Part shown: one piece after another, positions 1 to 64,000 of the stretch | Layout of the letters: each line of letters starts with the position of its first letter | Numbering within the stretch: the stretch's first letter is position 1 | Assembly (NCBI GenBank): GCA_965284385.1 | Contig: OZ260077.1 | Coordinates: 288,329-352,328 of the forward strand | DNA: 64,000 bases | Direction: 5' to 3' | Source of the DNA: Caulobacteraceae bacterium | Lineage (GTDB): Bacteria; Pseudomonadota; Alphaproteobacteria; Caulobacterales; Caulobacteraceae | Made by a program: the position numbers and the translations under genes | The notes under the pieces: generated by a model | Database searches by the model: none | Seen by the model: the letters and a program-made list of their open reading frames with translations, nothing else | What the model was told of the DNA's origin: nothing

Positions 1-1131
1 CCGCGCATAGTGTTCCACCCCATCCGCGTCCCTGACCACCACGAACGGCGACGTCCCCGCTTCGTCGTGAAACCCCGTCTTGACCACCACCCCGCGCACC
101 CGCTCCGTCCCCAGCGGCCGCACCTCCCTCGCCCCCTCCAGCCGTCGCTGGTTCAGCGTCCGGATGATGTCGCGCCGCGCCTGCAGCGTCCGCAGCTTCG
201 TCTCCATCTCCTCGTCGAGCCGGTAGCGCCGCCCCGTCCGAACAGCGAGCCCCAGCCCCTCCAGATGCCGCAACCGTCCCCGGGTCAGCGCCGCCCAGGC
301 GTCGTTCACCCCCACGCCGTCCTCGACCGTCCCGTTCACGTCCACCGCCGCCAGCAGCCGCCGGTCGAACCCCGTGAACCGGTCCGCCCCGGTTTCCCTC
401 CAGATGCGCCGTTCCGCCTCCACCCGCGACAGGTCCCCGAGCCGCTCCTGCGCCACCTCCTGCGCCCGCGCCCGGAAGCCGTAGCCGATGTAGTCGCGCG
501 GGATGACCAGGTCCCGCCCGTCCCCTCGCCGCCCCCGCACGAGCACATGGGCGTGCGGCTGATCAGTGTCGTAGTGGCAGGTCGCCACCCACTTCAGATC
601 CGACTCCCCGAGGTCTGCTCCGACCCGCCCCATGACCTCGCGGACATACCCCTTAAGGTCGTCGATCCGGTCGCCGTGCTCCGGCGAGATGATGAAGCGG
701 AAGTGGTGCCGATCCGCGCTCCAGCCTGCCGTCTCGACCGCCGGCCGGACCCCGTCCGCCTCCCGATCGAAGAACTCCGGCCGCGCCCCCTCCACCCCTG
801 CGCCCGATCGTCCCAGGTAACTCACATGCGCCGCCAGCGCCGCCGCCCGGTCGGCGCCCTTGCCGACATGCCGGGACACCAGCGCCTTGACGATGACCCG
901 CTGACGAACGTCCAGACGAAAGGCCCGGCCCGAGCGTCCCTGCGCCGCCCTGAGCACCCCTGACCGATCCCCCAGCGCGAACGCCCGCGAGCTGGCCAGT
1001 CGTCGCAACAGGCCGGTGCGGACGTTCACCCGATCGGGTTTGAGGGACATCGGAAGTCGGACCTGGACCGCCTCCGGGTCCTGACCGGCGCCGGCCGACA
1101 GACGCGACTGGATGGCTTCACGGATCAGCAT
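1..1131 (-). CDS. MOB_P/VirD2-type relaxase with DUF3363-like C-terminal part (3' end beyond window)
   Basis: Manual minus-strand translation (absent from the ORF track because it has no stop in the window): MLIREAIQ...QRVIVKALVSRH...AHVSYLGR...RHHFRFIISPEHG...WVATCHYDTDQPHAHVLVRG (HUH motif). GGAGG RBS upstream. Confidence 0.9.
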   Translation of the reverse strand, partial: MLIREAIQSRLSAGAGQDPEAVQVRLPMSLKPDRVNVRTGLLRRLASSRAFALGDRSGVLRAAQGRSGRAFRLDVRQRVIVKALVSRHVGKGADRAAALAAHVSYLGRSGAGVEGARPEFFDREADGVRPAVETAGWSADRHHFRFIISPEHGDRIDDLKGYVREVMGRVGADLGESDLKWVATCHYDTDQPHAHVLVRGRRGDGRDLVIPRDYIGYGFRARAQEVAQERLGDLSRVEAERRIWRETGADRFTGFDRRLLAAVDVNGTVEDGVGVNDAWAALTRGRLRHLEGLGLAVRTGRRYRLDEEMETKLRTLQARRDIIRTLNQRRLEGAREVRPLGTERVRGVVVKTGFHDEAGTSPFVVVRDADGVEHYAR

Positions 1132-1190
1132 TCCATGCCTCCCACCAAGCCGACGCCGCCGCCCAGGACCGACAACTCACCGCAAGTCGT

Positions 1191-1275
1191 CCAACACCCT
1201 CCAGCGCGCCGCTAACCTGCTGACAGACTACGAAAAACCCGGACCGCCCAACACCCTCTTTTATCTTGCCCTAAG
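1191..1275 (+). other. Candidate oriT/nic site
   Basis: TATCTTG^CCC at 1262-1271 differs by one base from the RP4 nic TATCCTG^CCC. An 11-bp direct repeat CCAACACCCTC lies at 1191-1201 and 1248-1258. The site is directly upstream of the relaxase. Confidence 0.6.
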
Positions 1276-1407
1276 CCCCTTTTTGCAGATTTCCGGACAC
1301 CGCCGTCATACGTTCGCACGTCGGACCAAACCTCATCATCGCATCCCCGGTCCGTCGCCTGGGTGGTCCCCGAGGCGCCGTCTGCGATCGCTCGAACGCC
1401 CCAGACG

Positions 1408-1445
1408 ACAAACAAAAACCCGCCCGGCCGAAGCCGAGCGGGTCG
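1408..1445 (-). terminator. Intrinsic terminator after DUF2493 gene
   Basis: Minus strand reads ACCCGCTCGGC-TTCG-GCCGGGCGGGT followed by TTTTGTTTGT, about 20 nt after the stop at 1466. Confidence 0.7.
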
Positions 1446-1465
1446 TTGGTGTCAGTCTCGATCGA

Positions 1466-2398
1466 TCAGGCCGCGCGCGCCCGGATGGGGACATGCCGCA
1501 GCCCGGACTCCATCGCCTTCTGTCCAAGGTTGAGCGCCGGTCCGAACGGCCGCTGGTCCGCCCGCGCCCGATCCACCGAATGCACCAGGGTGAGGCAGAC
1601 CTCAGGCTCGAGCGCGATCAGCTCGTCGTTCGCCCGGAACGGAGCGGCCTTTCCGTGGGTGTCGAAGTCGGCCCGGGCGAGGATCAGCTTCACCCCCTTC
1701 TGCTGGGCCCATTTGATCGCCAGCTTCTCGGAGCCCTTCGCCCCGGTCGTCGCCAGGGCCATGTCGGGCCACTCCTGTTTCGCCCAGTTCAGGGCGTCGA
1801 AGATCCGCCCGGCGTCTTCCGGGGTATCCGCCGTCGGAGCCCCTCTGAAGGCGATGACCGGACCGCCCGGATCCGCCTCCCCCGCCCGCCGGTTGCGGAT
1901 CGCCCGGATCGCCTGTTTCGCCTCCAGCTGGGCGGCCGTCAGATGCGTGCCGCGCCGGCTGCCGCGCCAGGCCGTCCAGACCTCTCCGGTCGCGACCGTC
2001 CAGGTTTGCGACGCCGCGTCCCGGATCAGTTCGCAGGCCTGCGTCGCCGCATCGCCTGCCCGGGCTTTGGCCGTGGCATCCTGCAGTTCGACGTCGGCCG
2101 CTTCCGATCCGTCGAAGTCCCGGTCGAGCGATCGCATCGTATCGCGCGCCCTATCCGCGTCGCGTTCGATCCGCCCGGCCGCCGAATGGAAGGCGCCGAT
2201 CAGGGCTTCTCCGAGGATCGTTTGGTAGTCCTCGAGCGCGGTGTCCGAGATCACGTCCAGAAGCTCGGTCATGAGCGCGCGCCCGAGCTGGGCCAGGGCG
2301 TCTTCCGTCGGAAGCGGACCGCCTTCCTCGATGGAGGCTGACAGGTTGCCCAGGGCGGAGTCGGATTTGGCGGAGAAGGGTGAGCTGAAGGTTTGCAT
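1466..2398 (-). CDS. DUF2493 (YspA-like SLOG) domain protein
   Basis: C-terminal IFDALNWAKQEWPDMALATTGAKGSEKLAIKWA...GKAAPFRANDELI matches the DUF2493 pattern. Start re-called to MQTFSSPF. Confidence 0.7.
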   Translation of the reverse strand: MQTFSSPFSAKSDSALGNLSASIEEGGPLPTEDALAQLGRALMTELLDVISDTALEDYQTILGEALIGAFHSAAGRIERDADRARDTMRSLDRDFDGSEAADVELQDATAKARAGDAATQACELIRDAASQTWTVATGEVWTAWRGSRRGTHLTAAQLEAKQAIRAIRNRRAGEADPGGPVIAFRGAPTADTPEDAGRIFDALNWAKQEWPDMALATTGAKGSEKLAIKWAQQKGVKLILARADFDTHGKAAPFRANDELIALEPEVCLTLVHSVDRARADQRPFGPALNLGQKAMESGLRHVPIRARAA

Positions 2399-2442
2399 CG
2401 GGTCATTCCGTTTCTGAAATGTCGAAGCGCCCCATGCGCAAC

Positions 2443-2818
2443 GACCCCGGTTTTGGCCACAGCGGGGTCCCCGGCAGTCACCGGAGCGGCCCGCCCCTTG
2501 CGGGCCGTGAAGGGGAACGGCAAAGCCGTTGACTTCCGGGGTGCTGTGACAAAATCGGAGGGCGTTGTGTGGGGGCAAGTCCTCGCCCGCCTTCGGGCGA
2601 GGACACAACTCGGCGCCGTCGCGCCGATACGGACAAAGACGCATCGGTTCGCTTGCCGGCGACGGCGCGCCGTCGCCCATCCGGGACCGGTGTGCTGGAA
2701 GGCGGCGGACCCCGTCCGCCGCGCACGTGGACGAGTCCCCGGCTCTTGAAGCTCGTCCCTGCCTTCGCGGGGGCGCCGAAAGCAGACCAACGGCGGCCTC
2801 GGGGGTCGAGGCCGCCGT
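2443..2818. other. Non-coding block of about nine consecutive hairpins
   Basis: Stems at 2443-2469, 2487-2507, 2516-2530, 2579-2604, 2610-2627, 2658-2677 (20-bp palindrome), 2702-2722, 2729-2758 and 2790-2818 (12-bp stem). Confidence 0.8.
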
Positions 2819-2855
2819 GATGGCGCCGGACTGGGGAGTTCAGCAACGCGGCGTC

Positions 2856-3332
2856 TCAGTCCAGACCCGCGAGTGCCATCAGACTCTCGGCGCTCTGGCG
2901 GACGGGACGGTAGCCGATCTCCGCATGCGCGGCGCAGAAGGCCCCCCTCGCGATCCGCCTGCCGCACAGGGCGAAGCCGGGGTCTCCGGGATCGCCGTAG
3001 GGCCAGCGGCAATCGCGCCGACGCACAAACAGGATGGTCGCCGTCCCATGAGACGGCGCATCCACCCGGCGCGGTGGGCACGACGCCGGACCCGGCGGCG
3101 GCGCGGGCCGGGCCGGCCAGGGCCGACGCGCGACCGGGGGCGCGGCGAGGCCGGCGGACCTTGAGGCCGGCGGCCGAGCGGCCGACAGGCCCAGGCGATA
3201 GACCTTGCCCAGGACCGCGCTTCTTGTGAGGCCGTGATCCAGATCGCTCGCGATCTGTGCGGCGCTACGGCCTTCGAGCCAGAGGGTCTTGAGACGACCG
3301 ACGCGGTCGTCGGTCCAGGCGGAGGCGGTCAT
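2856..3332 (-). CDS. gcrA: GcrA cell-cycle regulator family protein
   Basis: N-terminal WTDDRVGRLKTLWLEGRSAAQIA...TRSAVLGKVYRLGL (GcrA DNA-binding domain) and C-terminal CRWPYGDPG...CG...FCAAHAEIGYRP. Confidence 0.88.
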   Translation of the reverse strand: MTASAWTDDRVGRLKTLWLEGRSAAQIASDLDHGLTRSAVLGKVYRLGLSAARPPASRSAGLAAPPVARRPWPARPAPPPGPASCPPRRVDAPSHGTATILFVRRRDCRWPYGDPGDPGFALCGRRIARGAFCAAHAEIGYRPVRQSAESLMALAGLD

Positions 3333-3362
3333 GGCGGAACTCCGGTGTCAGCGAGCCCAATC

Positions 3363-3392
3363 GGCTCGCCCGCCTCCGCCCTCGCCTCGCCC
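3363..3392 (-). repeat. 30-nt purine-rich upstream element, copy 1
   Basis: Sense strand GGGCGAGGCGAGGGCGGAGGCGGGCGAGCC, 24/30 identical to 8715-8744. Confidence 0.65.
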
Positions 3393-3456
3393 TCCGGGCT
3401 CCCATGGAAACGGCCCGACGCTCGCGCGCCGGGCCGTTCCGCCTTTCGCCGACGGA

Positions 3457-3876
3457 TCAGAACGGGATGTCGTCGTTCAGATCGTATCCGCTCGCCGGCT
3501 CCTGCACCTGCCGGTCGGCGGCGCCGTCGTCCGCCGACGGCCGGTCGCGCCGGTTCTTCAGACGAATGTCGCCGACGATCAGACGCAGATCGTAGTGTTC
3601 GACCCCGTCCTTGCCGGTCCAGGTGTCGTTCTCGACATGGCCCTGGATCACGACCCGGCTGCCCTTGCGGGCGAAGGCCTCGATGTATTTCTCGGCCGTC
3701 GCCTCGTTGAAGCAGATGCAGTTGAAGCCGGTGGTGCGCTCGCCCGGCGTGCCGTCGGCGCGCCGGAAGCGGGTGGTCTCCAGCACGCGGAAGCTCGCGC
3801 GCTTCTTGCCCGAGCCCTGGGCCGACAGGATGGACGGGTCGGCGGCCAGATAGCCTTCGAGGGTGAGGGTTTGCAT
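3457..3876 (-). CDS. ssb: Single-stranded DNA-binding protein with acidic tail
   Basis: OB-fold GYLAADP...KGSRVVIQG...WTGKDG and C-terminal DLNDDIPF. Confidence 0.88.
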   Translation of the reverse strand: MQTLTLEGYLAADPSILSAQGSGKKRASFRVLETTRFRRADGTPGERTTGFNCICFNEATAEKYIEAFARKGSRVVIQGHVENDTWTGKDGVEHYDLRLIVGDIRLKNRRDRPSADDGAADRQVQEPASGYDLNDDIPF

Positions 3877-3910
3877 GGTCAGTCTCCTGAAGATGAAATT
3901 CGGTTGAGGA

Positions 3911-4276
3911 TCAGGCGGCGGCGCGATCGGTTTCGCGGGCGTCGACGGTGTCGGGGTCGCGGGCCTCGGCCCAGTCGAGGACGGTCAGCCGGTTCACCAC
4001 CAGTTCCTTGGCGGTGCGTTCGGTCCCGTCCTTGGCGGCATAGGCCGTGTCGATGAAGGCGCCGACGACGACGGCTTCGCAGCCTTGGGCCAGTCCGCGG
4101 GCGATAACCTTCTCGTTGAGCCCCTTCGACCAGCTGACGCAATTGACCCCGACGAGCCGGTCCTTGCCGGCGGCATCGACGCCGCGCTTTTCGAGCAGCC
4201 GGAACACCGCCTTGGCGAAGTCCGGGCTGATCTGGGGGTCGGCCGCCAACCGGCCGGTGAACACCATGGTCTGCAT
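3911..4276 (-). CDS. Second SSB-family OB-fold protein without DDIPF tail
   Basis: MQTMVFTGRLAADP...GCEAVVVG...YAAKDG. Start re-called, with an AGGAG RBS. Confidence 0.7.
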   Translation of the reverse strand: MQTMVFTGRLAADPQISPDFAKAVFRLLEKRGVDAAGKDRLVGVNCVSWSKGLNEKVIARGLAQGCEAVVVGAFIDTAYAAKDGTERTAKELVVNRLTVLDWAEARDPDTVDARETDRAAA

Positions 4277-4399
4277 GTCAGTCTCCTGTTGATCCGAAGC
4301 GCCGGGGAGCCGATCTCCCCGATCCCGCTTCACCCGGGACCTCCCTTCCTCCAGCCCCTCCTGCCCGGACGGGGCCTTCGCCCCCGCCCGGCGCATGCC

Positions 4400-7300
4400 T
4401 CAGGCGGCCGCTCCGTCGAGGACGGTCTGGACGGGATGGCGGCGCAGCACCGCCTCCACCACCTCAGGCCGATCCGTCGGCGCGAACACCCGGGGCGTAA
4501 AGGCGATGATCTCGACGAAGCACCCGAGCGCGACCAGGGCGTCGCGGTCCGTCCGCCCGCCGACCACCTCGATCCGCCAGCGGTCCATGACCCGCGACCG
4601 CTTGAGCCACAGGCCGCCTTCCAGCGAGAGCTGGACGTTGCGATCCAGTAAGGTGGCGGCGGTCCTTGCCCCGTCCGACCAGGCCTCGCCGACATCTGTC
4701 AGGCCGAGGCTCGCCTTGAGGCTTTGTGCCTGGACCTCGTCCAGCACACGCCCCAGCCAGCGCCGGCCGTCCGGCGCCCTGACCCGACGCACCGAACAGC
4801 CGCGCGCGGGCAGCCGGCCCCAGATCGGCAGCAGCAGACCGGTCGCGAGCGTGAGGTCGCGCGTCCGCCACGGGTCGGTTCCCGCCACCTCCTCATCCCA
4901 GACGCGGCGCCATTCGTTGGTTGCCGCTGGCTTCCAGGCCGATTCCTCGAAGGTCCTCTCTGGCAGGGTCTGACGCCCATCCGGCCGGATCAGGCGAACG
5001 GCGGCGACCAGCCGGTCCTCGTCCGTGGCGGTGGTCAGGCCGAGCTCGGCGACCGCCGCCCGGCCGGATTTGGCGTTGACGACCAGCTGATGGGCGATGT
5101 CGGCGGCCCGGGCCAGCGCGTCATGCGAGAGCAGGATGTCGCGACGAACCCTGAGCGAGAAGGTCACCAGGGCGGTTTCAGCGCCGGTCGAGACATCGGT
5201 CCGGATGGTTTCCTGGTGCAGAACCGCCAGTTCCTCCGCCTCGATGTCTTCAAGTCCACGGTCCAGATCCCCCGACGCGGCCGCACGCTCGAGGATGCCC
5301 GAGAGAATGCGGTCGAAGTCCTCGAACAAGGCGTTCTGGTCGGCGATCCTGAGCGCCAGCAGGCGGTTGAGGAAGGTGTGGATCGGCGGCAGGTCGTCGG
5401 ACGGCTTGAGTCCGCCGTCGGCGTCGAGCAGCTTGAGACCCGTCTTGTGTATGAAGGTCTGGAGCGTCATCGCAGCGAGTTCACCGAACGCCAGGGCCCC
5501 GTAGAAGACCAGCAGGGCCCGGCGCGCCCATGGGCTTTCCAGATTGTCCTCGGCCCGGAAGAGGCCCGCCCCGGCCGTCCGGCGCTCGCCGCGCGTGAGC
5601 GCGCCGAGCGTGTCCAGACGGCGGGCGATGGTCGAGGTGAAGCGTTTTTCGCCCTGGATGTCCGTCGTGACCGGCCGGAACAGCGGGGCCGAGGCCTGGT
5701 GGGTGCGGTGGCTGCGACCCAGCCCCTGGATGGCGGCGTCGGCCCGCCAGCCCGGTTCGACCAGATAGTGGACCCGGCGCTGCTGGTTCGCCGCCGACAG
5801 GTCCGCGTGATAGCTGCGTCCGGTGCCTCCGGCGTCGGAGAAGATCAGCACCCGCTTGCGGCCGCTCATGAAGGCGTCGGTCTCGGCGCGCGCCGCCGAG
5901 GCGCCGCGCCGTTCCACCAGCCTGCGTCCGTCGCGCACGACCACCCGCCGGGACCGCCCGGTGATCTCGGCGACGGCGTCCGCGCCGAGGGCCTCCAACA
6001 GGGCGTCGAGCACCCCCGGCACGGCGGGCAGGCAGGCCATCTGTTCGATCAGGCTCTCGCGCCGGGCCAGCGCCTCCTGGCTGACGGCCGGACGGCCGTC
6101 GTCCATGACCGGAACCAGGGTGACCTCGCCGCTCTCCCCCTCGACCGCCTCCATCAGGTGGATCGGGAATGCCTCGCGCAGGTAGTCGAGGACATATTCA
6201 CGCGGGGTCATGTCTATCGAAAGGTTGTTCCATTCCTCGGGCGGGACGGACGCCAGCCGCCGCTCCATCACCGCCTCATTGGTCGAGACGATCTGGACCA
6301 CGGCCGAGCGATCGTGGCCCAGATCCTCCCGGATCGACGCCACCAGGCTCGGCGCCTTCAGCCCCGCGAGCAGATGGCCGAAGAAGCGCAGCTTGGCGCC
6401 CTCGAAGGCGGAATGGGCCGCCGACGCGGCCTGGCCGCTCCTGGGCTTGCCCGTCTCGTCGTTGACGCCGACGGCCTTCAAGGCCTCGGCGAGATTGGCG
6501 TGGATCAGCTGGAAGGCGTCGGCCCAGGCGTCCCAGATCGCGATGTCGTCGGACGTCAGGGGATGGACCAGCGGCTGGTATTCGACCCCTTCGAACGACA
6601 GGCTCCGCGCCACATAGAGGCCGAGCGCCTTGAGTTCGCGCGCCACCAGCTCCATCGCCGCCACCCCGCCCCGGTCCATGGCGTCCAGGAAATCCGCCCG
6701 CGACATGAAGGGCGCCTCCGGCCCGCCCCACAGGCCCAGCCGGGCGGCATAGGCCAGGTTCTCGGCGGTGGTGGCGCCGGTCGCCGAGACATAGAGGACC
6801 CGCGCATCGGGCAGTCGGTTCTGCAGCGCCAGACCGGCCATCCCCTGCAGCGACGCCTTCTTCGTTCCCCGCGCGCCCTTGCCGCCACCCGCGGCGTTGG
6901 CCATCGCATGGGCCTCGTCGAAGGCGATGACGCCGTCGAAATCCGCGCCGAGCCAGGCGATGATCTGGTCGAGCCGCGATTGACGGGCGCCCCGCGCCGG
7001 TTGGCGAAGCGTCGCATAGGTCGTGAACAGAATGCCCCGGTCGAGCCGGATGGCGTCCCCCTGTTTCCAGCTCGAAAGGGGCACGATGTCATGAGCGCCG
7101 CCGCCGATCGCCGCCCAGTCGCGCCGCGCGTCCTCCAGCAAGGCGTCGTTCCGTGACAGCCATAGCGCGCGCACCCGGCCCTGGCTCATGTTGTCGGCGA
7201 TGACGGCGGCGATCTGGCGGCCTTTGCCGCAGCCGGTGCCATCGCCCAGGAAGAAGCCGCGCCGCAGCTGGACGGCGTCCTCCTGGTCCTCGGGCGCGAG

Positions 7301-8662
7301 CACCATATGGTGGGGCGCCGTGTCCAGCCGCCACTGTCCGGGCAGATGCGCGGCGTGGGCCTCGCCGGCGTAGATGACCATCTCGGTCTGGGCGTCCGAG
7401 ATCCAGCCCTGGTCGCGCATGGCCGGAGGGAGTACCGGTCGATAGGTCGGCGCCGGCGGCGCCACCGAGGCCATGGGCCCGGACTCGACCAGAGGCGACG
7501 GATGCGGGCGGGGCTCGGGCAGAACGATCCGCCCCAGGGCGTGGGCCTGGTATAGCCCGACATCGCGACCCTCCCCCGTCCAGGCGCGAACCTCATAGGT
7601 CAGGGCCGCAGCCCCACCCAGAAAGGCCAGCCGGCCGGAGGGCAAGGCCAGGCCTCGCGCGCGTGGTCCCAGCAGGGCGTCTATCGTCACCGGCAGGCGC
7701 GTTCGCGGCCTGGCGCCGATCCGCGGCGAAATCGCCCCTGTCATCCGCGCCGCGCTCTGCAGGTCGTCGGCGGTCTGGAGCGGCGCGGCGCCCGCGGGAC
7801 CTTCGGCGCGGTCGATCACCAGCAGACCGGTCTCAACGGAGGTCCCATGTTTGGCGAAACCGCCGGACGGCAAGGCGATGCGGCTCACGACGGCGCCGAC
7901 CTCGCAGAGGCGGCGAAGCAGCGCGGCGTCCGTCAGGGCGTTCAGGGGGACGATCGCGGCCAACCGGCCATGGTCGGCCAGGGCCTTCAGGGCCGCCGTC
8001 AGATGGGCGGCCAGGTTCGAGAACGGCGGATTGCACACCACCACGTCGAATTCGCCCGAGCCCGCGGACAGGTCATGGATATGGCGTCCGTCGTGGCGCG
8101 TCCGGTCCGCGCCCGGAAAGAGCCCGTCGAGGAGGTCGGCCCGACCGGTCGCGAGCTCATTCAGGCTCAGCAGCCCACCGCAGGCCTCCGCGACCGAGGC
8201 GATGAGGCCCGTTCCGGCCGAGGGCTCCAGGACGCGGTCGCCGGGACGCACCTGGGCGGCCAGGACGGCGAGCGCGGCCAGATGCGGCGGCGTCGAGAAT
8301 TGATCGAACTCGACCTGCGCCTCGCTGCGCCGGGACTGGGTCAGCCCGAGCGCCGAGACGGCCGCCAGCAGGGCGGTGATCTCCGCCGGCGCATCTTCCA
8401 GGCGGCCGACCTGGGGCGCGAGACGCCGGACCTGCAGGACCGTCGCCGCCTCTATCGCGTCATAGGCGTCGCGCCAGGCCCAGACGCCCTCGGCGTCGGA
8501 CCCGCCGAACGCGGTCGTCATGATGGCGGCGACGAGCTTGCGGTCGAGCGGACGGGACCGCGCCAGATGCGCCGCCAGCGCCCGGGCGGCAGCGAGGATA
8601 TTGGCGGCGGCATCGCCGGCGGCCGGATCGGCGAACAGGGACAGGTTGGGGGTCGAGGACAT
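4400..8662 (-). CDS. N6-adenine methyltransferase-like domain fused to strawberry-notch NTPase/helicase
   Basis: VLEPSAGTG and NPPF (MTase motifs I and IV); LGDGTGCGKGR, FDEAH, GGTGRSYHAD, QGLGRSHRTHQ (SNO motifs). Start re-called to MSSTPNL. Confidence 0.88.
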   Translation of the reverse strand: MSSTPNLSLFADPAAGDAAANILAAARALAAHLARSRPLDRKLVAAIMTTAFGGSDAEGVWAWRDAYDAIEAATVLQVRRLAPQVGRLEDAPAEITALLAAVSALGLTQSRRSEAQVEFDQFSTPPHLAALAVLAAQVRPGDRVLEPSAGTGLIASVAEACGGLLSLNELATGRADLLDGLFPGADRTRHDGRHIHDLSAGSGEFDVVVCNPPFSNLAAHLTAALKALADHGRLAAIVPLNALTDAALLRRLCEVGAVVSRIALPSGGFAKHGTSVETGLLVIDRAEGPAGAAPLQTADDLQSAARMTGAISPRIGARPRTRLPVTIDALLGPRARGLALPSGRLAFLGGAAALTYEVRAWTGEGRDVGLYQAHALGRIVLPEPRPHPSPLVESGPMASVAPPAPTYRPVLPPAMRDQGWISDAQTEMVIYAGEAHAAHLPGQWRLDTAPHHMVLAPEDQEDAVQLRRGFFLGDGTGCGKGRQIAAVIADNMSQGRVRALWLSRNDALLEDARRDWAAIGGGAHDIVPLSSWKQGDAIRLDRGILFTTYATLRQPARGARQSRLDQIIAWLGADFDGVIAFDEAHAMANAAGGGKGARGTKKASLQGMAGLALQNRLPDARVLYVSATGATTAENLAYAARLGLWGGPEAPFMSRADFLDAMDRGGVAAMELVARELKALGLYVARSLSFEGVEYQPLVHPLTSDDIAIWDAWADAFQLIHANLAEALKAVGVNDETGKPRSGQAASAAHSAFEGAKLRFFGHLLAGLKAPSLVASIREDLGHDRSAVVQIVSTNEAVMERRLASVPPEEWNNLSIDMTPREYVLDYLREAFPIHLMEAVEGESGEVTLVPVMDDGRPAVSQEALARRESLIEQMACLPAVPGVLDALLEALGADAVAEITGRSRRVVVRDGRRLVERRGASAARAETDAFMSGRKRVLIFSDAGGTGRSYHADLSAANQQRRVHYLVEPGWRADAAIQGLGRSHRTHQASAPLFRPVTTDIQGEKRFTSTIARRLDTLGALTRGERRTAGAGLFRAEDNLESPWARRALLVFYGALAFGELAAMTLQTFIHKTGLKLLDADGGLKPSDDLPPIHTFLNRLLALRIADQNALFEDFDRILSGILERAAASGDLDRGLEDIEAEELAVLHQETIRTDVSTGAETALVTFSLRVRRDILLSHDALARAADIAHQLVVNAKSGRAAVAELGLTTATDEDRLVAAVRLIRPDGRQTLPERTFEESAWKPAATNEWRRVWDEEVAGTDPWRTRDLTLATGLLLPIWGRLPARGCSVRRVRAPDGRRWLGRVLDEVQAQSLKASLGLTDVGEAWSDGARTAATLLDRNVQLSLEGGLWLKRSRVMDRWRIEVVGGRTDRDALVALGCFVEIIAFTPRVFAPTDRPEVVEAVLRRHPVQTVLDGAAA

Positions 8663-8714
8663 GGCGAAGGCTCCGGCAGCCTGGAGCGGAGGGCGCCTCC
8701 CTCCCGGTCCTGCA

Positions 8715-8744
8715 GGCTCGCCTCGCCCCGCCCTTTCCTCGCCC
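8715..8744 (-). repeat. 30-nt purine-rich upstream element, copy 2
   Basis: Sense strand GGGCGAGGAAAGGGCGGGGCGAGGCGAGCC. A perfect 13-bp hairpin lies nearby at 8772-8800. Confidence 0.65.
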
Positions 8745-8819
8745 TTTCCCACGCCAGGGATTCGCACGACTACGCCGCCCCGGCTGAGCCGGGGCGGCGT
8801 CCGTCAGGAAGACTGGCGG

Positions 8820-10862
8820 TCAGGCGGCGGCGGGATCGAGCGCGGCCTCACCGGCCGGGGTGACGGCGAACGCCCCAACCCCGTCGTCGTCGAACGCAGG
8901 GTCTTGCTCGTCGATGGGCCGGTCGTCAGCTTCGTCGGCATCGTCCTGCGGCGAGCCCGCCCAGGACAGGCCGGCCGGCGCCCAGGTCCGCGACGCCGCC
9001 TGTTCGGCGACCCAGTCGACCAGTTCGGCCTTCTTCAGCGACCTGGCGCGGTCGTCTTCGGCCCCCATGGCCTCGAGCATCACCAGCAGCAGCCCCTTGG
9101 AGTGAAGCTGAAGGAAGGGCGCGTCAGGCGTCCAGTGCAGGGTGATGTCCGCCGCGCAGAGCGCGGCCAGTTCAGCCGCTTCCGCGCGGGCGCTGCGCCG
9201 GATCAGGGTCGTGCGTTCCTCGCGGACGTCGAGGCTGATCGCGGTCAGTTCGGCCAGCAGACCCATCTTCTCGCCATGCGGCAGCGCATGAACCCAGGCG
9301 ATGACGGTCTCGCCCGAAGCCTGCCAGGTCGCGCGGCGATCGTCGAGCCGCTGGCGCACCTCTCCGTCCAGGGGTTCGATCACCCGCCCGCCGGCCGGAT
9401 TGAAGCCGGTGGCGAGGATGGCCAGAGCCGAGTCCGGGCGCGCCACATGGGTGCGCAGCACCAGAACGGTGAACAGGCGCGCGATCAGGGCGGTCAGGGC
9501 GGCGCCCGGGTCATCGGCCAGGGCGCGGATCAGTCCCCGCGTCGCGACGTCGGTGCGCACGCCGTGCAGGGCATGGTTGACGCCGTCGATCTCCGGCGCG
9601 GGCGCCGCCACTTCGGGAGGGACATAGGCCGGCGGAGCCGACGCCTGGTCCGGTGGACCGCTCCCGGTCGAACCGTCCTCCTCGATCTCGGGTTCCTCGG
9701 GCGTGTAGCAGCGCACATCGACGCCCGTGCCGGAGGCGGGCCACATAACCATCGTCGTCACCACCCGCCCGCCGCAACCCGTCTGGTCCGCCGTCACCCG
9801 GGCGCGGATCATGGCGATGATGGCGGCGTCCACAGTCTCGGGGTCGCCGGCCTCCGAGAGAGCCCGCCGGGCCGTCTCCGCCCGCTCATTGAACACCTCG
9901 CGCTGGGCCCGGTAACGCGCCATGTCTTCAGCCGGAAGCTGGCCGCCGTAGACATAGCCCAGCGCTTCCAGGTCGTCGGGCAGTTCAGGCTCGGGTCCGG
10001 CGGTGACATGCACCGCGATCCCCTCGGCCTCGAAGACGGCGGCGATGGCGCGCGCCCGTCGGATCCACAGGTCGGTCAGGATGTCGGGATCGAGCAATAC
10101 GGGCGCCAGCTCCCCGAACAGATCCGCCTCGGTGCGGCCGCCGGCTTCTCCATAGCGGACCGAATCCACCAGGGCGCAGCGGCGGTCCCGGGCGGTGACC
10201 CGCCCTTCGTCGAGCCGTTCCGTGATGCGCCAATCCTGAAATCCATGCCCGTCCAGCGCCGCCTCGGCGAGCTCGGCCTGCTCCGCCTTGTCCGGCAGAC
10301 GGGCCAGCAGCCGGGCCTGTTTGAGGGTCATGCGCCCGGCCTTGAGGGCCGCGAGGGCGACCGGCGGCAGCCCGGCCAGGGCGGCCAGGCGTTTGACGTC
10401 GATCTCGGCGTAACCGAGAGCCCGGGAGATCACGGACACCGTCAGCCTGGATTTCAGCATCCGGCCGATGGCGGCGATGATATCGGCGACATGGACGGGC
10501 ACGGCCGTGTTGGTCAACAGGACGGCCGCCGCCTGGCGAGCCGGATCGGTCTCGACATAGACCGTGACCGGGTAGGTCTCGTCGATCTCCCCCGCGTCCA
10601 GCAGCAAGCCCAGGGCCAGGCGACGACGGCGGCCGTCCAATGCCATCCAGGGCTCCTCTTTTCTGCCGCGGCCGGGGCGGACGGTGAGGCGCTGCAGCTG
10701 GCCGGCGGCCTTCATCGTGGCGGCCAAGGTCGGGATGTCGTCATCCGGCGGCTCATTGAATCGCAGATTCTCGCGGGCGATGCCGATGTCGCCGAGGCGG
10801 ACGGTGCGTTCGTCGCGCGCGACGACGACCGCGGGCATGCTGACAGGAACAAGGTCGGTCAT
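8820..10862 (-). CDS. parB: ParB/Spo0J-family protein (long mobile-element type)
   Basis: N-terminal ParB domain ([17 protein letters not shown]...[10 protein letters not shown]) followed by an HTH. Start re-called to MTDLVPV. Confidence 0.85.
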
Positions 10863-10913
10863 GGGGACTCTCCTGCCGGGCATCGGGGCCCATCCCCGCC
10901 GCTCCGGCGCCCA

Positions 10914-11816
10914 TCAAGACCCTCGCTCCTCTCCTTTCGCCGCGGCGACGGCCACCTCGTTCCAGTCGCCGAACGGCGGGTCTGGAAGGACGATACGGAC
11001 CTCCAGACCGCCGGGCACGAGGCGGCGTCGAAGCCGCGCCGCGCAGCCCTCGCCCGCGGCTCCCCGGTCGGCGGCGATCAGCACGCGGCGCACCCGCGCG
11101 GGCGGCGTCCAGGCCGCGAGGTTGTTCGCCGCCATCAGGGCCCAACCCGGAAGTTGGAAGCGGTCCATGGCGCACAGGGTCGTGACAACGCCTTCCCCGA
11201 CCAGCATCTCCGCAGCCGCCGAAGCCAGACGAACGGCGGCGCCGGCCGGAACCAGACCGACCGTCTTTCGCGTCAGTCGCAGGCCCGAGGCGAGACGCCC
11301 GTTCCGGTCCAGATAGGTCAGCTCCACCGCCGTCAGCCGGTCCTCTCTGTCGCTGATCCGCGCGATCAGGGCGGGGCGACCCCGGCCACGCGGCCGGTAG
11401 ACGGAGATCGGCGCTTCCGGATGGAACCTGAGGTTCGACGCGGCGGCGACGGCTTGAACGGCGCGCCGATGCAGGTAGCGATCGGCGGGGCCGCCGCCAT
11501 CCAGCCCCCGACAACCGGCCCAGAGATCCGAGGCCGTCTGGAGACGAAGACGGGGATCGGGCCTTGGGACCGGCGGACCCGGCGGCCCACCGCCGGTCAA
11601 TCGGCCAGCATCGTCGATGAAGCCCCGGTCGTGCAACTGATCGCGGACGGTCCTCCAGTCCGACCCGCCGAAGCCGTGAATGACGACCCGGTTGTCGGTC
11701 AGCAGCAGCGAGACCGAACGATCCTGCGCGCTATGGCCGGGCGCGGGGACATTGGCGCGCCGTCCGCCGGAATAGAGATCGCCGCCCAGGGCGGCGACGA
11801 TGCGATGCAAGGTCAT
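10914..11816 (-). CDS. DUF7146/Toprim domain protein
   Basis: PAPGHSAQDRS N-terminus; VGEGVVTTL and LIAADRGAAG...DWNE Toprim motifs. Confidence 0.8.
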   Translation of the reverse strand: MTLHRIVAALGGDLYSGGRRANVPAPGHSAQDRSVSLLLTDNRVVIHGFGGSDWRTVRDQLHDRGFIDDAGRLTGGGPPGPPVPRPDPRLRLQTASDLWAGCRGLDGGGPADRYLHRRAVQAVAAASNLRFHPEAPISVYRPRGRGRPALIARISDREDRLTAVELTYLDRNGRLASGLRLTRKTVGLVPAGAAVRLASAAAEMLVGEGVVTTLCAMDRFQLPGWALMAANNLAAWTPPARVRRVLIAADRGAAGEGCAARLRRRLVPGGLEVRIVLPDPPFGDWNEVAVAAAKGEERGS

Positions 11817-11823
11817 GGCCGCC

Positions 11824-12522
11824 TCAGATCAGGCCGAGGGCCTTGAAGCTGGCCGTGCCTTCCCGGCCGACGACGAGGTGGTCATGGACCTGCAGATTGA
11901 AGACCCGCGCCGCCTCGACGATCTGTCGCGTCATCTGGATATCGGCCTGCGACGGCGTCGGGTCGCCGGAGGGATGATTGTGGACCAGGATCAGGGCCGA
12001 CGCCGAAAGTTCAAGCGCCCGGCGAATGATCTCGCGCGGATAGACAGGGGCATGGTCAACTGTCCCGTCGGCGACGAGTTCGTCCCGCATCAGCTGGTTC
12101 CTGCGATCCAGAAACAAGGTCCTGAACTGCTCGCGCGGCTCGTGAGCGAGCGCCGCCCGCACATAGGCCACCAGCGCGGTCCAGGACGTGATGACCGGGC
12201 GGCGGCTGGCTTCGGCGCGCGCAAGACGGACCGCGAACTCGCGCAGAAGCGTCAGCTCGGCCCGGAGGACGGCCCCCACGCTGGACGCCTGGGCCAGATC
12301 GCCGGGCGCCGCGCCGGCGACGCCGCCGAGGCTCCCAAACTGTTCGAGCAAGGCGGCGGCGAGCCGCGCAGAATCCGTCTCCGGATCCATCCGCTCCAGT
12401 ATCAGAGTCAGCAAGGTCTGATCGTCCAGCGCCGCAGGGACGAGGGTCGGCGACGCGGGACGGCGCCCGCGTGGTTCGGGGGCCGGCGCCCGGATCAGGG
12501 TCGGGGTCGGGGTCGGTCTCAT
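11824..12522 (-). CDS. radC: RadC/JAB-domain protein
   Basis: EQFRTLFLD...GTVDHAPVYPREI...HNHPSGDPTPSQAD...HDHLVVG. Start re-called to MRPTPTP. Confidence 0.92.
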   Translation of the reverse strand: MRPTPTPTLIRAPAPEPRGRRPASPTLVPAALDDQTLLTLILERMDPETDSARLAAALLEQFGSLGGVAGAAPGDLAQASSVGAVLRAELTLLREFAVRLARAEASRRPVITSWTALVAYVRAALAHEPREQFRTLFLDRRNQLMRDELVADGTVDHAPVYPREIIRRALELSASALILVHNHPSGDPTPSQADIQMTRQIVEAARVFNLQVHDHLVVGREGTASFKALGLI

Positions 12523-12625
12523 GGCGGTCTCCTTCTCCGCTCCACCACGGAGCGCCCGCCGTCCGGCCTTCCTTTCTCTCCACGCCGGGCTTGTCCCCGA
12601 CCCGGCGTCGCGCCACCCTGGGCCG

Positions 12626-13033
12626 ATGAAATGGCTTCTGATCACCGCCGGACTCCTGCTGGCGCCGGCCGTCGCCCGGGCCGATCCGTGCGAGGGCCGG
12701 CTGCCCGCTCGCGCCGGGGAAGCCTTTGAGGGGATCGTGCGCTACGTCGGCGACGGCGACAGTCTGTGCGTGGGTGACGCCGTCGACCCGGCCGCCTGGA
12801 TCGAGGTGCGCCTTTCGGACTTCGACGCCCCCGAACTGCACAGCGCCACCGGCCGCGCGGACCGTGACCGCCTGGCTCGCCTCGTCGCCCGCCGCCGGCT
12901 CGATTGCGTCGCGGTTCGGGGCCGGAACGGCCGGGTCATCGTCCACGACCGCGTGATCGCCTCCTGCAGGCTGAACGGACGTCGGGTCGGCGACCTCCTC
13001 CGCGCCGCCGGGGGCCGGGAGGGTGGAAACTAA
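12626..13033 (+). CDS. Secreted thermonuclease (SNase-like) protein
   Basis: Signal peptide MKWLLITAGLLLAPAVARA; VGDGDSL and VRLSDFDAPE motifs. Confidence 0.75.
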   Translation: MKWLLITAGLLLAPAVARADPCEGRLPARAGEAFEGIVRYVGDGDSLCVGDAVDPAAWIEVRLSDFDAPELHSATGRADRDRLARLVARRRLDCVAVRGRNGRVIVHDRVIASCRLNGRRVGDLLRAAGGREGGN

Positions 13034-13164
13034 GGCCCCGATCTCCGGTCGCCCTGAGGGACCGTTCCGCGGATAGACAACCTGTCGAACCCGGGTGGCG
13101 CGGCGTGGAGCAGCTCCCGCCTCACCGCGTGGGTGGTCAGGAAAGGCCGGGCTGATGCGTGGGC

Positions 13165-13470
13165 TGCGCCACATCACGCCAAGCCGTCAGTCGTGAACAT
13201 CTCCGGCTCAATTGGCTGATTGTGCAGAGGCCGGGCTCTGCTTCGATGCGGCCTCTGTGTGGCGCCGGTGCTGGACAACGAGGTCGAGGAAATCACCCTC
13301 ATCGTCCACGACCCGCTGCAGGTGCATGCGTCTGCTCACGATCCAGCAGACCAACTCGTCGAGATGCCAGCGGGGCGACGGCGCGGGCCGTCGGCGCTTC
13401 AAGCGGCCGGGCGATCAGAGGCCCTTCACTCGGCGCATGACGGCGGTCGCCGGCAAATTGCGCCAATCCG
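13165..13470 (-). pseudogene. IS6-family transposase remnant
   Basis: KRRRPAPSPRWHLDELV...VDDEGDFLDLVVQHRRH resembles the IS6 DDE core. It is frameshifted and truncated; no terminal IRs seen. Confidence 0.7.
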
Positions 13471-13534
13471 GCTCCGTCCCGGATCTCAAGCCGCGGACGG
13501 AGCCGGATTGGCGCGCCGGATCGCCGTTCTCAGC

Positions 13535-14119
13535 TCAGGCCTTCGCCTCGGCCGGCGCGTGATGGTGCCGCTGTTGGGCCGCGTGACCTTCATGGCCGGC
13601 GCAGGTGCCATGATGAACCTGCAAGTCGCTGGGCGCGGCTGACTTCAGCAACACCTGAACGCGCTTGATCTCTTCCGGCGCGCCGTGGGCCAGGACCAGG
13701 AATTTGTCCGCCTTGACTGCTTCCTGGTAGCGGATAACCGAGTCCTTCGGGATGCCGATGCCAGCCAGGGCGCCTGCGAGAGCGCTTACGCCGCCGACCA
13801 GTAGCGCGCCCTCGACGGCGCCCAGGAGCATGGCGGCGAGATGCCCCAGCACGACCACGGGACCGATCAGCGGCACTGTCATGAAAATGCCGCCCACGAA
13901 GAGGCCCCATAGGCCGCCCCAGAAAGCGCCGTTCGTGCCCCAGAGCTTGATTCGATCGCCGACGTTGTAGAAGCCGATCACCTTCTCGTCGCTGTGATAG
14001 CCTTTACCGATGATGGTGAGCTGCCGAACTGGAAAGTCCGAGCGGCCGATTTCACGGACCGCTTCCTCGGCTTCGGCATGGTTGTCAAACACCGCGACAA
14101 CAACATTTTCTTCGCTCAT
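13535..14119 (-). CDS. DUF1269/general-stress-type membrane protein
   Basis: VVAVFDNHAEAEEAV...GYHSDEKVIGFYNVGDRIKLWG..GAFWGGLWG glycine-zipper pattern. Confidence 0.65.
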   Translation of the reverse strand: MSEENVVVAVFDNHAEAEEAVREIGRSDFPVRQLTIIGKGYHSDEKVIGFYNVGDRIKLWGTNGAFWGGLWGLFVGGIFMTVPLIGPVVVLGHLAAMLLGAVEGALLVGGVSALAGALAGIGIPKDSVIRYQEAVKADKFLVLAHGAPEEIKRVQVLLKSAAPSDLQVHHGTCAGHEGHAAQQRHHHAPAEAKA

Positions 14120-14215
14120 GGCTCCGCCCTTTGATCTTGCTGTCCGACCCTCTTGGTCCTGACCGGGACAAGACGCGCACGGTCCGGCGGCATTACATGA
14201 TCCCGGCCAGTCAGC

Positions 14216-15436
14216 TTAGACAAGCAACCGGCGCTCCTCGTCGATCATGTAGTCACGCGTGGGCGGGGAAGCCTTGATGCTTCGCGTGAGCTGAATCTGG
14301 AACACCGTCATATTGCCGCCCCTGAACGCCGCCTCGCAGGCTGCAAGGTAAAACTCCCACATCCGACAGAAGCGCTCGTCGTAAATCTCGGCCGCGCGGG
14401 CCCGATGAGCCCGAAACCGCTCGGACCAGCACCGAAGGGTCTCGGCGTAGTGGAGCGGCAGGAGTTCCACATCAGTCACGCGGAGCCCGCTAGGTTCGAT
14501 CGCGGTGAACACTTCCGACAATGCCGGGCAGTAACCGCCGGGAAAGATATATTTTTCGATCCACGGGTCACAACCCGACGGCGGACCCGTTCTGCCGATC
14601 GCGTGGATGACGGCGAGCCCGTCCGGCGCCAGCAATCGATGTACGATATTGAAGAACTCTCCAAAGTGCGTCGGGCCGACATGTTCAAACATCCCGACCG
14701 ACACGATCCGGTCGTAGACCCCGGTCTCATGACGGTAGTCGCGAAGGTGAAACCGCACGTGCGGCTCCAGACCGCCGTCCGCCACACGGGCGGTGGCGAC
14801 CTTGAACTGTTCCTGTGAGAGCGTCAGACCATCGACTTCGACGCCGTGCCGGCTCGCCAGCTCAAGCGCCAAGCCACCCCAGCCACTTCCTATATCGAGC
14901 ACGCGGGCGCCGGTCTCCAGACGCAGCTTCGCGGCGATGTGACGCTTCTTCTTGGCCTGGGCCAGTTCAAGACTTTCGTCCCCATCCTGGAAATAGGCGC
15001 AGGAGTACTGCAGGTCGGGGTCGAGGAAGAGGCGATAGAGTTCCTCGGAAAGGTCATAGTGGTGCGCGACATTGGCGCGAGCCCGTTCGACCGGGTTGGG
15101 CCGTTGGGGCTTCTGGGACGGGCTGGCGAAATCACTGGCGATGGAAGCCCCCATCATCAGGAAGTCGCGCAGCGAACCCTGTTCCAGGACAAGCGTGCCG
15201 TCCATGTAGGCTTCACCCACGCCCAGCATGGGGTCGGCCAGTACGCGCCCCGGGATTCGGGGATCCGTGAGCCGGATGCTCGCCGTTGGCGTGTCGTCCG
15301 GGCCGAAGACATGCCGCTGTCCCCAGGGATCGACAACCACGAGCGAGCCATGCTGTACGGCACGCCCAAGCGCCGTGGCGAGAAGGTGGAATGCGGTGCG
15401 GTCGGGCAGAATTGACCGGAGGGCTTCCTTGATCAT
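14216..15436 (-). CDS. cfa: Cyclopropane-fatty-acyl-phospholipid synthase family
   Basis: NVAHHYDLS, YSCAYF, VLDIGSGWGG, SVGMFEHVG, YIFPGG, WEFYLA. Confidence 0.9.
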   Translation of the reverse strand: MIKEALRSILPDRTAFHLLATALGRAVQHGSLVVVDPWGQRHVFGPDDTPTASIRLTDPRIPGRVLADPMLGVGEAYMDGTLVLEQGSLRDFLMMGASIASDFASPSQKPQRPNPVERARANVAHHYDLSEELYRLFLDPDLQYSCAYFQDGDESLELAQAKKKRHIAAKLRLETGARVLDIGSGWGGLALELASRHGVEVDGLTLSQEQFKVATARVADGGLEPHVRFHLRDYRHETGVYDRIVSVGMFEHVGPTHFGEFFNIVHRLLAPDGLAVIHAIGRTGPPSGCDPWIEKYIFPGGYCPALSEVFTAIEPSGLRVTDVELLPLHYAETLRCWSERFRAHRARAAEIYDERFCRMWEFYLAACEAAFRGGNMTVFQIQLTRSIKASPPTRDYMIDEERRLLV

Positions 15437-15654
15437 CAGGCTCACCGTGGTGGAGAGGGGGCGCACGGTGAGACGCCGGAGTCTGGGGGACATTACAGGC
15501 AACGCGGTTTGCGAACCAAACCCAACGTCCAACGCTTGCCTTGCTCTTTGGGGCTCAGGGGCACGCCGCCCCGACATGTAATGGAAGGGCCGCCGGGGCG
15601 TCCCTTGTAATGATTGGAGCGTTCCTCCCAGTCGTTCCGTGAGCGGAGGGTCTC

Positions 15655-16434
15655 GTGTCTACGCTACGTTCACTCGCGTTTGGCGGTCTGTGGGGACTCT
15701 GGACCGCGCTTTTTGGTCTGGCGATCCCGCTCGTATCGATCGCCGGGTCCCCGCCGGCGGCGGTGCGAACCCTGTCGCGGGTCTGGGCCCGCGGCGTGCT
15801 GGCCCTGCTGGCTGGCGTCGTCGGATTGCGGCATCGGGAGCGGGGCCGGGAGCACGTTCATCCTATGCCGGGTCTGATTGTCTCCAACCATCAATCGACC
15901 TGGGAAACCTTGGCGGCCCTCATCCTGTTTCCTGATGTTGCGATTGTGGCCAAGCGCGAACTCCTGCGTATCCCGGTGATGGGCTGGTACCTGAGGCACT
16001 CGCCGATGATCCTGATCGATCGGGCATCGGCGGCCGCCTCCCTCCGGGAGATGACATTGCAAAGTCGGGCGGCCCTGGCGCTCGGACGCCCCGTGCTGAT
16101 CTTTCCGGAAGGCACCCGCAGGGCGGTCGGCGAACCGATCGAGTTCCGGCGTGGTGTGGAGTTTCTCTACAAGGCGCTCGGCGTCCCGGTCCTCCCTGTT
16201 GTCCTGGATTCGGGGCGCTTCTGGGGTCTCGGCGGCCTTCCCGAACGGTCAGGGGTAATCACCCTGTCGCTCCTGGAGCCGATCAACCCCGGCCTCAGCG
16301 CAAAGGATTTCACCCGGACGGCGCAAGCCGCCATGCAAGCCGAGGTCGGTGCGATCGAGAAGCGGCGGGTGGCGGCGCCCGGCTTGTCGGCGGGTTGGCT
16401 CGCATCTCCTCAAATGCCGGAGCTCCGTCCATGA
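15655..16434 (+). CDS. plsC: 1-acyl-sn-glycerol-3-phosphate acyltransferase family
   Basis: NHQSTWET and LIFPEGTR motifs; GTG start with GGAGG RBS. Confidence 0.85.
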   Translation: MSTLRSLAFGGLWGLWTALFGLAIPLVSIAGSPPAAVRTLSRVWARGVLALLAGVVGLRHRERGREHVHPMPGLIVSNHQSTWETLAALILFPDVAIVAKRELLRIPVMGWYLRHSPMILIDRASAAASLREMTLQSRAALALGRPVLIFPEGTRRAVGEPIEFRRGVEFLYKALGVPVLPVVLDSGRFWGLGGLPERSGVITLSLLEPINPGLSAKDFTRTAQAAMQAEVGAIEKRRVAAPGLSAGWLASPQMPELRP

Positions 16435-17537
16435 AGATCGCCCAGGTCACGCCGCTGTACGAAGCCGTGCCACCCAGGCTGTATGGCGGCACCGAGCGGG
16501 TCGTCGCCCACCTGACCGACGCTCTGGTAGATCTGGGCCACGACGTCACCCTGTTCGCCTCGGCCGACGCCGAGACGCGCGCGCGGCTCATCCCCGTACG
16601 CGATCAGGCGATCCGGCTGGATCCGGCGCCGTTCAAGTCGGACCTGGCCGCACACATGGTCATGCTGTCGGAGGTGCTGAAGCGCGCCGACGACTTCGAC
16701 GTCATCCACTTCCACACCGACATGATCCAGTTCCCGATGTTCGAGCGGTACGCCGATCGGACCCTCACCACCCTGCACGGGCGCCTGGACATGAAGGATA
16801 TCGGCGGCGTCTACGAGCGCTGGCCGCAGTTCGGCCTCGTCTCGATCTCGGACGACCAGCGACGCCCCCTGCCCTTCGCCAACTGGAAGGCCACGGTGCA
16901 CCACGGCATGCCGGGCGAGACCTACAAATTCTCGCCGAAGCCGGAGGGCTATCTGGCCTTCCTGGGCCGGATTTCACCCGAGAAGCGGCCGGACCGGGCC
17001 ATCCAGATCGCTACCCGGCTGAACAAGCCACTAAAGATGGCGGCCAAGGTCGACGCGGCCGACAAGGTCTATTGGGAGACCGTCATCAAGCCGATGGTCG
17101 ATGGCAATCCGCTGGTCGAGTTCATCGGCGAGATCGGCGACCACCAGAAGTCGGCCTTCCTTGGCGGGGCCGAGGCCCTGCTGTTCCCCATCGACTGGCC
17201 CGAACCCTTCGGCCTGGTGATGATCGAGGCCATGGCCTGCGGCACGCCGGTCGTCGCCTTCCGCTGTGGTTCGACCCCCGAGGTCATCGAGGACGGCGAG
17301 ACCGGCTACCTCGTCGACACCCTGGAACAGGCCGTCGCGGCTGCCGGCCGGGCGCATCTGCTGGACCGCGCGGCGATCCGCGCCCGGTTCGACCTGCGGT
17401 TCTCGGCCACGGCCATGGCGAGGCGCTATCTGGACGTCTATGGCGACCTGTCGGCGCAACGGCCTTTTGCCGAACAATTGATCGACGGCTACGCGGCGCC
17501 CCGGCACGAACCGTTGAGCTTCGCAGTCCTGGCCTGA
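16431..17537 (+). CDS. Glycosyltransferase family 4
   Basis: MKIAQVTPLYEAVPPRLYGGTERVV; EPFGLVMIEAMACGTPVVA. ATGA overlap with plsC. Confidence 0.9.
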   Translation: MKIAQVTPLYEAVPPRLYGGTERVVAHLTDALVDLGHDVTLFASADAETRARLIPVRDQAIRLDPAPFKSDLAAHMVMLSEVLKRADDFDVIHFHTDMIQFPMFERYADRTLTTLHGRLDMKDIGGVYERWPQFGLVSISDDQRRPLPFANWKATVHHGMPGETYKFSPKPEGYLAFLGRISPEKRPDRAIQIATRLNKPLKMAAKVDAADKVYWETVIKPMVDGNPLVEFIGEIGDHQKSAFLGGAEALLFPIDWPEPFGLVMIEAMACGTPVVAFRCGSTPEVIEDGETGYLVDTLEQAVAAAGRAHLLDRAAIRARFDLRFSATAMARRYLDVYGDLSAQRPFAEQLIDGYAAPRHEPLSFAVLA

Positions 17538-17918
17538 GACAAGCCCGCCAGTATCGCTCTTGCCCGGTCCGGCGCACCGGCCAGAAGACATGACCGGCGC
17601 GCCGGATCATGCGGCTGTGCTGACCTCAGGTGGTCGCCGCCCCCTTCCACGCCCCGGCGCCACCACAGCCTTGGCGGCATGAGCGTCGCGAGCGTGACAC
17701 CCGCGCGGGCAGGTCAGGGGCGAGTTTGTCGCGGGATCCGGCACAGGATCAGTTCGAGGCAGAGGACGGTTCGAAGGACGCGGACGCCGGAGCGCGGCGC
17801 GGACCCCTTCCTTTTCTCACAAAGGCCTGGCTCTTGCTTCAGCCCCAGCCCGCGAATTTCGGGAGTCAGGCGTCGTGAGCGACTGAACGCCTTTCGCGCC
17901 CCCATCCGCAACGCCCTG

Positions 17919-18575
17919 TCAAACAGCGGGCGAGCGAAGCTGTGAGGTCGGAGGTCGCCGAGGGAAGTGCAGCAACACGATGACACTGAGCACTGCCGCG
18001 AAAAAGCACCACACGGAGATCAACCATACGGCGTAAAAAACATAGGCCCCGACGAAGGCCACGAAGGCCGCGAGACCAAACAGCCTGACCCTGGAGTGGC
18101 TCGAAAAAAGCATGCTGACGCAAGTGCTGAGCACGTACAGCAACATTACAGCGGCGGCATAGAAGTGTGGGGACACGTAGGCGATGTGCGCGCCCTGCAC
18201 CTTCGAAACGATCGGCAAGTTCACGATGAAATACAGGAGGTAGAGGCCTACCGCGGCCCCGACGAACGCAATGGCGAGCAACACCCGGCGACGCCACGGT
18301 ATGGGCTCAAGCAGCAGAACCGCGATCGGAACATAGACCGGCCAAAGCACGTGCGAGAAAACCGAATAGGCGACCGTCAGAACTGTGTTCAACAGCGGCG
18401 CCTTGTCGGGAAACGTCAGCCAGATGGCTCCCTCGATCAGCTGTTGAATGCCGAACAAGACCGGAATCAAAGCAAAGGGCAGTTCAGCGCGCCGCCGTGC
18501 GCGCCGAACCGTCACCGTGCCGATGATCAGCAGCGCGGCGCCTGCTGAGAAACTGGCCGTGGCTGAAAAACACAT
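17919..18575 (-). CDS. DUF6629-like multi-pass membrane protein
   Basis: MCFSATASF start, QQLIEG, SVWCFFAA; several transmembrane segments. Confidence 0.7.
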   Translation of the reverse strand: MCFSATASFSAGAALLIIGTVTVRRARRRAELPFALIPVLFGIQQLIEGAIWLTFPDKAPLLNTVLTVAYSVFSHVLWPVYVPIAVLLLEPIPWRRRVLLAIAFVGAAVGLYLLYFIVNLPIVSKVQGAHIAYVSPHFYAAAVMLLYVLSTCVSMLFSSHSRVRLFGLAAFVAFVGAYVFYAVWLISVWCFFAAVLSVIVLLHFPRRPPTSQLRSPAV

Positions 18576-18913
18576 GCGTGTTCAATCCCAAACGCTCGAC
18601 AGTCTCGGGGACGGGTTGGCCGGACTATATCCCGCCGGCCAATAAAGTCCCGAGCCAAAAAGCCGGCGGTGATCAATCTCAAACGACACGGGTCCGGTCA
18701 GACACCCAGAGACGCGATCTGTCCGTGCGAAACCGTCCTGACCCCGAGACTTCAAAAGCGGCGGCGCCCGAAGCGCTCCCGGCGTGATCCGCCCCTGTTC
18801 TGTAAGGAGCCTGGATCGGCCGCGTCATAGGTTTCATCGGAGCGATCCTGACAAGACTTCGGCCATGCCGGAGATCGGACCGAACGCTCCACCGAAAGAT
18901 CCAGGAAAGACCG

Positions 18914-19102
18914 ATGAATTGGGTGGTGGACAACTGGCCTTGGCTCCTGTTCGGGGCAGCCTTCATAGGGCTGCACCTTGTGGGGCATGGCGGTCATGGC
19001 GGGCACGGCGGGCACGGCGGTCGTGGGTCGCGCCGAGCCGAGGAGGACAGCGATGGCGGCGTTTCGCGAGAGGACGACCGAAAACCGCCCCATGTCCACT
19101 GA
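18914..19102 (+). CDS. DUF2933-like small His/Gly-rich membrane protein
   Basis: WPWLLFGAAFIGLHLVGHGGHGGHGGHGG. Confidence 0.7.
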   Translation: MNWVVDNWPWLLFGAAFIGLHLVGHGGHGGHGGHGGRGSRRAEEDSDGGVSREDDRKPPHVH

Positions 19103-19162
19103 GCGGGATCGGGCCCGGGCCCGGGCCCGGCCAAGTTGCAGAACCATCGAAGGAAACGCCGC

Positions 19163-19423
19163 ATGATGGACACTAAAATTGTGAGCTGGGCCCTCGGCAT
19201 ATGGGCGTTGGTGACGTTCCTCCTGTGCGTGGTCTACGGTTTGATCGCGCCCGAGAATTTGCATGCGCAGGCTCTGCTGGAGCAGCTGTTGCCCGCCTTC
19301 CAGTGGCTGACATGGCCCGGATTTCTGTTGGGCCTTGCCGAGAGCTTTCTCTACGGGGCCTACGCCGGATTGGTTTTTTGCCCCGTCTACAACTGGCTGA
19401 ACCGGCGCTGGGGTCGGGGTTAG
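19163..19423 (+). CDS. DUF5676-like membrane protein
   Basis: LLCVVYGLIAP...LEQLLPAFQWLTWPGFLLGLAESFLYG...YN. Confidence 0.65.
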   Translation: MMDTKIVSWALGIWALVTFLLCVVYGLIAPENLHAQALLEQLLPAFQWLTWPGFLLGLAESFLYGAYAGLVFCPVYNWLNRRWGRG

Positions 19424-19600
19424 ATCGGAAGGCCATCGGGCTTTCGGGACTCCCGGGATCGGGCGACGCTTAGCGCGCGCGTCACGGTCCCGTTGCTGAC
19501 GCGATAAGAGAATCACGAGTGGGAAACCACTGACCGGCGTCGTCACGGCGTCCGCAGATGGGCATTGAAACGCAAGTCATCCCAACAGGAGTCTTCGGCC

Positions 19601-21235
19601 ATGGCAGAAAACGTCCGCGCCATCGACACTTCCCTGGGCGAGGATCGTGACACGGATCGACGCCCTCCCAAGGCGTATCTGGTCGGGGGGGGCATCGCTT
19701 CGTTGGCAGCGGCCGCATTCATGATCCGCGACGGCGACATTCCTGGCCAGCAGATCACGATCCTGGAGGAACTGAACACCATCGGCGGCAGCCTCGACGG
19801 TTCCGGATCGCCTGAGGAAGGCTATGTGTTGCGCGGCGGCCGGATGCTGGAGAGCAAATACCTTTGCACATTCGAGCTGTTCTCTTCCATTCCCGCGCTC
19901 ACCGACGACAAGACAGTCACCCAGGAGATCTTCGAATGGAATGAGACGATAAAGACATCGTCGAAATCACGCTTGTTCCGAAACGGCAAGAGGCAGACCG
20001 CACCGGAGTTCGGCCTCCGCGAGACGCATATCTTGACGATTGAGCGGCTCGCGATCGAACCGGAAGCCATGCTGGGCAGAAGCACGATCGCGGATCAGTT
20101 CGATCCGACGTTCTTCAAAACGGATTTCTGGTTCATGTGGTGCACGACCTTCGCTTTCCAGCCGTGGCACAGCGCCGTTGAGTTCAAGCGGTATCTGGTG
20201 CGGTTCGCCCATATGGTGGGGGGTTTCGAGCGTCTCGAAGGCATTCTGCGAACCGTCTACAACCAGTACGATTCGCTCGTGCGGCCGCTGCGAAAATGGC
20301 TCGACGACCGCGGGGTGGTGTTCGAGATGAACTGCCGCGTCACCGATCTCGTCTTTGGCGGACCGACCGGCCGGGAGTCCGTCGCACGCATTGCGTGCGC
20401 TCGAAACGGCGTGCCGGAGGAGATTGTGATTGACACGGACGACCTCGTGCTGGTGACCCTCGGTTCAATGACCGAGGCGTCAAGCCTGGGCTCAATGGAC
20501 CAGGCGGCGTCGCTCAACGGCAAACGCGACGGCGGCGCCTGGACGCTCTGGGAGACGATCTCGGCGGGTCGGCCTGCATTTGGACGACCTTCCGCCTTCG
20601 CCGATCATATCGGCGAGTCCAAATGGCTGTCGTTCACCACGACCCAGAGCGATCCAACGTTCCTGCACATCGTCCGCGACCTCACAGGCAATGTGCCGGG
20701 CGAAGGGGGCCTGATCACATTCCCCGAGTCGAGCTGGCTAGCGTCCATCGTCATCCCCCACCAGCCACACTTCATCGGTCAGCCTGAAGACGTCAGCGTC
20801 TTCTGGGGCTATGGCCTCGCGGTTGATCAGCCGGGCGATTTCGTCAGAAAGCCGATGTCGGCCTGCAACGGCCGCGAGATCATGACAGAGGTGCTCGGTC
20901 ATCTGGGAATCGGCTCGGGGGCTCCAGGGATTCTGGAAACCTCCATCTGTATCCCCTGCATGATGCCGTTCATCACCAGTCAGTTCCTCCCCCGCGGGAA
21001 GGGGGACCGCCCGCAGGTGATCCCGACCGGATTCACAAATCTGGCGTTCATCGGCCAGTTCTGCGAATTGCCGGATGATGTCGTGTTCACGGTCGAATAC
21101 TCGATCCGTTCGGCACAGGTCGCGGTCTATGAACTCCTGGATCTGAAGCTGACGCCACCGGCGGTTTACAAGGGCCAATCCGACCCACGCGTGCTCTACC
21201 GGGCCTTCAAGGCGCTGCACGACATTCGATCCTGA
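19601..21235 (+). CDS. ohyA: Oleate hydratase (MCRA family)
   Basis: AYLVGGGIASL, GGSLDG, RGGRML, YNQYDSLV, GQFCE, VFTVEYSIRSA. Confidence 0.92.
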   Translation: MAENVRAIDTSLGEDRDTDRRPPKAYLVGGGIASLAAAAFMIRDGDIPGQQITILEELNTIGGSLDGSGSPEEGYVLRGGRMLESKYLCTFELFSSIPALTDDKTVTQEIFEWNETIKTSSKSRLFRNGKRQTAPEFGLRETHILTIERLAIEPEAMLGRSTIADQFDPTFFKTDFWFMWCTTFAFQPWHSAVEFKRYLVRFAHMVGGFERLEGILRTVYNQYDSLVRPLRKWLDDRGVVFEMNCRVTDLVFGGPTGRESVARIACARNGVPEEIVIDTDDLVLVTLGSMTEASSLGSMDQAASLNGKRDGGAWTLWETISAGRPAFGRPSAFADHIGESKWLSFTTTQSDPTFLHIVRDLTGNVPGEGGLITFPESSWLASIVIPHQPHFIGQPEDVSVFWGYGLAVDQPGDFVRKPMSACNGREIMTEVLGHLGIGSGAPGILETSICIPCMMPFITSQFLPRGKGDRPQVIPTGFTNLAFIGQFCELPDDVVFTVEYSIRSAQVAVYELLDLKLTPPAVYKGQSDPRVLYRAFKALHDIRS

Positions 21236-21561
21236 GGGCTGTGACCGCCATCGAGCGCCATCGACGGCGCGGACGGCCGGCGTGCGCGCCTCGGCCTTCA
21301 ACCGTTTGACGGGGCTGGCGACACAATCGCGAGACCACCGAGCCGCCCTCCAGGCCGATCAACAGCCTGTGGGAACCTTGCCCCGGTGAATCGGCGGGAG
21401 GCGGCCGCCGCTGCATTTTTGGGCCGTGTCCCGACCGTTCAGCCTCACCCTCGTCGATCCCGGGGGCGGCCCCGTAAACTCCAGGCTCGCCGCGCGTCAT
21501 GGTCTTCGCCAGCACGGGCCGACGATTGTCGCGGACCCGACCAGCCTCAAAGAGGATCGCC

Positions 21562-21855
21562 ATGACTGAAGCCAAAGTCCTGCCGGGACGCACCCGCCTG
21601 CGTGTCCTTCGCGTCGCGAGCACGGGCGCATTCGCGACGCTATGGCTCTTTGTTCTGGGGTGGATATGGGCCGCCCTGGGCCTGCCCGGAGCCGACGCCT
21701 TCATCGGCCTGTTCACAACGCAACTCACAGACCAATCCGTGGGTTCTGTCGCGGCGCTGGGGATCGGCAGCCTGTGCGCCTTCCTCGTGGGCGGAATTTT
21801 CGGCGTGCTGATAGCCCACTGCTACAATCTGGCGGGACGGGTGCTCGGCGAATAA
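21562..21855 (+). CDS. Small hypothetical membrane protein
   Basis: Two hydrophobic segments; GAGG RBS. Confidence 0.55.
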   Translation: MTEAKVLPGRTRLRVLRVASTGAFATLWLFVLGWIWAALGLPGADAFIGLFTTQLTDQSVGSVAALGIGSLCAFLVGGIFGVLIAHCYNLAGRVLGE

Positions 21856-22106
21856 CACCCGTTGATCCGCCTCAGTGAAACAAATGTGCTGCAGCACGCC
21901 GCCGAACCCGATGATCAACGGGTGGTGGACTGGGCGGTGATCCATTCGGCCAGCAGAAGCCGCAATCCGGCTCATCCTGCGCCGGAGAGGCGGGTTCGAA
22001 GCGGTCGTCCGGCCGTGTGGGGACGGAAGTCCTGTAATGTCGGCGCGCGGGCGCGCGTCATTGATCGATGAGCGTTCAGTTCCGATCACCGCGAAAAGGC
22101 CGGAAG

Positions 22107-22631
22107 ATGTCTGTCGTCCACTCCTTGCGCCACAGGGCGCGCCCGTTCCTGCTGGGCGTCTTTGGGGCGCTGTCGCTGGCGTCCTGCCAGGCCGAGCCCT
22201 CCCATGACCCCTCGCAGACCGTGGACGGCCAGTCGCAGACCTTTGACGGTCAATCCCAGACCGTTGACGGGCTGCGACTTGAGTATGGCGTGGTCGATAG
22301 CGCGACCGTGGCCGCCCACCCCCGGTCCCACCCCGAGTCCGGGATGCACGACGGGCCGCCTTCGGGGACCGATCACGTCACGCTCGCTGTGTTCGACGCC
22401 GCAACAAACCGGCGCATCGATGACGCCGAGGTGTCCCTGAGCATCAGCGGGCCACATAACCCCGGCCCCGGAGCCGGGCCGCTGGAACTCATGCCCCTGG
22501 ACGGTTTCGCCACCTACGGCGGCTATGTCTCGCTTCGGCGACCCGGGCGCTACCTGCTGACCTTTCACGTGGCGCGCCCTGGTCGGCGTGATGATCCGGT
22601 CAGGGCCGTCTTCGCCTATGAACGGTCGTGA
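22107..22631 (+). CDS. Putative lipoprotein, P19/Tp34-like metal-binding fold suspected
   Basis: Lipobox ALSLASC; AHPRSHPESGMH...HVTLAVFD...M...YGGYV pattern. Confidence 0.6.
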   Translation: MSVVHSLRHRARPFLLGVFGALSLASCQAEPSHDPSQTVDGQSQTFDGQSQTVDGLRLEYGVVDSATVAAHPRSHPESGMHDGPPSGTDHVTLAVFDAATNRRIDDAEVSLSISGPHNPGPGAGPLELMPLDGFATYGGYVSLRRPGRYLLTFHVARPGRRDDPVRAVFAYERS

Positions 22632-23974
22632 CAGGCCGCGCCGGGTGACGGTTCGGCGGCGCCGGGGCACTCATCAATGTCGGCCACGGTTGCCGGCAGA
22701 ACGAGGACCGGCGCGAAACCACCGCCCGGCGTGCGCATGTTGGTGGTCTGCCCCTGGTAGAGCCGGGCGGCCGCGAGCAGCATCCTTCCCCCGTAGGTGT
22801 AGAGGCGCACATCGACCTTCAGACTGACCGGCTCGGCGGCGGGCGGGATGCGTCGTTCTCCCGGAGCGGCATAGGTCTGGGCGACGTAGGTGGCGTTCTT
22901 GATCTCTTCCCAGACCCGCCGGGTGAGTTTGTCGCCGCGGTAGGCCGCCTTGCTGGCGTGGCCCCGGGCCGGCTTGAAGAACCAGTTGCGCCGGTCCGCC
23001 CAAAGCTCGGCGGCGTTTTCCGGCCGTACGAGGATGGTGCGGGGAACGGCCGCCGCAAGAACCGCGGCCGGCTCCGCCGCCAGTCCCCAGCTGCGCAGGC
23101 TGTCGGGGTCGGACAGCAGGGTGAGGTTCTGCTTGTCCGCGAGGCGGCTATAGATGTGCGGGTTGGGCGTGACCACCACCAGGCCTCGCTCATAGGCCTG
23201 CCTCAGGACCGCATGGGTCGGCTGCTCCAGCAGAAAATCGACGAGGCGATTGTAGACGATGTCCACCCGGACGCCGCCGAGCATCAGCGCATCACCTACG
23301 ATCGTCAGATCGCGAGGGTCCGCGACAAGGGCTTCAAGGCCGGCCGCCCGAAGCTGGGCCTGGGCGAGCCTGAACTCCGGGTAAAGCGGCTGCGCCTGCG
23401 GATCATCATCGAGGATGGCCACCGTTGCGGGCGTCCCTTTCCCGTTTTGCAGTCGCCACTCTTTACGGAACATCTCGCCGACCTGCTGCTGGAACGCAGC
23501 GGGTCCGGGCGTTTCGACACCGGCGACGACGCCGGCGCAACAGATCTGCTGCGAGCGGGCGAGAACCGCGTTCAGGAAGGCGCCTCCGGCGTTGGTGTTG
23601 ATCTCGATGAGCTTGGGGCCGGAAGGCGTGACGTGGAAGTCATACCCCATGAAGACACCATGAGGACCGGGATCCCGACGTGCGAGCGGGGGCGTCCATG
23701 CAGCCGCCGCTTCGCGATAGCCGGGTAGCATTACCGCCGTTTCCGCGGCCGCGACCACGGCCATCATCCGGTCGAGCGTCTCCGCGGGCAGGAAGACGGG
23801 GGACCGCGCGAACAGCCAGGGGTGGGTTTCCGCCAGGTCCGCGGCAAATCCGGGGATCCCCGTCTCACGATCAAGCGCGGCCGCGAGGGCCGTCTGATCC
23901 ACCCCCACGCAGAAGCAGCCGCCGTTTAGCTGGTCTGCGCGTACGGAGCCGGCCGAGGGCGACAGGTCGGACAT
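22616..23974 (-). CDS. ATP-grasp (glutathione synthetase/circularly permuted-type) ligase
   Basis: GYDFH...PKLIEINTNAGG; VYNRLVDF; FFKPARGHASKAAYRG; YVAQ; DVRLY...GGF. Confidence 0.75.
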   Translation of the reverse strand: MSDLSPSAGSVRADQLNGGCFCVGVDQTALAAALDRETGIPGFAADLAETHPWLFARSPVFLPAETLDRMMAVVAAAETAVMLPGYREAAAAWTPPLARRDPGPHGVFMGYDFHVTPSGPKLIEINTNAGGAFLNAVLARSQQICCAGVVAGVETPGPAAFQQQVGEMFRKEWRLQNGKGTPATVAILDDDPQAQPLYPEFRLAQAQLRAAGLEALVADPRDLTIVGDALMLGGVRVDIVYNRLVDFLLEQPTHAVLRQAYERGLVVVTPNPHIYSRLADKQNLTLLSDPDSLRSWGLAAEPAAVLAAAVPRTILVRPENAAELWADRRNWFFKPARGHASKAAYRGDKLTRRVWEEIKNATYVAQTYAAPGERRIPPAAEPVSLKVDVRLYTYGGRMLLAAARLYQGQTTNMRTPGGGFAPVLVLPATVADIDECPGAAEPSPGAACHDRS

Positions 23975-24023
23975 CAATGAACGGGCCTCCTTGTGGTGGC
24001 GAACCGGCGTGAACCGCGCCGGG

Positions 24024-25193
24024 TCACCGGTCAAGGCCGAGCAGCCGCGACGTGTGGCGGGCGATCACGCGTTCTTCATCTGTGCGGATCATCCGGACGG
24101 TGACGGGAGCGCCGACCGGGCTCAGGCGTCCAGAACCGCGACGATTGGCGGCCGGGTCGAGTTCGACCCCCAACCAGGCGAGCCGTGCGCAGGTCTCCGC
24201 GCGGATCCGCGGCGAATTCTCGCCGATGCCCGCGGTGAAGACCAGACCGTCGAGACCCTCCAGGCTCCCCGCCAGGGCCGCGACCTCGCGCGCCGCCCGA
24301 TAGACGAACAGATCGACCGCCTCCCGCGCGGCCGGGCTGTCGCTTTCCAGCAAAACCCGCATGTCGCCACTGAGACCCGAGACGCCCAGCAGGCCGGAGC
24401 GCCGATAGAGCAGATCGACCAATCCGGCGGCGTCGAGGCCCCCGGCTTGCTGCAGATAGAGCACCACCCCAGGGTCCAGGCTCCCACAGCGCGTGCCCAT
24501 GACCAGGCCGTCGAGCGGCGTGGCGCCCATGGTGGTGTCGATGCTCCGGCCGTTCCTCAGCGCGCAAAGGCTCGCGCCCGAACCCAGATGGGCCGCAACC
24601 ACGCGTCCCTCAGCCATCGACGGATCGAGCATCGCAAGCTGTCCGGCCACAGACTCGTAGGACAGGCCGTGGAAGCCGTAGCGGCGAAGCCCTCTGGCTT
24701 CCCAGAGCCGGGGCAGACCCAGCCGATCCGCCACGGGGTCGTGACCGCCATGGAAGGCGGTATCGAACGTCAGGACCTGAGGCAGATCGGGACACGCCTT
24801 GCGGAGCGCCCGGACCCCCGCAAGTCCTTGCTGCTGGTGCAGGGGCGCAAGCGGGGCAAGGGCCTCAAGGCTCTCGAGAACGGGGTCGGAGGCGGCGACC
24901 GCCTGGCTGAAGTCGGGGCCGCCGTGGACCACGCGATGTCCGACCGCAGCCACGGGCCCGGCCAGTCGCGCCTCCACCCAACGCAAGAGATCTGACGTCG
25001 CGTCGTCGCCCCCGGCGACCCAGGGCGTTTCGGACAGGACGCCGCCGGCGGCGTCCTGGCTCACGAGCCGTCGACCCGCGCCGTTAGATTCGATCCGGCC
25101 CCTCAACACCGGTGCAAGGTGTCCCCGGGCGGCTTCGAACACGCCGAACTTGACCGTGGAGGAGCCGATGTTGAGGGCGAGGACAGGCGGCAT
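24024..25193 (-). CDS. ackA: Acetate/propionate kinase
   Basis: LALNIGSSTVKF, GHRVVHGG, FDTAFH, RRYGFHGLSY, AHLGSGAS, GTRCG, VFTAGIGENS, RTDEE. Confidence 0.95.
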   Translation of the reverse strand: MPPVLALNIGSSTVKFGVFEAARGHLAPVLRGRIESNGAGRRLVSQDAAGGVLSETPWVAGGDDATSDLLRWVEARLAGPVAAVGHRVVHGGPDFSQAVAASDPVLESLEALAPLAPLHQQQGLAGVRALRKACPDLPQVLTFDTAFHGGHDPVADRLGLPRLWEARGLRRYGFHGLSYESVAGQLAMLDPSMAEGRVVAAHLGSGASLCALRNGRSIDTTMGATPLDGLVMGTRCGSLDPGVVLYLQQAGGLDAAGLVDLLYRRSGLLGVSGLSGDMRVLLESDSPAAREAVDLFVYRAAREVAALAGSLEGLDGLVFTAGIGENSPRIRAETCARLAWLGVELDPAANRRGSGRLSPVGAPVTVRMIRTDEERVIARHTSRLLGLDR

Positions 25194-25390
25194 CCTGGCG
25201 TTGACCTCGGGCTGGCGCACGCCGGGCGTGCTGTTCACGTCCTGACGCAGCCAATCCTCGCCCGTTACAGACCCGACCGCGCCGGCCGCCTCGCCGCCCT
25301 CACCCTCGATCCGGGCGCGGCGTAATACTTTGCCGCCGGCGGCGTCTGACAGGCAGCGATGTTCAGTCTCTCCCGAAAGGATTCAGCCCC

Positions 25391-25630
25391 ATGGCTTCGA
25401 ACCGACCAGGACGCATCCTGAATCTCCTCACCTTCGCAGCCTTCGGCGCAGGGTTGGCCTATCTGCTCATCGGGGAGCATCGTGTTCATCTCCTCGGCTG
25501 GCTGCCGTTCCTCCTGATCCTGCTCTGCCCGCTGCTGCACATGACCATGCACGGCGGTCATGGGCGTGGGCATCGTCAGGGACCGCCGGGCCCTTCGGCC
25601 GCCGATTCCTCCCATCCGCACCAATCCTGA
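25391..25630 (+). CDS. DUF2933 domain protein
   Basis: EHRVHLLGWLPFLLILLCPLLHMTMHGGHG. Confidence 0.8.
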   Translation: MASNRPGRILNLLTFAAFGAGLAYLLIGEHRVHLLGWLPFLLILLCPLLHMTMHGGHGRGHRQGPPGPSAADSSHPHQS

Positions 25631-25641
25631 GCGAGGTTCCC

Positions 25642-26301
25642 ATGCCCGAACCGCAAGCCTACGGCCTCTGGTCCCTGGTCATCCTGAACTCGGTCCTCTT
25701 CATCTTTTTCGCCTTCACCTTCTTCAAGCCGAGGACGGGCCGGGACTGGCGCTCGTTCGGCGCCTTCAGCGCCTTCCTGGTGGCGCTCTTCACCGAGATG
25801 TACGGCTTTCCGCTCACCCTCTATTTCCTGTCCGGCTGGCTGCAAACGCGCTTCCCCGGCGTCGATTGGTGGTCGCACGACGCCGGCCACCTCCTGGAGA
25901 CGATGTTCGGCTGGAGGGCGAACCCCCATTTCGGACCCTTCCACATCCTCAGCTTCGCCTTCATCGGCGGCGGCTTCTGGCTCATCTCCGCGGCCTGGCC
26001 GGTGCTCTATCGCGCTCAGCAGGAAGGCGCATTGGCCGCCAGCGGACCCTATCGGTCCATCCGCCATCCGCAATACGTCGGCTTCGTCCTGGTGATGTTC
26101 GGCTTCCTGTTGCAGTGGCCGACGGTTCTCACCCTGGCCATGTTCCCGGTCCTGGTCTTCATGTACTGGCGGCTGGCAAGGAGCGAGGAACGCGAGACCG
26201 AAGCCCGCTTCGGCCCGGAGTACGCAACCTACAGGCGGGCCACGCCGGCCTTCATTCCGCGGCTGCGCTCCCGGGCGGCCCCGGCGCCTTCCCGCCTCTG
26301 A
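25642..26301 (+). CDS. Isoprenylcysteine carboxylmethyltransferase (ICMT/PEMT) family membrane protein
   Basis: YGLWSLV...EMYGFPLT...GPYRSIRHPQYVGF...EE...FG..Y..Y....PAFIP. Confidence 0.85.
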   Translation: MPEPQAYGLWSLVILNSVLFIFFAFTFFKPRTGRDWRSFGAFSAFLVALFTEMYGFPLTLYFLSGWLQTRFPGVDWWSHDAGHLLETMFGWRANPHFGPFHILSFAFIGGGFWLISAAWPVLYRAQQEGALAASGPYRSIRHPQYVGFVLVMFGFLLQWPTVLTLAMFPVLVFMYWRLARSEERETEARFGPEYATYRRATPAFIPRLRSRAAPAPSRL

Positions 26302-26508
26302 TATTCCGTTCGGGTCCCGATCTCAAAGCTCCCTACGCCCATTACAGGTCGGCGATTGGCGCCGCCTGCATCCGAAGGGCGCTCACCACACGACCGCAGG
26401 ATTCGTTTCAGCTTTCGCCGGACGGCCTTGCCTCGCTCACAGAGCCAATACGCGCCGCAAAGGACAATCCCTCGGAATATCGGCTGCAAATATTCTTGAT
26501 CTGACCGT

Positions 26509-26522
26509 TTGATCTATCGCAA
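26509..26522. promoter_or_regulatory. FixK/FNR-type box
   Basis: TTGATCTATCGCAA (TTGA-N6-GCAA), centred about 65 nt upstream of the ECF sigma ATG. Confidence 0.65.
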
Positions 26523-26580
26523 TCCCAGCCGACATTTCCGGACCGATCCTGCCTTCATGTTGAAGAGCGGGACTTGTCAG

Positions 26581-27267
26581 ATGAGCCTGAATTGCGCCTC
26601 CATATTGACCGCGGCCGGGACAGCGCGCGCTCCGCTCGGCCTTGTCCCGGCGTCGGCCCGTCCCGAGGACATTCACCAGCTCGTGGAACTCCGGCTTCGA
26701 AAGGGCCGGGCCGGCCATTTGCGTTTCCTCAGGCGACGCCTCCGGTCCCAGGAAGACGCCGAAGACGTTCTGCAGGAGTTCGCCCTGAAGGCCACCCAGG
26801 GTGCAAGACGCGTGACCAACCCCGGCAAGATTGACGCATGGCTCGGCATCGCGCTGCGCAACGCCCTGTTCGACCGCTACAGGCGCAATGCGAGCCGTAC
26901 ACGGCTGAATGAGGCCATGCTGTCGGAGTTTCCTGTACCCGCCGCAGATGATGCGCCCGAGGGTCTGGACCGGGCTTTGCAATGCTTGGCGGGAGCACTG
27001 GACGACCTGGGGCCGGAGACCGCCCAGCTCCTGCGGCGCGCCGAGCTCCAGGAGACGCCTCTGAAGGTGATCGCCCGTGAGATGCAGCTGACCACCAACA
27101 ACATCGGTGTTCGGGTCCACCGCGCCCGGGCGGCGCTGCGGGAACGCATGCAGGCGCGTTGCGGCGCCTGTCCGGAGCCCTGCGCCCTCGCGGCGCGGTG
27201 GAGGCAAGCCGTCGATACGGCGGGTCAGGCCTCGATATCGATCATATCGCCATGCGCCGCCGCATAG
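26581..27267 (+). CDS. ECF sigma-70 factor with Cys-containing C-terminal tail
   Basis: Region 2 (AEDVLQEFALKA...WLGIALRNALFDRYRR) and region 4 (LKVIAREMQLTTNNIGVRVHRARAAL), then CGACPEPC. Start uncertain. Confidence 0.8.
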   Translation: MSLNCASILTAAGTARAPLGLVPASARPEDIHQLVELRLRKGRAGHLRFLRRRLRSQEDAEDVLQEFALKATQGARRVTNPGKIDAWLGIALRNALFDRYRRNASRTRLNEAMLSEFPVPAADDAPEGLDRALQCLAGALDDLGPETAQLLRRAELQETPLKVIAREMQLTTNNIGVRVHRARAALRERMQARCGACPEPCALAARWRQAVDTAGQASISIISPCAAA

Positions 27268-28751
27268 TCGAGCGCATAGGCGAGTTCGCCCGCCGTCTCG
27301 GCGTGCACCGTCAACAATGGCTGGCCCGCTGAGACTTCGGTGCCCAGGCGCACCTGCATCTGGACGCCGGCGGCCTTGCGTTCAGGCGCGCCAGCCAGTT
27401 TGGCGAGCGTAGCGACCTGGCGGTTGTTGATGAGGATGACGCGGCCGGATCGGGTCGCATGGATGGGCGCCCGCTGGGCCGCGACGGGCGGTGTGCGCAT
27501 GCCCCCTTGCGCCTCGCAGATCCGCTCAAATCTTGCCCAGGCGCGACCATCAGCGAGAACAGCCTCGGCCGCTTGGGCGCCCAGACCCGCTTTCGCCACG
27601 CCGGCGAGTTCGAGCGCGGCGCCCGCCAGCAGGCAGGCGCGTTGGCGCAGGTCCTGCGGCGCTTCGGGTCGGTTCTGCAGCACCGCCAGGACATCAAGCG
27701 CTTCCAGCGCCGGGCCGATGCCGACGCCGACCGGCTGCTCCCCGTCGGTCTGAACGCAGAGGGCCTTCAGGTCGAACCGGGCCGCGATCTCGACGAGCCG
27801 TTTCGCCAACTTCGCGGCCGCCTCTCTCGTCCGCACCTTGGCGGTGGAGCCTACGGGAATGTCCAGCACCACATGGGTGGAACCCGCCGCGATCTTCTTG
27901 GACAGAACCGAGGCGATCAGCTGGCCTTCGGTGTCGACGTCGAGGACCCGCTCTACACGGATAAAGATGTCGTCGACCGGGCTGAGCTTCACAGCCCCGC
28001 CCCAGACGACGCAGCCGTTCTCGGCTTCCACCACGCGGCGCATGGCGGGCAGATCGAGATCGACCGGCGCCAGGGTCTCCATGGTGTCGGCCGTGCCGGC
28101 CGGTGAAGTGATGGCCCGCGAGGAGGTCTTGGGCGTGACCAGGCCGCAGGCGGCGAGGATGGCGACGACGATCGGCGTCGTGCGGTTGCCGGGAAGTCCG
28201 CCGATGCAGTGTTTGTCCATGACGATATCCGACGGCCAGCTCAGGCGGTCGCCGACGTCCACCATGGCCCGGGTCAGCGCCCCCGTCTCGGCGTCGTCCA
28301 TCGGCAGCACCGATGTCGCGGTCAGAAAGGCCGCGAGATGGATCGGCGTGTATCGCCCGGCGGCCACGTCCCTGACGACACCCCGGATCGCGGCTTCATC
28401 CAGCCGCGCTCCATAGATCCGGCGGCGAACGCTGGACATGGATTCGATGGCCGGAGCGTGTCGCACGACGACGGGATCGCCCGGCGCCACCGCCAACTGC
28501 CGCCAGGCCTCTTCGGAGAGCGCCGCCTCGTCGAGGCCGAGAACGTCGCCGTCCATCTGGTACAGGGTGGCGTAGACCTCCCGGCCGGCGGCCGAAAGCA
28601 CCACCTGGGAGCGGGACGACAGGCCTTCGGAGCGGCAGACGTGGCAGTCGCGCCGCATCAGCACGATCGACTCGTGCTGGGCGTACAGGCCGAAGCGGCG
28701 CGCTTTGAGGGGCGCCGCCGCATGGGGTGCAGTCTTGACCACTTTGCTCAC
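27225..28751 (-). CDS. Thymidine-phosphorylase family, AMP-phosphorylase-like
   Basis: DKHCIGGLPGNRTT, PKTSSRAITSPAGTADTME, SKKIAAG, plus an N-terminal extension. GTG start overlaps the upstream stop (GTGA). Confidence 0.88.
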   Translation of the reverse strand: MSKVVKTAPHAAAPLKARRFGLYAQHESIVLMRRDCHVCRSEGLSSRSQVVLSAAGREVYATLYQMDGDVLGLDEAALSEEAWRQLAVAPGDPVVVRHAPAIESMSSVRRRIYGARLDEAAIRGVVRDVAAGRYTPIHLAAFLTATSVLPMDDAETGALTRAMVDVGDRLSWPSDIVMDKHCIGGLPGNRTTPIVVAILAACGLVTPKTSSRAITSPAGTADTMETLAPVDLDLPAMRRVVEAENGCVVWGGAVKLSPVDDIFIRVERVLDVDTEGQLIASVLSKKIAAGSTHVVLDIPVGSTAKVRTREAAAKLAKRLVEIAARFDLKALCVQTDGEQPVGVGIGPALEALDVLAVLQNRPEAPQDLRQRACLLAGAALELAGVAKAGLGAQAAEAVLADGRAWARFERICEAQGGMRTPPVAAQRAPIHATRSGRVILINNRQVATLAKLAGAPERKAAGVQMQVRLGTEVSAGQPLLTVHAETAGELAYALDYAAAHGDMIDIEA

Positions 28752-30106
28752 AGCTCGTGCCGCTCCATCATCTGCGGGATGACGCAGTCCCATCCGAGCC
28801 GGTCCTGAATCCGGACCCGCAGGGCGTCCGCCGCATGGGGCTCGCCGTGAACGATGAAGGTCTTGCGCGGCGGTCGCTTGAGGCCGGAAAGCCAGCGCAG
28901 GATTTCCTCGTAGTCGGCGTGGGCCGAGAGCATCGGCAGGTTGGCCACCTCCGCTTTGACCTGAACCCACTGACCGTGGATCTTCACCTCCTTGGCGCCC
29001 TCGACCATCGAACGCCCGCGGGTTCCTGCCGCCTGGAAGCCTGAAAACAGGATGGTGTTGCGCCGGTCCGGGCCGAAGGCCTTGATATGGTGGAGCACCC
29101 GCCCGCCGGTGGCCATGCCGCTGGCCGAAAGGATGACCTTGGGCATGGGGCTGGCGGTGAGTTTCTTGGAGGCGTCCACATCGCGCACATAGGTGGCGAT
29201 GCCGCAGGCGGCGTCGCACACGTCGGCCGGCATGCGGTGGTCCTCCAGGTGCGCGCACAGGAGGTCGGTGGCGTTGATCGCCATGGGGCTGTCCATATAG
29301 ATCGGCGTCAGGCCGATCCGCCCCGCCTGCTTCAGCCGCCAGATGTGGTACAGCAGCGACTGGGCCCGGCCGACGGCGAAGGTGGGAATGACCACGGTCC
29401 CGCCGCGCGCGGTGGTGCGTTCGATGATCTCGCCGAGGGCTTCCGTGGGGTCCTGGGGGTCATGGAGTCGGTCGCCATAGGTCGATTCCACCACCACATA
29501 GTCGGCCTCCGCCACCGGCTCGGGATCGACCATGGTGGCGTCGCCGTAGCGGCCGAGATCACCGGAAAACAGGATGGTCGTCCCGTTCCACGTCACCTCG
29601 GCGGTGGCCGCGCCGAGGATGTGCCCGGCGCGCCGCAGCGTCAGGCTGGCTCCGCCCGGCAGCTGGACCGACGTGTGGAACGGCGTCGGGGCGAACCGCT
29701 CCACCGCGCGTTCGGCGTCGTGCACGCCATAGAGGGGCAAGGCCGGCTTGTGTTTGCCGTAGCCGTAGCGGTTGGCCTGTTCGGCGTCCTTTTCCTGGAT
29801 ATGGCCGCTGTCGCGCAGAATGATCTCCGCGACATCCCGCGTCGCGGCGCTGGCCAGGATGGGCCCGCGAAAACCGTCCTTCACCAGTTTCGGCAGGTAG
29901 CCGGAGTGGTCCAGGTGGGCGTGGGTCAGGACCACCGCGTCGATGCTTGAGGGCTCGATCTGGAGGGGGGCCCAGTTCTGTTCGCGCAGGGTCTTGAGGC
30001 CCTGGAAAAGGCCGCAGTCGATCAGGATGCGGCGGCCATCGGCCTCCAGCAGGTGTTTTGATCCGGTGACGGTGCCGGCGCCGCCGAGGCTGGTGAGACT
30101 GATCAC
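28748..30106 (-). CDS. MBL-fold beta-CASP nuclease (YSH1/RNA-processing type)
   Basis: GGAGTVTGS, DCGLFQG, LTHAHLDHSG, ESTYG, FAVGRAQ, SAHAD. GTG start overlaps the xfp stop. Confidence 0.9.
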   Translation of the reverse strand: MISLTSLGGAGTVTGSKHLLEADGRRILIDCGLFQGLKTLREQNWAPLQIEPSSIDAVVLTHAHLDHSGYLPKLVKDGFRGPILASAATRDVAEIILRDSGHIQEKDAEQANRYGYGKHKPALPLYGVHDAERAVERFAPTPFHTSVQLPGGASLTLRRAGHILGAATAEVTWNGTTILFSGDLGRYGDATMVDPEPVAEADYVVVESTYGDRLHDPQDPTEALGEIIERTTARGGTVVIPTFAVGRAQSLLYHIWRLKQAGRIGLTPIYMDSPMAINATDLLCAHLEDHRMPADVCDAACGIATYVRDVDASKKLTASPMPKVILSASGMATGGRVLHHIKAFGPDRRNTILFSGFQAAGTRGRSMVEGAKEVKIHGQWVQVKAEVANLPMLSAHADYEEILRWLSGLKRPPRKTFIVHGEPHAADALRVRIQDRLGWDCVIPQMMERHEL

Positions 30107-32484
30107 GATGGAGATCCTTCCGGGGGTGAAACTTGCAGGACGCGGGGGTGTGCTTCGCCGCGGACGGCGGCCAGCTCCCCGGGTGTCAGGACATCGGCCG
30201 CGTCGGCGCCGAGGAGGTCCGCACAGGCGACCGCGGCGTGAGCCCAGGTGCAGCGGTTGGCGAACAGCATGCCGGGGGTGTCGAGCGTCCCGCCACGGCT
30301 GAGGTAGCCGAGCGCCCGGGTGCGCTCGGGCCCTCCGTCGAGGCGGCGCAGCAGTCCGAGCATCGGCTCCGGGCGGGTGTGGGTGAGGATCAGACGGGGA
30401 AGGCGTCGGGGAAAGAGCGCTTCCAGCGCCTCGGCCGAGACCACGTGCGCCGCCTCGATCTCGTCCCTCGGGGCCCGGAATCGTCCCGGTTCGAGCAGAG
30501 CCGTGACACAGGCGCGGCGGCCATGATGCGTGAGTCGCGCAGCCGCCGCCAGCGCTTCCCGCGCCTGGTAGGCGCCGACCGCAACGATCTGGATCTCGGC
30601 CCTGTCCAGGTCCCCGGCGATGAGCGCCGCGCCCCGCTCCCAAAGATCCTGGGCCGCGGCCCCGTCGAGCACCTGCGGCAGCGTCCGTTTGGGCGTGATC
30701 AGGCAGGCGACCTCGCCGCGCCGGCCGTAGACCCCGCGGAGCGCGGCGACGGCGCTGTTGGCGTCCAACGGGAACAGCACCCGGGCGGTGTCCGACATCT
30801 CCCCGAGCAGGGCCTCGGCGAGCGTGGGATCCTGGTGCGACTGTTCGTTCTTGCCGTTCTCCCAGGTGTGGGATGTGGCCAGCAGCGGGACGGCGAGCCA
30901 TCCGGGGACCTGGCCGCTCTCGCGCTGATGGCGCGCGAAAATCACCTCCTGGCGCAGGAGACCCAGCATCTTCACCGCAAACGCTTCGTAGCTGACGATG
31001 AGATTGAGCCCGCCCTTGTTGCCGAGCGCGGCGCCGGCCACCGCTTCTTCATTGAGGGCGGTGATCACCGCCCCGTCGATCGCCTCGGGAACGCCGGGTT
31101 CCGGTCGGTTCACCCGGTGGCCAAGCCGGTCGAGCGTACGCCCCATGCCATTGCTGCGAAGCTCGTCGGGATTGCCGAGGCGGACGCGCAGGCCCGGGTT
31201 GGCGTCGACGAATTCCACGAACCAGGCGTCGATCGCCTCCATCGGGGACCTCGCCCTGTCCGACCAGTCCGGAATGGGCCGCTCGGGCGGCGGCGGCGCG
31301 CGCCGCGCGGCCGGATGGCGGCTTTCCAAAGGCCGGCGCTGCAGGTCGTGGGTCGTGAGAACCCCCAGGGCGGCGTCGAGCTCGCTTCCCTGCACGAACA
31401 GCGCCGCCGCCGCGGCGTTGAACGCCGCCCGCGCCCCCTCGTCCGTTCGAGGATCGCCCTCCAGTGGCAGGTTGTGGGCGCGGTTCGTCCCGGCGCCTGG
31501 AAAGCCAAACCCCTTGACCGCCCGCGCGATCACATAGGGCAACGCCGCCGGATAGGCCCGGGCGGGATCCGCTGTGAAGCGCTTCATCCGCTCGTCGGAG
31601 TCGAGAATGGCCCACGCCACGGCGGCTGGATCGTGACCGTCGATCTGGATCGGGTCGAAACCGTTCAGGCGCAGGTGTCGTTCGAGCCAGCCCGCGCCGC
31701 CGTCCTGGGCGATCTCCGTGCGCTCCTCTATGCGCCGCCCGTTGAGGATCATGAGGGGCGTCACCAGGCCGCAGTCTTCCGCCCGCCACCAGCGCGGGGA
31801 CCAGTCGGAGCCACGCTGCTCCTCGAAGGCGCCGTCGCTCAGGAAGGCGACAAGGCTCTCCCCGCGCAGCGGCATGTGGACATATTCGAGCTCGGCGAAG
31901 CCCAGATAGCCGCCCTCCGAGACGGCTCCGGCCGTGTCCGGCCCGGCATGGCTGCCAAGCGGCGCGGCGGGCCGGCCGTCGGCGCCAATGGCGTAGCTGT
32001 AGAAGTCCGAAACGAGCTGGGACAAGCCGGCGTCCGAGCGGCTGTACCGACCCTTTTGCCGGGCAGAGACATCGCCGGTCAGCGCATTGACCGCCTCGAT
32101 CGCAGCGACGCAGTGCCCCTGGCCCATAATCCAGGACCGCGTGACGCCGGACAGGGCGTTCGCCAGCAGATAGCCGACGAAGGCCGGGACCATGTTCAGC
32201 GAGCCGCCGGTATGGCCCTCCGGCAAGTCCTTGAAGGCTTCCGTCGGCAAGGGCGCTCCGGACAGATCCACCCGGCGTGCATAGGTCATGTGCGCCACCA
32301 GCCACATGCCGGCGCTCGCCAGCCGATCGGCGGCGGCCACCAGACGGTAGACCGACTCCTCGTCCGGCCAGACGCCTCGGCGCACGAGACGCTGCGCCAT
32401 GTCCTCGATCCGCGTGACGGTGTCGGCTTGCCGGACCAGAGGCCCATAGCCGGGTTTCCACGTTTCGGCCCAGGTGATCGACAC
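30103..32484 (-). CDS. xfp: Xylulose-5-P/fructose-6-P phosphoketolase
   Basis: GHTGGSLN, MGQGH, FLSDGAFEEQ, ILNG, NPDELRSN, SYEAF, SHTWENGKNEQSHQDP; about 793 aa. Confidence 0.88.
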   Translation of the reverse strand: MSITWAETWKPGYGPLVRQADTVTRIEDMAQRLVRRGVWPDEESVYRLVAAADRLASAGMWLVAHMTYARRVDLSGAPLPTEAFKDLPEGHTGGSLNMVPAFVGYLLANALSGVTRSWIMGQGHCVAAIEAVNALTGDVSARQKGRYSRSDAGLSQLVSDFYSYAIGADGRPAAPLGSHAGPDTAGAVSEGGYLGFAELEYVHMPLRGESLVAFLSDGAFEEQRGSDWSPRWWRAEDCGLVTPLMILNGRRIEERTEIAQDGGAGWLERHLRLNGFDPIQIDGHDPAAVAWAILDSDERMKRFTADPARAYPAALPYVIARAVKGFGFPGAGTNRAHNLPLEGDPRTDEGARAAFNAAAAALFVQGSELDAALGVLTTHDLQRRPLESRHPAARRAPPPPERPIPDWSDRARSPMEAIDAWFVEFVDANPGLRVRLGNPDELRSNGMGRTLDRLGHRVNRPEPGVPEAIDGAVITALNEEAVAGAALGNKGGLNLIVSYEAFAVKMLGLLRQEVIFARHQRESGQVPGWLAVPLLATSHTWENGKNEQSHQDPTLAEALLGEMSDTARVLFPLDANSAVAALRGVYGRRGEVACLITPKRTLPQVLDGAAAQDLWERGAALIAGDLDRAEIQIVAVGAYQAREALAAAARLTHHGRRACVTALLEPGRFRAPRDEIEAAHVVSAEALEALFPRRLPRLILTHTRPEPMLGLLRRLDGGPERTRALGYLSRGGTLDTPGMLFANRCTWAHAAVACADLLGADAADVLTPGELAAVRGEAHPRVLQVSPPEGSPS

Positions 32485-32679
32485 GATAGCGCCTTGCCAC
32501 GAACAGGCGGACGCCGTGCCCGCTCCGGAAATATGACGCCCGCCCCCCGGAACGCTTACATCTCCCGGATAGACGGCCGACAAGATCACCGGATCCAGAC
32601 CTGTGCTCCCCGCCTGTATGGCCGAGCCCGGCCATGAACTCCCGGTTCTCACCGCCCACGCCCGGCGCGGCGCGACAGC

Positions 32680-33129
32680 TTATGCGCGGGGGCCCATGCG
32701 CCCCGCGTCGGCCCAGGACAGCGCAAGGGCCACCACCCACGGCAGGGTGAAGCCCAACAGCAGCCATCTGAAATCGGAGTTGATGGCGAAGTTGGTGACG
32801 GCCATGCCGCCGATCGATACCAGCCCCGAGACGGCCGCGATCATCGTCGCGCCGCGCCGGCCAGACCGGAAAGTCGTCATCGCGACATGGACGGTCAGCA
32901 GACCGGTGGCGAGCATATAGCCCCCGAGCACGCCGAAGACGCGCCGGAGCCACGGGGCCAGCCGGGGCAGGATGTCCTGGATCTGCGCCACGGTGGATCC
33001 CATGTATCTGGCGTCTTCAGGCAGCAGCGCCGGTCGCATGAAGACGAAGTAGAGTCCCAGGCCGATGAGGATCAGTCCCCCCACGGCGAGAGCGCCCGCC
33101 GCGAGAGACCGCAACCTCACCCCGGTCAT
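32680..33129 (-). CDS. Hypothetical membrane protein
   Basis: Four hydrophobic segments; ATGA-type overlap with the upstream gene. Confidence 0.65.
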   Translation of the reverse strand: MTGVRLRSLAAGALAVGGLILIGLGLYFVFMRPALLPEDARYMGSTVAQIQDILPRLAPWLRRVFGVLGGYMLATGLLTVHVAMTTFRSGRRGATMIAAVSGLVSIGGMAVTNFAINSDFRWLLLGFTLPWVVALALSWADAGRMGPRA

Positions 33130-33620
33130 GGAAGCCGTTCGTCCCGGTGATCGGACGGGGCTTGACGGCCACCCAACTCGATCAGATCCGTCTGACCAAA
33201 GGATCGGCTGTAATCCAGAAGTGACACAATGGTCGGGCGCAGGCGAACGACAGCCACCCCCTCGAACACCGCCGCCGGCGCAGGCCGCCCCGGTCTGGGA
33301 AACTTCTTCAGAACCAGTCCGGCCACGTTCAACAGCTCCCCGGGGTCCGTAACCCGCTGCGCCACCGCCGCGAGCGAGATCGCCTGGATGGGTTTCGACG
33401 TCTCATGCTCGGGGGTGACGGTCGCTGACACCCGGGAGTCCCGGGCGATGTTTTCCAGCTTCTGCGAGTGAAAAGTCGTCCCGAAATAGAGGTCGAGGTC
33501 GTCGTTCACGAAACTCACGACCGTCGCCTGCGGCCAGCCGTCTTCACGGACCGTCGCCACGGTCAGGGTGTCTGCCCGGCTGAGAATGGAGAGGATCAAC
33601 TCTCTCTGTTCAAGGTCCAA
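33126..33620 (-). CDS. Pyridoxamine-5'-phosphate-oxidase-like FMN-binding protein
   Basis: LTVATVREDGWPQATVVSF...LYFGT...KLENIARDSRVS; TTG start with GGAGG RBS. Confidence 0.8.
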   Translation of the reverse strand: MDLEQRELILSILSRADTLTVATVREDGWPQATVVSFVNDDLDLYFGTTFHSQKLENIARDSRVSATVTPEHETSKPIQAISLAAVAQRVTDPGELLNVAGLVLKKFPRPGRPAPAAVFEGVAVVRLRPTIVSLLDYSRSFGQTDLIELGGRQAPSDHRDERLP

Positions 33621-33699
33621 CTCAAATCCTCCAGGCGGCAAGCGACGTTGGACGGCGACAGCAGAGTGCGCGGGAGCTCCGCCGTGCCGCCCTCAACAG

Positions 33700-34227
33700 T
33701 CAACCCGGATGGCGCTCAAGCCAGGATTCCAGTGCGGCGATCTCTGGCGTCACCGTATCAACTACGGCCTGGGCCATGCGGCGGGCTTCAGGGTCTGGCG
33801 CATCACTGCCCAGCAGCGCCTGTGACATCGCGATGGCCCCGCGATGGTGGGCGATCATCTTGCGGGCCCACGTGCGCTGTGTGTTCACGTCGGTCGCCAT
33901 CATCATGGCGCGGTGCATGCCCATCTCGGCCTCGGAGAAGACGGTCCGAGGCACGTTCATCCCCGGCGGCATCGCATGATCCTGGCCCATCATGCCACCA
34001 CCGGAGACGGCTTGCGGCATGCCCATGCCCGGCGGCATCGCGTGACCCTGGTTCATCATGCCGCTGCTCGAGGCTGGCTGTGGCATGTTCATGCTGGCCA
34101 TCGGCCGATCCGGCATCGCCATATCGGCGTCTGACGCGGTGGCGGCGCACCCGGCGGCGGCGAGCAAGGACAGAGTCGACAACGCAATGGCCGTCCGCCT
34201 GACGGGCCGTTCGGAGAAGTTAAACAT
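33700..34227 (-). CDS. DUF305 (CopM-like) Met-rich periplasmic or lipoprotein
   Basis: Signal/lipobox LLAAAGC, Met/His-rich repeats, MIAHHRGAIAMS...MAQ..I..Q/V..EI motif. Confidence 0.75.
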   Translation of the reverse strand: MFNFSERPVRRTAIALSTLSLLAAAGCAATASDADMAMPDRPMASMNMPQPASSSGMMNQGHAMPPGMGMPQAVSGGGMMGQDHAMPPGMNVPRTVFSEAEMGMHRAMMMATDVNTQRTWARKMIAHHRGAIAMSQALLGSDAPDPEARRMAQAVVDTVTPEIAALESWLERHPG

Positions 34228-34291
34228 GGGGGTGGATCCTTTGGATCTAGTCACCAGCCAACCGGACGTGACGTCCAGACCGCGGCGACTG

Positions 34292-35587
34292 TCATTTCAA
34301 CGAACGCCGTCGCCGTTGGTTCAGTTCGCCAGGCGAGGCGCAGCCGGGTCGGCGCCGGCCGAGCATCCGGGGCAAGCCGAGGCTGAGCACCACGCCGAAA
34401 ACGGTCACCGCGGCCATGACGAGGAACGACGCATCGGGCAACCAGGCGACGTCGTACAACAACCCTCCCGCCGCCGAACCGACGGCCGCCCCCAGGCTTG
34501 CAGCGGCTGTCTGCTTGCCGAGTTGCGCCCCTTGAGCCTCGCCGGCCTTGCTGGAGGTCCAGTAGGTCAGGATCGGCGCCAGAATGCCGGCGCTGGCCGC
34601 CACCGCGCCGATCACCGCGAGCATCAGGTTGAAATCGGTGGCGCGCGGCAGCAGAAACAATCCGATCCCCAGGACAGCCAGCGCCGGCGCGATCAGCCAG
34701 CGGGTCGTCGAGGGTTTGACCCAGGGGGAAAACACAAGGGCCTGCACCACGAGCATGACCAGGCTGCACTCCGTGAACATCAGTGCGATCTGGGTGGGGG
34801 TCATGCCCAGTTCCTGTTTCCCGCGCAGCGCCAGCCCGACCTCGAACACCCCTACTCCGGCCGCGACGATGAACCCCAGGATCAGCAGATTGGGGATCAG
34901 CCAGCGGCTTGTCGGCGACACCGTGGCGTCAAGCGTGGCGAGCCGACCCTGGCTCCGGGTTCGCGGCAGGGCGAAGACGGCAGCGCCGGCGATGGCAAAC
35001 GCCAGAACGGCCGTCGCGGCCAGCGGAAACGTCAATGACGCCATCGGATCGGCGGTCGCGACCATGTCGGCGCCGGCGCGAGCGATGAAGACGCCCAGCA
35101 TGGGTCCCAGTAGAAATCCCGAAATCCCCGCCAGGCTGACGAAGGTCAGGCGGCGCGCCCGCGCCTCTTCGGTCGCCGCCAGATCTCCGACGGCGGCCAG
35201 CGCCACCGGCGTGACAGCTGCGGCGAACAGGCCGCTAAGGACACGCTCCGCGTAGACGGCGACGAGGCTCTCGACGAAGGCGAAGACCAGCATGGTGGCG
35301 CCGAAGCCGATCAGGCCGATCAGCAGGACGACACGGCGCCCATACCTGTCGGACAGGCGTCCCCACATGGGCGCGAAGAGAAACAGCGACAGCATGTAAA
35401 GGCCGGTCAGCAAGCCTGTCGCCCGGGAGATCTGTCCTGCCTCAGCCCCCCCGCCAAGCAGCCGTTCAATCAGGAAGGGCAGCAGGGGCAGGACGACTCC
35501 GAAGCCCATCGACACCGTGAAGGCCGACGCCATAAGCACGGCCATGGTTACGGGAGAAATGTTCGAGGATTCGGCCCTCTCGTTCAT
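34292..35587 (-). CDS. MFS transporter (TetA/DHA1-like)
   Basis: Motif A WGRLSDRYGRR; about 12 transmembrane segments. Confidence 0.88.
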   Translation of the reverse strand: MNERAESSNISPVTMAVLMASAFTVSMGFGVVLPLLPFLIERLLGGGAEAGQISRATGLLTGLYMLSLFLFAPMWGRLSDRYGRRVVLLIGLIGFGATMLVFAFVESLVAVYAERVLSGLFAAAVTPVALAAVGDLAATEEARARRLTFVSLAGISGFLLGPMLGVFIARAGADMVATADPMASLTFPLAATAVLAFAIAGAAVFALPRTRSQGRLATLDATVSPTSRWLIPNLLILGFIVAAGVGVFEVGLALRGKQELGMTPTQIALMFTECSLVMLVVQALVFSPWVKPSTTRWLIAPALAVLGIGLFLLPRATDFNLMLAVIGAVAASAGILAPILTYWTSSKAGEAQGAQLGKQTAAASLGAAVGSAAGGLLYDVAWLPDASFLVMAAVTVFGVVLSLGLPRMLGRRRPGCASPGELNQRRRRSLK

Positions 35588-36747
35588 GACGCCGCTGTCC
35601 GGTGGGTTTGGTCCAGCCAGTTGACGATCGTCTTCAAGGCCAGACCGTAGTTGCCGACCTGGCAGTGATTTCCAGCGCTCTCGTTGGGCGTGAACAGCCG
35701 TGCCGTGAGGGAGCGGGCGTTCGGGAGCGTTCTGATCTGGTTATGCCACTGGGAGATCGGCACATAGTGATCGTCGCTCCCGGCCATCAGGAGGACGTCC
35801 TGCGTGACCAATGCGGACACATCCGCCGTCCGGTATTGCCTGGCCGTCTGAAGGAAGTCGAACGCCGAGGCTGTACCGGTCACGTGCATGCCATGCCGGA
35901 TGCCCCAGTCCACGACAGGACTTTTCGCGCGCACCCTGGCGGCCATTGCGTTCACCAGACCGGCAGCTCCGAGCGTCAGCAGCCCCTTCAACACGCCGCG
36001 GCGCAGCGGTTGGATCAGGCGCAAATTGCTTTCGAGGAAATCCGGGAAAACATCGTAAGCGACCACCCGTTCGATCCGCGGCTCAAAGGCGGCGGCGCGG
36101 ATCGCGAGGCAGCCGCCCAATGACAGTCCGACCAGTGCGGCCCGCTCAATCTCGAAGTAGTCGAGCACCGCGCCCACGGGCGTGTGCCACGCCGGGGTCA
36201 TCGGCAGGCCTGACTCGTGGAGCGCGCCGCCCTGGCCGGGTCCCTCGAAAGCGATGACGTCGTAGCCGGCGTCGCGAAAGTATATGAATGCCGGGGTCAG
36301 CTCCTCGATCGAGCTGTCGAAGCCACCGAAGAAGACGATCGTCGATTTGGGGCGCCGCGGCGTCAATCGATACGCCGGCAGAAACCCGCTGAGACGACCA
36401 TCGACATGGGGAACGGCGTGACGCTCACCGAGATCGCTCCCATACGCCGACAGCACCGCGCCCATGAACTTCTCCCGTGCACCCTTTCGCTCGGGATCAT
36501 CGGGTCGCATGAAGAATTCCGCCGACCGCCAGTAGTATCCCGCTCTCAGTGCATGGCCCTGGTGGGAAGCGCACTCGGCGAGCGCCACGAACTCCCGCGT
36601 CCAGTCGTCATAGGTCGCGATGCGCGGCGCCACGATCCGCATCTCTTCCAGCATGTCGGGCTCACCCACCCAGCCGAACCACCGGTTCATCTGGAAGTTC
36701 AGGCTCACATCGCTATGGAGACGATAGTAGCCGACGGGAAAGGTCAT
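35584..36747 (-). CDS. Alpha/beta hydrolase (FrsA/UPF0255-like)
   Basis: FGGFDS, FEGPGQG, nucleophile elbow GLSLGG, HCQVGN. Confidence 0.85.
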   Translation of the reverse strand: MTFPVGYYRLHSDVSLNFQMNRWFGWVGEPDMLEEMRIVAPRIATYDDWTREFVALAECASHQGHALRAGYYWRSAEFFMRPDDPERKGAREKFMGAVLSAYGSDLGERHAVPHVDGRLSGFLPAYRLTPRRPKSTIVFFGGFDSSIEELTPAFIYFRDAGYDVIAFEGPGQGGALHESGLPMTPAWHTPVGAVLDYFEIERAALVGLSLGGCLAIRAAAFEPRIERVVAYDVFPDFLESNLRLIQPLRRGVLKGLLTLGAAGLVNAMAARVRAKSPVVDWGIRHGMHVTGTASAFDFLQTARQYRTADVSALVTQDVLLMAGSDDHYVPISQWHNQIRTLPNARSLTARLFTPNESAGNHCQVGNYGLALKTIVNWLDQTHRTAAS

Positions 36748-36841
36748 GGACGGCCTCGATGAACGCGGTCGGTCCATCGCGCTACCCCACGAAGACAGGG
36801 CGACAACCGGACCTCCGTGCCGCGAAGGGCGGTGCGTTGTT

Positions 36842-39274
36842 TCACGCCGCCGCCGTGGCTGCAGCGGGCGCGGAGGCTATGGACGCCTCCCCCTGGCGGC
36901 GGATGCCGGTCAGCCTAGTCCGCTTCAGCATCAGGGCGTTGATCGCCACCAGGGCCGAGCTGCCGGACATGGCGATGGCGGCGATGCTCGGCCCGAGCAG
37001 GAACGGATAGAACACGCCGGCCGCCAGCGGGAAGGCGATGACATTGTAACCGACCGCCCACCACAGGTTCTGGTGCATCTTCCCGAGCGTGGCGCGCGAC
37101 AGTTCGATGGCGCCCACGACGTCGAACGGATCGCTCCTCATCAGCACGATGTCCGCGCTTTCCATGGCCACGTCCGTACCGGCGCCGATCGCGAAGCCGA
37201 CATCGGCCTGGGTCAGGGCGGGCGCGTCGTTGACGCCATCGCCGACCATGCCGACCTTCTTGCCCTGGGCCTGGAGTTCCTTGACCTTGCTCGCCTTGTC
37301 GCCGGGCAGGACATCGGCGAACACGCGGTCGATGCCGAGACCCTTGGCGATCCGTTCGGCCGTACCCTGGTTGTCCCCGGTCAGCATGATGACCTCGACG
37401 CCCCGAGCGCGCAGGGCCTTGACCGCCTCGACCGCCGTGGGCCGCACCGCGTCGGCGATGGCGATCAGACCCACCAGCTTGCCGCCCACGGCAAGGTGGA
37501 CGACGGTCCGGCCGGCGCCCTGCAGCGCTTCGGACTTCTCGCCGAGTTCGCCCAGGTCGATCTTGTTCTCCGTCATCAACCGCTTGTTGCCCAGCAGCAC
37601 AGTCTTGCCGCCGATCCTGGCGCGAGCGCCCTTGCCTTCGATATTGGTGAAGCCGGTCGCCTTGGGCGCCTTGACCTTGGCCGCCCGGCGCAGGATGGCC
37701 TGGGCCAGGGGATGGTCCGATCCGGCCTCCACGGCCGCGGCCGCGGCCAGCAACTGATGCTCTGTGGCGCCGTCCGCCGTCACCAGATCGACCACCTCGG
37801 GCTGGCCCATCGTCAGGGTGCCGGTCTTGTCGAAGATGATGACGTCCAGCTTGGTCGCGTCCTCGAGCGACGACGCGTTCTTGAACAGGATGCCGTTCAT
37901 GGCGCCGAGCCCGGTCCCGACCATGATCGCCATCGGGGTCGCCAGGCCCAGCGCGTCGGGACAGGCGATGACAAAGACGGTGATGGTCAGGCTGACGGCG
38001 AACAGGAGGGGCTGGCCGATGACCCAGAACCAGACCACGAAGGTCAGCAGCCCGACAATGATAGCGGCCCAGACCAGCCATTGAGCCGCGCGATCCGCCA
38101 ATAGTTGTGACGGCGCCTTGGAGTTCTGGGCTTCCTGAACCAGCTTGACGATCTGGGCCAGCGCGGTGTCCGCGCCGACCTTGGTGGCAGTATACTGGAA
38201 CGTGCCGCTCTTGTTGATCGTCGCGCCGATGACGGTGTCGCCGACCTTCTTTTCCACCGGCATCGACTCGCCGGTCAACATCGATTCATCGACGAGCGAC
38301 GCCCCCTCGAGCACCGTTCCATCGACCGGGATCTTGTTGCCGGGCCGGATCACCACCGTATCGCCGGAGACGACCTCGGCGGTCGGCACCTCCAGTTCCT
38401 TGCCGTCGCGCAGGACGGTGGCCATGGGTGGGGTCAGATCCATCAGGGCGCGGATGGCCTCGGACGCGCCTGCCCTGGCGCGCATCTCCAGCCAGTGACC
38501 CAGCAGGATGAAGACCAGCAGGATGGACGATGCTTCGTAGAACTGCTGGCCGCCGTAGATGAAGGTCGATCCGACGCTGAAGAAATAGCCGGTGCCGACG
38601 CTGAGGACGACGAGCACCGCCATATTGGCGACGCCGCTTCGCAGCGAGCGCCAGGCCGCGACGACGAAGGGCCAGACCGGATAGAGGATCGCGCCGCTGG
38701 CCAGAATGAACAGGACGAGGTCCAGCCTCAGGCCGAACGGGGGCGGGATCCGGATGAAGTCCATGCCCATCGGCGAAAAGGCGAAGATGGGCAGGCTGAA
38801 GCCCAGAGCGATCCAGAAGCGGTTGCGCATGTCGCGCACCATCGACTGCATGTCCTTGCCGGATCCATGGCCCATTTCATGGGCCATGGCGTCTTTCTGC
38901 GCCTTGCCGTGCGCCGGGTCTTTCCCCTTCTTCGCGACGGGCTTCACCTCGGCGGATGCGCTCCCGGCATGCCCTCGATGCGCTGCGGCGGCTGCGGATC
39001 CGACCGGCTCCGGGGCGCCTTTGGCCGGCGCCGGGTGGTCCTGGCAAACATGTTTGGGCAGGGCCTCCCCAGCGCAGTGAAAGCCGCAGGCCTCGATCGC
39101 CGCCCTGATATCAGACAGGCTGGTCCTGGCCGCATCATAGGCGACCGTCGTGGAGCCGGACACCGGGTTCACCGACACGCGGCCGACGCCGTCGATGCGG
39201 CGCAGTTGTCGCTCTATCCCGCGCGCTCCAAGGACGGAGAACAGATTGCCGACGTCGAGTGTGCGGGTGGTCAT
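36842..39274 (-). CDS. copA: Heavy-metal (copper-type) P1B ATPase
   Basis: [35 protein letters not shown] and MSGSS motifs. Start re-called to MTTRTLDV. Confidence 0.92.
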
Positions 39275-39361
39275 GGCTGCTTTCTGACTGGTGACGGGAC
39301 GTCCGAAGGACACCCCGCTCGATTGTCTTCGCCCTCTCTGACGGCGACGACCCGGCTCTCG

Positions 39362-40447
39362 TTACAAATCTATCTCGGGCAGCGGCGACTCCGACGTCCA
39401 GACCCGCTTCCCGGCGAACAGGTCGTTGTCGATCCCCATGGCCAGATCCGTCGCGGCGATCGACCGGCGGCCCGACGTCTCGCGTCCGTCGAGCGCCCTT
39501 ATGGCGTCGATGGTTTCCGGCACGACGATCGCCTGATTGTCGACCATATAGGCGTAGAAGAGTTCATCGCCCTGCACCGTGAGCATGTCGGCCCAAAGCG
39601 CCACCTCATAGAGGTCGCTGCGGGATCGGCCCCGATCCGCCATCAGCTCCTTGACGGCATTGAGGGCATCCAGACCATACTCGTCCTTCATCAGCAGGAT
39701 GCGTGACGAGGATCGGAAGGCGTCGAGCACTTCCTCCTTGGCCGCCGGTCGGGTCATCTGGACCGACCAGTAGTGCAGGTGGGCGATGGTCTCCGGCACC
39801 TTGACCGCCATGGTCACCACATCGAGGTCCGGATCGACGGTTTGGGCGTCGGGACCCTGGTGACTGGGGATTTCGGGCTCCGGGACGAGGGTGTTCATGA
39901 TGCCGCCCTGGTGGCTTTCCCACGGATCGGTCGCGCGTCGAAGCAGGGTGCCCCGGGCCCGTAGAAGCAGACCGGCGCGCTTGAGAGCGCCCAATGTCCG
40001 TACCGTCGCGGTCGTATTGCAGGAGACCACCCGGGTCGCCTGGCGGCCGACAGCCGTCTCGTAATTGGCCTCCGCGACGAAAGAGTGTCCCGTGACGGCG
40101 TGCTTCTCTCCCCCCTGAAGGATGAACTTCAGGCCCCGGGCTCGGTAGAGGGGAACGTTGTCCGCCGCCACGTGCTTGGGCGTGCAGTCAATGATGACAT
40201 CGACCTCGCCCAACAGATCGTCCAGCTGACCGGCCGTTTGGCGTCCCGCGGCCCGGAGTTCGTCAAATGCCTTGGGCGTGGCGGCAAAGAGCGGCACGCC
40301 CTTGGTCTGAAGGACCCGGGTGCGCCAGTCCGTCGCGACGTCGGCGACGCCGATCAGGGTCATGTCCTTCTGAGCCTTGACCGCATCGGCGACGCGTTTG
40401 CCGATGACGCCATATCCGTTCACGGCGACCCGTATTGGTTTGATCAT
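39362..40447 (-). CDS. gap: Type II (archaeal-type) glyceraldehyde-3-phosphate dehydrogenase
   Basis: VAVNGYGVIGKRVADAV, DCTP, QGGEK, VVSCNTT, RRATDP, PSHQGPD. Confidence 0.9.
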   Translation of the reverse strand: MIKPIRVAVNGYGVIGKRVADAVKAQKDMTLIGVADVATDWRTRVLQTKGVPLFAATPKAFDELRAAGRQTAGQLDDLLGEVDVIIDCTPKHVAADNVPLYRARGLKFILQGGEKHAVTGHSFVAEANYETAVGRQATRVVSCNTTATVRTLGALKRAGLLLRARGTLLRRATDPWESHQGGIMNTLVPEPEIPSHQGPDAQTVDPDLDVVTMAVKVPETIAHLHYWSVQMTRPAAKEEVLDAFRSSSRILLMKDEYGLDALNAVKELMADRGRSRSDLYEVALWADMLTVQGDELFYAYMVDNQAIVVPETIDAIRALDGRETSGRRSIAATDLAMGIDNDLFAGKRVWTSESPLPEIDL

Positions 40448-40498
40448 AAGGAACTCTCGCTTGGGAGATCACAGAACAGACGTTGCACGGCCGGCACA

Positions 40499-40512
40499 TT
40501 GATCCGGATCAA
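40499..40512. promoter_or_regulatory. Perfect FNR box
   Basis: TTGAT-CCGG-ATCAA between the divergent gap and pgmB genes. Confidence 0.85.
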
Positions 40513-40613
40513 AGTTCGGCGCGCCGGCGCATGTCACTCTGGGTCGATGGCGGATGAACCGGAAGCCCGACACGAATGACCGCAAAAGCCGCATCGTGGG
40601 CGGATCGCAGCGA

Positions 40614-41312
40614 ATGCTGACTGCGGGCATCTTCGACGTGGATGGGGTCCTGCTCGCATCGCCTCACGAGCGAGCGTGGCGCGACGCGCTCGACGGCTTC
40701 GCTGAACGGGAGCGCTTCACGACGGCGATGTACCAGTCCCAGGTCGCGGGCAAGCCCCGTCTCGACGGAGCCCGTTCCGCCCTTGAGGCCCTGGGCGTGC
40801 GAGATGCCCAGGGTCGCGCGGCCGCCTACGCCCAACGAAAACAGGCCCGGCTGGAGATGCTGATCCAGACCGGCGCGGTCGCAGCCTACCCGGACGCCCT
40901 GCGTTTCGTCGAGGCGGTCGCTGCTCTCGGCTGGCCGATGGCGGTCGCTTCATCCTCCAGAAACGCCACCGACATGATGCGATCGGTCATCCTCAGCACC
41001 GGCCAGAGCCTGCTCGACATCTTCCGCGTCAATGTTTCCGGCCGCGATCTGAAGCACGGCAAGCCGGATCCGGAGCTTTTCCTGATCGCGGCCGCCGAAC
41101 TGGGTGTTTCGCCGGCGCAGTGCTTCGTGGCCGAGGACGCACCTGTGGGTGTTCAGGCCGCTCGCGCCGGCGGGATGGCGGCGCTCGGCGTCGCCCGGCT
41201 GGGCGACGCTGCCCAACTGCGCGAGGCCGGCGCGGATCTGGTGGTCACCAACCTCGACGAGGTTGCGATCATAGATCTTGCGGACGGACGACTCCGTGGA
41301 CGGACACCATGA
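40614..41312 (+). CDS. pgmB: HAD-family beta-phosphoglucomutase-like phosphatase/mutase
   Basis: IFDVDGVL, ASSS, GKPDPELF, AEDAPVGV. Overlaps the GH65 start. Confidence 0.8.
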   Translation: MLTAGIFDVDGVLLASPHERAWRDALDGFAERERFTTAMYQSQVAGKPRLDGARSALEALGVRDAQGRAAAYAQRKQARLEMLIQTGAVAAYPDALRFVEAVAALGWPMAVASSSRNATDMMRSVILSTGQSLLDIFRVNVSGRDLKHGKPDPELFLIAAAELGVSPAQCFVAEDAPVGVQAARAGGMAALGVARLGDAAQLREAGADLVVTNLDEVAIIDLADGRLRGRTP

Positions 41313-43621
41313 CGAACCCCCGGACCATGAAACAGGCGCTGGAGCCGTCGGCGGATGCCGCCTGGGTCCTGAACGACGATGGCTGCGATCCGCTCCGCGA
41401 GAGCGATCGCGAAACCCGCTTCACGGTCAGCAACGGTTTTCTCGGGGCCCGGGCCTCCCACGCCGTCAATCGATCGTTCCGGCGCCTCGTTTCGCCGAAC
41501 TCCTATGTCGCCGGGCTGTTCGATACGCCAGACACGGACCGGCCAGTGCCGGAAAGGGTCTTCGCGCCAGACTGGTTGGACGTCCGCATCGGCCTGGCGG
41601 GAGGACCGCTCGTCCATCACTTCGGGCAAGGGCCGTCACACCCACTGACGCTCGACATGCGGCGCGGCCTGGCGCTCGCCGAATGTCGCCTGGTGGAAGG
41701 AACAGCCGTGAGCGTCCGACTGGGTCTCCTGCGCTTCGTCTCGCAGAGCCGGCGGTCGCTCGGCCTGCAGTTGCTGCATCTGGAGGTCGATCAGGGCGAG
41801 ACTGACATCACACTGGAAGCTTCCTTCGAAGGCGGCGATCACGACCTCATTTCCGAGCGCCTCGAGACCGAATTCGGCCTGTGGCGCACTCATCGCTCCG
41901 GCAAACGTCTCGCCATGGCGGCAGCCGTGGCCTTGCGGATCGACGGTCAGCATCTGCCGCCGACGGCGCTCGCCCCGCTCAAATGGTCGTGGACCTGGCC
42001 AGCCCACCCGGGGCAAGTCGTCTGTCTCGAGCGCATCGTGGCGGTGGCGCGAAGCGACGGTCCCGATCAGGACCCTGGCGCGATTGTCCGGAATGACCTT
42101 TCGGACGCCCGACGGTCAGGCTGGCGAAGCGTGATGGAGCAACACGAAACGGCATGGGCAAATCGTTGGTCGTGCAGCGACGTCGGGGTAGAAGGCGACG
42201 CCGCGGCGCAGAAGGCGCTACGGTTCGCGGTCTACCACCTGAACAGCGCCGCCAACCCGGACGACCCGCGGGTCTCGATCGGAGCCCGGGCCCTGACCGG
42301 CGCCGACTATCGCGGGCACGTGTTCTGGGACACCGAAATCTTCCTGCTGCCCTTCTATATCCTGACCTGGCCCGAGGCGGCCCGGTCCTTGCTGATGTAC
42401 CGCTTCCATACCCTGGACGGCGCGAGAGCGAAGGCGGCCGAGAGGGGCTGGCGGGGCGCCTTCTACGCCTGGGAGTCCACCGACACCGGGCTGGAAGCGA
42501 CACCGGAGCAGGCCGTCGGTCCGGACCGGCAGATCATCGACATCCTCACCGGCGCCCAGGAGCAACACATCAGCGCCGACGTCGCCTATGCCGTCTGGCA
42601 ATACTGGCAAACGACGGGCGACGACGAATTCCTGGTCGCGGCCGGCGCGGAAATCCTTCTCGAAACCGGACGCTTCTGGGCCAGTCGGGCCCAACCCGAG
42701 GCGGACGGCTTGCACCACATCCGCGGCGTCATCGGCCCGGATGAGTATCACGAGAATATCGACGACAACGCCTTCACCAACGTCATGGCGCGCTGGAACA
42801 TCCGGCGCGCACTTGAGGTCGCGGCCATGCTGCGCGAGCAGTGGCCCGCACAATGGACCGCCCTCTCCCGCCGCCTCGACCTGAACGAGTCCGAACTCGA
42901 ATACTGGACCGGCGTCGCGGAGACGATGGCGACCGGCCTGGATTCGGGCACGGGCCTGTTCGAGCAGTTCACGGGCTATTTCAATCTCGAGGACGTGGAC
43001 TTGTCGGCCTACGCGGGTCGCACTGTCCCGATGGACGTGGTCCTCGGACGCGAACGCACGCAGCAGTCCCAAGTGATCAAACAGGCCGATGTCGTGGCTC
43101 TGCTGGCCCTGCTGCCTGAGGAATTCGCGGGCGCCGCCGGCAAGAAAAACTTCGATTACTACGAACCACGGTGCGGTCACGGCAGTTCACTGAGTACCGC
43201 CTTGCACGGGCTCGTCGCCGCACGCCTAGGCGATGTCGAGATGGCCCTGGACTATTTCCACAGGACGGCGGCGATCGATCTCGCCGACACCAAGGTGGCG
43301 ATCGGCGGCGGCATTCACATCGCGGCCCAAGGCGGCCTCTGGATGATGTCGGTCTTTGGGTTCGCCGGACTGTCGTTGCGGAGCGACGGCCTCGCCTTTG
43401 CGCCGCACTTGCCCGCAAGTTGGTCCAGCCTGAGCTTCAGCGTCCAGTGGCGAGGGCGACGCCTGAGCGTCAGGGTAGACCAGGTCAATCAGCAACTCGA
43501 AGCCTCCCTGGAAGTCGGCGAACCGATGATCCTGATCGTCGGTGGCCGACCATACCCGCTCGCTTCCGAGGCCCCCCTTATCCTCCACCTCGAGTCGCCT
43601 CCGCCTTTATCAGGTAACTGA
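41309..43621 (+). CDS. Glycoside hydrolase family 65 phosphorylase (trehalose/kojibiose/maltose type)
   Basis: NGFLGAR, GHVFWDTE, EQHISADVA, GPDEYHE..DDNAFTN, KQADV, HGSSLS. Confidence 0.92.
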   Translation: MTNPRTMKQALEPSADAAWVLNDDGCDPLRESDRETRFTVSNGFLGARASHAVNRSFRRLVSPNSYVAGLFDTPDTDRPVPERVFAPDWLDVRIGLAGGPLVHHFGQGPSHPLTLDMRRGLALAECRLVEGTAVSVRLGLLRFVSQSRRSLGLQLLHLEVDQGETDITLEASFEGGDHDLISERLETEFGLWRTHRSGKRLAMAAAVALRIDGQHLPPTALAPLKWSWTWPAHPGQVVCLERIVAVARSDGPDQDPGAIVRNDLSDARRSGWRSVMEQHETAWANRWSCSDVGVEGDAAAQKALRFAVYHLNSAANPDDPRVSIGARALTGADYRGHVFWDTEIFLLPFYILTWPEAARSLLMYRFHTLDGARAKAAERGWRGAFYAWESTDTGLEATPEQAVGPDRQIIDILTGAQEQHISADVAYAVWQYWQTTGDDEFLVAAGAEILLETGRFWASRAQPEADGLHHIRGVIGPDEYHENIDDNAFTNVMARWNIRRALEVAAMLREQWPAQWTALSRRLDLNESELEYWTGVAETMATGLDSGTGLFEQFTGYFNLEDVDLSAYAGRTVPMDVVLGRERTQQSQVIKQADVVALLALLPEEFAGAAGKKNFDYYEPRCGHGSSLSTALHGLVAARLGDVEMALDYFHRTAAIDLADTKVAIGGGIHIAAQGGLWMMSVFGFAGLSLRSDGLAFAPHLPASWSSLSFSVQWRGRRLSVRVDQVNQQLEASLEVGEPMILIVGGRPYPLASEAPLILHLESPPPLSGN

Positions 43622-43925
43622 CGGTCAGCATTGTCTTAGCCGAGGTCGACGCAACGGGTAGGCGTGCGGCCGCCTCCCTTGAGGTCACGCCTCACACCGG
43701 CTTAACTTGCTCAGGACGACCATAGCCAATTCCTCGTCGGCGGCGACGACGCCCGCGGCGCGCGCTAGATGTTATTCAGGCGCGTAACGCGCGTTCTACT
43801 CAGTTGCGCTCATTTGCGTTGGCTTTTGACACTGCGCCGACAGGCGTGGCGAGCGGCTCATTGTCGAGCGTCACTGGACATCACTTTCGTTTCGCTGCAA
43901 GCGTCGCGTTGCGGGGCGAAAACAG

Positions 43926-44972
43926 ATGAAACGCAGCGACCGCGTAACCCCGGACCAGAAGCGGCCTCCGGCAGAGTTCCCCTTCGGCGAAGATTTTCAA
44001 ACCATCTTGTCCTTGATCGGGGATGGCGTGGTCAGCACCGACCAGGATGGTCGCATTATTCTGTTCAACCGAGCGGCCGAAGACATTTTTGGCTACACGA
44101 TGAACGAAGTGCTTGGCTATTCAATCGATACTCTCATTCCAACGCGTTTTCATGACCACCATCGCGAAGACGTCAAGCGCTTCTGTTCGTCAGACGCCCC
44201 GTTGCGCCGATCCATGGGGGCCGGCCGCGAAGTCCTCGGACGACGAAAGGACGGTCGGGAACTGGCCATCGAGGCGACGCTCTCTCGGCAAATGATCGGG
44301 GGCCAACACATCGTCACGGCCGTGGTCCGTGATGTCAGTGACCGGAAAACTGTGGAAAGGCAGGGTCAGGTCGTCGCGAACGAGGTCGCTCATCGCCTGC
44401 GGAACACTATGGCGGTCGTCGATTCGATCGTGACGCTCACCGCCCGAACGGCGCCGTCTGTCGCCGAATTCAAAGAGGCGCTGTTGGGGCGTTTCGCGGC
44501 CATATCGCGCACGAACGATTCCCTTATTCGCGGCTCATGGACCGAGGCCAGCGTTCGCCTTCTCCTTGAAACAGAGCTGGCCCCTTACCAGGACAGCGAG
44601 GGAAAGATCACCCTCACAGGACCGGATATCAGTATCGATGGGCAGGTCGCCGTGGCATTGGCGCTTGTCCTCCACGAACTGGCGACAAATGCGGCCAAGT
44701 ATGGCGCGCTTTCAACGTCAGCCGGGCTGCTGCGCGTGGATTGGCAAGTGTCGGCGGACGCAATCCCTCTGATTGAACTCCTCTGGGAGGAACGGGGCGG
44801 GCCCACGGTTGTCGCACCGACGCGCCGGGGATTTGGAAGCGAACTTATCGCTCGCAGCCTTGGCCCCCATGGCGGTAAAGCCGCCTCGACCTATGCACCG
44901 CAGGGCGTCAACTGCCTCATCAGGCTGCCGTTCCGTAGCGTCAGCCGACCAGCGGACAATCCTGTTCAATGA
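43926..44972 (+). CDS. PAS-domain HWE-family sensor histidine kinase
   Basis: PAS (FNRAAEDIFGY...GRRKDG), H-box EVAHRLRN, ELATNAAKYG, WEERGGP...RGFGS. Confidence 0.9.
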   Translation: MKRSDRVTPDQKRPPAEFPFGEDFQTILSLIGDGVVSTDQDGRIILFNRAAEDIFGYTMNEVLGYSIDTLIPTRFHDHHREDVKRFCSSDAPLRRSMGAGREVLGRRKDGRELAIEATLSRQMIGGQHIVTAVVRDVSDRKTVERQGQVVANEVAHRLRNTMAVVDSIVTLTARTAPSVAEFKEALLGRFAAISRTNDSLIRGSWTEASVRLLLETELAPYQDSEGKITLTGPDISIDGQVAVALALVLHELATNAAKYGALSTSAGLLRVDWQVSADAIPLIELLWEERGGPTVVAPTRRGFGSELIARSLGPHGGKAASTYAPQGVNCLIRLPFRSVSRPADNPVQ

Positions 44973-45040
44973 CTGCAACTCCGGCCCCTCGGCGGAGCCG
45001 ATGACTTTTGCCGGCGGCGGCGCCTGGCGAGGTCAGGATG

Positions 45041-45979
45041 TCAGCCGGCCAGGTCCATACTCGCGAGAGCTTGCTGCAAAGCCTTTGCGGATGCACCCAG
45101 CATTGTGTTCTCCGCGGGGGACAGCGCCGGCAGCAAAATCCTCTCGACCCCGCCGGCCCCGAGGATGCACGGAAGGCTGAGGCATACATCGGCGAAGCCG
45201 TATTGTCCGGTCAACAGCGTCGACACCGGCAGCACCGCCCGCTCATCGCGCAGTATGACCTCGCATATCCGCACAATCGCGGTCGCGACGCCGAAGGACG
45301 TGTAGCCCTTTCCCTGGACGATACGGTAGCCGGCGTCGCGCACTTCCGTGGCGATCTGGTCCTGGTCGAGTTCCTGTCCCGAAGGACAGAAATCGCTTAG
45401 CGGCAGCCCTCCGACCAGGACCGTAGAGAATGCGGCCACCTCGGTATCGCCATGCTCACCCAGAACGACCCCATCAATGGACCCGGCCGCGACCCTCAGG
45501 CTCTCGGCGAGGGCTTGTTTGAGACGGCTGGAATCGAGCAATGTGCCCGTGCCGATGACCCTCGCTGCGGACAAGCCTGAGCGCCGCAGCGCCACCAGCG
45601 TCATCAAATCCACCGGGTTGGCGGCGACAAGGATGATCCCCGTGAAACCGGCCTGGACCAGTTCTCCGACGCAGGTCGAGACGATCATGGCGCTTTGCGA
45701 CGCGACCGACAGGCGACTTTCCGCGCCGTGCGTCGCTGCTCCGGCGGTGATAACGGCGATCCGGGCTGTCGCCGCATCGGCGTAGCTTCCCGCCCAGATG
45801 CGCGCGGGTCTGGCAAGGGCGTTCGCATCGGAGAGGTCGGCGGCTTCGGCCTCGGCGAGCCCGGCGTCACTGTCGATCAGGACGATCTCGCGGACCAACG
45901 CGCGAAGCATCAGCGCATAGGCGGCCGTCGATCCGACGTGGCCTGCACCGACGATCACAATCCGGTCGTGTGCGATCAT
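45041..45979 (-). CDS. ldh: L-lactate dehydrogenase family
   Basis: IVGAGHVG, ANPVD, GTLLDSSR, GEHGD, KGYTSFG. Confidence 0.88.
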   Translation of the reverse strand: MIAHDRIVIVGAGHVGSTAAYALMLRALVREIVLIDSDAGLAEAEAADLSDANALARPARIWAGSYADAATARIAVITAGAATHGAESRLSVASQSAMIVSTCVGELVQAGFTGIILVAANPVDLMTLVALRRSGLSAARVIGTGTLLDSSRLKQALAESLRVAAGSIDGVVLGEHGDTEVAAFSTVLVGGLPLSDFCPSGQELDQDQIATEVRDAGYRIVQGKGYTSFGVATAIVRICEVILRDERAVLPVSTLLTGQYGFADVCLSLPCILGAGGVERILLPALSPAENTMLGASAKALQQALASMDLAG

Positions 45980-46016
45980 CGGATAGTCCTTCCTGTCGGC
46001 GCGGCTGGTGTCGGCC

Positions 46017-46520
46017 TCACCGCGCCGCCTCCATGCCGGCGGCGCCGACGGAGAAACATTCTGATCGACTTCGGCCCTGGGTGACGCTGACGGCCGAGAT
46101 GATCTCGGGTTGGATCCGGATCAGGGCGACCGAGTCGCCCGATGGGCAATAGACACTGAGGCCCGGATAGCGCGAGAAAACGAGCTGGTTCAGATGCTCG
46201 ATATCCTCGGCGACGGTCACCTCCTCCGCCCTGCCGGCCAGGGACAGCCCCACGGCGCCGTCCGCGGCGCTCTCGCTTCTTATCGCGGCGGAAACGCGGG
46301 GATCGGCCTGAATATTCGCCAGCTTCTGACTGTCGCGCGCGGTCACGAAATACAGATTGAGCCCCTCGTTGACATAACCCAGCGTCGTGACCTGGGGCCA
46401 TCCGTCCGGTCGGTTGACGCCCAGGCTCATCAATCGTTCGCTGGTCAAAAGGACCACAACGGCGTCGACCGCCCGCCCGTGGATGGGTGTACAGCCCGGC
46501 GTGACGTCCTGGATCGGCAT
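46017..46520 (-). CDS. Pyridoxamine-5'-phosphate-oxidase-like FMN-binding protein (second paralog)
   Basis: LGVNRPDGWPQVTTLGY...LYFVT..DSQKLANIQADPRVS. Confidence 0.8.
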   Translation of the reverse strand: MPIQDVTPGCTPIHGRAVDAVVVLLTSERLMSLGVNRPDGWPQVTTLGYVNEGLNLYFVTARDSQKLANIQADPRVSAAIRSESAADGAVGLSLAGRAEEVTVAEDIEHLNQLVFSRYPGLSVYCPSGDSVALIRIQPEIISAVSVTQGRSRSECFSVGAAGMEAAR

Positions 46521-46572
46521 CGGAAAAATTCCTCGCTGGAATCACCCTTGGCCCGGCTCAGGGACAACGGCT

Positions 46573-46586
46573 TTGATCTGGCTCAA
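46573..46586. promoter_or_regulatory. FNR/FixK box
   Basis: TTGATCTGGCTCAA, about 60 nt upstream of the start at 46520. Confidence 0.7.
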
Positions 46587-47359
46587 GCACCCCCCGGGTA
46601 TTGCAGTTCGCCGTCTGCAAGAGCGCGCAGCATCTCACGATGGACGATCCTGAGTTCGGACCGTGACAACAGTTGGATGACATCCTGCTTTTTCAACCTG
46701 GTCAGAACGCGGCTCACGGTCTCGATCGTCAGACCCAGATAGTCCGCGATCTCGCCGCGCGTCATCACCAACCGGACACGATCGGCACGAGTCGGACGCA
46801 ACGGGTCGTGGCCGGGGAGATCGAGCAGGAACCAGGCCACGCGTTCGATCGCCGTTTTGCGCCCGAGCAAGAGCATCTGGTTCTGAGCGGCGGCCAGCTC
46901 ATGCGAGGTCCGGTTCAACAGGGCGTGCTCCAGGGAGGGACAGTCCTGGATCAGCGACCTGAATGCGGTTTTCCGGAACCGGCATACCGACGCCGGCTCC
47001 ATCGCCTCGGCGGAGAAGACATAGGCGTCACCGACGGCCAGACCGAGAAAGTCACCCGCAAAGAGAAAGCCGATGATCTGACGGCGACCATCGGGCAGGA
47101 GTTTGTAGACCCTGATCGAACCCGAGGAGATGTTGAAGATATGCGGCGCGCGGTCGCCTTCACGGATCAGGACCTCACCCGCCGCGAGCATGACGGGTTC
47201 AGCAATGGCTGCGAGCCGATCCATGGCGATATCGTCTGTGCTGCCGCAAACGCTGAAGGCTCGCGCCCCACAGCTACCACAGACGTTTAAAGGTCGCCGA
47301 TCCGCACACCCGGCTGGAAGGGTGGTAAGCGCCAGCCTTGGTGTCGTCCTGGCTTCCAT
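46583..47359 (-). CDS. fnr: Crp/Fnr regulator, [4Fe-4S] FnrN/FnrL type
   Basis: N-terminal C-x2-C-x7-C (CGSCGARAFSVC), central Cys (SVCRF), HTH with ETVSR. Confidence 0.9.
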   Translation of the reverse strand: MEARTTPRLALTTLPAGCADRRPLNVCGSCGARAFSVCGSTDDIAMDRLAAIAEPVMLAAGEVLIREGDRAPHIFNISSGSIRVYKLLPDGRRQIIGFLFAGDFLGLAVGDAYVFSAEAMEPASVCRFRKTAFRSLIQDCPSLEHALLNRTSHELAAAQNQMLLLGRKTAIERVAWFLLDLPGHDPLRPTRADRVRLVMTRGEIADYLGLTIETVSRVLTRLKKQDVIQLLSRSELRIVHREMLRALADGELQYPGGA

Positions 47360-47391
47360 GGCGTCGGACGCGGTTCCGCTCTCAGATGTTG

Positions 47392-47405
47392 TTGACGTGA
47401 ATCAA
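47392..47405. promoter_or_regulatory. FNR box (candidate autoregulatory site)
   Basis: TTGAC-GTGA-ATCAA between fnr and the divergent ORF at 47440. Confidence 0.8.
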
Positions 47406-47439
47406 AGCGCGGTGACCCCGGACGTTCCAGTTTGACCGG

Positions 47440-47868
47440 ATGACCGCCGCTGTCGTTAGTCGATTGGTCCGAGCCGCGATTGACGAATCCTTCGTCCTGG
47501 CGCGCCTGGGATACCCCGACCTGACCTTGATCGCCTGGCGACGGGCTGCGCGGCGACAGCTTGACCGTAGCGCTGCCACCGGGGGCATCCTGATCGCCCG
47601 GGACGCCGTCGGGCGCCTGAATGGTCTGGTGCTCTATTCGCATTCCGCCTGCATCGCGGCCAGGCCGTGCGTGCAGATCGAGCGACTGGTGAGCTTTGAC
47701 GTCTCTTCCCCCCGATCTGTCGCCGACAAGCTCGTCTCGGAGGTCATGCGCCTGGGTCATCTGGCTGGCTGCGACAGCCTGAGCCTGGTTCGCCCCTGCC
47801 GTCCGCCCGCCGACACAACGCCCCTGGTTCTGGCGTCCGAGACGTCGGTTGCATGCCAGATGTTCTGA
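47440..47868 (+). CDS. Hypothetical protein (possible GNAT-like fold)
   Basis: Clean ORF divergent from fnr; GILIARDAVGRLNGLVLY...GCDSLSL pattern. Confidence 0.55.
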   Translation: MTAAVVSRLVRAAIDESFVLARLGYPDLTLIAWRRAARRQLDRSAATGGILIARDAVGRLNGLVLYSHSACIAARPCVQIERLVSFDVSSPRSVADKLVSEVMRLGHLAGCDSLSLVRPCRPPADTTPLVLASETSVACQMF

Positions 47869-48051
47869 GGGGAGCGGTCTGCGTCAAGTCATTCCTCTCA
47901 TCCGCAAGCCCGCCCGACATCCCGGAGGGATAGGAGAGTCGCGGTCGCTTCGTCTGCGAAATGTCTCCGCCCAAGACCGGTACTGTGACGACCTCGGCCA
48001 GAACGATAAGGCGGGGCACCGTTGAAGCATCGGCCGGCGCCCGCTGGCCGG

Positions 48052-48459
48052 CTAAGGTCTCGAATGGTTCTGCACATCCTGAAGGTAGGCGATCAGATCC
48101 GCGATCTGGTCGCCCTCCAAGGTGATTTCCGGCATCTTCCTGTGGCCGTTGGTCATGCCCTCGGCGAAGGCTTCCTGAAGATCCGTCACGGGATAACGGG
48201 TTCCCAGGTGGCGGAGCGGGGGCGCGGCCGCCACCGGGCTTTCGCCGGTCGGCCCGACCGAATGGCACGCCGCGCACCGGCTCTGCACGAGCGCTCGGCC
48301 CCGCGCCGCCGAGACGAGGTCCACAGCCTGTTTGGGATAGTATTTCGCCGCTTCAGCCGTGCCAGCAGCTTCGCGAAATTCGGGACCAGCCGTACATCCC
48401 GTCAGCATCAACACGCCGACAATCGCGATCAGCCTCAAGACGCTCTCCATACCGCACAT
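48052..48459 (-). CDS. Class I cytochrome c, probable lipoprotein
   Basis: CAACH heme motif, lipobox MLTGC, GHRKMP axial Met. Confidence 0.85.
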   Translation of the reverse strand: MCGMESVLRLIAIVGVLMLTGCTAGPEFREAAGTAEAAKYYPKQAVDLVSAARGRALVQSRCAACHSVGPTGESPVAAAPPLRHLGTRYPVTDLQEAFAEGMTNGHRKMPEITLEGDQIADLIAYLQDVQNHSRP

Positions 48460-48492
48460 CGACCAGCCTGATCTTCGACGAGGCGCCCGGCA

Positions 48493-48506
48493 TTGATCTC
48501 GATCAA
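48493..48506. promoter_or_regulatory. Perfect FNR box
   Basis: TTGAT-CTCG-ATCAA upstream of the cytochrome c gene. Confidence 0.85.
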
Positions 48507-48855
48507 TGTCATCGTGGCGCACCCGTTGGACCTTCGACGCCTGTCGGGAGCGGAAACTCCGTGAAAAATGTCGTCCTCACTGGCACGCAAACCCCGCCTT
48601 CCGTCCAGGACTCACCTGACCCCGACGACCTGGTGAGGGCCTTGGTGGAGCGGGGCTTCTACGTCTTCCGTCGGCTCAATACTCAACAGACCGGCAAGGG
48701 TGGAAAGACCGTCGCCTCCACAGCGCAGGACGTTGCATGGGGCGGACGAGCCGAACCGGTTCCGTCATTCGACCTGAATACAGCATCGGGGGCCGGCCCG
48801 GCGCCATCCTCCAACCTGATCGATGGACCGTCCTCATCGCATGACGCTCCGAGGA

Positions 48856-49233
48856 TCAATGGGGGTAGATCGCCGTCACCTCTCCGGCTCCGTCTCGAAC
48901 TGTCAGATCGAACTGGATACGGTCACCGACGGCGGCCTCCTGCAATACAGCCGGCGAAGCCTTGAACTTCATGGTCATCGCGGGCCACCCGATTGAACGG
49001 ATGGCCTCGTGGTTGATGGTGATCGTCGCCGCCGCCGGGTCCACGGCTGTGATGACGCCCGCGCCGTCTGCGGTCGTGGGGTCGGCGGCCGGCGACGTCG
49101 AGGCGCCATCCGCGCCAACCGTCGGTGATCCGGACTGGGCCATCGGGACCGCCGGGCTTTCGGGTTCCGCCTGCTGACCGCAGGCGGCCAGAACGGCAGT
49201 GATACCGGTCAGCAGGATTATACGGCGCTTCAT
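48856..49233 (-). CDS. cusF: CusF-like periplasmic copper chaperone (lipoprotein)
   Basis: Lipobox VLAAC; [16 protein letters not shown] metal site. Confidence 0.88.
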
Positions 49234-52200
49234 TGTGTGTCTCCTCGAAGGACGGGGGTCGAACGGAACCTGCGGCGTCTCAGCAGCAGATAGCCCGCGG
49301 GGATAACGAGCATCGACAGCAAAGGCGCCGTGATCATGCCGCCTATAACGGGCGCGGCGATCCGGCTCATGATCTCCGAGCCGGCGCCGTGGCCGATCAG
49401 GATCGGGAACAGGCCCGCCAGGATCACAGCCACGGTCATCGCCTTGGGCCGAACCCGCAGCAGAGCGCCCTCCCGGACCGCATCCTCGACCTGCAGGGCG
49501 TCCGGATCGGGGCCCCGATCCCTCAGCGCGTGCTTGAGGTAGATCAGCATCACCACGCCGAACTCGGCCGACAGGCCGGCCAGGGCGATGAACCCCACCC
49601 CGGTCGCGACCGACTGGTTGAAGCCGAGCAGGTAGAGCATCCATACGCCCCCGGTCAGGGCGAAGGGCAGCGTCGCCATGATCAGGGCGGCTTCGTCGAA
49701 CCGGCCGAAGGTCAGGTAGAGCAGCAGGAAGATGATCGCGAGCGTCGCCGGCACGACGATCTTCAGGCGGTTGGCGGCGCGCTCGAGATATTCGAACTGC
49801 CCGGAGTAGGCGATGCTCACCCCGGGGCCGAGATCGACCTCCGCCGCGACCGCCCGCCGCAGGTCCCCTACCACGGAGGCCAGATCCCGACCGCGGACGT
49901 CGATATAGACCCAGGTCGACGGCCGTCCGTTCTCGGACTTGAGCATCGGCGGCCCGTCGGCGATGCGGATGTCGGCGACCGCGCCCAGGGTGATCTGCTG
50001 GCCCGCCGGGGTCAGGATCGGAAGATTCCGCAGCTGTTCGGGATTGTCGCGCAGTTCGCGGGGGTAGCGGACGCTGATCGGATAGCGCGCCACCCCCTCA
50101 ATGGTTTGACCGATGGTCTCGCCGCCGATGGCGCCGCCGACGATCGACTGGACATCGGCGATGGTGAGCCCGTAGCGGCCGACGGCGGCGCGATCGATAT
50201 CGACATCCACATACCGGCCGCCGGTCAGGCGCTCCGCGATCGCCGAGCTCACCCCCGGCACATCCCCCGCGACCTCGGCGACGCGGCCGGCGATGCGGTC
50301 GATCAGGGCCAGATCGGCCCCGGAGACCTTGACGCCGATGGGGCTCTTGATGCCGGTCGCCAGCATGTCGATGCGGTTGCGGATTGGCGGCACCCAGACG
50401 TTGGCCAGGCCCGGAACCTGAACCGCGCGGTCGAGCTCCTCGACCAGCTTCTCCGGCGTCATGCCGGGGCGCCACTGGTCGCGTGGTTTGAACTGGATCG
50501 TAGTCTCGAACATCTCCAGCGGCGCTGGATCGGTGGCGGATTCCGCCCTCCCCGCCTTGCCGAACACGGTGGCGACCTCGGGAATGGTGCGGATCATCCG
50601 GTCTGTCCTCTGCAGCAGCGCTGACGCCGCCGCCGCCGACAGACCCGGCTGGGCGGACGGCATATAGAGCAGATCGCCCTCGTCCATGGCGGGCATGAAC
50701 TCGCCGCCGACCTGGCTGAGCGGCCAGGCGGTGGTGGCGAAGGCGATGACGGCGACCGCCAGGGTCGTCCGGGGTCGCTTGAGCACCCAGTCGAGCGGGC
50801 CGCGGTAGAGATGCGTCAGCCACCGGTTGACGGGATTGGACTGCTCCGCGGGGATGCGCCCCCTGATGAGATAGCCCATCAGGACCGGCACCAGGGTGAC
50901 CGAAAGAATGGCCGCCGCCGCCATGGCGTAGCTCTTGGTGAAGGCCAGCGGCGCGAACAGCCGGCCCTCCTGGGCCTGCAGGCTGAACACCGGAATGAAC
51001 GACAGGGTGATGATCACCAGGCTCAGAAACAGGGCCGGACCGACTTCCGCCGCTGCGTCGGTGATCACCTTCCAGCGGGTCTCTCCCGCGAGTGGTTCAT
51101 CGGGGTGCTCATGCTCCCAACGCTCGATATGCTTGTGGGCGTTCTCGATCATGACTACGGCCGCATCGACCATGGCGCCCACGGCGATGGCGATGCCGCC
51201 CAGGGACATGATGTTGGCGTTCACCCCCTGCAGGTTCATGACCAGGAAGGCGGCGAGCACCCCCAGCGGCAGGGTCAGGATGGCGACCAGGGCGGAACGG
51301 GCGTGCCACAGGAAGAGGCCGCAGACGAGGGCGACGACGATGAACTCCTCGATCAGCTTTGTGCTGAGATTGGCGATGGCGCGGTCGATGAGCTGCGAGC
51401 GGTCATAGGTCGTCACCACCTCGACCCCGGGCGGCAATCCGGCCTTCAGGGTCTCAAGCCGGTCGGCGACGGCGGCGATGGTGGCCCGGGCGTCGCCGCC
51501 CGAGCGCAGGATGACCACCCCCCCGGCCACCTCGCCCTCGCCGTTCAGCTCGGCGATGCCGCGCCGCATTTCGGGACCGACCTGAACGGTGGCGACGTCG
51601 CCGAGGGTGACGGGCACGCCTCCCGCCGCCGTGCGGACGGGGACAGCCCGGAAATCGTCGAGACTGGTCAGATAGCCGTTGGCCCTGACCATATATTCGG
51701 CTTCGGCCAGCTCCAGCACCGAACCGCCGGTCTCCGAATTGGCGCGTCCGATGGCCTCGACCACGGCCTGGTGGGTGACGCCATAGGCGGCCAGCCGGAC
51801 GGGGTCGAGCACCACCTGATACTGCCGGACCATGCCGCCGATGCTGGCCACCTCGGCCACGCCTGGAACGGTTTTCAGCTCATATCGGAGGAACCAGTCC
51901 TGCAGGCTTCTCAACTGGGCCAGGTCGTGGCGGCCGGAGCGGTCGACGAGGGCGTATTCATAGACCCAGCCGACGCCTGTGGCGTCCGGGCCCAGGGCGG
52001 GACGGGCGCTCTCCGGAAGGCGCGCCTGCACCTGGTTCAGATACTCCAGCACTCGCGACCGCGCCCAGTAGAGGTCGGTCCCCTCGTCGAACAGGACGTA
52101 GACGAAGCTGTCGCCGAAGAAGGAGTAGCCGCGCACGGTGCGGGCGCCGGGCACCGACAGCATGGTGGTCGCCAGCGGATAGGTGACCTGGTTCTCGACG

Positions 52201-52379
52201 ATCTGCGGGGCCTGGCCGGGATAGCTGGTGCGAATGATGACCTGGACGTCGGACAGATCCGGCAGGGCGTCGACCGGGGTCGTCCGCACCGCCCAGAGGC
52301 CCGCCGCCGCCAGGGCGACAGCGGCCATGAGCACAAGAAAGCGAGCGCGAACGGAGGCGCGGATGAGGGCGGCGATCAT
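49230..52379 (-). CDS. cusA: CusA/CzcA-family heavy-metal RND pump
   Basis: [51 protein letters not shown]; about 1049 aa. Confidence 0.95.
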
Positions 52380-53689
52380 TGCGCGGCTCCCCCGTGGCCG
52401 GCGTGCCCGTTCGCCGCGGCCGGCGCAGGGGGCGTGGCGGATGAAGCCGGAGGCACAGTCGGGCGCTCGCCCGAGATCGGGCGGGCCGCCATCCCGGACA
52501 GGCTGGCTTCGGAATCGATCAGGAACTGACCCGAAGCCACGAGGCGTTCGCCCTCCGCCAGCCCGGCTACGATCTCGGTCATCCCGCCGGATTCCCGTCC
52601 GGTCCGAACCTCGGCCGGCTGGTAGCGCCCCTCGGGCAGGGCCAGCATGACGAGGGTTCTTTCGCCCGTTCGGATCACGGCCTCGGACGGAACCACCAGA
52701 ACCGCTCCGCCGCCGCCGCCGAAGGTGATCTGCCCGTACATGCCGGGCCGCAGGCGTCCCGCGCGATTGGCCATCTCGATGCGCGCCGTGAGCGTGCGGC
52801 TGTCCCCGGAGACCTCGGGCAGCAGCGCCGTCAGACGTCCGCTGAACCGTTCGCCGGGGAAGGCCGAAAGCGCCACCTCCACGGATTGGCCCAGGCGCAG
52901 ACGGCCCGCCTGGAGCTCGGGTATGGCGGCGTTCAGCCAGACCGTCGACAGTCCGCTGATCTCGGCCAGGGTCATGCCCGGGGTGACGCTCATGCCGGCC
53001 CGAACGCCCAGGGTGCGGATGGCGCCGGCGGACGGGCTGGCGACAGTCACCGTGGTCCTCGGCCGTCCGGTCCGTTCGACCTGGACGATCAGCGCCTCGG
53101 ACATCCCGAGCAACAGGAGCCGGCGCCGGGCCGCCTCGATCAGGGCCGCGTCGCCCGTCCGCCGGACAGCCAGATACTCGCCCTGGGCCCCGGCCCACTC
53201 CGGGATGAGCAGGTCGACCAGGGGCGCGCCGGCGGCGATCACGTCGCCGGGCGCACGGCCGTAGACCCGCTGGACGAAGCCCCCGGCGCGGGCCTGGACG
53301 ATGGCCACGTCGCGCTGGTTGTAATCGATGACAGCGGAGGCGTTGAGATCGCCCTCCAGCGACGCCCGGCGCACCGTCGCCAGACGCATGCCGAGATTCT
53401 GGGCCAGGGAGGGATCGATGCGCACGCCGGGCGCGCCGTCCGCCTCGTCGGCGTATTTCGGGATCAGCTCCATGTTCATCGAGGAGCGGCCCGGACCCGG
53501 GTAGCGTTCATTGGGCAGCATCGGATCGTACCAGTAGAGAATCTCGCGCTCCGCGGATGCGGTCTGGCCGGCGGCGGCCCCATTCGCGCGCTCCAGCATG
53601 GGGCGGCCGATCAGGCCGGCCGCGAGGCCCACGCCGAGGACCAGGACAGCGCCCGCGACGAGCGCGACGCGAGGGTTGGAACCGGTCAT
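52376..53689 (-). CDS. cusB: CusB-like RND membrane fusion protein
   Basis: YWYDPMLP...[12 protein letters not shown] heavy-metal motif, biotinyl-lipoyl and beta-barrel regions, [10 protein letters not shown]. Confidence 0.92.
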
Positions 53690-55026
53690 TGGTCGTCGCT
53701 CCTGTAGGCGAGGGTGATGCGGACGGTGTCGCGAGCGACGGCGGCTTCGCGGTCGAGGGCTTCCAGACGCGCGTCGGCCAGGGCGGTGAAGGCGTTCAGG
53801 ACATCCGCCAGGCCCGCCCGCCCGGCGGCGTAGCTGGCGGTTTCCAGATCGGCCTGCTGGCGGGCGGCCGGGACGATGACATCGCGCGACCGGACCCACT
53901 GGTCGCGGCGGGCGGCGAGATCGGCGAGGTCGGCGTCCAGGGAGGCGCGCAGTTCGCGCGCCGCGGCCTCGCGCTCCAGCCGGACGCCCAGGGCGTCGGC
54001 CGAGCGGGCGGCGATCAGCGGCTCCTGGCGCTGATTGGCGAAGAGCGGCAAACGGACGCTGGCGCCCACCGACAGCATGTCTCCGAACATCGGATCGCGG
54101 CGACCGTAGCTGACCTCGAAGGCCCAATCGGGCCGTCGCCCCGATCGGGCGAGGGCGACCTCGGCGTCGGCGCGGCTTCCAGCCGCCCGCCAGGCCTGCA
54201 GGGTCGGAAGGCGCTCAAGACCCGCCCTCAGACCGGCCGGGTCGATCTCGAGGTCGGGAGCCGGCCCGCTCGCCGCCGGGTCCGCGTCGCCGGTCCAGCG
54301 CGTCAGTTCGGCGCGCGCCCTCGCCACATCGGCCATGAGCCTGCTGTGCCTGTCCTGCAGGGCGGCCTCCAGCAGGACGGGGGTCAGGGCGCCGGCCGGC
54401 CGGTCCGTTCCGGCGGCTACGCCCGCGGGGGCGGCCTCCCAGAGCGGCTCCAGCGCCGACAGCACCTCCTCGAGCGTCGCGAGCCGGCGCCCGGCGTAGT
54501 GCAGATCGAGCCAGGCCACGCCGGCGGCCACCCGCGCCTCGCGGCGCGTGATCGCGTCGGCGGCGGCGGCCACGTCGATGTCGGCCTCCGCCACGGCGCG
54601 TTCCGCCCGTCGCCGGGCGCGGCTGGGGACCTCCTGCATGAGGCCGATGCGCGCCATGGTCATTTCGTCGTCGCCGAACCGCCCGGCCATGGGGCCCGAG
54701 ACCGGCAGGTTGTCGATTCCGAACCGGAGCTGTGGATCCGGGAGACGACCCGCCGCCGCCGAGGCCGCCGAGGCCGCCTCCACGCCGAGGGCGCTGGCCC
54801 GCAGCTGCGGAGCGGTGGTTGCGGCGAGCGCGAGGGCCTCGTCGAAAGTCATCGGCTCCGCCGCAGCGGGCATGCCAATGGCGGCGAACAGGCCGATGGC
54901 GGCCGCGGCGGCGGCCACCGTTCCCCTGGGGGCGATCCTGGCCAGCCGGAGTGATTTTCCGCGATCGGGATCGACCGCGGCGCTCGACATGTGACGGCCT
55001 GGAGCCGTCCGATAGCCGGAGTTCAT
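53686..55026 (-). CDS. TolC/CusC-like outer-membrane efflux protein
   Basis: LPDPQLRFGIDNLP, QEVPSRARR, helical repeats; in the cus operon. Start uncertain. Confidence 0.85.
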   Translation of the reverse strand: MNSGYRTAPGRHMSSAAVDPDRGKSLRLARIAPRGTVAAAAAAIGLFAAIGMPAAAEPMTFDEALALAATTAPQLRASALGVEAASAASAAAGRLPDPQLRFGIDNLPVSGPMAGRFGDDEMTMARIGLMQEVPSRARRRAERAVAEADIDVAAAADAITRREARVAAGVAWLDLHYAGRRLATLEEVLSALEPLWEAAPAGVAAGTDRPAGALTPVLLEAALQDRHSRLMADVARARAELTRWTGDADPAASGPAPDLEIDPAGLRAGLERLPTLQAWRAAGSRADAEVALARSGRRPDWAFEVSYGRRDPMFGDMLSVGASVRLPLFANQRQEPLIAARSADALGVRLEREAAARELRASLDADLADLAARRDQWVRSRDVIVPAARQQADLETASYAAGRAGLADVLNAFTALADARLEALDREAAVARDTVRITLAYRSDDQ

Positions 55027-55129
55027 GGGAATGTCCTCGAGCCCCGCGTCGATCACCTTGGTGCGACGCGGGATGCTAGTCGTTCGATCACCGCCCGCGC
55101 GAGCGCGGGCCATGGTCAGCGAAGTTGGG

Positions 55130-55492
55130 CTATGCCGGAGTCTTGGGAGGGTCGCCCAGGGGCGTCGGCCGCTCCCCTGCACGGGTGTCGTCGGCGCTCA
55201 ATGCGACCTGCTGGCGATGCGGCGCCGACGGCCGGGCCGTGACGCCCGCGTCGGACGGAAGAGGAACCGCGACTGCCGCGCAGGCAGCGAGGCCCAGGCA
55301 GTGGGGCCCAGAGTCATCGCAGGGCGCCGGACCTTCGGCTCCTGCCTGCATCATCATTTCGGCGCAATCCGGCATGCCGGCCATGGCGTCTGCGGTCACG
55401 CCCGGCCGCTGGGGCGCGGCGAACGCCGACGCCTGGCCGATGGAGCCGGCCAGGGCGAGGGCGAACAAAAGCGTGCGAACGATGCGCCACAT
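55130..55492 (-). CDS. Small Cys/Met-rich secreted protein heading the cus operon (CopL/DUF2946-like)
   Basis: Signal peptide, DCAEMMM...PCDD...HC...C, C-terminal P..PP motif. Confidence 0.6.
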   Translation of the reverse strand: MWRIVRTLLFALALAGSIGQASAFAAPQRPGVTADAMAGMPDCAEMMMQAGAEGPAPCDDSGPHCLGLAACAAVAVPLPSDAGVTARPSAPHRQQVALSADDTRAGERPTPLGDPPKTPA

Positions 55493-55688
55493 GCCATCGA
55501 CGTTCCGCTTCGCTCTCCGGCGTGTCAAGACGGCGACCGCTCCGCTCAAACCCCGGCTTGACATTCCGAACGAGAGGGGTCTGCGGCCGTGCCGCAAGCT
55601 CGCCCGGGCGGGCCTCCGGGCGCCGATGAAGTGGGAACGAACCAGGTTCCACTGTCCGCGTCTCATTCGCCTCTCCCTTGCGAGATGT

Positions 55689-56624
55689 TCATCCTGGACC
55701 CTCGGTGGCGCCGGCATCGGAACGGCGGCGGCGCACCAGCCCCGCGGCCTCAGGTTCACGCAGCGCCGACGCCAGCAGCGGCGCCAGGGAGATGGCGTTG
55801 CTCGGGTGCGGCACGCTGTCGGTGGACACCACCTGATCAGACACCCGGGCCAGTTCCTCGAAGGCGTTATCGGCGAACACCGCATGCACGACGACGCAGA
55901 CCGGCGGCTTCAGACCCTGGGCCTGGAGCCGCCGGGCGGCCTCGATCAGGGTGCGTCCCGAGGAGGCGATGTCGTCGATCAGCACGGGCCGTCTGCCGGT
56001 CCAGGCTTCGAGATCGGGCAGAACGATCTCGACCTCGCGATCGCCCCGGCGGATCTTGCGCAACACAATATGCGGGGCTCCCACCCGGGCGGCGACGGCC
56101 GCGACCCATTGTTCGCTCTCCTCATCCGGACCGATGATCAGGGCATCCGGAACCTCGGCCGCGATCCAGTCCGCCAGCACGGGCGCCGCGTGCAGCGTCG
56201 CGGTCGGAATGGCGTAAAGGGCCGCCAGATCCGGATAGCGGTGGAGGTGGGGGTCCACCGTGATCAGTCGGTCGAACGCCCCGGAGAGCAGACGGGCGAA
56301 CGGACGGGAGGTGACCGCTTCCCCGGGTTTGAACCGCCGGTCCTGGCGCATATAGGCGAGGTAGGGCGCGATCAGGCTCACCTGCGCGGCGCCGAGATCC
56401 CGCGCCGCGTCGGCCGCGAACAGCAGGCTCAGAAAGCCCGGGTCCGGGCGGGCCAGGCTGCAGACCAGATCGACCGTCCGCCCCGCCATATCCGAGAGGT
56501 GACGGACGTAGCTCTCGCCGTCCGGAAAGCGACGTGTTTCGAGACGGCCCAGTTCGAACCCGCCGGCCGTGGCGAGCCGTTTGGCGAAGGCCTCATTTCC
56601 AGGCAGCGGCACGATCAGTCGCAC
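55689..56624 (-). CDS. prs: Ribose-phosphate pyrophosphokinase-like protein
   Basis: RFPDGE, PYLAYMRQD, VDPH, LRKIR, DDIASSGRT. Confidence 0.9.
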   Translation of the reverse strand: MRLIVPLPGNEAFAKRLATAGGFELGRLETRRFPDGESYVRHLSDMAGRTVDLVCSLARPDPGFLSLLFAADAARDLGAAQVSLIAPYLAYMRQDRRFKPGEAVTSRPFARLLSGAFDRLITVDPHLHRYPDLAALYAIPTATLHAAPVLADWIAAEVPDALIIGPDEESEQWVAAVAARVGAPHIVLRKIRRGDREVEIVLPDLEAWTGRRPVLIDDIASSGRTLIEAARRLQAQGLKPPVCVVVHAVFADNAFEELARVSDQVVSTDSVPHPSNAISLAPLLASALREPEAAGLVRRRRSDAGATEGPG

Positions 56625-56819
56625 GAGAACCTCCGATGGACCGGCGGACGGCCGGCAGGCTCTCCGACAGACGTCGGCGCGCGTGAAATCTTACTGCGGC
56701 GCCGGCCTGATCGCGAAAGCGGGCGTCGGCGGACTGCGGAAGGATGCGGCTCCGGCGGTCGGGCATGGTCCGACGACGCTCAGGTCGCCCCCCCCCCGGC
56801 GATGGTGAGGCCGGCATGA

Positions 56820-57179
56820 TCGCCGTCACCACGTTCCGGGCCGCGCCCGCGGCATAGGCTTCGATGTTGCCGAGGGTGCTCTCGATGATCCTGTCGACCG
56901 CCTCCTGGGTGTTGTAGGCGATGTGCGGCGTGACCAGGACATTGGGCAGCCGAACCAGGGCGTGATCCGCCAGCAACGCGCGCAGCCGGGCCGGATCGAC
57001 CGGGGCGTGCAGCGAAATCACGTCCGAGGCGGCGAGAAGCTCCGACAACGGCACGGCGTGGAAGTCGGCATCCTTTCGCGCTGCGGCGTCCGGGGAGTGC
57101 AGTCCAGGGCGTGGTCCCCGGCGAGGCGGGCGCAGGTGGCCGCCTCCCACTGCTCGGTTTCGAAGATCACGATCGTCAT
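56820..57179 (-). pseudogene. D-2-hydroxyacid (D-lactate-type) dehydrogenase remnant with two internal deletions
   Basis: Three abutting fragments: MTIVIFETEQWE...; ...LSELLAASDVISLHAP; ...LPNVLVTPHIAYNTQEAV. About 360 bp versus roughly 1 kb for an intact gene, with a frame change at the first junction. Confidence 0.75.
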
Positions 57180-57195
57180 CAGGACCCTCCCGGCT

Positions 57196-58299
57196 CTACC
57201 AACGGCGCCTGAAGACCAGCCAGGCGCTGAGGAACATGGCGCCGCTGATGGCGGCCAGGGCCAGCGCCTGGCGCCACAGTTCGGCCAGTCCCGCGCCCTT
57301 GAGAAACAGGCCGGAGACGATCTCGACATAGTGGCGCTGCGGACTGGCCAGCGAGGCGGTTTGCAGCCAGGGGGGCATGCTCTCGATGGGGGCGATGCTC
57401 CCCGACAGGAACAGCAGCGGAAACAGGCCGAAGAAGCCCACGAGCATCGCCTGCTGGAGGGTCTGGGTGATGGCTCCCACGAAGGTGCCGAGCGAGACGG
57501 CGCTCAACAGGTAGACGACGGTGAGACCGAGCAGAATGAACACATCGCCCCGCATCGGCACGCCCATGAGCGTCATGATGACCAGGGCGGGAAAGACCGC
57601 TCCGGTGCAGATCACCAGGGTCGGGGTGATCTTGGCGATGAACAGTTCGTGGGCGCGGATCGGGGTGACCCGGAGTTGCTCGATGGTGCCTTCCTGCTTT
57701 TCCCGAACGATCGCGGCCGCCGGCAGGACCACGCCGAGCATCAGCCCGGCCTGGGCCAGCATCGACAGGGCCATGAACCGGGTGTTGGTCAGGTCCGGAT
57801 TGTACCAGACCCGCACTTCCGGCCGAACGGCGGCCCGCCGCTCCCCGGCCGGACGCCGGCTCTCCACGAAGCGGGCGCTCTGTTCGATCACATAGGCGCG
57901 CGCCCGCGCCGCGACATTGCCGTTGGATCCGTCGACCACGACGCCGAACGACGCCGGGCGTCCGGCGGCCAGCCTGGCGCCCATGCGCGGCGGTATTTCG
58001 ACGACCACGTCGAGTGCGCCGCGCCTTAGCCGGTCTTCCGCCTCGCGCAGACTGGTGAATTGATCGGCGAGCACGAAATTGTCGCCCGTGGTCAATTCCT
58101 CGATCAGGGCGCGGCTGACGGCGGAGCGGTCGTGATCGACCACGGCCAGCTTGAGATGCTGGACGTCGAAACCCAGGGCCATGGTGCACATGACCAGTTC
58201 GGCCGTGTAGAGAAAGATCACCACGAACAGCATCACCGGGTCGCGCAGAAACTGGGCGAATTCCTTGGTGATCAATCCCCCGAGACGGCCGGACAGCAT
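57196..58299 (-). CDS. ABC-2 type permease (YbhR-like)
   Basis: KEFAQFLRDP, WYNPDL, REKQEGTIEQLRVTP. Confidence 0.88.
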   Translation of the reverse strand: MLSGRLGGLITKEFAQFLRDPVMLFVVIFLYTAELVMCTMALGFDVQHLKLAVVDHDRSAVSRALIEELTTGDNFVLADQFTSLREAEDRLRRGALDVVVEIPPRMGARLAAGRPASFGVVVDGSNGNVAARARAYVIEQSARFVESRRPAGERRAAVRPEVRVWYNPDLTNTRFMALSMLAQAGLMLGVVLPAAAIVREKQEGTIEQLRVTPIRAHELFIAKITPTLVICTGAVFPALVIMTLMGVPMRGDVFILLGLTVVYLLSAVSLGTFVGAITQTLQQAMLVGFFGLFPLLFLSGSIAPIESMPPWLQTASLASPQRHYVEIVSGLFLKGAGLAELWRQALALAAISGAMFLSAWLVFRRRW

Positions 58300-59393
58300 C
58301 AGGCGATCCTCTTGCGGAACCGCCAGGCGGCGAGCGCGAACACCGTCGCGGTATAGGCCGCCAGTACGAGGACGTTGGGCCAGAGATCCCCGAGCCCCGC
58401 GCCCCGCAGCACGACCCCGCGTGAGAACTCGAGAAAATAGCGCGTGGGCAGGACCGAGGCGTAGGCCTGAAACGCCGGCGGCATGGTGAAGAGCGGATAG
58501 ACGAAGCCGGAAAACAGGAAGGCCGGCATCAGGGTCACGATCAGGGCCGTCAACATGGCGGCCAGCTGGGTGCGCACGAGGGTGGAGACGAGCAGTCCGA
58601 TGGAAACCGTGCAAAGAACATAGAGAAGCCCCACGGCGAGAAGCAGCCCCACGCTCCCCCGTACGGGCACGTCGAACCAGACCACCCCGCCGAAGACGAC
58701 GAGGAGAAATTCCGCATAGGCGATTACGGCGTAGGGCAGCAGTTTGCCGGCGATGAACTCGCTCCCGGTCAGCGGCGAGGCGTATATCTGGGCGATGGTG
58801 CCCAGCTCCTTTTCGCGCGCGACGGCCAGCGCCGTTAGCAACGGCGGAAAGGCCATGAGGATCACCGCGAACAGGCCCGGTACGATGAAGTTGCGGCTGC
58901 GCAGTTGCGGATTGTACCAGACGCGCACCTCGGGCCTGAGAGGGAGGCGCACCTCCTCCGGGTAGGTGTGGAGGATGGCCCGGCCATAGGCCGACAGGAT
59001 CGCCGCCGTGCTGGCGTAGGTGCCGTCGACCACGAACTGCACGGGCGCGTCCTCGCCGCGTCCGAGGCGCGCGGAGAAGCCCGGCGGGATGAACAGGGCC
59101 GCCCGGGCCGTCCCGCGCATCAGGGCGTGCTCGGCCGAGCGTTCGTCCTCCGGCGCCGCCTGGAGGACGAAATATCCCGAGTTGAGAAACCGCGCCTGCA
59201 GCTCCCGGCTGGCGGCGGTCCGGTCATGGTCCACCACGATCAGCGGCGCCCGGTCGACGTCCAGCGATATGCCGTAGACGAACAGGAACAGCATCATCAG
59301 GGGCATGAACAGCGCCACTCCCATGGTGAAGCGGTCGCGGGAGATCTCCAGCACCTCCTTGCGGGCGAAGGCCAGAACGCGCCGCGCCTTCAC
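58299..59393 (-). CDS. ABC-2 type permease (YbhS-like)
   Basis: KEVLEISRD, WYNPQLRSRNFIVPG, REKELGT. Confidence 0.88.
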   Translation of the reverse strand: MKARRVLAFARKEVLEISRDRFTMGVALFMPLMMLFLFVYGISLDVDRAPLIVVDHDRTAASRELQARFLNSGYFVLQAAPEDERSAEHALMRGTARAALFIPPGFSARLGRGEDAPVQFVVDGTYASTAAILSAYGRAILHTYPEEVRLPLRPEVRVWYNPQLRSRNFIVPGLFAVILMAFPPLLTALAVAREKELGTIAQIYASPLTGSEFIAGKLLPYAVIAYAEFLLVVFGGVVWFDVPVRGSVGLLLAVGLLYVLCTVSIGLLVSTLVRTQLAAMLTALIVTLMPAFLFSGFVYPLFTMPPAFQAYASVLPTRYFLEFSRGVVLRGAGLGDLWPNVLVLAAYTATVFALAAWRFRKRIA

Positions 59394-61099
59394 GCCGCCC
59401 TCCCCTGCCCGGCGCGTTCGCGCTCGATGAAGCCGAGAAAGACCGCCTCGACATCGGGCGTCGTGAGCCCGAGCTCGGCGGCCAGCCTCGTCAGCGGGCC
59501 CAGGGCGATGAGCCGGCCGTCCATCATCAGCCCGAGGCGATCACAGAAGGCGGCCTCCTCCATGTAGTGGGTGGTGACGACGATCCCGACGCCGTCGGCG
59601 GCCAGGGCCGCGATCAGGCGCCAGAATCGGAACCTGGACAGGGGGTCGACCCCGGAGGTCGGCTCGTCGAGGAAGAGCACCCTGGGCCGGTGAACGATGG
59701 CGCAGGCGAGCGCCAGCCGCTGGCGTGTGGCGCCGGACAGGTCGCGCGCCGCGCCCTCCCCCGCGTTCTCGAGGCTGGCGCGCGCGCTGGCCCAGGCGAT
59801 GCGCTCGCGCAGCTGGGATCGGGGCACGCCATAGGCGCGCGCGAAGAACGTCAGGTTCTCGCGCGCGCTCAGGTCGGGATAGAGGGAGAACCGCTGGGAC
59901 ATGTAACCGATGCGCGCACGCACGGCCTCGCTCTGGCGCGCCACGTCGAACCCCGCCACCTCGGCGGTCCCCTCCCCCGGCGAGAGGAGCCCGCACAGGA
60001 TGCGGATCAGGGTGGTCTTGCCCGCGCCGTTGGGGCCGAGCAGGCCCAGGATCTCCCCCTCGGCGACCGTGATCGTCACATCGTCCACAGCCTTGAAATC
60101 CCCGAACCGGACGCTGACGCCGCGCGAGACGATCACGTCATTGCGGACGCGCGGCGGCGGCGGCGGCGCGGCGGCGCGGCCGGAAGCCGCGCCAGGCGGC
60201 GCGGGCGGGGGCGCCGAGGCGAAGGTGAACACATCCTCCATGGTGGGAACGGCGGCCTCCGCCACGGCCGCCTCGATCGGCGCCAGCCTCGACCCGTCCC
60301 TGACCTGCGCTCGCACTTCCCGGCCCGCGCGGCGCTGGAAGCTGATCACGCCGACGTCGGTCTCGAGCGCCGCCTCGATCCGGTCCAGGGCCGGACCGGT
60401 GATCCTGTAGACCTGCCCGGCCACGTCACGTCGCAACTCCTGCGGGGCTCCAAGCGCGAGGGGCTTTCCATCCCGCAGAAGCAGGACGCGGTCGCAGGCG
60501 TCGGCCTCGTCCATGTAGGAGGTCGCGAACACGATCGTCCGGCCCTCGGTTCGCGCCCGGTCGAGGATTCGCCACAGCTCCCGTCTCGACAGCGGGTCCA
60601 CGCCCAGGCTGGGCTCGTCGAGGATGAGCAGCGGGGGTTCGTGCATGAGGTTGGCGCACAGGGCCAGCTTCTTGCGCATGCCGCCGGACAGTTGTCCCTC
60701 GCGGCGGTGCTGGAAGCGGTCCAGCCCGGCCATGCGGAGCAGCTCGGCGCCGCGCACGGCCCGGTCCGGTCCGGTGACGTCGCGGATGTCCGCCGCGAAC
60801 GCCAGATTCTCCGCGACGGTGAGGCGATCGTACAGGGAGAAGCCCTGCGACATGTAGCCGACCCGCGCCTGCACCCCGGCCGGATCGCGCCGGACGTCCC
60901 GCCCCAGCACCTGGCATGTCCCCGCGCTCGGGCGCAGGATGGCGGCCAGCATCTGCAGCAGGGTGGACTTGCCGGCCCCGTCGGGGCCGACCACGCCGAA
61001 GACCTGCCCGGCATGGACGTCGAGGTCGATGTTCTCCAGCACCGTGCGGGCGCCGTATCGGCGCCCCAGTCCGCGGGCCTCGACGACAGCCTCGGCCAT
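59390..61099 (-). CDS. ABC transporter ATP-binding protein with two NBDs (YbhF-like)
   Basis: GPDGAGKST/LSGGM/LDEP and GPNGAGKTT/LSGA/LDEP. Confidence 0.9.
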   Translation of the reverse strand: MAEAVVEARGLGRRYGARTVLENIDLDVHAGQVFGVVGPDGAGKSTLLQMLAAILRPSAGTCQVLGRDVRRDPAGVQARVGYMSQGFSLYDRLTVAENLAFAADIRDVTGPDRAVRGAELLRMAGLDRFQHRREGQLSGGMRKKLALCANLMHEPPLLILDEPSLGVDPLSRRELWRILDRARTEGRTIVFATSYMDEADACDRVLLLRDGKPLALGAPQELRRDVAGQVYRITGPALDRIEAALETDVGVISFQRRAGREVRAQVRDGSRLAPIEAAVAEAAVPTMEDVFTFASAPPPAPPGAASGRAAAPPPPPRVRNDVIVSRGVSVRFGDFKAVDDVTITVAEGEILGLLGPNGAGKTTLIRILCGLLSPGEGTAEVAGFDVARQSEAVRARIGYMSQRFSLYPDLSARENLTFFARAYGVPRSQLRERIAWASARASLENAGEGAARDLSGATRQRLALACAIVHRPRVLFLDEPTSGVDPLSRFRFWRLIAALAADGVGIVVTTHYMEEAAFCDRLGLMMDGRLIALGPLTRLAAELGLTTPDVEAVFLGFIERERAGQGRAA

Positions 61100-61103
61100 C
61101 CCC

Positions 61104-62075
61104 CTACTCCGGCACGGCGAGACGGTCGGGCCAGCCGGCGGAGGCGTCCCACAGAACCCAGGCGTCGGCCGGCATGCCGGGCTTGAGCAGCCCGTCCGGA
61201 TTTTCAGCCTCCAGAGTGACCCCGTAGACGGTCCGGCCCCGTTCGTCCTGCATGTGAATGTCGCGCGGGGTGAACTGGGCCTGGGCGTCGACCCGGGCCA
61301 CGCGCGCCGCGAAATCCCGGCCGGGAAAGGCGTCAACCCGCAGCCTGGCGGGAGCCCCCAGACGGACCTTGCCCAGGTCCGGCTCCCGAACGAACACGCG
61401 CAGCCTCACCCGAGACAGATTGGCCAGCACCACCACGGGCTGGCCGGCGACGATCACTTCGCCGGGCTCGGCGAGACGCTCCAGCACCGCCCCCGATATC
61501 GGCGAGGCGATATGGGTCCTGACCAGCTGCGATCGGCCCAGGGCCAGGGTCTGGGACGCCGCCTCGGCCTGGGCGACGGCCTCGCCCCGGCGAGCCTCGA
61601 GCAGGCTGATCTGATCATTGGCGGCCTGATAGGCGTTGCGGACGCCGTCGAGGCGTTGGGCCGTGACATATCCCTCGCGCGCCAGGGCCTCATAGCGGGC
61701 CAGATCCGTCCGGGCCGAGGCGGCGTGGTGTCGGGCCAGGTCGATCTGACTGCTCACCTGGGCCACGGTCTGCCCGGCGGCGGCGCGCTGGGCGGCGGCC
61801 CGATTCATCAGCAGACGGGCGTCGGACGGGTCGATCGAGGCCAGCGGGGCTCCGGCCAGGACCGGGGCGCCTTCCAGGGCGTGGTTCTGCAGCAGACGGC
61901 CGGAGAGCTCAAAGGAGACACGCACCTCGTCGACCTCGATGCGGCCGCTGCCGTAGATGACCTGCGCCGGCGCCGGAGCGGGCTGCAGCCGCCAGAAGGC
62001 GACGGCGGAGCCGGCGGCGACCAGAATGAGGCCGACAGCGACCAGCACCGTCAGACGTCGCCCCTGAATCCTCAC
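61104..62075 (-). CDS. HlyD-family secretion/membrane fusion protein (YbhG-like)
   Basis: N-terminal TM, SGRIE, SPISG, PRDIH, LKPGMPA. GTG start re-called. Confidence 0.85.
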   Translation of the reverse strand: MRIQGRRLTVLVAVGLILVAAGSAVAFWRLQPAPAPAQVIYGSGRIEVDEVRVSFELSGRLLQNHALEGAPVLAGAPLASIDPSDARLLMNRAAAQRAAAGQTVAQVSSQIDLARHHAASARTDLARYEALAREGYVTAQRLDGVRNAYQAANDQISLLEARRGEAVAQAEAASQTLALGRSQLVRTHIASPISGAVLERLAEPGEVIVAGQPVVVLANLSRVRLRVFVREPDLGKVRLGAPARLRVDAFPGRDFAARVARVDAQAQFTPRDIHMQDERGRTVYGVTLEAENPDGLLKPGMPADAWVLWDASAGWPDRLAVPE

Positions 62076-62549
62076 ATCCTGCCTCCCGGCGCGTCCGCCT
62101 GTTTCGATGCGCTGATCCTGAAGACGCCGGCTGGAAGGATTGCTTACGCCCTTGCAAAGCCGCCCGCGACGGCGCCCGCCGCGTAAGGGACAGCCGCGCT
62201 TCGAGCCTGGAGAGGAGATCTGGCGCCGAAGTCCCCGCCAAGGCTTCGTCGGACACGATCGCGCCAGCCGGGGGCGCCGCGGCGTGCGTCTCGATCCGGC
62301 CGCGCAGACAGGGCGCCAGTCCGCCCGGCCCCTTGGCGAAGACGCCGAACTAGCAGGTCCAGGCCCGCTGTTGGGAGCGACGATAAACGGCTTGCCCCGA
62401 CTGTGTCCTTGATCGGACAATGATCTGATGGCCCACGGTCTGACGCCGGCGACCGGCGGGTCTTTGGAGCGTCGGCCTTCCGCGTCGGTAATGGCCGGTC
62501 GGGTGCGGCGTCAGACGGCGGGTGGCATTCAGAACGGAAGGGGCCTCGC

Positions 62550-62924
62550 ATGACCTCCAATCCCACCGGGGCCGGCCGGGTCTTCAGGCGCCGGGCTCTG
62601 GCTCACCTCCGCCTGGCCGGTGCTTCATCGCGCCCAACGCGACGGCAGGCTGGCGACGACCGGTCCCTGCAAATCCATCCGCCACCCGCAGCATGCCGGC
62701 TTCGTGCTGATCATGATCGGCTTTCTGCTTCAGTGGCCGACGCTGCTCGCCCTGGCGATGTTTCCGGTGCTCGTTGTCCCGTACTGGCGCCTGGCCGTGG
62801 AGGAGGAGCGCGAAACCGCCGCCCGCTTCGGCCCGGCCTGGGCCGAATACAGGCAGGCGACGCCGGCCTTCATCCCTCGGCTCCGTCCGTGTCGGGGGCC
62901 AGGGCCTCGCGGCCGCAAGTCTGA
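62550..62924 (+). pseudogene. Deleted DUF2933/ICMT cassette remnant
   Basis: The start MTSNPTG resembles the DUF2933 start at 25391. After a frame change the sequence matches the C-terminal half of the ICMT at 25642 (SAWPVLHRAQ...IRHPQHAGF...PAFIPRL). Confidence 0.7.
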
Positions 62925-62944
62925 TCTGACCGGAGTTCCTGCGC

Positions 62945-64000
62945 ATGACCACCACGACCGTCGATGTTTCCGGATTCAGCACGCCGCTCGATCCCCTGGT
63001 GATCGAAAAGCACCTGCGGGGCCTGCCTGGCGTGCTGGACGTCGCCGCCAACTTCGGCTCGGCGACCGCGACGATCCGGTTTGACGAAACCCGGGTTAGC
63101 CAGATCGAGCTGGAACAGGCGGTGCGGGACTGCGGTTTCCACTGTCGCGGCAAGGTCATGCCCCGGCACGTCTGCGTCCCGCAGGAGGATGCCGTGGACG
63201 CCCGGACCTCGCATCGCCACCATCCCCCGGCGGGGGCGGCGGCCCCTGAAGGCCCCTCGGCCCACGCTCTCCCGGCCCACGCCGACCCGGACGACATGGC
63301 GGAGATGGGGCACGGCCCGGGCATGGACATGCAGGCCATGGCCCGGGACATGCGCAACCGCTTCCTGATCGCCGTCGCCTTCACCGTCCCGATCTTCTTC
63401 CTCGCCCCGATGGGCATGGAATTCATGCGCGTGGAGCCCCCGTTCGGCCTGCCGCTGAAGCCCCTGCTGTTCGTTTTGGCCAGCGCCGCCATCCTCTATC
63501 CAGGCTGGCCCTTCTACATCGCCGCCGTCCGGGCGCTGCGTCGCGGCGTGCTCAACATGGCGGTGCTGGTCCTGCTCAGCGTCGGCACCGGCTTTCTGTT
63601 CAGCGTCGGAGCCACCTTCCTCTTCGATGCGCCGGACTTCTACGAGGCCTCGGCCCTGCTGCTGGTCTTCATCCTGATGGGCCACTGGCTCGAGATGCGG
63701 GCCCGGGCCGGGGCGTCGGACGCCATCCGCAGGCTGATGGACCTGGCGCCGCCCACCGCCCGGGTGCTGCGCGACGGCGTCGAGGTCGAGGTCCCGACCT
63801 CCGCCGTTCTGGTGGGCGACCGGGTGGTGGTCCGGCCGGGCGGCCGCATTCCCGTGGATGGCGTCATCGAGGACGGCGGATCGGAGGTCGACGAGTCCAT
63901 GCTCACCGGCGAATCCCTGCCGGTGATGAAGGGGGTCGGCGATCCCGTGACCGGCGGCGCCATCAACAAGACCGGGGCCTTCCGCTACAGCGCCACCCGG
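62945..64000 (+). CDS. copA: Second copper-type P1B ATPase (3' end beyond window)
   Basis: Manual translation MTTTTVDV...CGFHC...HVC...MRNRF...[13 protein letters not shown]...[10 protein letters not shown]; paralog of 36842-39274. Confidence 0.9.

Follow-up and report, generated by a model that had tools for sequence, protein, structure and literature searches.

An Fnr-encoding module with FNR boxes, probably an autoregulated low-oxygen switch, in mosaic cargo beside a conjugative backbone in Brevundimonas

In the obligate aerobe Burkholderia cenocepacia J2315, the lxa locus is a strain-variable gene cluster that is induced at low oxygen and aids anoxic survival (Sass et al. 2013, PMC3721108). 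It comprises 50 genes and 17 motif sites and encodes six universal stress proteins, PHA synthesis, and a class II ribonucleotide reductase. The motif is an intergenic FNR/Anr-like inverted repeat (TGA-N6-TCA), and the cluster has its own Anr-related CRP-family regulator, BCAM0287. The locus was not predicted as a genomic island, and its proposed role is anoxic persistence (PMC3721108).

We analyzed a 64-kb stretch of DNA from a Caulobacteraceae bacterium, referred to here as the window. The lxa locus is the closest known system to the cluster described below, as compared by annotation names only. Both clusters encode an Anr/Fnr-like regulator and have several intergenic copies of an FNR-like motif. 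By annotation names only, they also share acetate kinase, a metal-dependent RNase of the beta-CASP type, cytochrome c551/552, a cation-transporting ATPase, and an ABC transporter with an outer-membrane component. In contrast to lxa, the present cluster has four to five sites rather than 17 and no universal stress protein (no PF00582 match among approximately 60 window ORFs scanned). Its module instead contains GH65/beta-phosphoglucomutase, type II glyceraldehyde-3-phosphate dehydrogenase, L-lactate dehydrogenase, and a haem-PAS HWE kinase, and the cluster abuts a conjugative backbone.

Rhizobia carry plasmid-borne fnrN/fixK together with anaerobox-bearing fixNOQP/fixGHIS. The present locus resembles these plasmids in its Fnr/FixK-type regulator, in TTGAT-N4-ATCAA boxes preceding the regulator gene and the putative targets, in the apparently transmissible replicon, and in the coexistence of chromosomal paralogues reading the same box. 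An Fnr homologue was found on 229 plasmids, 124 of which were from Rhizobium, and all were less than 60% identical to the module Fnr. The targets predicted here are fermentative and central-carbon genes, in contrast to the high-affinity cbb3 oxidase and symbiotic functions controlled in rhizobia. Escherichia coli FNR and Pseudomonas aeruginosa Anr act at class II promoters, and the structure of Aliivibrio FNR has been solved (5cvr/5e44). The module resembles E. coli FNR and Anr in its cysteine ligands, its E-SR helix, and its TTGAT-N4-ATCAA site, and start-codon spacing suggests that its sites would be centred near −41.5. It differs from them in having C-x2-C-x7-C rather than C-x2-C-x5-C and in that many putative targets appear leaderless. 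The core Brevundimonas fnr locus and the Caulobacter FixLJ-FixK-FtrB system have the same genus-level regulator family and the same box, with an h47440 homologue divergent from fnr. However, the core Brevundimonas copy governs bd oxidase and hemN, while ldh, pnpox, GH65, and gap2 are the genes linked to the module copy, which, unlike the core, varies in copy number and location.

The features of the window were as follows, and loci used for comparison are numbered with the prefix L.

1–13032, minus strand: conjugative-element backbone, without FNR boxes (domain searches)
24024–25238, minus: acetate/propionate kinase, ackA (Pfam Acetate_kinase; TIGR00016 above cut-off)
26509–26522: weak variant box TTGATCTATCGCAA upstream of the ECF sigma gene; two mismatches, score 8.6
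26557–27267, plus: ECF-type sigma factor, SigZ-like, Cys-rich C-terminus (Pfam Sigma70_r2 and r4_2; NCBIfam sigma70-ECF superfamily above cut-off)
27225–39313, minus: rest of the minus-strand run beyond gap2 (Pfam and NCBIfam), including the next four genes
27225–28751, minus: archaeal-type thymidine-phosphorylase-family protein, TP
28748–30106, minus: beta-CASP MBL RNase, bCASP
30103–32652, minus: divergent phosphoketolase-like protein, xfp
36842–39313, minus: copA, following gap2 in the run
39362–40447, minus: gap2, type II (archaeal-type) glyceraldehyde-3-phosphate dehydrogenase (NF003251, 440.8 bits against a cut-off of 185)
40499–40512: perfect FNR box TTGATCCGGATCAA between gap2 (minus) and pgmB (plus), score 27.4
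40554–43621, plus: pgmB (beta-phosphoglucomutase-family HAD hydrolase) and GH65 disaccharide phosphorylase/hydrolase
43926–44972, plus: orphan PAS-HWE histidine kinase (Pfam HWE_HK, PAS)
45041–45979, minus: L-lactate dehydrogenase, ldh (TIGR01771, 323.7 against a cut-off of 303.55)
46017–46520, minus: pnpox2, PNPOx/FMN-binding split-barrel protein (domain search)
46573–46586: one-mismatch FNR box TTGATCTGGCTCAA overlapping the fnr stop codon, score 23.0
46583–47359, minus: fnr, FnrL/FnrN-type Crp/Fnr regulator of 258 aa (Pfam cNMP_binding, HTH_Crp_2, Crp)
47392–47405: one-mismatch FNR box TTGACGTGAATCAA common to the divergent fnr and h47440, score 19.1
47440–47868, plus: h47440, conserved protein of 142 aa and unknown family, divergent from fnr at the same box
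48052–48459, minus: cytc, small monohaem cytochrome c with a lipoprotein-like signal (Pfam Cytochrom_C)
48493–48506: perfect FNR box TTGATCTCGATCAA between cytc (minus) and h48561 (plus), score 29.0

The fnr product matched PF00027, PF13545, and PF00325, all above the gathering cut-offs, giving an N-terminal cNMP-binding-like beta-roll and a C-terminal HTH_Crp domain. The first-pass annotation had described an Fnr with the cluster cysteines and an ETVSR helix, and both were present in the translation (C27-x2-C30-x7-C38, C126, and the ETVSR recognition helix). In the alignment with solved FNR (5cvr/5e44 family), C27, C30, and C126 corresponded to the CxxC and the central cysteine, and the third N-terminal cysteine was offset because its spacing is x7 rather than x5. 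The x2/x7 spacing is of the FnrN/FnrL type. The segment GLTIETVSRVL aligned to ETISR of FNR and ETVSR of FixK2 in solved structures, and all four cysteines and the helix were invariant across eight Brevundimonas paralogues and orthologues. The module does encode a predicted regulator with every sequence hallmark of an O2-sensing [4Fe-4S] protein. Its top NCBIfam matches were FnrL (148.6 against a cut-off of 300), Caulobacter FixK (145.9 against 300), and Fnr (118.8 against 228), each below the equivalog cut-off. The protein belongs to the Crp/Fnr family and lies outside the named orthologue groups FnrL, FixK, and Fnr.

In many genomes, the core Brevundimonas locus is arranged as fnr-cydDC, box, and cydAB-hemN, with a box identical in type to that of the module. 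Core and module Fnr proteins are 65–69% identical, and the island-type and core-type proteins have the helix EIADYLGLTIETVSR and the cysteines in common, both invariant. The DNA-binding helix is identical in the two types, and cross-talk between them is therefore likely. The earlier suggestion that the element plugs into host FixK/FnrN control is thus plausible.

We scanned the window for TTGAT-N4-ATCAA, taking the expectation from 100 shuffles, and also computed a matrix score. The perfect boxes that had been reported at 40499 and 48493 were recovered, against 0.00 expected. Four boxes had at most one mismatch (0.46 expected), a number reached by none of the 100 shuffles, and these four strong boxes were also the only matches to TTGA-N6-TCAA in the window (4 against 0.15 expected). 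All four were intergenic, intergenic DNA making up 10.7% of the window (P ~1e-4), and all lay within a 9-kb module at 40.3–49.2 kb. Weak matches in the remaining cargo occurred at the backbone density, and the enrichment therefore belongs to this one 9-kb module and not to 26.5–48.5 kb. Of the self-contained regulon proposed over 22 kb, its own Fnr and the cognate boxes at fnr and neighbouring genes stood, with the strong sites reduced to four within 9 kb; a contrast between cargo and backbone in the matrix scan likewise held for the module and not for the rest of the cargo. No box scoring at least 12 was found in the backbone (1–13032), in line with the first-pass annotation, which had seen none in backbone intergenic regions in a non-exhaustive look, and approximately 120 kb of backbone relatives contained a single one (score 14.4). 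The matrix scan gave no strong box for the ackA, xfp-bCASP-TP, prs, cus, and ABC transporter genes of the cargo.

Five boxes near gene starts had been proposed. The four strong ones agreed with this, and their sites were kept in orthologous spacers though the flanks had diverged. The fifth, at 26509, is at background level when its score is taken alone, but its position is conserved. The in-frame ATG at 26557 lies 41.5 nt away from the box centre; in L012, L090, L092, L094–L097, and L101, the variant TTGATYNNNCRCAA is found equally far from the ECF gene, and the box is perfect in Phenylobacterium zucineum (L001) and in L099. The ECF sigma factor is a candidate second-tier regulator. Two further sites, at 18669 and 21862–21875 (previously given as 21872), had been listed as one-mismatch candidates; both have two mismatches, are unconserved in L011, and look like chance.

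Measured from its centre, the 47392 box lies 39.5 nt from the ATG of fnr and 41.5 nt from that of h47440, and the box and spacing were kept in L002–L006, L010, L013, and L015. A box preceded fnr in most of 80 homologous genome loci. Homologues of h47440 adjoined fnr in both module-type and core-type loci, and h47440 itself had no Pfam or NCBIfam match. Its AF2 model was unusable. The 46573 box is centred 59.5 nt upstream of the pnpox2 ATG. Its half-sites and first three spacer bases were identical in 11 of the 11 loci compared, the fourth spacer base being variable, and the box was kept although its flanks were unalignable in L007, L011, L012, L017, and L018. This box probably serves a pnpox2-ldh promoter, and the two genes, separated by 37 nt, probably comprise one operon. 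For the 48493 box, the centre lies 40.5 nt from the ATG of cytc (48459) and 61.5 nt from the GTG of h48561 (48561); the box was kept upstream of cytc orthologues in L002–L006, L010, L013, L015, L026, and L038. The 40499 box is centred 58.5 nt from the ATG of gap2 and 48.5 nt from that of pgmB. It was perfect with a differing spacer in L002–L004, L006, and L010 and also occurred upstream of gap2 in L089.

Start codons lay at two preferred distances from the box centre among 258 distinct boxes in related loci, one class sharp (39.5–42.5 nt) and one broad (56.5–64.5 nt). Such a bimodal pattern is compatible with class II sites and mRNAs that are leaderless or have short leaders. Distances of 41.5, 41.5, 40.5, and 39.5 nt, measured to start codons, occur in the window. 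Two sediment metatranscriptomes contained 99%-identical contigs over 43.8–49.5 kb and almost none over 30–43.8 kb. These contigs span both divergent promoter spacers (47131–47824 and 48333–49027), which would be unexpected for strictly leaderless genes; they may reflect DNA carry-over.

The gene order given earlier, from gap2 and copA to a thymidine-phosphorylase-family gene on the minus strand with a divergent pgmB-GH65 pair, was correct. The name AMP phosphorylase given to the last gene has to be replaced, as its product scored 468.6 against an AMP phosphorylase cut-off of 535 and passed TIGR02645 and NF003338 (archaeal-type putative thymidine phosphorylase). Between copA and xfp, the run contains genes for an alpha/beta hydrolase, MFS, DUF305, and PNPOx proteins and a 149-aa membrane ORF. 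Gaps are at most 64 nt, start and stop codons overlap at xfp/bCASP/TP, and no convincing terminators were seen in the run. The sub-blocks copA-mfs, pnpox-DUF305, and xfp-bCASP-TP occur apart from each other in other contigs. The 40499 box perhaps drives gap2 together with copA and further genes of the run. The bPGM and GH65 scores of the pgmB-GH65 pair were below the NCBIfam cut-offs, and the phosphoketolase-like protein scored far below every phosphoketolase cut-off. The PAS domain of the HWE kinase resembles the haem-PAS O2 sensors FixL and DosP (PDB matches to FixL haem domains and DosP, E 1e-13 to 1e-11), and the kinase core matched Brucella LOV-HK (E 2e-36).

The backbone encodes an RlxS-like relaxase, which carries DUF3363 and whose gene is cut by the window edge, together with YAcAr/DUF2493, a GcrA paralogue, SSB, Sno helicase, ParB-like, Toprim, and RadC proteins. 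The relaxase is a likeness to alphaproteobacterial RlxS elements, and Sno helicase, ParB-like, Toprim, RadC, SSB, GcrA, and DUF2493 recur in those of Caulobacter sp. S6 (plasmid NZ_CP073079) and P. zucineum HLK1 (plasmid NC_011143). Unlike RlxS plasmids, the window backbone has no Trb genes, replication gene, or integrase; the S6 plasmid with its related backbone carries Trb type IV secretion genes. The backbone is 71–72% identical to Caulobacter and Phenylobacterium plasmids and 93–97% identical in L083–L088 over 1–11.8/13.9 kb, with differing cargo on both sides. No type IV secretion genes or coupling protein were found in the 64-kb window, which also had no integrase among the ORFs scanned, no tRNA gene, and no att site or element ends. 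The cargo continues past the right window edge, and the element may extend beyond both window ends. The region had been called mobile. Its adjoining a conserved conjugative backbone with variable cargo agrees with this, and the missing integrase, type IV secretion genes, and element ends do not; mobility, as judged from gene content, is supported but not proven, and actual transfer is presumed.

It is possible, though rather unlikely, that the low-oxygen cluster is chromosomal DNA or a separate island beside the end of the element, in which case the word mobile would be wrong for this copy. In L087, Toprim is the last backbone gene and a TonB-dependent receptor gene comes next; in B. mediterranea (L011), a P-type ATPase gene instead of the backbone precedes the cfa end of this cargo; and many Brevundimonas chromosomes have module-type fnr loci with no backbone genes within 10 kb. 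The absence of an integrase, type IV secretion genes, and an att site from the window points the same way. However, backbone relatives differ in gene set at exactly this junction, where L083, L086, and L088 continue into an h22616 homologue, L084 into cfa, and L085 into yflT, and a diverged backbone (L098, approximately 60% amino-acid identity) again adjoins the same cargo pool. Blocks 93–98% identical are common to named species and MAGs in mosaic order, GC content is 62–66% in the cargo against 70–73% in the backbone, and the conjugative plasmid of P. zucineum holds a homologous gene set, all of which argue for cargo.

Weaker sites (18669, 21862, and others scoring 8–11) occur at background frequency, but the four strong ones beat every shuffle, are intergenic, and are conserved, which effectively rules out functionless chance palindromes for them. 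The boxes may be real and yet mainly served by the host core Fnr or a FixK-like paralogue, with the module Fnr as a redundant copy, fine-tuner, or competitor; the module would then be a client of the host regulon and not self-contained. The recognition helix and cysteines common to core and module Fnr, the same box at the core locus, and the one core and three module fnr copies of B. mediterranea DSM 14878 are consistent with this. We consider it unlikely, as module-type loci each retain their own fnr with a box ahead, pointing to selection on the local copy. TTGAT-N4-ATCAA is common to several Crp/Fnr subfamilies, and the palindromes could be bound by another sensor of this family, such as an NO-responsive Dnr/NnrR, or the output could run through the haem-PAS HWE kinase, so that something other than O2 sensing by the Fnr cluster would provide the signal. 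The shared site, the FixL/DosP-like kinase inside the module, and a second, distant Crp/Fnr gene (29–37% identity) in L041, L066, and L067 fit such a reading. It is nevertheless improbable: the adjoining regulator is complete in its FNR cysteines and contains the E-SR helix, the linkage of box and fnr is nearly universal among the 80 loci, and no response regulator gene lies beside the kinase.

The best explanation, which we regard as probable, is a 9-kb autoregulated low-oxygen module in mosaic cargo behind a conjugative backbone. The window would be part of a Brevundimonas chromosome or element, with the backbone at 1–13 kb followed by the cargo, and the module would act as a low-oxygen switch by analogy with characterized FNR proteins. 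When O2 drops, the module Fnr would retain its [4Fe-4S] cluster (ligands C27, C30, C38, and C126), dimerize, and bind the TTGAT-N4-ATCAA boxes. The box centres would lie approximately 41.5 bp upstream of the presumed transcription starts, the class II activator position, and the regulator would activate and not repress. The four strong boxes would turn on fnr and the divergent h47440; pnpox2-ldh; the cytochrome c gene and h48561; and gap2 with pgmB-GH65, and the weaker conserved fifth site would feed the ECF sigma factor. Because the helix that reads DNA is identical in the core Fnr, the regulators of host and element probably share their sites.

The controlled genes may serve as a kit for substrate-level ATP synthesis and redox balance in an aerobe stranded without O2. 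The phosphorylase would mobilize a disaccharide into lower glycolysis, with lactate as the electron sink. This pathway is tentative because the phosphoketolase-like, pgmB, and GH65 products all score below cut-offs. Acetate kinase, which belongs to the same cargo pool, and the phosphoketolase-like enzyme are encoded near the controlled genes. We regard the locus as an ordinary, well-supported relative of the Burkholderia low-oxygen (lxa) locus.

Genes were called from codon-position GC, and Pfam and NCBIfam matches supplied their names. The G+C content of the window was ~68%, and the nearest relatives of this DNA were Brevundimonas genomes.

Features of the window.
1-13,032 (-): backbone, encoding an RlxS-like relaxase with DUF3363 (truncated by the window edge), YAcAr/DUF2493, SSB, a ParB-like protein, Toprim/DUF7146, RadC and a strawberry-notch (Sno) helicase of 1455 aa (Pfam/NCBIfam)
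2856-3332 (-): GcrA paralogue of the backbone
13033-22600: lipid-remodelling block (YflT, CFA synthase, acyltransferase, GT4, DUF6629, DUF5676, oleate hydratase)
after the lipid block: ATP-grasp-like protein and acetate kinase
left of the 27.2-40.4 kb run: DUF2933-ICMT and ECF sigma factor
27.2-40.4 kb (-): densely packed gene run
40.3-49.2 kb: fnr module
43926-44972 (+): orphan PAS-HWE histidine kinase (Pfam)
46583-47359 (-): fnr, 258 aa, cNMP-binding and HTH_Crp_2 domains
47440-47868 (+): h47440, ~140 aa, no family assignment, divergent from fnr and sharing its box
box-adjacent: type II GAPDH, gap2 (NF003251, well over the cut-off)
box-adjacent: beta-phosphoglucomutase-family hydrolase (pgmB) and GH65 enzyme (both below equivalog cut-offs)
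box-adjacent: pnpox2 and L-lactate dehydrogenase (LDH, above the TIGR01771 cut-off)
box-adjacent: small cytochrome c and h48561
right part of the cargo: cusCBA, prs, ABC-2/HlyD exporter and a second P-type ATPase, which continues beyond the right edge

The consensus TTGATNNNNATCAA of the FNR box was found without mismatch at 40499 and 48493 in the window (0 expected). Allowing one mismatch added 46573 and 47392; 0.46 sites were expected at this level, and none of 100 shuffles reached four. Matches to TTGA-N6-TCAA in the window were confined to these four sites. A 22-column weight matrix, for which 160 distinct boxes of further Brevundimonas loci served as input, gave scores of 29.0 (48493), 27.4 (40499), 23.0 (46573) and 19.1 (47392); the next-best site scored 11.4, and from there down sites occurred at background frequency. 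All four strong sites are intergenic, and the intergenic share of the window is 10.7%. The first-pass annotation had thus placed these four boxes correctly, including the two perfect ones. It had also seen none in the backbone intergenic regions, and the matrix found no backbone site scoring 12 or more; ~120 kb of backbone relatives contained a single site, with a score of 14.4. Enrichment across the whole cargo was rejected, as the strong sites lie in 40.3-49.2 kb and the density in the remaining cargo equals that of the backbone. Two candidates reported with one mismatch, 18669 and 21872 (actually 21862-21875), have two mismatches each and background-level scores. Neither is conserved in the B. 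mediterranea locus L011, even where the flanks are 97% identical, and they were therefore taken as chance matches.

Comparative conservation is the strongest evidence for box function. We aligned orthologous spacers from 80 loci encoding relatives of this Fnr. The box between gap2 and pgmB is a perfect palindrome in L002-L004, L006 and L010, and its central four bases and flanks differ. At the 3' end of fnr, the half-sites and the first three spacer bases, TTGATCTGGCTCAA, were the same in each of the 11 loci compared, with variation limited to the fourth spacer base; the flanks of 5 of these loci could not be aligned. Conservation extends to the cytochrome c box and to the box shared by fnr and h47440, both with unchanged spacing to the start codons. 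In most of the 80 loci a box lies closely upstream of fnr, and a box upstream of its own gene is the autoregulatory arrangement known for fnrN. The four strong sites are very probably functional.

The box read at 26509 has two mismatches and a matrix score of 8.6. However, a variant, TTGAT(C/T)NNNC(G/A)CAA, occurs upstream of ECF sigma factor orthologues (60-74% identical) in nine other loci, L012, L090, L092, L094-L097 and L101 among them, at 163-167 nt from the same reference codon. The equivalent position in the P. zucineum plasmid (L001, 16571) and in L099 holds a perfect TTGATCCCGATCAA. Because of this conservation, 26509 was kept as a probable low-affinity Fnr site. The sigma factor itself (26557-27267, +) is SigZ-like with a Cys-rich C-terminus, and the conserved non-consensus box TTGATYNNNCRCAA lies at a fixed distance upstream of its gene, which suggests a putative cascade from Fnr to a sigma factor.

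The Fnr protein contains the sequence ...NVC27GSC30GARAFSVC38G...SVC126RF...GLTIETVSRVL..., so that the cluster cysteines (C27/C30/C38/C126) and the ETVSR helix noted in the first reading are present in the translation. C27, C30 and C126 align onto Cys residues of the solved Aliivibrio FNR, and ETVSR aligns with ETISR of FNR and ETVSR of FixK2. The N-terminal Cys spacing (x2/x7) is the FnrN/FnrL pattern. The top NCBIfam models were FnrL, Caulobacter FixK and Fnr; the protein scored under all three equivalog cut-offs, which places it in the family but in no named orthologue group. It is 98% identical to a protein of a Brevundimonas MAG, 95% to that of B. mediterranea DSM 14878 and 93% to that of MAG UBA7534. 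An exact-match query with Fnr returned one 4.7-kb contig only.

We measured the distance from the box centre to the start codon for the genes behind the boxes.

Distance from box centre to start.
fnr, ATG 47359: 39.5 nt
cytochrome c, ATG 48459: 40.5 nt
h47440, ATG 47440: 41.5 nt
ECF sigma factor, in-frame ATG 26557: 41.5 nt
pgmB, ATG 40554: 48.5 nt
gap2, ATG 40447: 58.5 nt
pnpox2, ATG 46520: 59.5 nt

The measurement was extended to 258 distinct boxes from L005-L081 and the window, counting to the first ATG that begins an ORF of 80 codons or more. The distribution was bimodal: one peak was sharp, at 39.5-42.5 nt, and the other broad, at 56.5-64.5 nt. Purine-rich, Shine-Dalgarno-like sequences precede the gap2 and pnpox2 starts. 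We infer from this spacing that the boxes may be class II FNR sites at -41.5, serving mRNAs that are leaderless or have leaders of 15-23 nt; it would imply that many FNR-dependent genes of Brevundimonas are leaderless. In Caulobacter, mRNAs without leaders are common. A scan of 27-47 kb for consensus promoters and terminators gave background levels only. Contigs of two sediment metatranscriptomes span both divergent spacers (47131-47824 and 48333-49027), a result that points to longer transcripts, to overlapping ones or to DNA carry-over. The sediment RNA libraries cover 43.8-49.5 kb at 99% identity and barely touch 30-43.8 kb, a contrast that looks more like RNA than DNA, in libraries that carry no O2 contrast. 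Since they lack this contrast and their contigs span the promoter spacers, they neither prove nor disprove the promoter model of class II sites with short or absent leaders.

The box at 40499 had been proposed to head a 13-kb minus-strand run. It does adjoin gap2, and the minus-strand genes after gap2 are separated by gaps of 64 nt or less, with start-to-stop overlaps among the phosphoketolase-like (xfp), beta-CASP RNase and thymidine-phosphorylase-family (TP) genes, so a single long transcript is possible. Other contigs, however, carry copA-mfs, pnpox-DUF305 and xfp-bCASP-TP as blocks apart from one another, and no box was found ahead of these blocks; control of the run by this box is therefore unproven beyond gap2. 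The name AMP phosphorylase, given to the product of 27225-28751, is unsupported because the score is under the TIGR03327 cut-off. The enzymes encoded at 27225-32652 (-) and 39362-40447 (-) are archaeal-flavoured for an alphaproteobacterium: a type II GAPDH, an archaeal-type TP-family protein and an aCPSF1/Cas14-like beta-CASP RNase. The 849-aa phosphoketolase-like protein is only a distant relative of phosphoketolase. Its gene is translationally coupled with those of the TP-family and beta-CASP proteins, and many metagenome contigs contain this trio along with prs.

Taken together, the encoded enzymes are consistent with ATP formation at the substrate level, lactate being the presumed electron sink. 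A disaccharide would be used phosphorolytically and its products passed to GAPDH and LDH; acetate kinase and the very divergent phosphoketolase-like protein are encoded close by. In core-type as in module-type loci, a homologue of h47440 runs divergently from fnr (e.g., L029, 9495-9905). The single-sequence AlphaFold2 model of h47440 had a pLDDT of 41.6, too low for the model to be used. The PAS domain of the orphan kinase matched the haem-PAS domains of FixL and DosP (E 1e-13 to 1e-11). One His of its HDHHRED motif aligns with the His of FixL RSRHDSY, the proximal haem ligand of that protein. The kinase is a possible second sensor; its gene is kept in the module in L002-L006 and L010, and no response regulator is encoded near it.

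We compared the window with related contigs to evaluate mobility. Six other contigs (L083-L088) share the backbone at 93-97% identity and differ on both sides of it. Past RadC, these relatives carry an h22616 homologue, cfa, yflT or a TonB receptor gene. The lipid block, with a lower GC of 61-66%, is missing in L083, L086 and L088, where the RadC region leads directly to the h22616 homologue. At the plasmid level, the backbone shows 71-72% nucleotide identity to Caulobacter and Phenylobacterium plasmids, and Trb type IV secretion genes are present on that of Caulobacter sp. S6. In L098 the same cargo pool again adjoins a backbone, here just ~60% identical at the protein level. Genes found on the P. 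zucineum conjugative plasmid are prs, the TP-family and beta-CASP genes, type II GAPDH, an ABC-2 exporter, ICMT with a P-type ATPase, and the ECF sigma factor after a perfect box. Blocks 93-98% identical recur in varying order across species and MAGs, and the G+C of the cargo is 4-8% below that of the backbone. In L087 and L011, there are junctions with cargo or backbone standing alone. The description of the region as mobile is supported by this conserved backbone with variable, mosaic cargo; on the other side, no integrase, type IV secretion genes or att site were found within the 64-kb window, and the cargo extends beyond it. We consider it fairly probable that the DNA of the fnr module is cargo of a conjugative element.

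Several other genes of the window and its relatives stood out. The ORF with the putative ATP-grasp-like assignment matched no Pfam or NCBIfam family, and no exact match to the Sno helicase is on record. The paralogue of the cell-cycle regulator GcrA is also found on the Caulobacter sp. S6 plasmid and in 6/6 backbone relatives. Past the relaxase, L083-L088 carry differing anti-phage-type sets at ~14-20 kb (KAP NTPase, BREX-like DUF4007/BrxC-like, UvrD-PDDEXK, and LmuB-like, Lamassu-like genes), and this junction looks like a putative defence hotspot. Copper and heavy-metal genes are mixed among the low-oxygen genes: cusCBA (49230-55182, -), a CopA-type ATPase (36842-39313, -), DUF305 (33700-34254, -) and the second P-type ATPase (62945-64000, +). 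A D-2-hydroxyacid dehydrogenase remnant (56593-57150, -) lies between the prs and ABC-2 permease genes, at a similarity break with L002-L004; the P. zucineum plasmid has an intact copy.

The cydA gene was near fnr in 34 of the 80 loci. In L029, the sole fully annotated locus of this type, the order is h136, box, fnr and cydDC, then a perfect box, cydAB and hemN. Module-type loci with ldh, pnpox and GH65 genes accounted for 26-28 of the 80, and several genomes carry both core-type and module-type fnr loci. In B. mediterranea DSM 14878 there is a single core copy alongside three module copies within ~90 kb. Two extra fnr-pnpox modules (L011 and L018; contig 2, 809-860 kb; Fnr 68-69% identical) sit at most ~90 kb from the 95%-identical copy, and one extra module is inserted exactly between homologues of h22068 and h22616, which are neighbours in the window. 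Contigs of the source sample matched the core fnr-cydAB locus of B. mediterranea (L025) patchily at ~80-87% identity, apparently in a mixed assembly. Core and module Fnr are 65-69% identical and have all cluster cysteines and the whole helix EIADYLGLTIETVSR in common. Cross-regulation is therefore expected, which agrees with the suggestion that the element plugs into host control and makes "self-contained" too strong.

We read the region as a low-oxygen module of the lxa type that encodes its own Fnr and is controlled through FNR boxes, in association with a family of Caulobacterales conjugative elements. The first-pass reading of a self-contained mobile Fnr regulon over 26509-48506 was largely right as an observation; its interpretation had the right kind of system but drew it too widely. 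Among described systems the closest is the lxa locus of B. cenocepacia, a strain-variable locus of 50 genes whose expression rises up to 240-fold at low O2 and which is required for anoxic survival (PMC3721108). A TGA-N6-TCA motif recurs at 17 intergenic points of lxa, which also has its own Anr-related regulator and genes for acetate kinase, a metal-dependent RNase, cytochrome c551/552, a cation ATPase and an ABC/outer-membrane exporter (PMC3721108). The Brevundimonas cluster follows the same logic and shares several functions by annotation. Unlike lxa, it is without the hallmark universal stress proteins, has far fewer sites and other carbon-metabolism genes, and adjoins conjugative DNA. In PLSDB, 229 plasmids encode an Fnr homologue, all below 60% identity to this Fnr. 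Plasmid-borne Fnr/FixK genes with anaeroboxes have long been known in rhizobia. We found no earlier description of the module in the literature on Brevundimonas with FNR or ICEs and on lxa with mobile elements.

A further reading, that Caulobacterales conjugative elements and plasmids trade a modular "anoxia survival kit" under layered control, appears unlikely. The element-borne Fnr would directly activate a few class II, largely leaderless promoters and, via the conserved low-affinity variant TTGAT-N4-CGCAA, the ECF sigma factor. The latter would drive the box-less rest of the kit, namely icmt, the P-type ATPase, prs, the archaeal-type TP-family enzyme, the beta-CASP RNase, the phosphoketolase-like enzyme and acetate kinase. 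The FixL-like haem-PAS HWE kinase would supply a second O2 input. If this were true, one transfer would give a strict aerobe fermentative ATP and anoxic persistence.

Brevundimonas species are considered aerobes of water, soil and clinical settings. Near-identical sequences occur in sediments, biofilms and groundwater, and a transferable, self-regulated low-oxygen module could explain the persistence of Brevundimonas there. The conserved boxes at fixed start-codon spacing are ready test promoters for FNR-dependent leaderless activation in Caulobacterales. The module can move on conjugative DNA alongside genes for resistance to copper and other metals, and it would show that the lxa-type strategy extends past Burkholderia. 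These points leave current understanding in place and extend a known regulatory design, to a genus and a genetic vehicle that are both new for it.

Follow-up and report, generated by a model that had tools for sequence, protein, structure and literature searches.

A mobile island of a Caulobacteraceae bacterium carries a copy of a widespread RNase-phosphorylase-Prs module with a possible role in ribose salvage at low oxygen

In the archaeal AMP metabolic or pentose bisphosphate pathway, as outlined in two accounts that cite Sato 2007 and Aono 2012/2015 (PMC9700705, PMC8376864), the ribose of nucleotides enters central metabolism via ribose-1,5-bisphosphate (R15P) through the NMP phosphorylase DeoA, an R15P isomerase and form III RuBisCO. 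The phosphorylase of Thermococcus kodakarensis (Tk-AMPpase) accepts all NMPs (PMC8376864; PMC9700705). A haloarchaeal non-carboxylating variant uses R15P from nucleosides or nucleotides without RuBisCO, by means of R15P isomerase, RuBP phosphatase and Ru1P aldolase (PMC9700705), while the PhnN route of E. coli leads from R5P through R1P and R15P to PRPP (Hove-Jensen 2003, as cited in PMC9700705). Other described systems of relevance are the beta-CASP, CPSF-73-like RNase TTHA0252 of Thermus thermophilus, the heterolactic/bifid branch formed by Xfp and acetate kinase, and the FixK2/FNR regulons.

The window analyzed here, a stretch of 64,000 nucleotides, contains three minus-strand genes with a coding-type GC3 of 0.84-0.88 (27225-32484), whose products are an Xfp-like protein, a beta-CASP RNase and an AMP-phosphorylase-like protein (Table 1). 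Family, structure-sequence and motif searches agree on these identities, which thus hold at the family level as the preliminary description had proposed. The GTGA overlaps that it had reported between the genes were also confirmed by direct reading of the Xfp-like/beta-CASP junction (...ATCGTGATC...) and the beta-CASP/phosphorylase junction (...GCTGTGAGC...), at both of which the stop TGA shares 4 nt with the GTG start of the next gene; the Xfp-like gene is translationally coupled to the beta-CASP gene. A Shine-Dalgarno-like GGAAGGA lies about 8 nt 5' of the beta-CASP GTG. The Xfp-like start agrees with the N-terminus of its family, in which W9, G12 and G14 are invariant, and that of beta-CASP lines up with residue 4 of RNase TTHA0252. 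Less confidence attaches to the start of the phosphorylase: an alternative GTG 9 nt downstream would give 505 aa, and in relatives the gene was called with 505 or 522 aa; under every start choice the trio genes overlap or lie no more than 5 nt apart. Sediment and wastewater metatranscriptome contigs, which may contain DNA, cover all three genes, and one such contig crosses the beta-CASP/phosphorylase junction.

Table 1. Features of the window, with the evidence or context for each
Feature	Position	Strand	Basis or context
Acetate/propionate kinase AckA	24024..25238	-	Pfam Acetate_kinase; TIGR00016 318 > 293
ECF sigma factor	26584..27267	+	NCBIfam sigma70-ECF; convergent with operon end
Archaeal-type nucleoside-5'-monophosphate (AMP) phosphorylase-like protein, 508 aa	27225..28751	-	NCBIfam, PDB match, motifs
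GTGA stop/start overlap, beta-CASP/phosphorylase	28748..28751	-	sequence read directly
Beta-CASP metallo-beta-lactamase RNase, 452 aa	28748..30106	-	Lactamase_B, Beta-Casp, RMMBL domains
GTGA stop/start overlap, Xfp-like/beta-CASP	30103..30106	-	sequence read directly
Xfp-like, phosphoketolase-family TPP-dependent enzyme, deeply divergent, 793 aa	30103..32484	-	Pfam XFP_N + XFP
Type II (archaeal-type) phosphorylating GAPDH	39362..40423	-	NF003251 431 > 185
Perfect FNR/FixK-type box TTGATCCGGATCAA	40499..40512		76 nt upstream of GAPDH-II start
L-lactate/malate dehydrogenase	45041..45958	-	Pfam Ldh_1_N, Ldh_1_C
CRP/FNR-family regulator, FnrN-type cysteines C27-x2-C30-x7-C38 ... C126	46583..47359	-	Pfam cNMP_binding, HTH_Crp_2
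Prs-like PRPP synthase, module-specific subfamily	55689..56624	-	NF005537 (432 > 322)

The trio closes an 11-gene minus-strand array that begins with the type II GAPDH gene, and the ECF sigma factor is found as the same gene in the same place in a Brevundimonas relative. The earlier designation of these genes as cargo is in keeping with the conjugative-element genes for a Sno-type helicase, Toprim, RadC and SSB that lie toward the window's 5' end, and the ackA and PRPP-synthetase-like genes which it placed elsewhere in the cargo are both present. Its statement that the window holds no R15P isomerase or RuBisCO is borne out by a Pfam scan of about 70 window ORFs, which revealed no IF-2B/R15P-isomerase or RuBisCO domain. 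A GH65 phosphorylase and a HAD phosphomutase (beta-phosphoglucomutase) are also encoded in the window.

More than 600 species match the phosphorylase patterns. We surveyed the gene neighborhoods of 80 species-level loci, counts among which are not fully independent because several represent one and the same mobile island. In 70 of these loci a Prs-like gene is found no more than 10 kb from the phosphorylase, and in 59 a beta-CASP gene is near it, the commonest order being CASP>TP>Prs (27 loci); beyond these two and the Xfp-like gene, no neighbor occurs in more than 30 of the 80. The core neighbors are mostly joined by 4-nt overlaps: in other species 45/52 beta-CASP>phosphorylase and 34/51 phosphorylase>Prs-like junctions permit an NTGA overlap, as do only 4/13 Xfp-like>beta-CASP junctions. 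The overlapping arrangement is thus no local accident of the window. The trio is a copy of a widespread proteobacterial module with the core beta-CASP > phosphorylase > Prs-like. The Xfp-like gene is an accessory: 21 loci have it, in six gene orders, and the core can do without it, as the other 59 show. Hence, when the four genes of the preliminary description are followed across the loci, beta-CASP, phosphorylase and Prs emerge as a conserved unit to which Xfp is only sometimes added. The linkage with xfp is nevertheless not unique to this element, as that description had allowed it might be, for in addition to its six arrangements it occurs on 15 plasmids, and plasmid operons with it are seen in Agrobacterium and Sulfitobacter. 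On an Alteromonas plasmid AckA is encoded directly upstream of the Xfp-like protein, and both acetate kinase (6/21 Xfp-positive versus 5/59 negative loci, p ~0.03) and type II GAPDH (7/21 versus 2/59, p ~0.001) are enriched with it. A literature search recovered no published characterization of the module.

The phosphorylase passes the NF003338 (659 > 434) and TIGR02645 (564 > 435) models, and its best match in a PDB search is the T. kodakarensis AMPpase (4GA5, 324 bits), to which it is about 45% identical over the aligned region. The extra N-terminal domain typical of AMPpase is present, and the motifs GGLPGNRTT, PKTSSRAITSPAGTAD and DDIFIRVER are of the AMPpase type, unlike those of E. coli DeoA. 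The nearest solved relative and the active-site motifs thus support the archaeal NMP-phosphorylase type originally suggested for this protein; a stricter assignment as AMP phosphorylase agrees with the motifs and the 4GA5 match but misses the TIGR03327 AMP_phos equivalog cut-off (469 < 535), a point of difference from the archaeal enzymes. The module would share with the archaeal pathway its first committed enzyme and the entry of nucleotide ribose through R15P. It differs in that neither the window nor the conserved neighborhood contains R15P isomerase or RuBisCO, its partners being the beta-CASP RNase and a Prs-type enzyme (PhnN in sister lineages), such that R15P appears to go to PRPP; its hosts, moreover, are aerobic or facultative Proteobacteria. 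The three enzymes needed by the haloarchaeal variant are likewise not linked to the module.

The beta-CASP protein has RNase TTHA0252 as its top solved relative (267 bits, identity at the 47% level), with which it shares the domain order and all metal and beta-CASP motifs (D30, H62xHxDH67, H162, D183, E207, H396 and H420). It is distinguished by a 17-residue insert at approximately residues 108-124, and by the constant operon linkage of this predicted RNase to the phosphorylase. The Xfp-like protein, named 'xylulose 5-phosphate 3-epimerase' by NCBI, is more divergent. The phosphoketolase label given to it earlier agrees with the XFP_N and XFP domains and the TPP motif, but all NCBIfam phosphoketolase models fall far under their cut-offs (118 vs 962 bits) and identity to characterized phosphoketolases is only about 25%. 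A profile alignment with the B. longum/B. breve phosphoketolase shows that the TPP/Mg site is kept, as are most of the catalytic residues (H64, H97, H142, D182, N215, H320, E437, S440, N441, E479, Y501, N549, H553 and K605), with changes at three positions (H548>K545, Q546>N543 and R442>G446). As in the heterolactic/bifid branch, relatives of this protein adjoin acetate kinase, and the island also holds GAPDH and LDH. Our literature search found nothing on this clade.

The link between the phosphorylase and the Prs-like protein is the strongest signal in the data: most of the 80 species have the two side by side, and one relative has them fused, the Prs part of this fusion belonging to the same NF005537 subfamily as the window protein. 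The latter is encoded about 25 kb away from the position beside the phosphorylase that such genes usually take; it has the class III Prs of M. jannaschii (1U9Y) as its best PDB match and keeps the FPDGE, RQD, DPHLH, GPD, K-x-R loop and DDIxSSGRT motifs. A second kind of fusion joins the phosphorylase to PhnN (9/9 tested proteins of ~590-690 aa; TIGR02322 160-208 bits versus a cut-off of 156). PhnN is a PRPP-forming ribose-1,5-bisphosphate kinase, and R15P is to our knowledge its only known substrate. As relatives are fused either to PhnN or to the same Prs subfamily, these fusions offer independent evidence that the phosphorylase would make R15P, with PRPP as the probable next product. The PhnN-fused relatives belong to transporter-QRPTase operons that lack both beta-CASP and Xfp-like genes, and in three independent lineages directly follow a QRPTase-family, PRPP-using phosphoribosyltransferase, a neighbor that speaks for PRPP supply or recycling no less than for ATP yield. 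The parallel with the E. coli route is that R15P precedes PRPP and that sister lineages have this phosphorylase subfamily fused to PhnN; in the window, however, R15P would derive from NMP phosphorolysis, and the PRPP-forming enzyme that adjoins the phosphorylase is a Prs homologue, PhnN being absent from the window and the 80 loci.

Several observations place the island in a low-oxygen context, in line with the survival without oxygen envisaged at the outset. The FnrN-type cysteine pattern can be read in the translation of the CRP/FNR-family regulator, and the window contains four perfect TTGA-N6-TCAA boxes against 0.15 expected; besides that preceding the GAPDH-II gene, these include one upstream of the regulator gene itself (47392-47405) and one at 46573-46586. 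A one-mismatch FNR-like box lies at the ECF sigma factor (26509-26522), and there is no FNR-type box directly upstream of the Xfp-like gene in the window. Across species, such boxes precede the module in 15/75 cases against 6.2 expected, a modest excess over a background that included coding DNA. FixK2 boxes are present at bll3117-3116-3115 and bll2518-2517 of Bradyrhizobium diazoefficiens, and these operons are down 6.6-30.6x and 10x, respectively, in a fixK2 mutant (PMC9104804), and the proteins of these operons rise in microoxia (PMC6515984). Orthologues of the trio, phosphoketolase-AckA, oleate hydratase and PNPOx-cytochrome c are FixK2 targets in that organism (PMC9104804); the window holds the same families together with the regulator and boxes, but here they sit together on a single island carried by an ICE. 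For the lxa locus of B. cenocepacia, the main text of PMC3721108, as far as it was searched, lists a ribokinase and a class II ribonucleotide reductase and names neither thymidine phosphorylase nor phosphoketolase nor beta-lactamase. Expression of the trio is probably turned on by oxygen scarcity.

We consider it about an even chance that the trio is the element's copy of a low-oxygen nucleotide-ribose salvage module with an onward branch to acetyl-phosphate and ATP. The chemistry that we infer would begin with cleavage of RNA to 5'-NMPs by the beta-CASP RNase, as its TTHA0252 homology and intact catalytic motifs suggest. The phosphorylase would then convert NMP and Pi to free base and R15P, a prediction based on its motifs, its closest solved structure and the PhnN fusions of its subfamily. 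The dedicated Prs subfamily, usually encoded by the next gene, would tie ribose phosphate to the pool of PRPP, a coupling strongly supported by adjacency, overlap and the one fusion. In approximately a quarter to a third of the lineages, including the window, the divergent phosphoketolase in the operon probably splits a ketose phosphate to acetyl-phosphate and a triose or tetrose phosphate. Acetyl-phosphate could yield ATP via AckA, and glyceraldehyde-3-P could pass through type II GAPDH to pyruvate and thence to lactate by LDH, which would be redox-balanced. Of the RuBisCO-independent route from RNA to ATP drawn in the preliminary description, the segment from RNA through NMP and R15P to PRPP is well supported by inference, while its continuation to acetyl-phosphate and ATP, although plausible, is unproven for want of one step: the window and the conserved neighborhood contain no enzyme that would convert R15P or PRPP to pentose-5-phosphate (no R15P isomerase, RuBisCO or PhnN). 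PRPP synthesis costs ATP, and hence salvage fits better than energy harvest.

A possible, if rather doubtful, alternative is that the module serves PRPP supply or recycling alone, with RNA-derived NMP passing through R15P to PRPP for NAD, nucleotide and amino-acid salvage while low oxygen limits the de novo routes. The Xfp-like protein, AckA, GAPDH-II and LDH would then form a separate fermentative branch, merely co-regulated and co-transferred, and fed for example by sugar phosphates from the GH65 phosphorylase and beta-phosphoglucomutase encoded in the window. That both fusion partners of the phosphorylase form PRPP, the QRPTase context of the PhnN-fusion lineages, the 59 loci with no Xfp-like gene, and the separate operons of the trio and the phosphoketolase-AckA pair in Bradyrhizobium (PMC9104804) all agree with this. 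Yet the Xfp-like gene is inserted in or beside the trio in six arrangements, in some cases placed between Prs and beta-CASP with only short gaps or overlapping ends, and is translationally coupled to beta-CASP in the window, a pattern hard to explain without a shared metabolite.

Ordinary pyrimidine-nucleoside catabolism, with a thymidine or pyrimidine nucleoside phosphorylase and a generic MBL hydrolase, is suggested by the TP-family fold and by the database names 'thymidine phosphorylase family protein' and 'MBL fold metallo-hydrolase'. We regard it as quite improbable: thymidine phosphorylases score only 138 bits in the PDB search, the TP/PyNP equivalogs are far under cut-off (200 vs 269, 144 vs 571, 147 vs 559), motifs of the AMPpase type stand in place of the TP ones for base and ribose binding, the PhnN fusions imply R15P rather than R1P as the product, and the MBL protein bears a complete beta-CASP and RMMBL signature. 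Still less credible is a nucleotide-depleting defense or toxin system in which RNase and phosphorylase would destroy RNA and nucleotides on phage attack; the degradative activities and the presence of the genes on an ICE and conjugative plasmids are in keeping with it, but no trio protein matches PADLOC, the neighbors are metabolic and metal-homeostasis genes, the module also occupies chromosomal loci of many species, and its control in Bradyrhizobium is FixK2- and microoxia-dependent (PMC9104804, PMC6515984). Accidental packing of unrelated cargo genes on the ICE, which the mosaic island and the distant Prs-like gene might evoke, has a negligible likelihood, being already contradicted by fusion proteins and by core order and overlaps kept across Alpha-, Beta- and Gammaproteobacteria and beyond.

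Joined to the Xfp-like gene on this low-oxygen island, the module probably serves to recover RNA ribose once oxygen is exhausted.

The three genes of the operon, encoding a phosphoketolase-like (Xfp-like) protein, a β-CASP protein and a phosphorylase of the thymidine phosphorylase (TP) fold, have coding-type composition (GC3 0.84–0.88) in a window of ~68% GC, and both of their junctions read GTGA, with the TGA stop and the GTG start sharing 4 bases, as the preliminary description had noted. The starts of the Xfp-like and β-CASP genes are consistent with their respective families, and a GGAAGGA motif lies upstream of the latter; the phosphorylase start is ambiguous by a few codons, with any option leaving the genes overlapping or at most 5 nt apart. 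A promoter and terminator consensus scan was uninformative at the 68% GC of the window. No exact-sequence matches to the window's own proteins were found; a relative that is 88% identical served in place of such database matches. The genes for acetate kinase (AckA) and a PRPP-synthase-like (Prs-like) protein, previously reported elsewhere in the island, were both confirmed in their places, as was the lack of an isomerase for ribose-1,5-bisphosphate (R15P) or a RuBisCO, neither of which was found on comparing the ~70 ORFs of the window with Pfam.

Features of the window, with positions in nucleotides
Feature	Position	Strand	Remarks
Conjugative-element backbone	1-12645		YAcAr/SLOG protein, GcrA, SSB, Toprim/DUF7146, RadC
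Strawberry-notch-type helicase	within 1-12645		1420 aa
Cyclopropane-fatty-acid-synthase-like methyltransferase	14216-15577	-	
DUF6629	17919-18575	-	recurs near module in 13/80 loci
Oleate hydratase (MCRA)	19721-21235	+	
ORF without Pfam/NCBIfam/PDB sequence hit	22616-24034	-	452-472 aa, 11-nt overlap with ackA stop
ackA	24024-25238		
Phosphorylase (gene 3)	27225-28751	-	508 aa
β-CASP (gene 2)	28748-30106	-	452 aa
Xfp-like (gene 1)	30103-32484	-	793 aa
ORF without family hit	32680-33129	-	149 aa, directly upstream of Xfp-like, same orientation
Second PNPOx-family ORF	33126-33641	-	directly upstream of Xfp-like, same orientation
HAD-family hydrolase and GH65 disaccharide phosphorylase	40554-43621	+	divergent from GAPDH-II, same FNR box
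PAS-HWE histidine kinase	43926-44972	+	
CRP/FNR regulator	46583-47359	-	FnrN-type cysteines C-x2-C-x7-C ... C
Prs-like	55689-56624		

The phosphorylase contains the Glycos_trans_3N, Glycos_transf_3 and PYNP_C domains of the TP-family core, all above the Pfam gathering cut-offs, preceded by an extra N-terminal domain (residues 1–108), a trait of AMP phosphorylases (~85–100 residues). Part of this domain is covered by the alignment with the T. kodakarensis AMP phosphorylase (PDB: 4GA5), which starts from residue 50 of the query and residue 35 of the chain; this enzyme is also the best solved relative, at 324 bits versus 138 bits for true thymidine phosphorylases. When aligned with it and with E. 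coli DeoA and TrpD, the phosphorylase displays the motifs GGLPGNRTT, PKTSSRAITSPAGTAD and DDIFIRVER, which are of the version seen in the T. kodakarensis enzyme (GGVPGNKTN, PKTSSRAITSAAGTAD and DDITIKAER) and unlike the DeoA counterparts (GGV-GDVTS, PMISGRGLGHTGGTLD and ADKRFYAT), the KHST and KRFY-type motifs being replaced. It passes TIGR02645, the archaeal-type "putative thymidine phosphorylase" (563.8 bits, cut-off 434.6), and NF003338, and misses the models for thymidine and pyrimidine-nucleoside phosphorylases (EC 2.4.2.4/2.4.2.2), namely NF004490 (200 vs 269), TIGR02643 (144 vs 571) and NF004747 (147 vs 559). Judged by motifs and models, it thus has the TP fold, yet is not a thymidine phosphorylase. 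The earlier assignment as an archaeal-type AMP phosphorylase holds for the motifs, N-terminal domain and closest structure, but not for the equivalog TIGR03327 (EC 2.4.2.57), against which the protein scores 468.8 bits, below the cut-off of 535. The bacterial clade further displays an invariant R-x-D-C-H-V-C-R-x-E-G-L motif with a CxxC in the N-terminal domain (residues 33–44), and an invariant acidic D-x-D-x-E motif (LDVDTEGQ, residues 270–277) at the position where the T. kodakarensis enzyme has SIDPTGL; these may represent a redox/metal switch or a second metal site.

A search with the phosphorylase against 1.84 billion cluster representatives recovered 634 clusters (E≤1e-30), the best 150 of which were screened for overlong proteins. 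In P0379 (724 aa) the phosphorylase is fused to the same Prs subfamily as that of the window, and all nine tested proteins of ~590–690 aa combine an N-terminal PhnN domain (TIGR02322 160–208 bits, cut-off 156) with the same phosphorylase subfamily. PhnN is a PRPP-forming ribose-1,5-bisphosphokinase whose known substrate is R15P (PMC9700705). This fusion of an R15P kinase to the phosphorylase is the best available evidence that the family would release R15P, i.e. act on 5'-phosphorylated nucleosides, with PRPP coming next. Three independent lineages with the PhnN fusion share an operon comprising a transporter, a QRPTase-family phosphoribosyltransferase and the PhnN-phosphorylase, in that order, with neither a β-CASP nor an Xfp-like gene. 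These operons look like a PRPP-recycling loop, in which a base and PRPP would yield a nucleotide, the nucleotide a second base and R15P, and R15P again PRPP, which suggests that the chemistry of the phosphorylase family serves the PRPP economy as well. At the loci L091, L092–L095 and L097–L098 the fusion gene always follows the phosphoribosyltransferase and transporter, frequently with a SIR2_2 protein and a molybdenum hydroxylase close by. A separate set of long homologues (900–1017 aa; P0405, P0435, P0438–P0440, P0445, P0480, P0502 and P0505) are probably archaeal AMP phosphorylases, and the three that were scanned (P0405, P0440 and P0502) all contain an intein with a LAGLIDADG endonuclease within the catalytic domain.

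The β-CASP protein combines the Lactamase_B, Beta-Casp (Pfam 110.6) and RMMBL (67.6) domains, with the RNase TTHA0252 as its nearest solved relative (267 bits). The residues D30, HAHLDH (62–67), H162, D183, E207, H396 and H420 constitute complete MBL 1–4 and β-CASP A–C motifs, and with all seven motifs and three domains in place the nuclease identity proposed earlier is borne out, the sequence being that of a complete β-CASP RNase of the CPSF-73/TTHA0252 type. The Xfp-like protein matches PF09364 (XFP_N; 44.5, cut-off 23.7) and PF03894 (XFP; 129.9, cut-off 22); XFP_C gave no Pfam detection, though a profile alignment still reaches the C-terminal domain of 3AHC. Comparison of the family profile with the B. 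longum and B. breve phosphoketolase structures shows that the TPP/Mg motif is kept, along with H64, H97, H142, D182, N215, H320, E437, S440, N441, E479, Y501, N549, H553 and K605, while H548>K, Q546>N and R442>G/H are clade-wide changes; for the catalytic roles of the listed residues we presume those described in the phosphoketolase structure papers. Given the retention of the TPP/Mg motif and most of these residues, the protein is probably a working TPP enzyme of the phosphoketolase type with a substrate not readable from its sequence. The designation as phosphoketolase (Xfp, EC 4.1.2.9/4.1.2.22) is thereby supported at the level of the XFP_N and XFP domains, but every curated phosphoketolase cut-off is missed (six NCBIfam models with cut-offs of 777–1518; best score 118 bits against 962). 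The Prs-like protein passes NF005537 (432, cut-off 322) and TIGR01251 (192, cut-off 113), and its FPDGE, RQD, DxH, GPD, K-x-R loop and DDIxSSGxT motifs are kept in 69 orthologues. It is archaeal class III-like, with M. jannaschii Prs as the closest structure, and belongs to the distinct subfamily NF005537; by analogy with the PhnN fusions, it could possibly use R15P instead of R5P.

In a species-level genome collection, phosphorylase patterns matched at least 600 stretches, 599 of these encoding a relative. We surveyed the best 80 of these at least 600 loci with 10-kb flanks, using the window's proteins as tblastn queries to locate genes; the loci come from Alpha-, Beta- and Gammaproteobacteria, as well as from one MAG each under the labels Myxococcota, Gemmatimonadales, Streptomycetaceae and Weeksellaceae. 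A single mobile island is represented more than once among these loci, and the counts, also those for the Xfp-like gene, are therefore not independent. The Prs-like gene occurs in 70/80 loci (immediately downstream of the phosphorylase in 51) and the β-CASP gene in 59 (immediately upstream of it in 53), the most frequent orders being β-CASP>phosphorylase>Prs-like (27), phosphorylase>Prs-like (15) and Prs-like>Xfp-like>β-CASP>phosphorylase (9). At 45/52 β-CASP–phosphorylase and 34/51 phosphorylase–Prs-like junctions the sequence allows a 4-nt NTGA overlap. This frequent adjacency, in conjunction with the overlaps, indicates that the β-CASP, phosphorylase and Prs-like genes form a conserved translationally coupled unit (the trio), from which the Prs-like gene is displaced in the window. 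Unsupervised clustering of the neighbouring ORFs of the 80 loci uncovered no further family in more than 30 loci, and PhnN, sought in both the window and the 80 loci, is absent from them.

The Xfp-like gene is an accessory of this core, though not a random one. It is present in 21/80 loci, where its placement around the core takes six different forms, and on Agrobacterium and Sulfitobacter plasmids it is embedded in tight operons; its linkage is therefore not unique to the element in the window. Loci with this gene also include type II GAPDH (7/21, vs 2/59 without) and AckA (6/21 vs 5/59; 11/80 overall) more often, and on an Alteromonas plasmid AckA is followed by the Xfp-like gene with the trio absent.

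Beyond the conjugative-element backbone at the 5' end of the window, the metabolic island is ICE cargo, with type II GAPDH, a heavy-metal ATPase, an MFS transporter, DUF305, two PNPOx-family proteins, a GH65 phosphorylase with a HAD phosphomutase, LDH, oleate hydratase, cytochrome c and CusCBA. Four perfect TTGA-N6-TCAA boxes (0.15 expected), at 40499, 46573, 47392 and 48493, precede GAPDH-II/HAD (in a divergent promoter region), PNPOx, the CRP/FNR regulator itself and the cytochrome c gene. One of these lies 76 nt upstream of GAPDH-II, the head of an 11-gene minus-strand array with the three operon genes at its end. No FNR-type box (≤1 mismatch) is found directly upstream of the Xfp-like gene in the window, and hence any FnrN-type control of the three operon genes would be indirect, via the box heading the array. 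Across loci, FNR-like boxes (≤1 mismatch) in the 250 nt preceding the module occur in 15/75 versus 6.2 expected, a modest excess over an imperfect background. In B. diazoefficiens, the orthologous bll3117-bll3116-bll3115 (phosphorylase-Prs-MBL) and bll2518-bll2517 (phosphoketolase family-acetate kinase) have FixK2 boxes, and loss of fixK2 lowers their expression 6.6–30.6-fold and 10-fold, respectively (PMC9104804). The encoded proteins belong to the 62 with the strongest induction in microoxia (PMC6515984). The FixK2 targets of that organism also include oleate hydratase and PNPOx-cytochrome c (PMC9104804).

The HAD-family hydrolase is possibly a β-phosphoglucomutase, given its pairing with GH65, and the pair could possibly represent a second source of sugar phosphate (from trehalose, maltose or kojibiose) for a fermentative branch. 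The presence of oleate hydratase, DUF6629 and the methyltransferase suggests that genes for the remodelling of membrane lipids are carried along with the island. RNA-seq data from the source organism itself were sought and not found. Sediment and wastewater metatranscriptome contigs of close relatives (90–99% identity) cover all three operon genes, and one of them spans the β-CASP/phosphorylase junction. In two sediment metatranscriptomes a high-depth contig connects 29119 directly with 29993, leaving out 873 nt of the β-CASP gene. One of its two sides has just 33 nt, and a chimeric or unrelated contig is a likelier explanation than a true deletion form.

The protein encoded by the ORF overlapping ackA belongs to a large family of "hypothetical proteins" that adjoins ackA in a Brevundimonas relative as well. 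Its single-sequence model has a pLDDT of 34, and the alignment-based model (pLDDT 80.6) resembles the circularly permuted ATP-grasp ligases of the eukaryotic-type glutathione synthetase / glutathionylspermidine synthase kind. By this predicted fold, it is not the missing enzyme of the R15P step, a role for which it had been considered.

Taken together, the sequence evidence best supports a chain in which the β-CASP RNase would convert RNA to 5'-NMP, the phosphorylase would cleave this to base and R15P, and the Prs-like protein, or PhnN in the sister lineages, would pass R15P to the PRPP pool. In lineages with the Xfp-like protein, a ketose phosphate could be split further to acetyl-phosphate and triose-phosphate, with ATP formed from acetyl-phosphate through AckA and overall redox neutrality provided by GAPDH-II and LDH; this continuation is modelled on the heterolactic phosphoketolase scheme, and acetate kinase adjoins the Xfp-like gene in some relatives. 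Extending this, the system might be a RuBisCO-independent, energy-conserving proteobacterial counterpart of the archaeal pentose bisphosphate pathway, with RNA as a fermentable reserve in anoxia, a proposal we consider tentative and on balance improbable. It would entail that the NMP phosphorylase stores the energy of the glycosidic bond as R15P, that the Prs subfamily acts on R15P or PRPP non-canonically, possibly as an R15P-dependent PRPP synthase or in reverse (PRPP + AMP > R5P + ATP), and that the divergent phosphoketolase, AckA, GAPDH-II and LDH convert pentose phosphate to acetate and lactate with net ATP; the sister system of QRPTase and PhnN-phosphorylase would run the same chemistry as a PRPP-recycling loop. 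Two weak points of the ATP-yielding chain are that PRPP formation consumes ATP and that the core lacks the Xfp-like gene in the majority of species surveyed. Further, no enzyme leading from R15P or PRPP to a pentose-5-phosphate could be assigned among the window ORFs or the identified neighbours of the 80 loci. Nearly as likely as the chain outlined first, with its continuation to ATP, is that the trio is a PRPP-salvage device, the Xfp-like protein and AckA being a co-regulated fermentative branch. Ordinary thymidine catabolism and a chance juxtaposition are both unlikely, as is a defence function, PADLOC having returned no hits.

The system has in common with the archaeal pentose bisphosphate pathways its entry enzyme, a relative of the archaeal NMP phosphorylase. 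However, those pathways continue through R15P isomerase and form III RuBisCO, or RuBP phosphatase and Ru1P aldolase, none of which is in the window; these families are also absent from the identified neighbour clusters of the 80 loci, a few small clusters (5–8 loci) being unidentified. Given the absence of the isomerase and RuBisCO (or aldolase) steps and the missed equivalog cut-off, the system is not a member of these pathways. In the literature searched, NMP phosphorylase and R15P metabolism are regarded as archaeal (and CPR) traits tied to RuBisCO. The same searches gave no relevant paper on a characterized bacterial trio, a bacterial AMP phosphorylase, PhnN-phosphorylase fusions or the Xfp-like clade, including under the name "xylulose 5-phosphate 3-epimerase", and the genes surface solely as rows of Bradyrhizobium expression tables, in agreement with the earlier view of the module as uncharacterized. 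A placement of the cluster within the lxa locus of B. cenocepacia was rejected, a term search of the main text describing that locus giving no thymidine phosphorylase, phosphoketolase or β-lactamase; its table includes a ribokinase and a class II RNR (PMC3721108).

With this module, the same entry reaction would be present in hundreds of ordinary Proteobacteria, including rhizobia, Pseudomonas, Achromobacter, Bordetella and Legionellaceae, where it would be coupled to the formation of PRPP, with a phosphoketolase tied in as well in many lineages. A large "thymidine phosphorylase family" appears to be mis-named, and a role would be offered for the Prs subfamily and the phosphoketolase clade. 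Each step of the pathway is directly assayable, and a testable function would become available for unexplained FixK2/FNR-regulated genes of microoxia and nodule datasets (bll3115-3117, bll2518), with a bearing on the survival of obligate aerobes in anoxia and on the fate of ribosomal RNA in dormancy.
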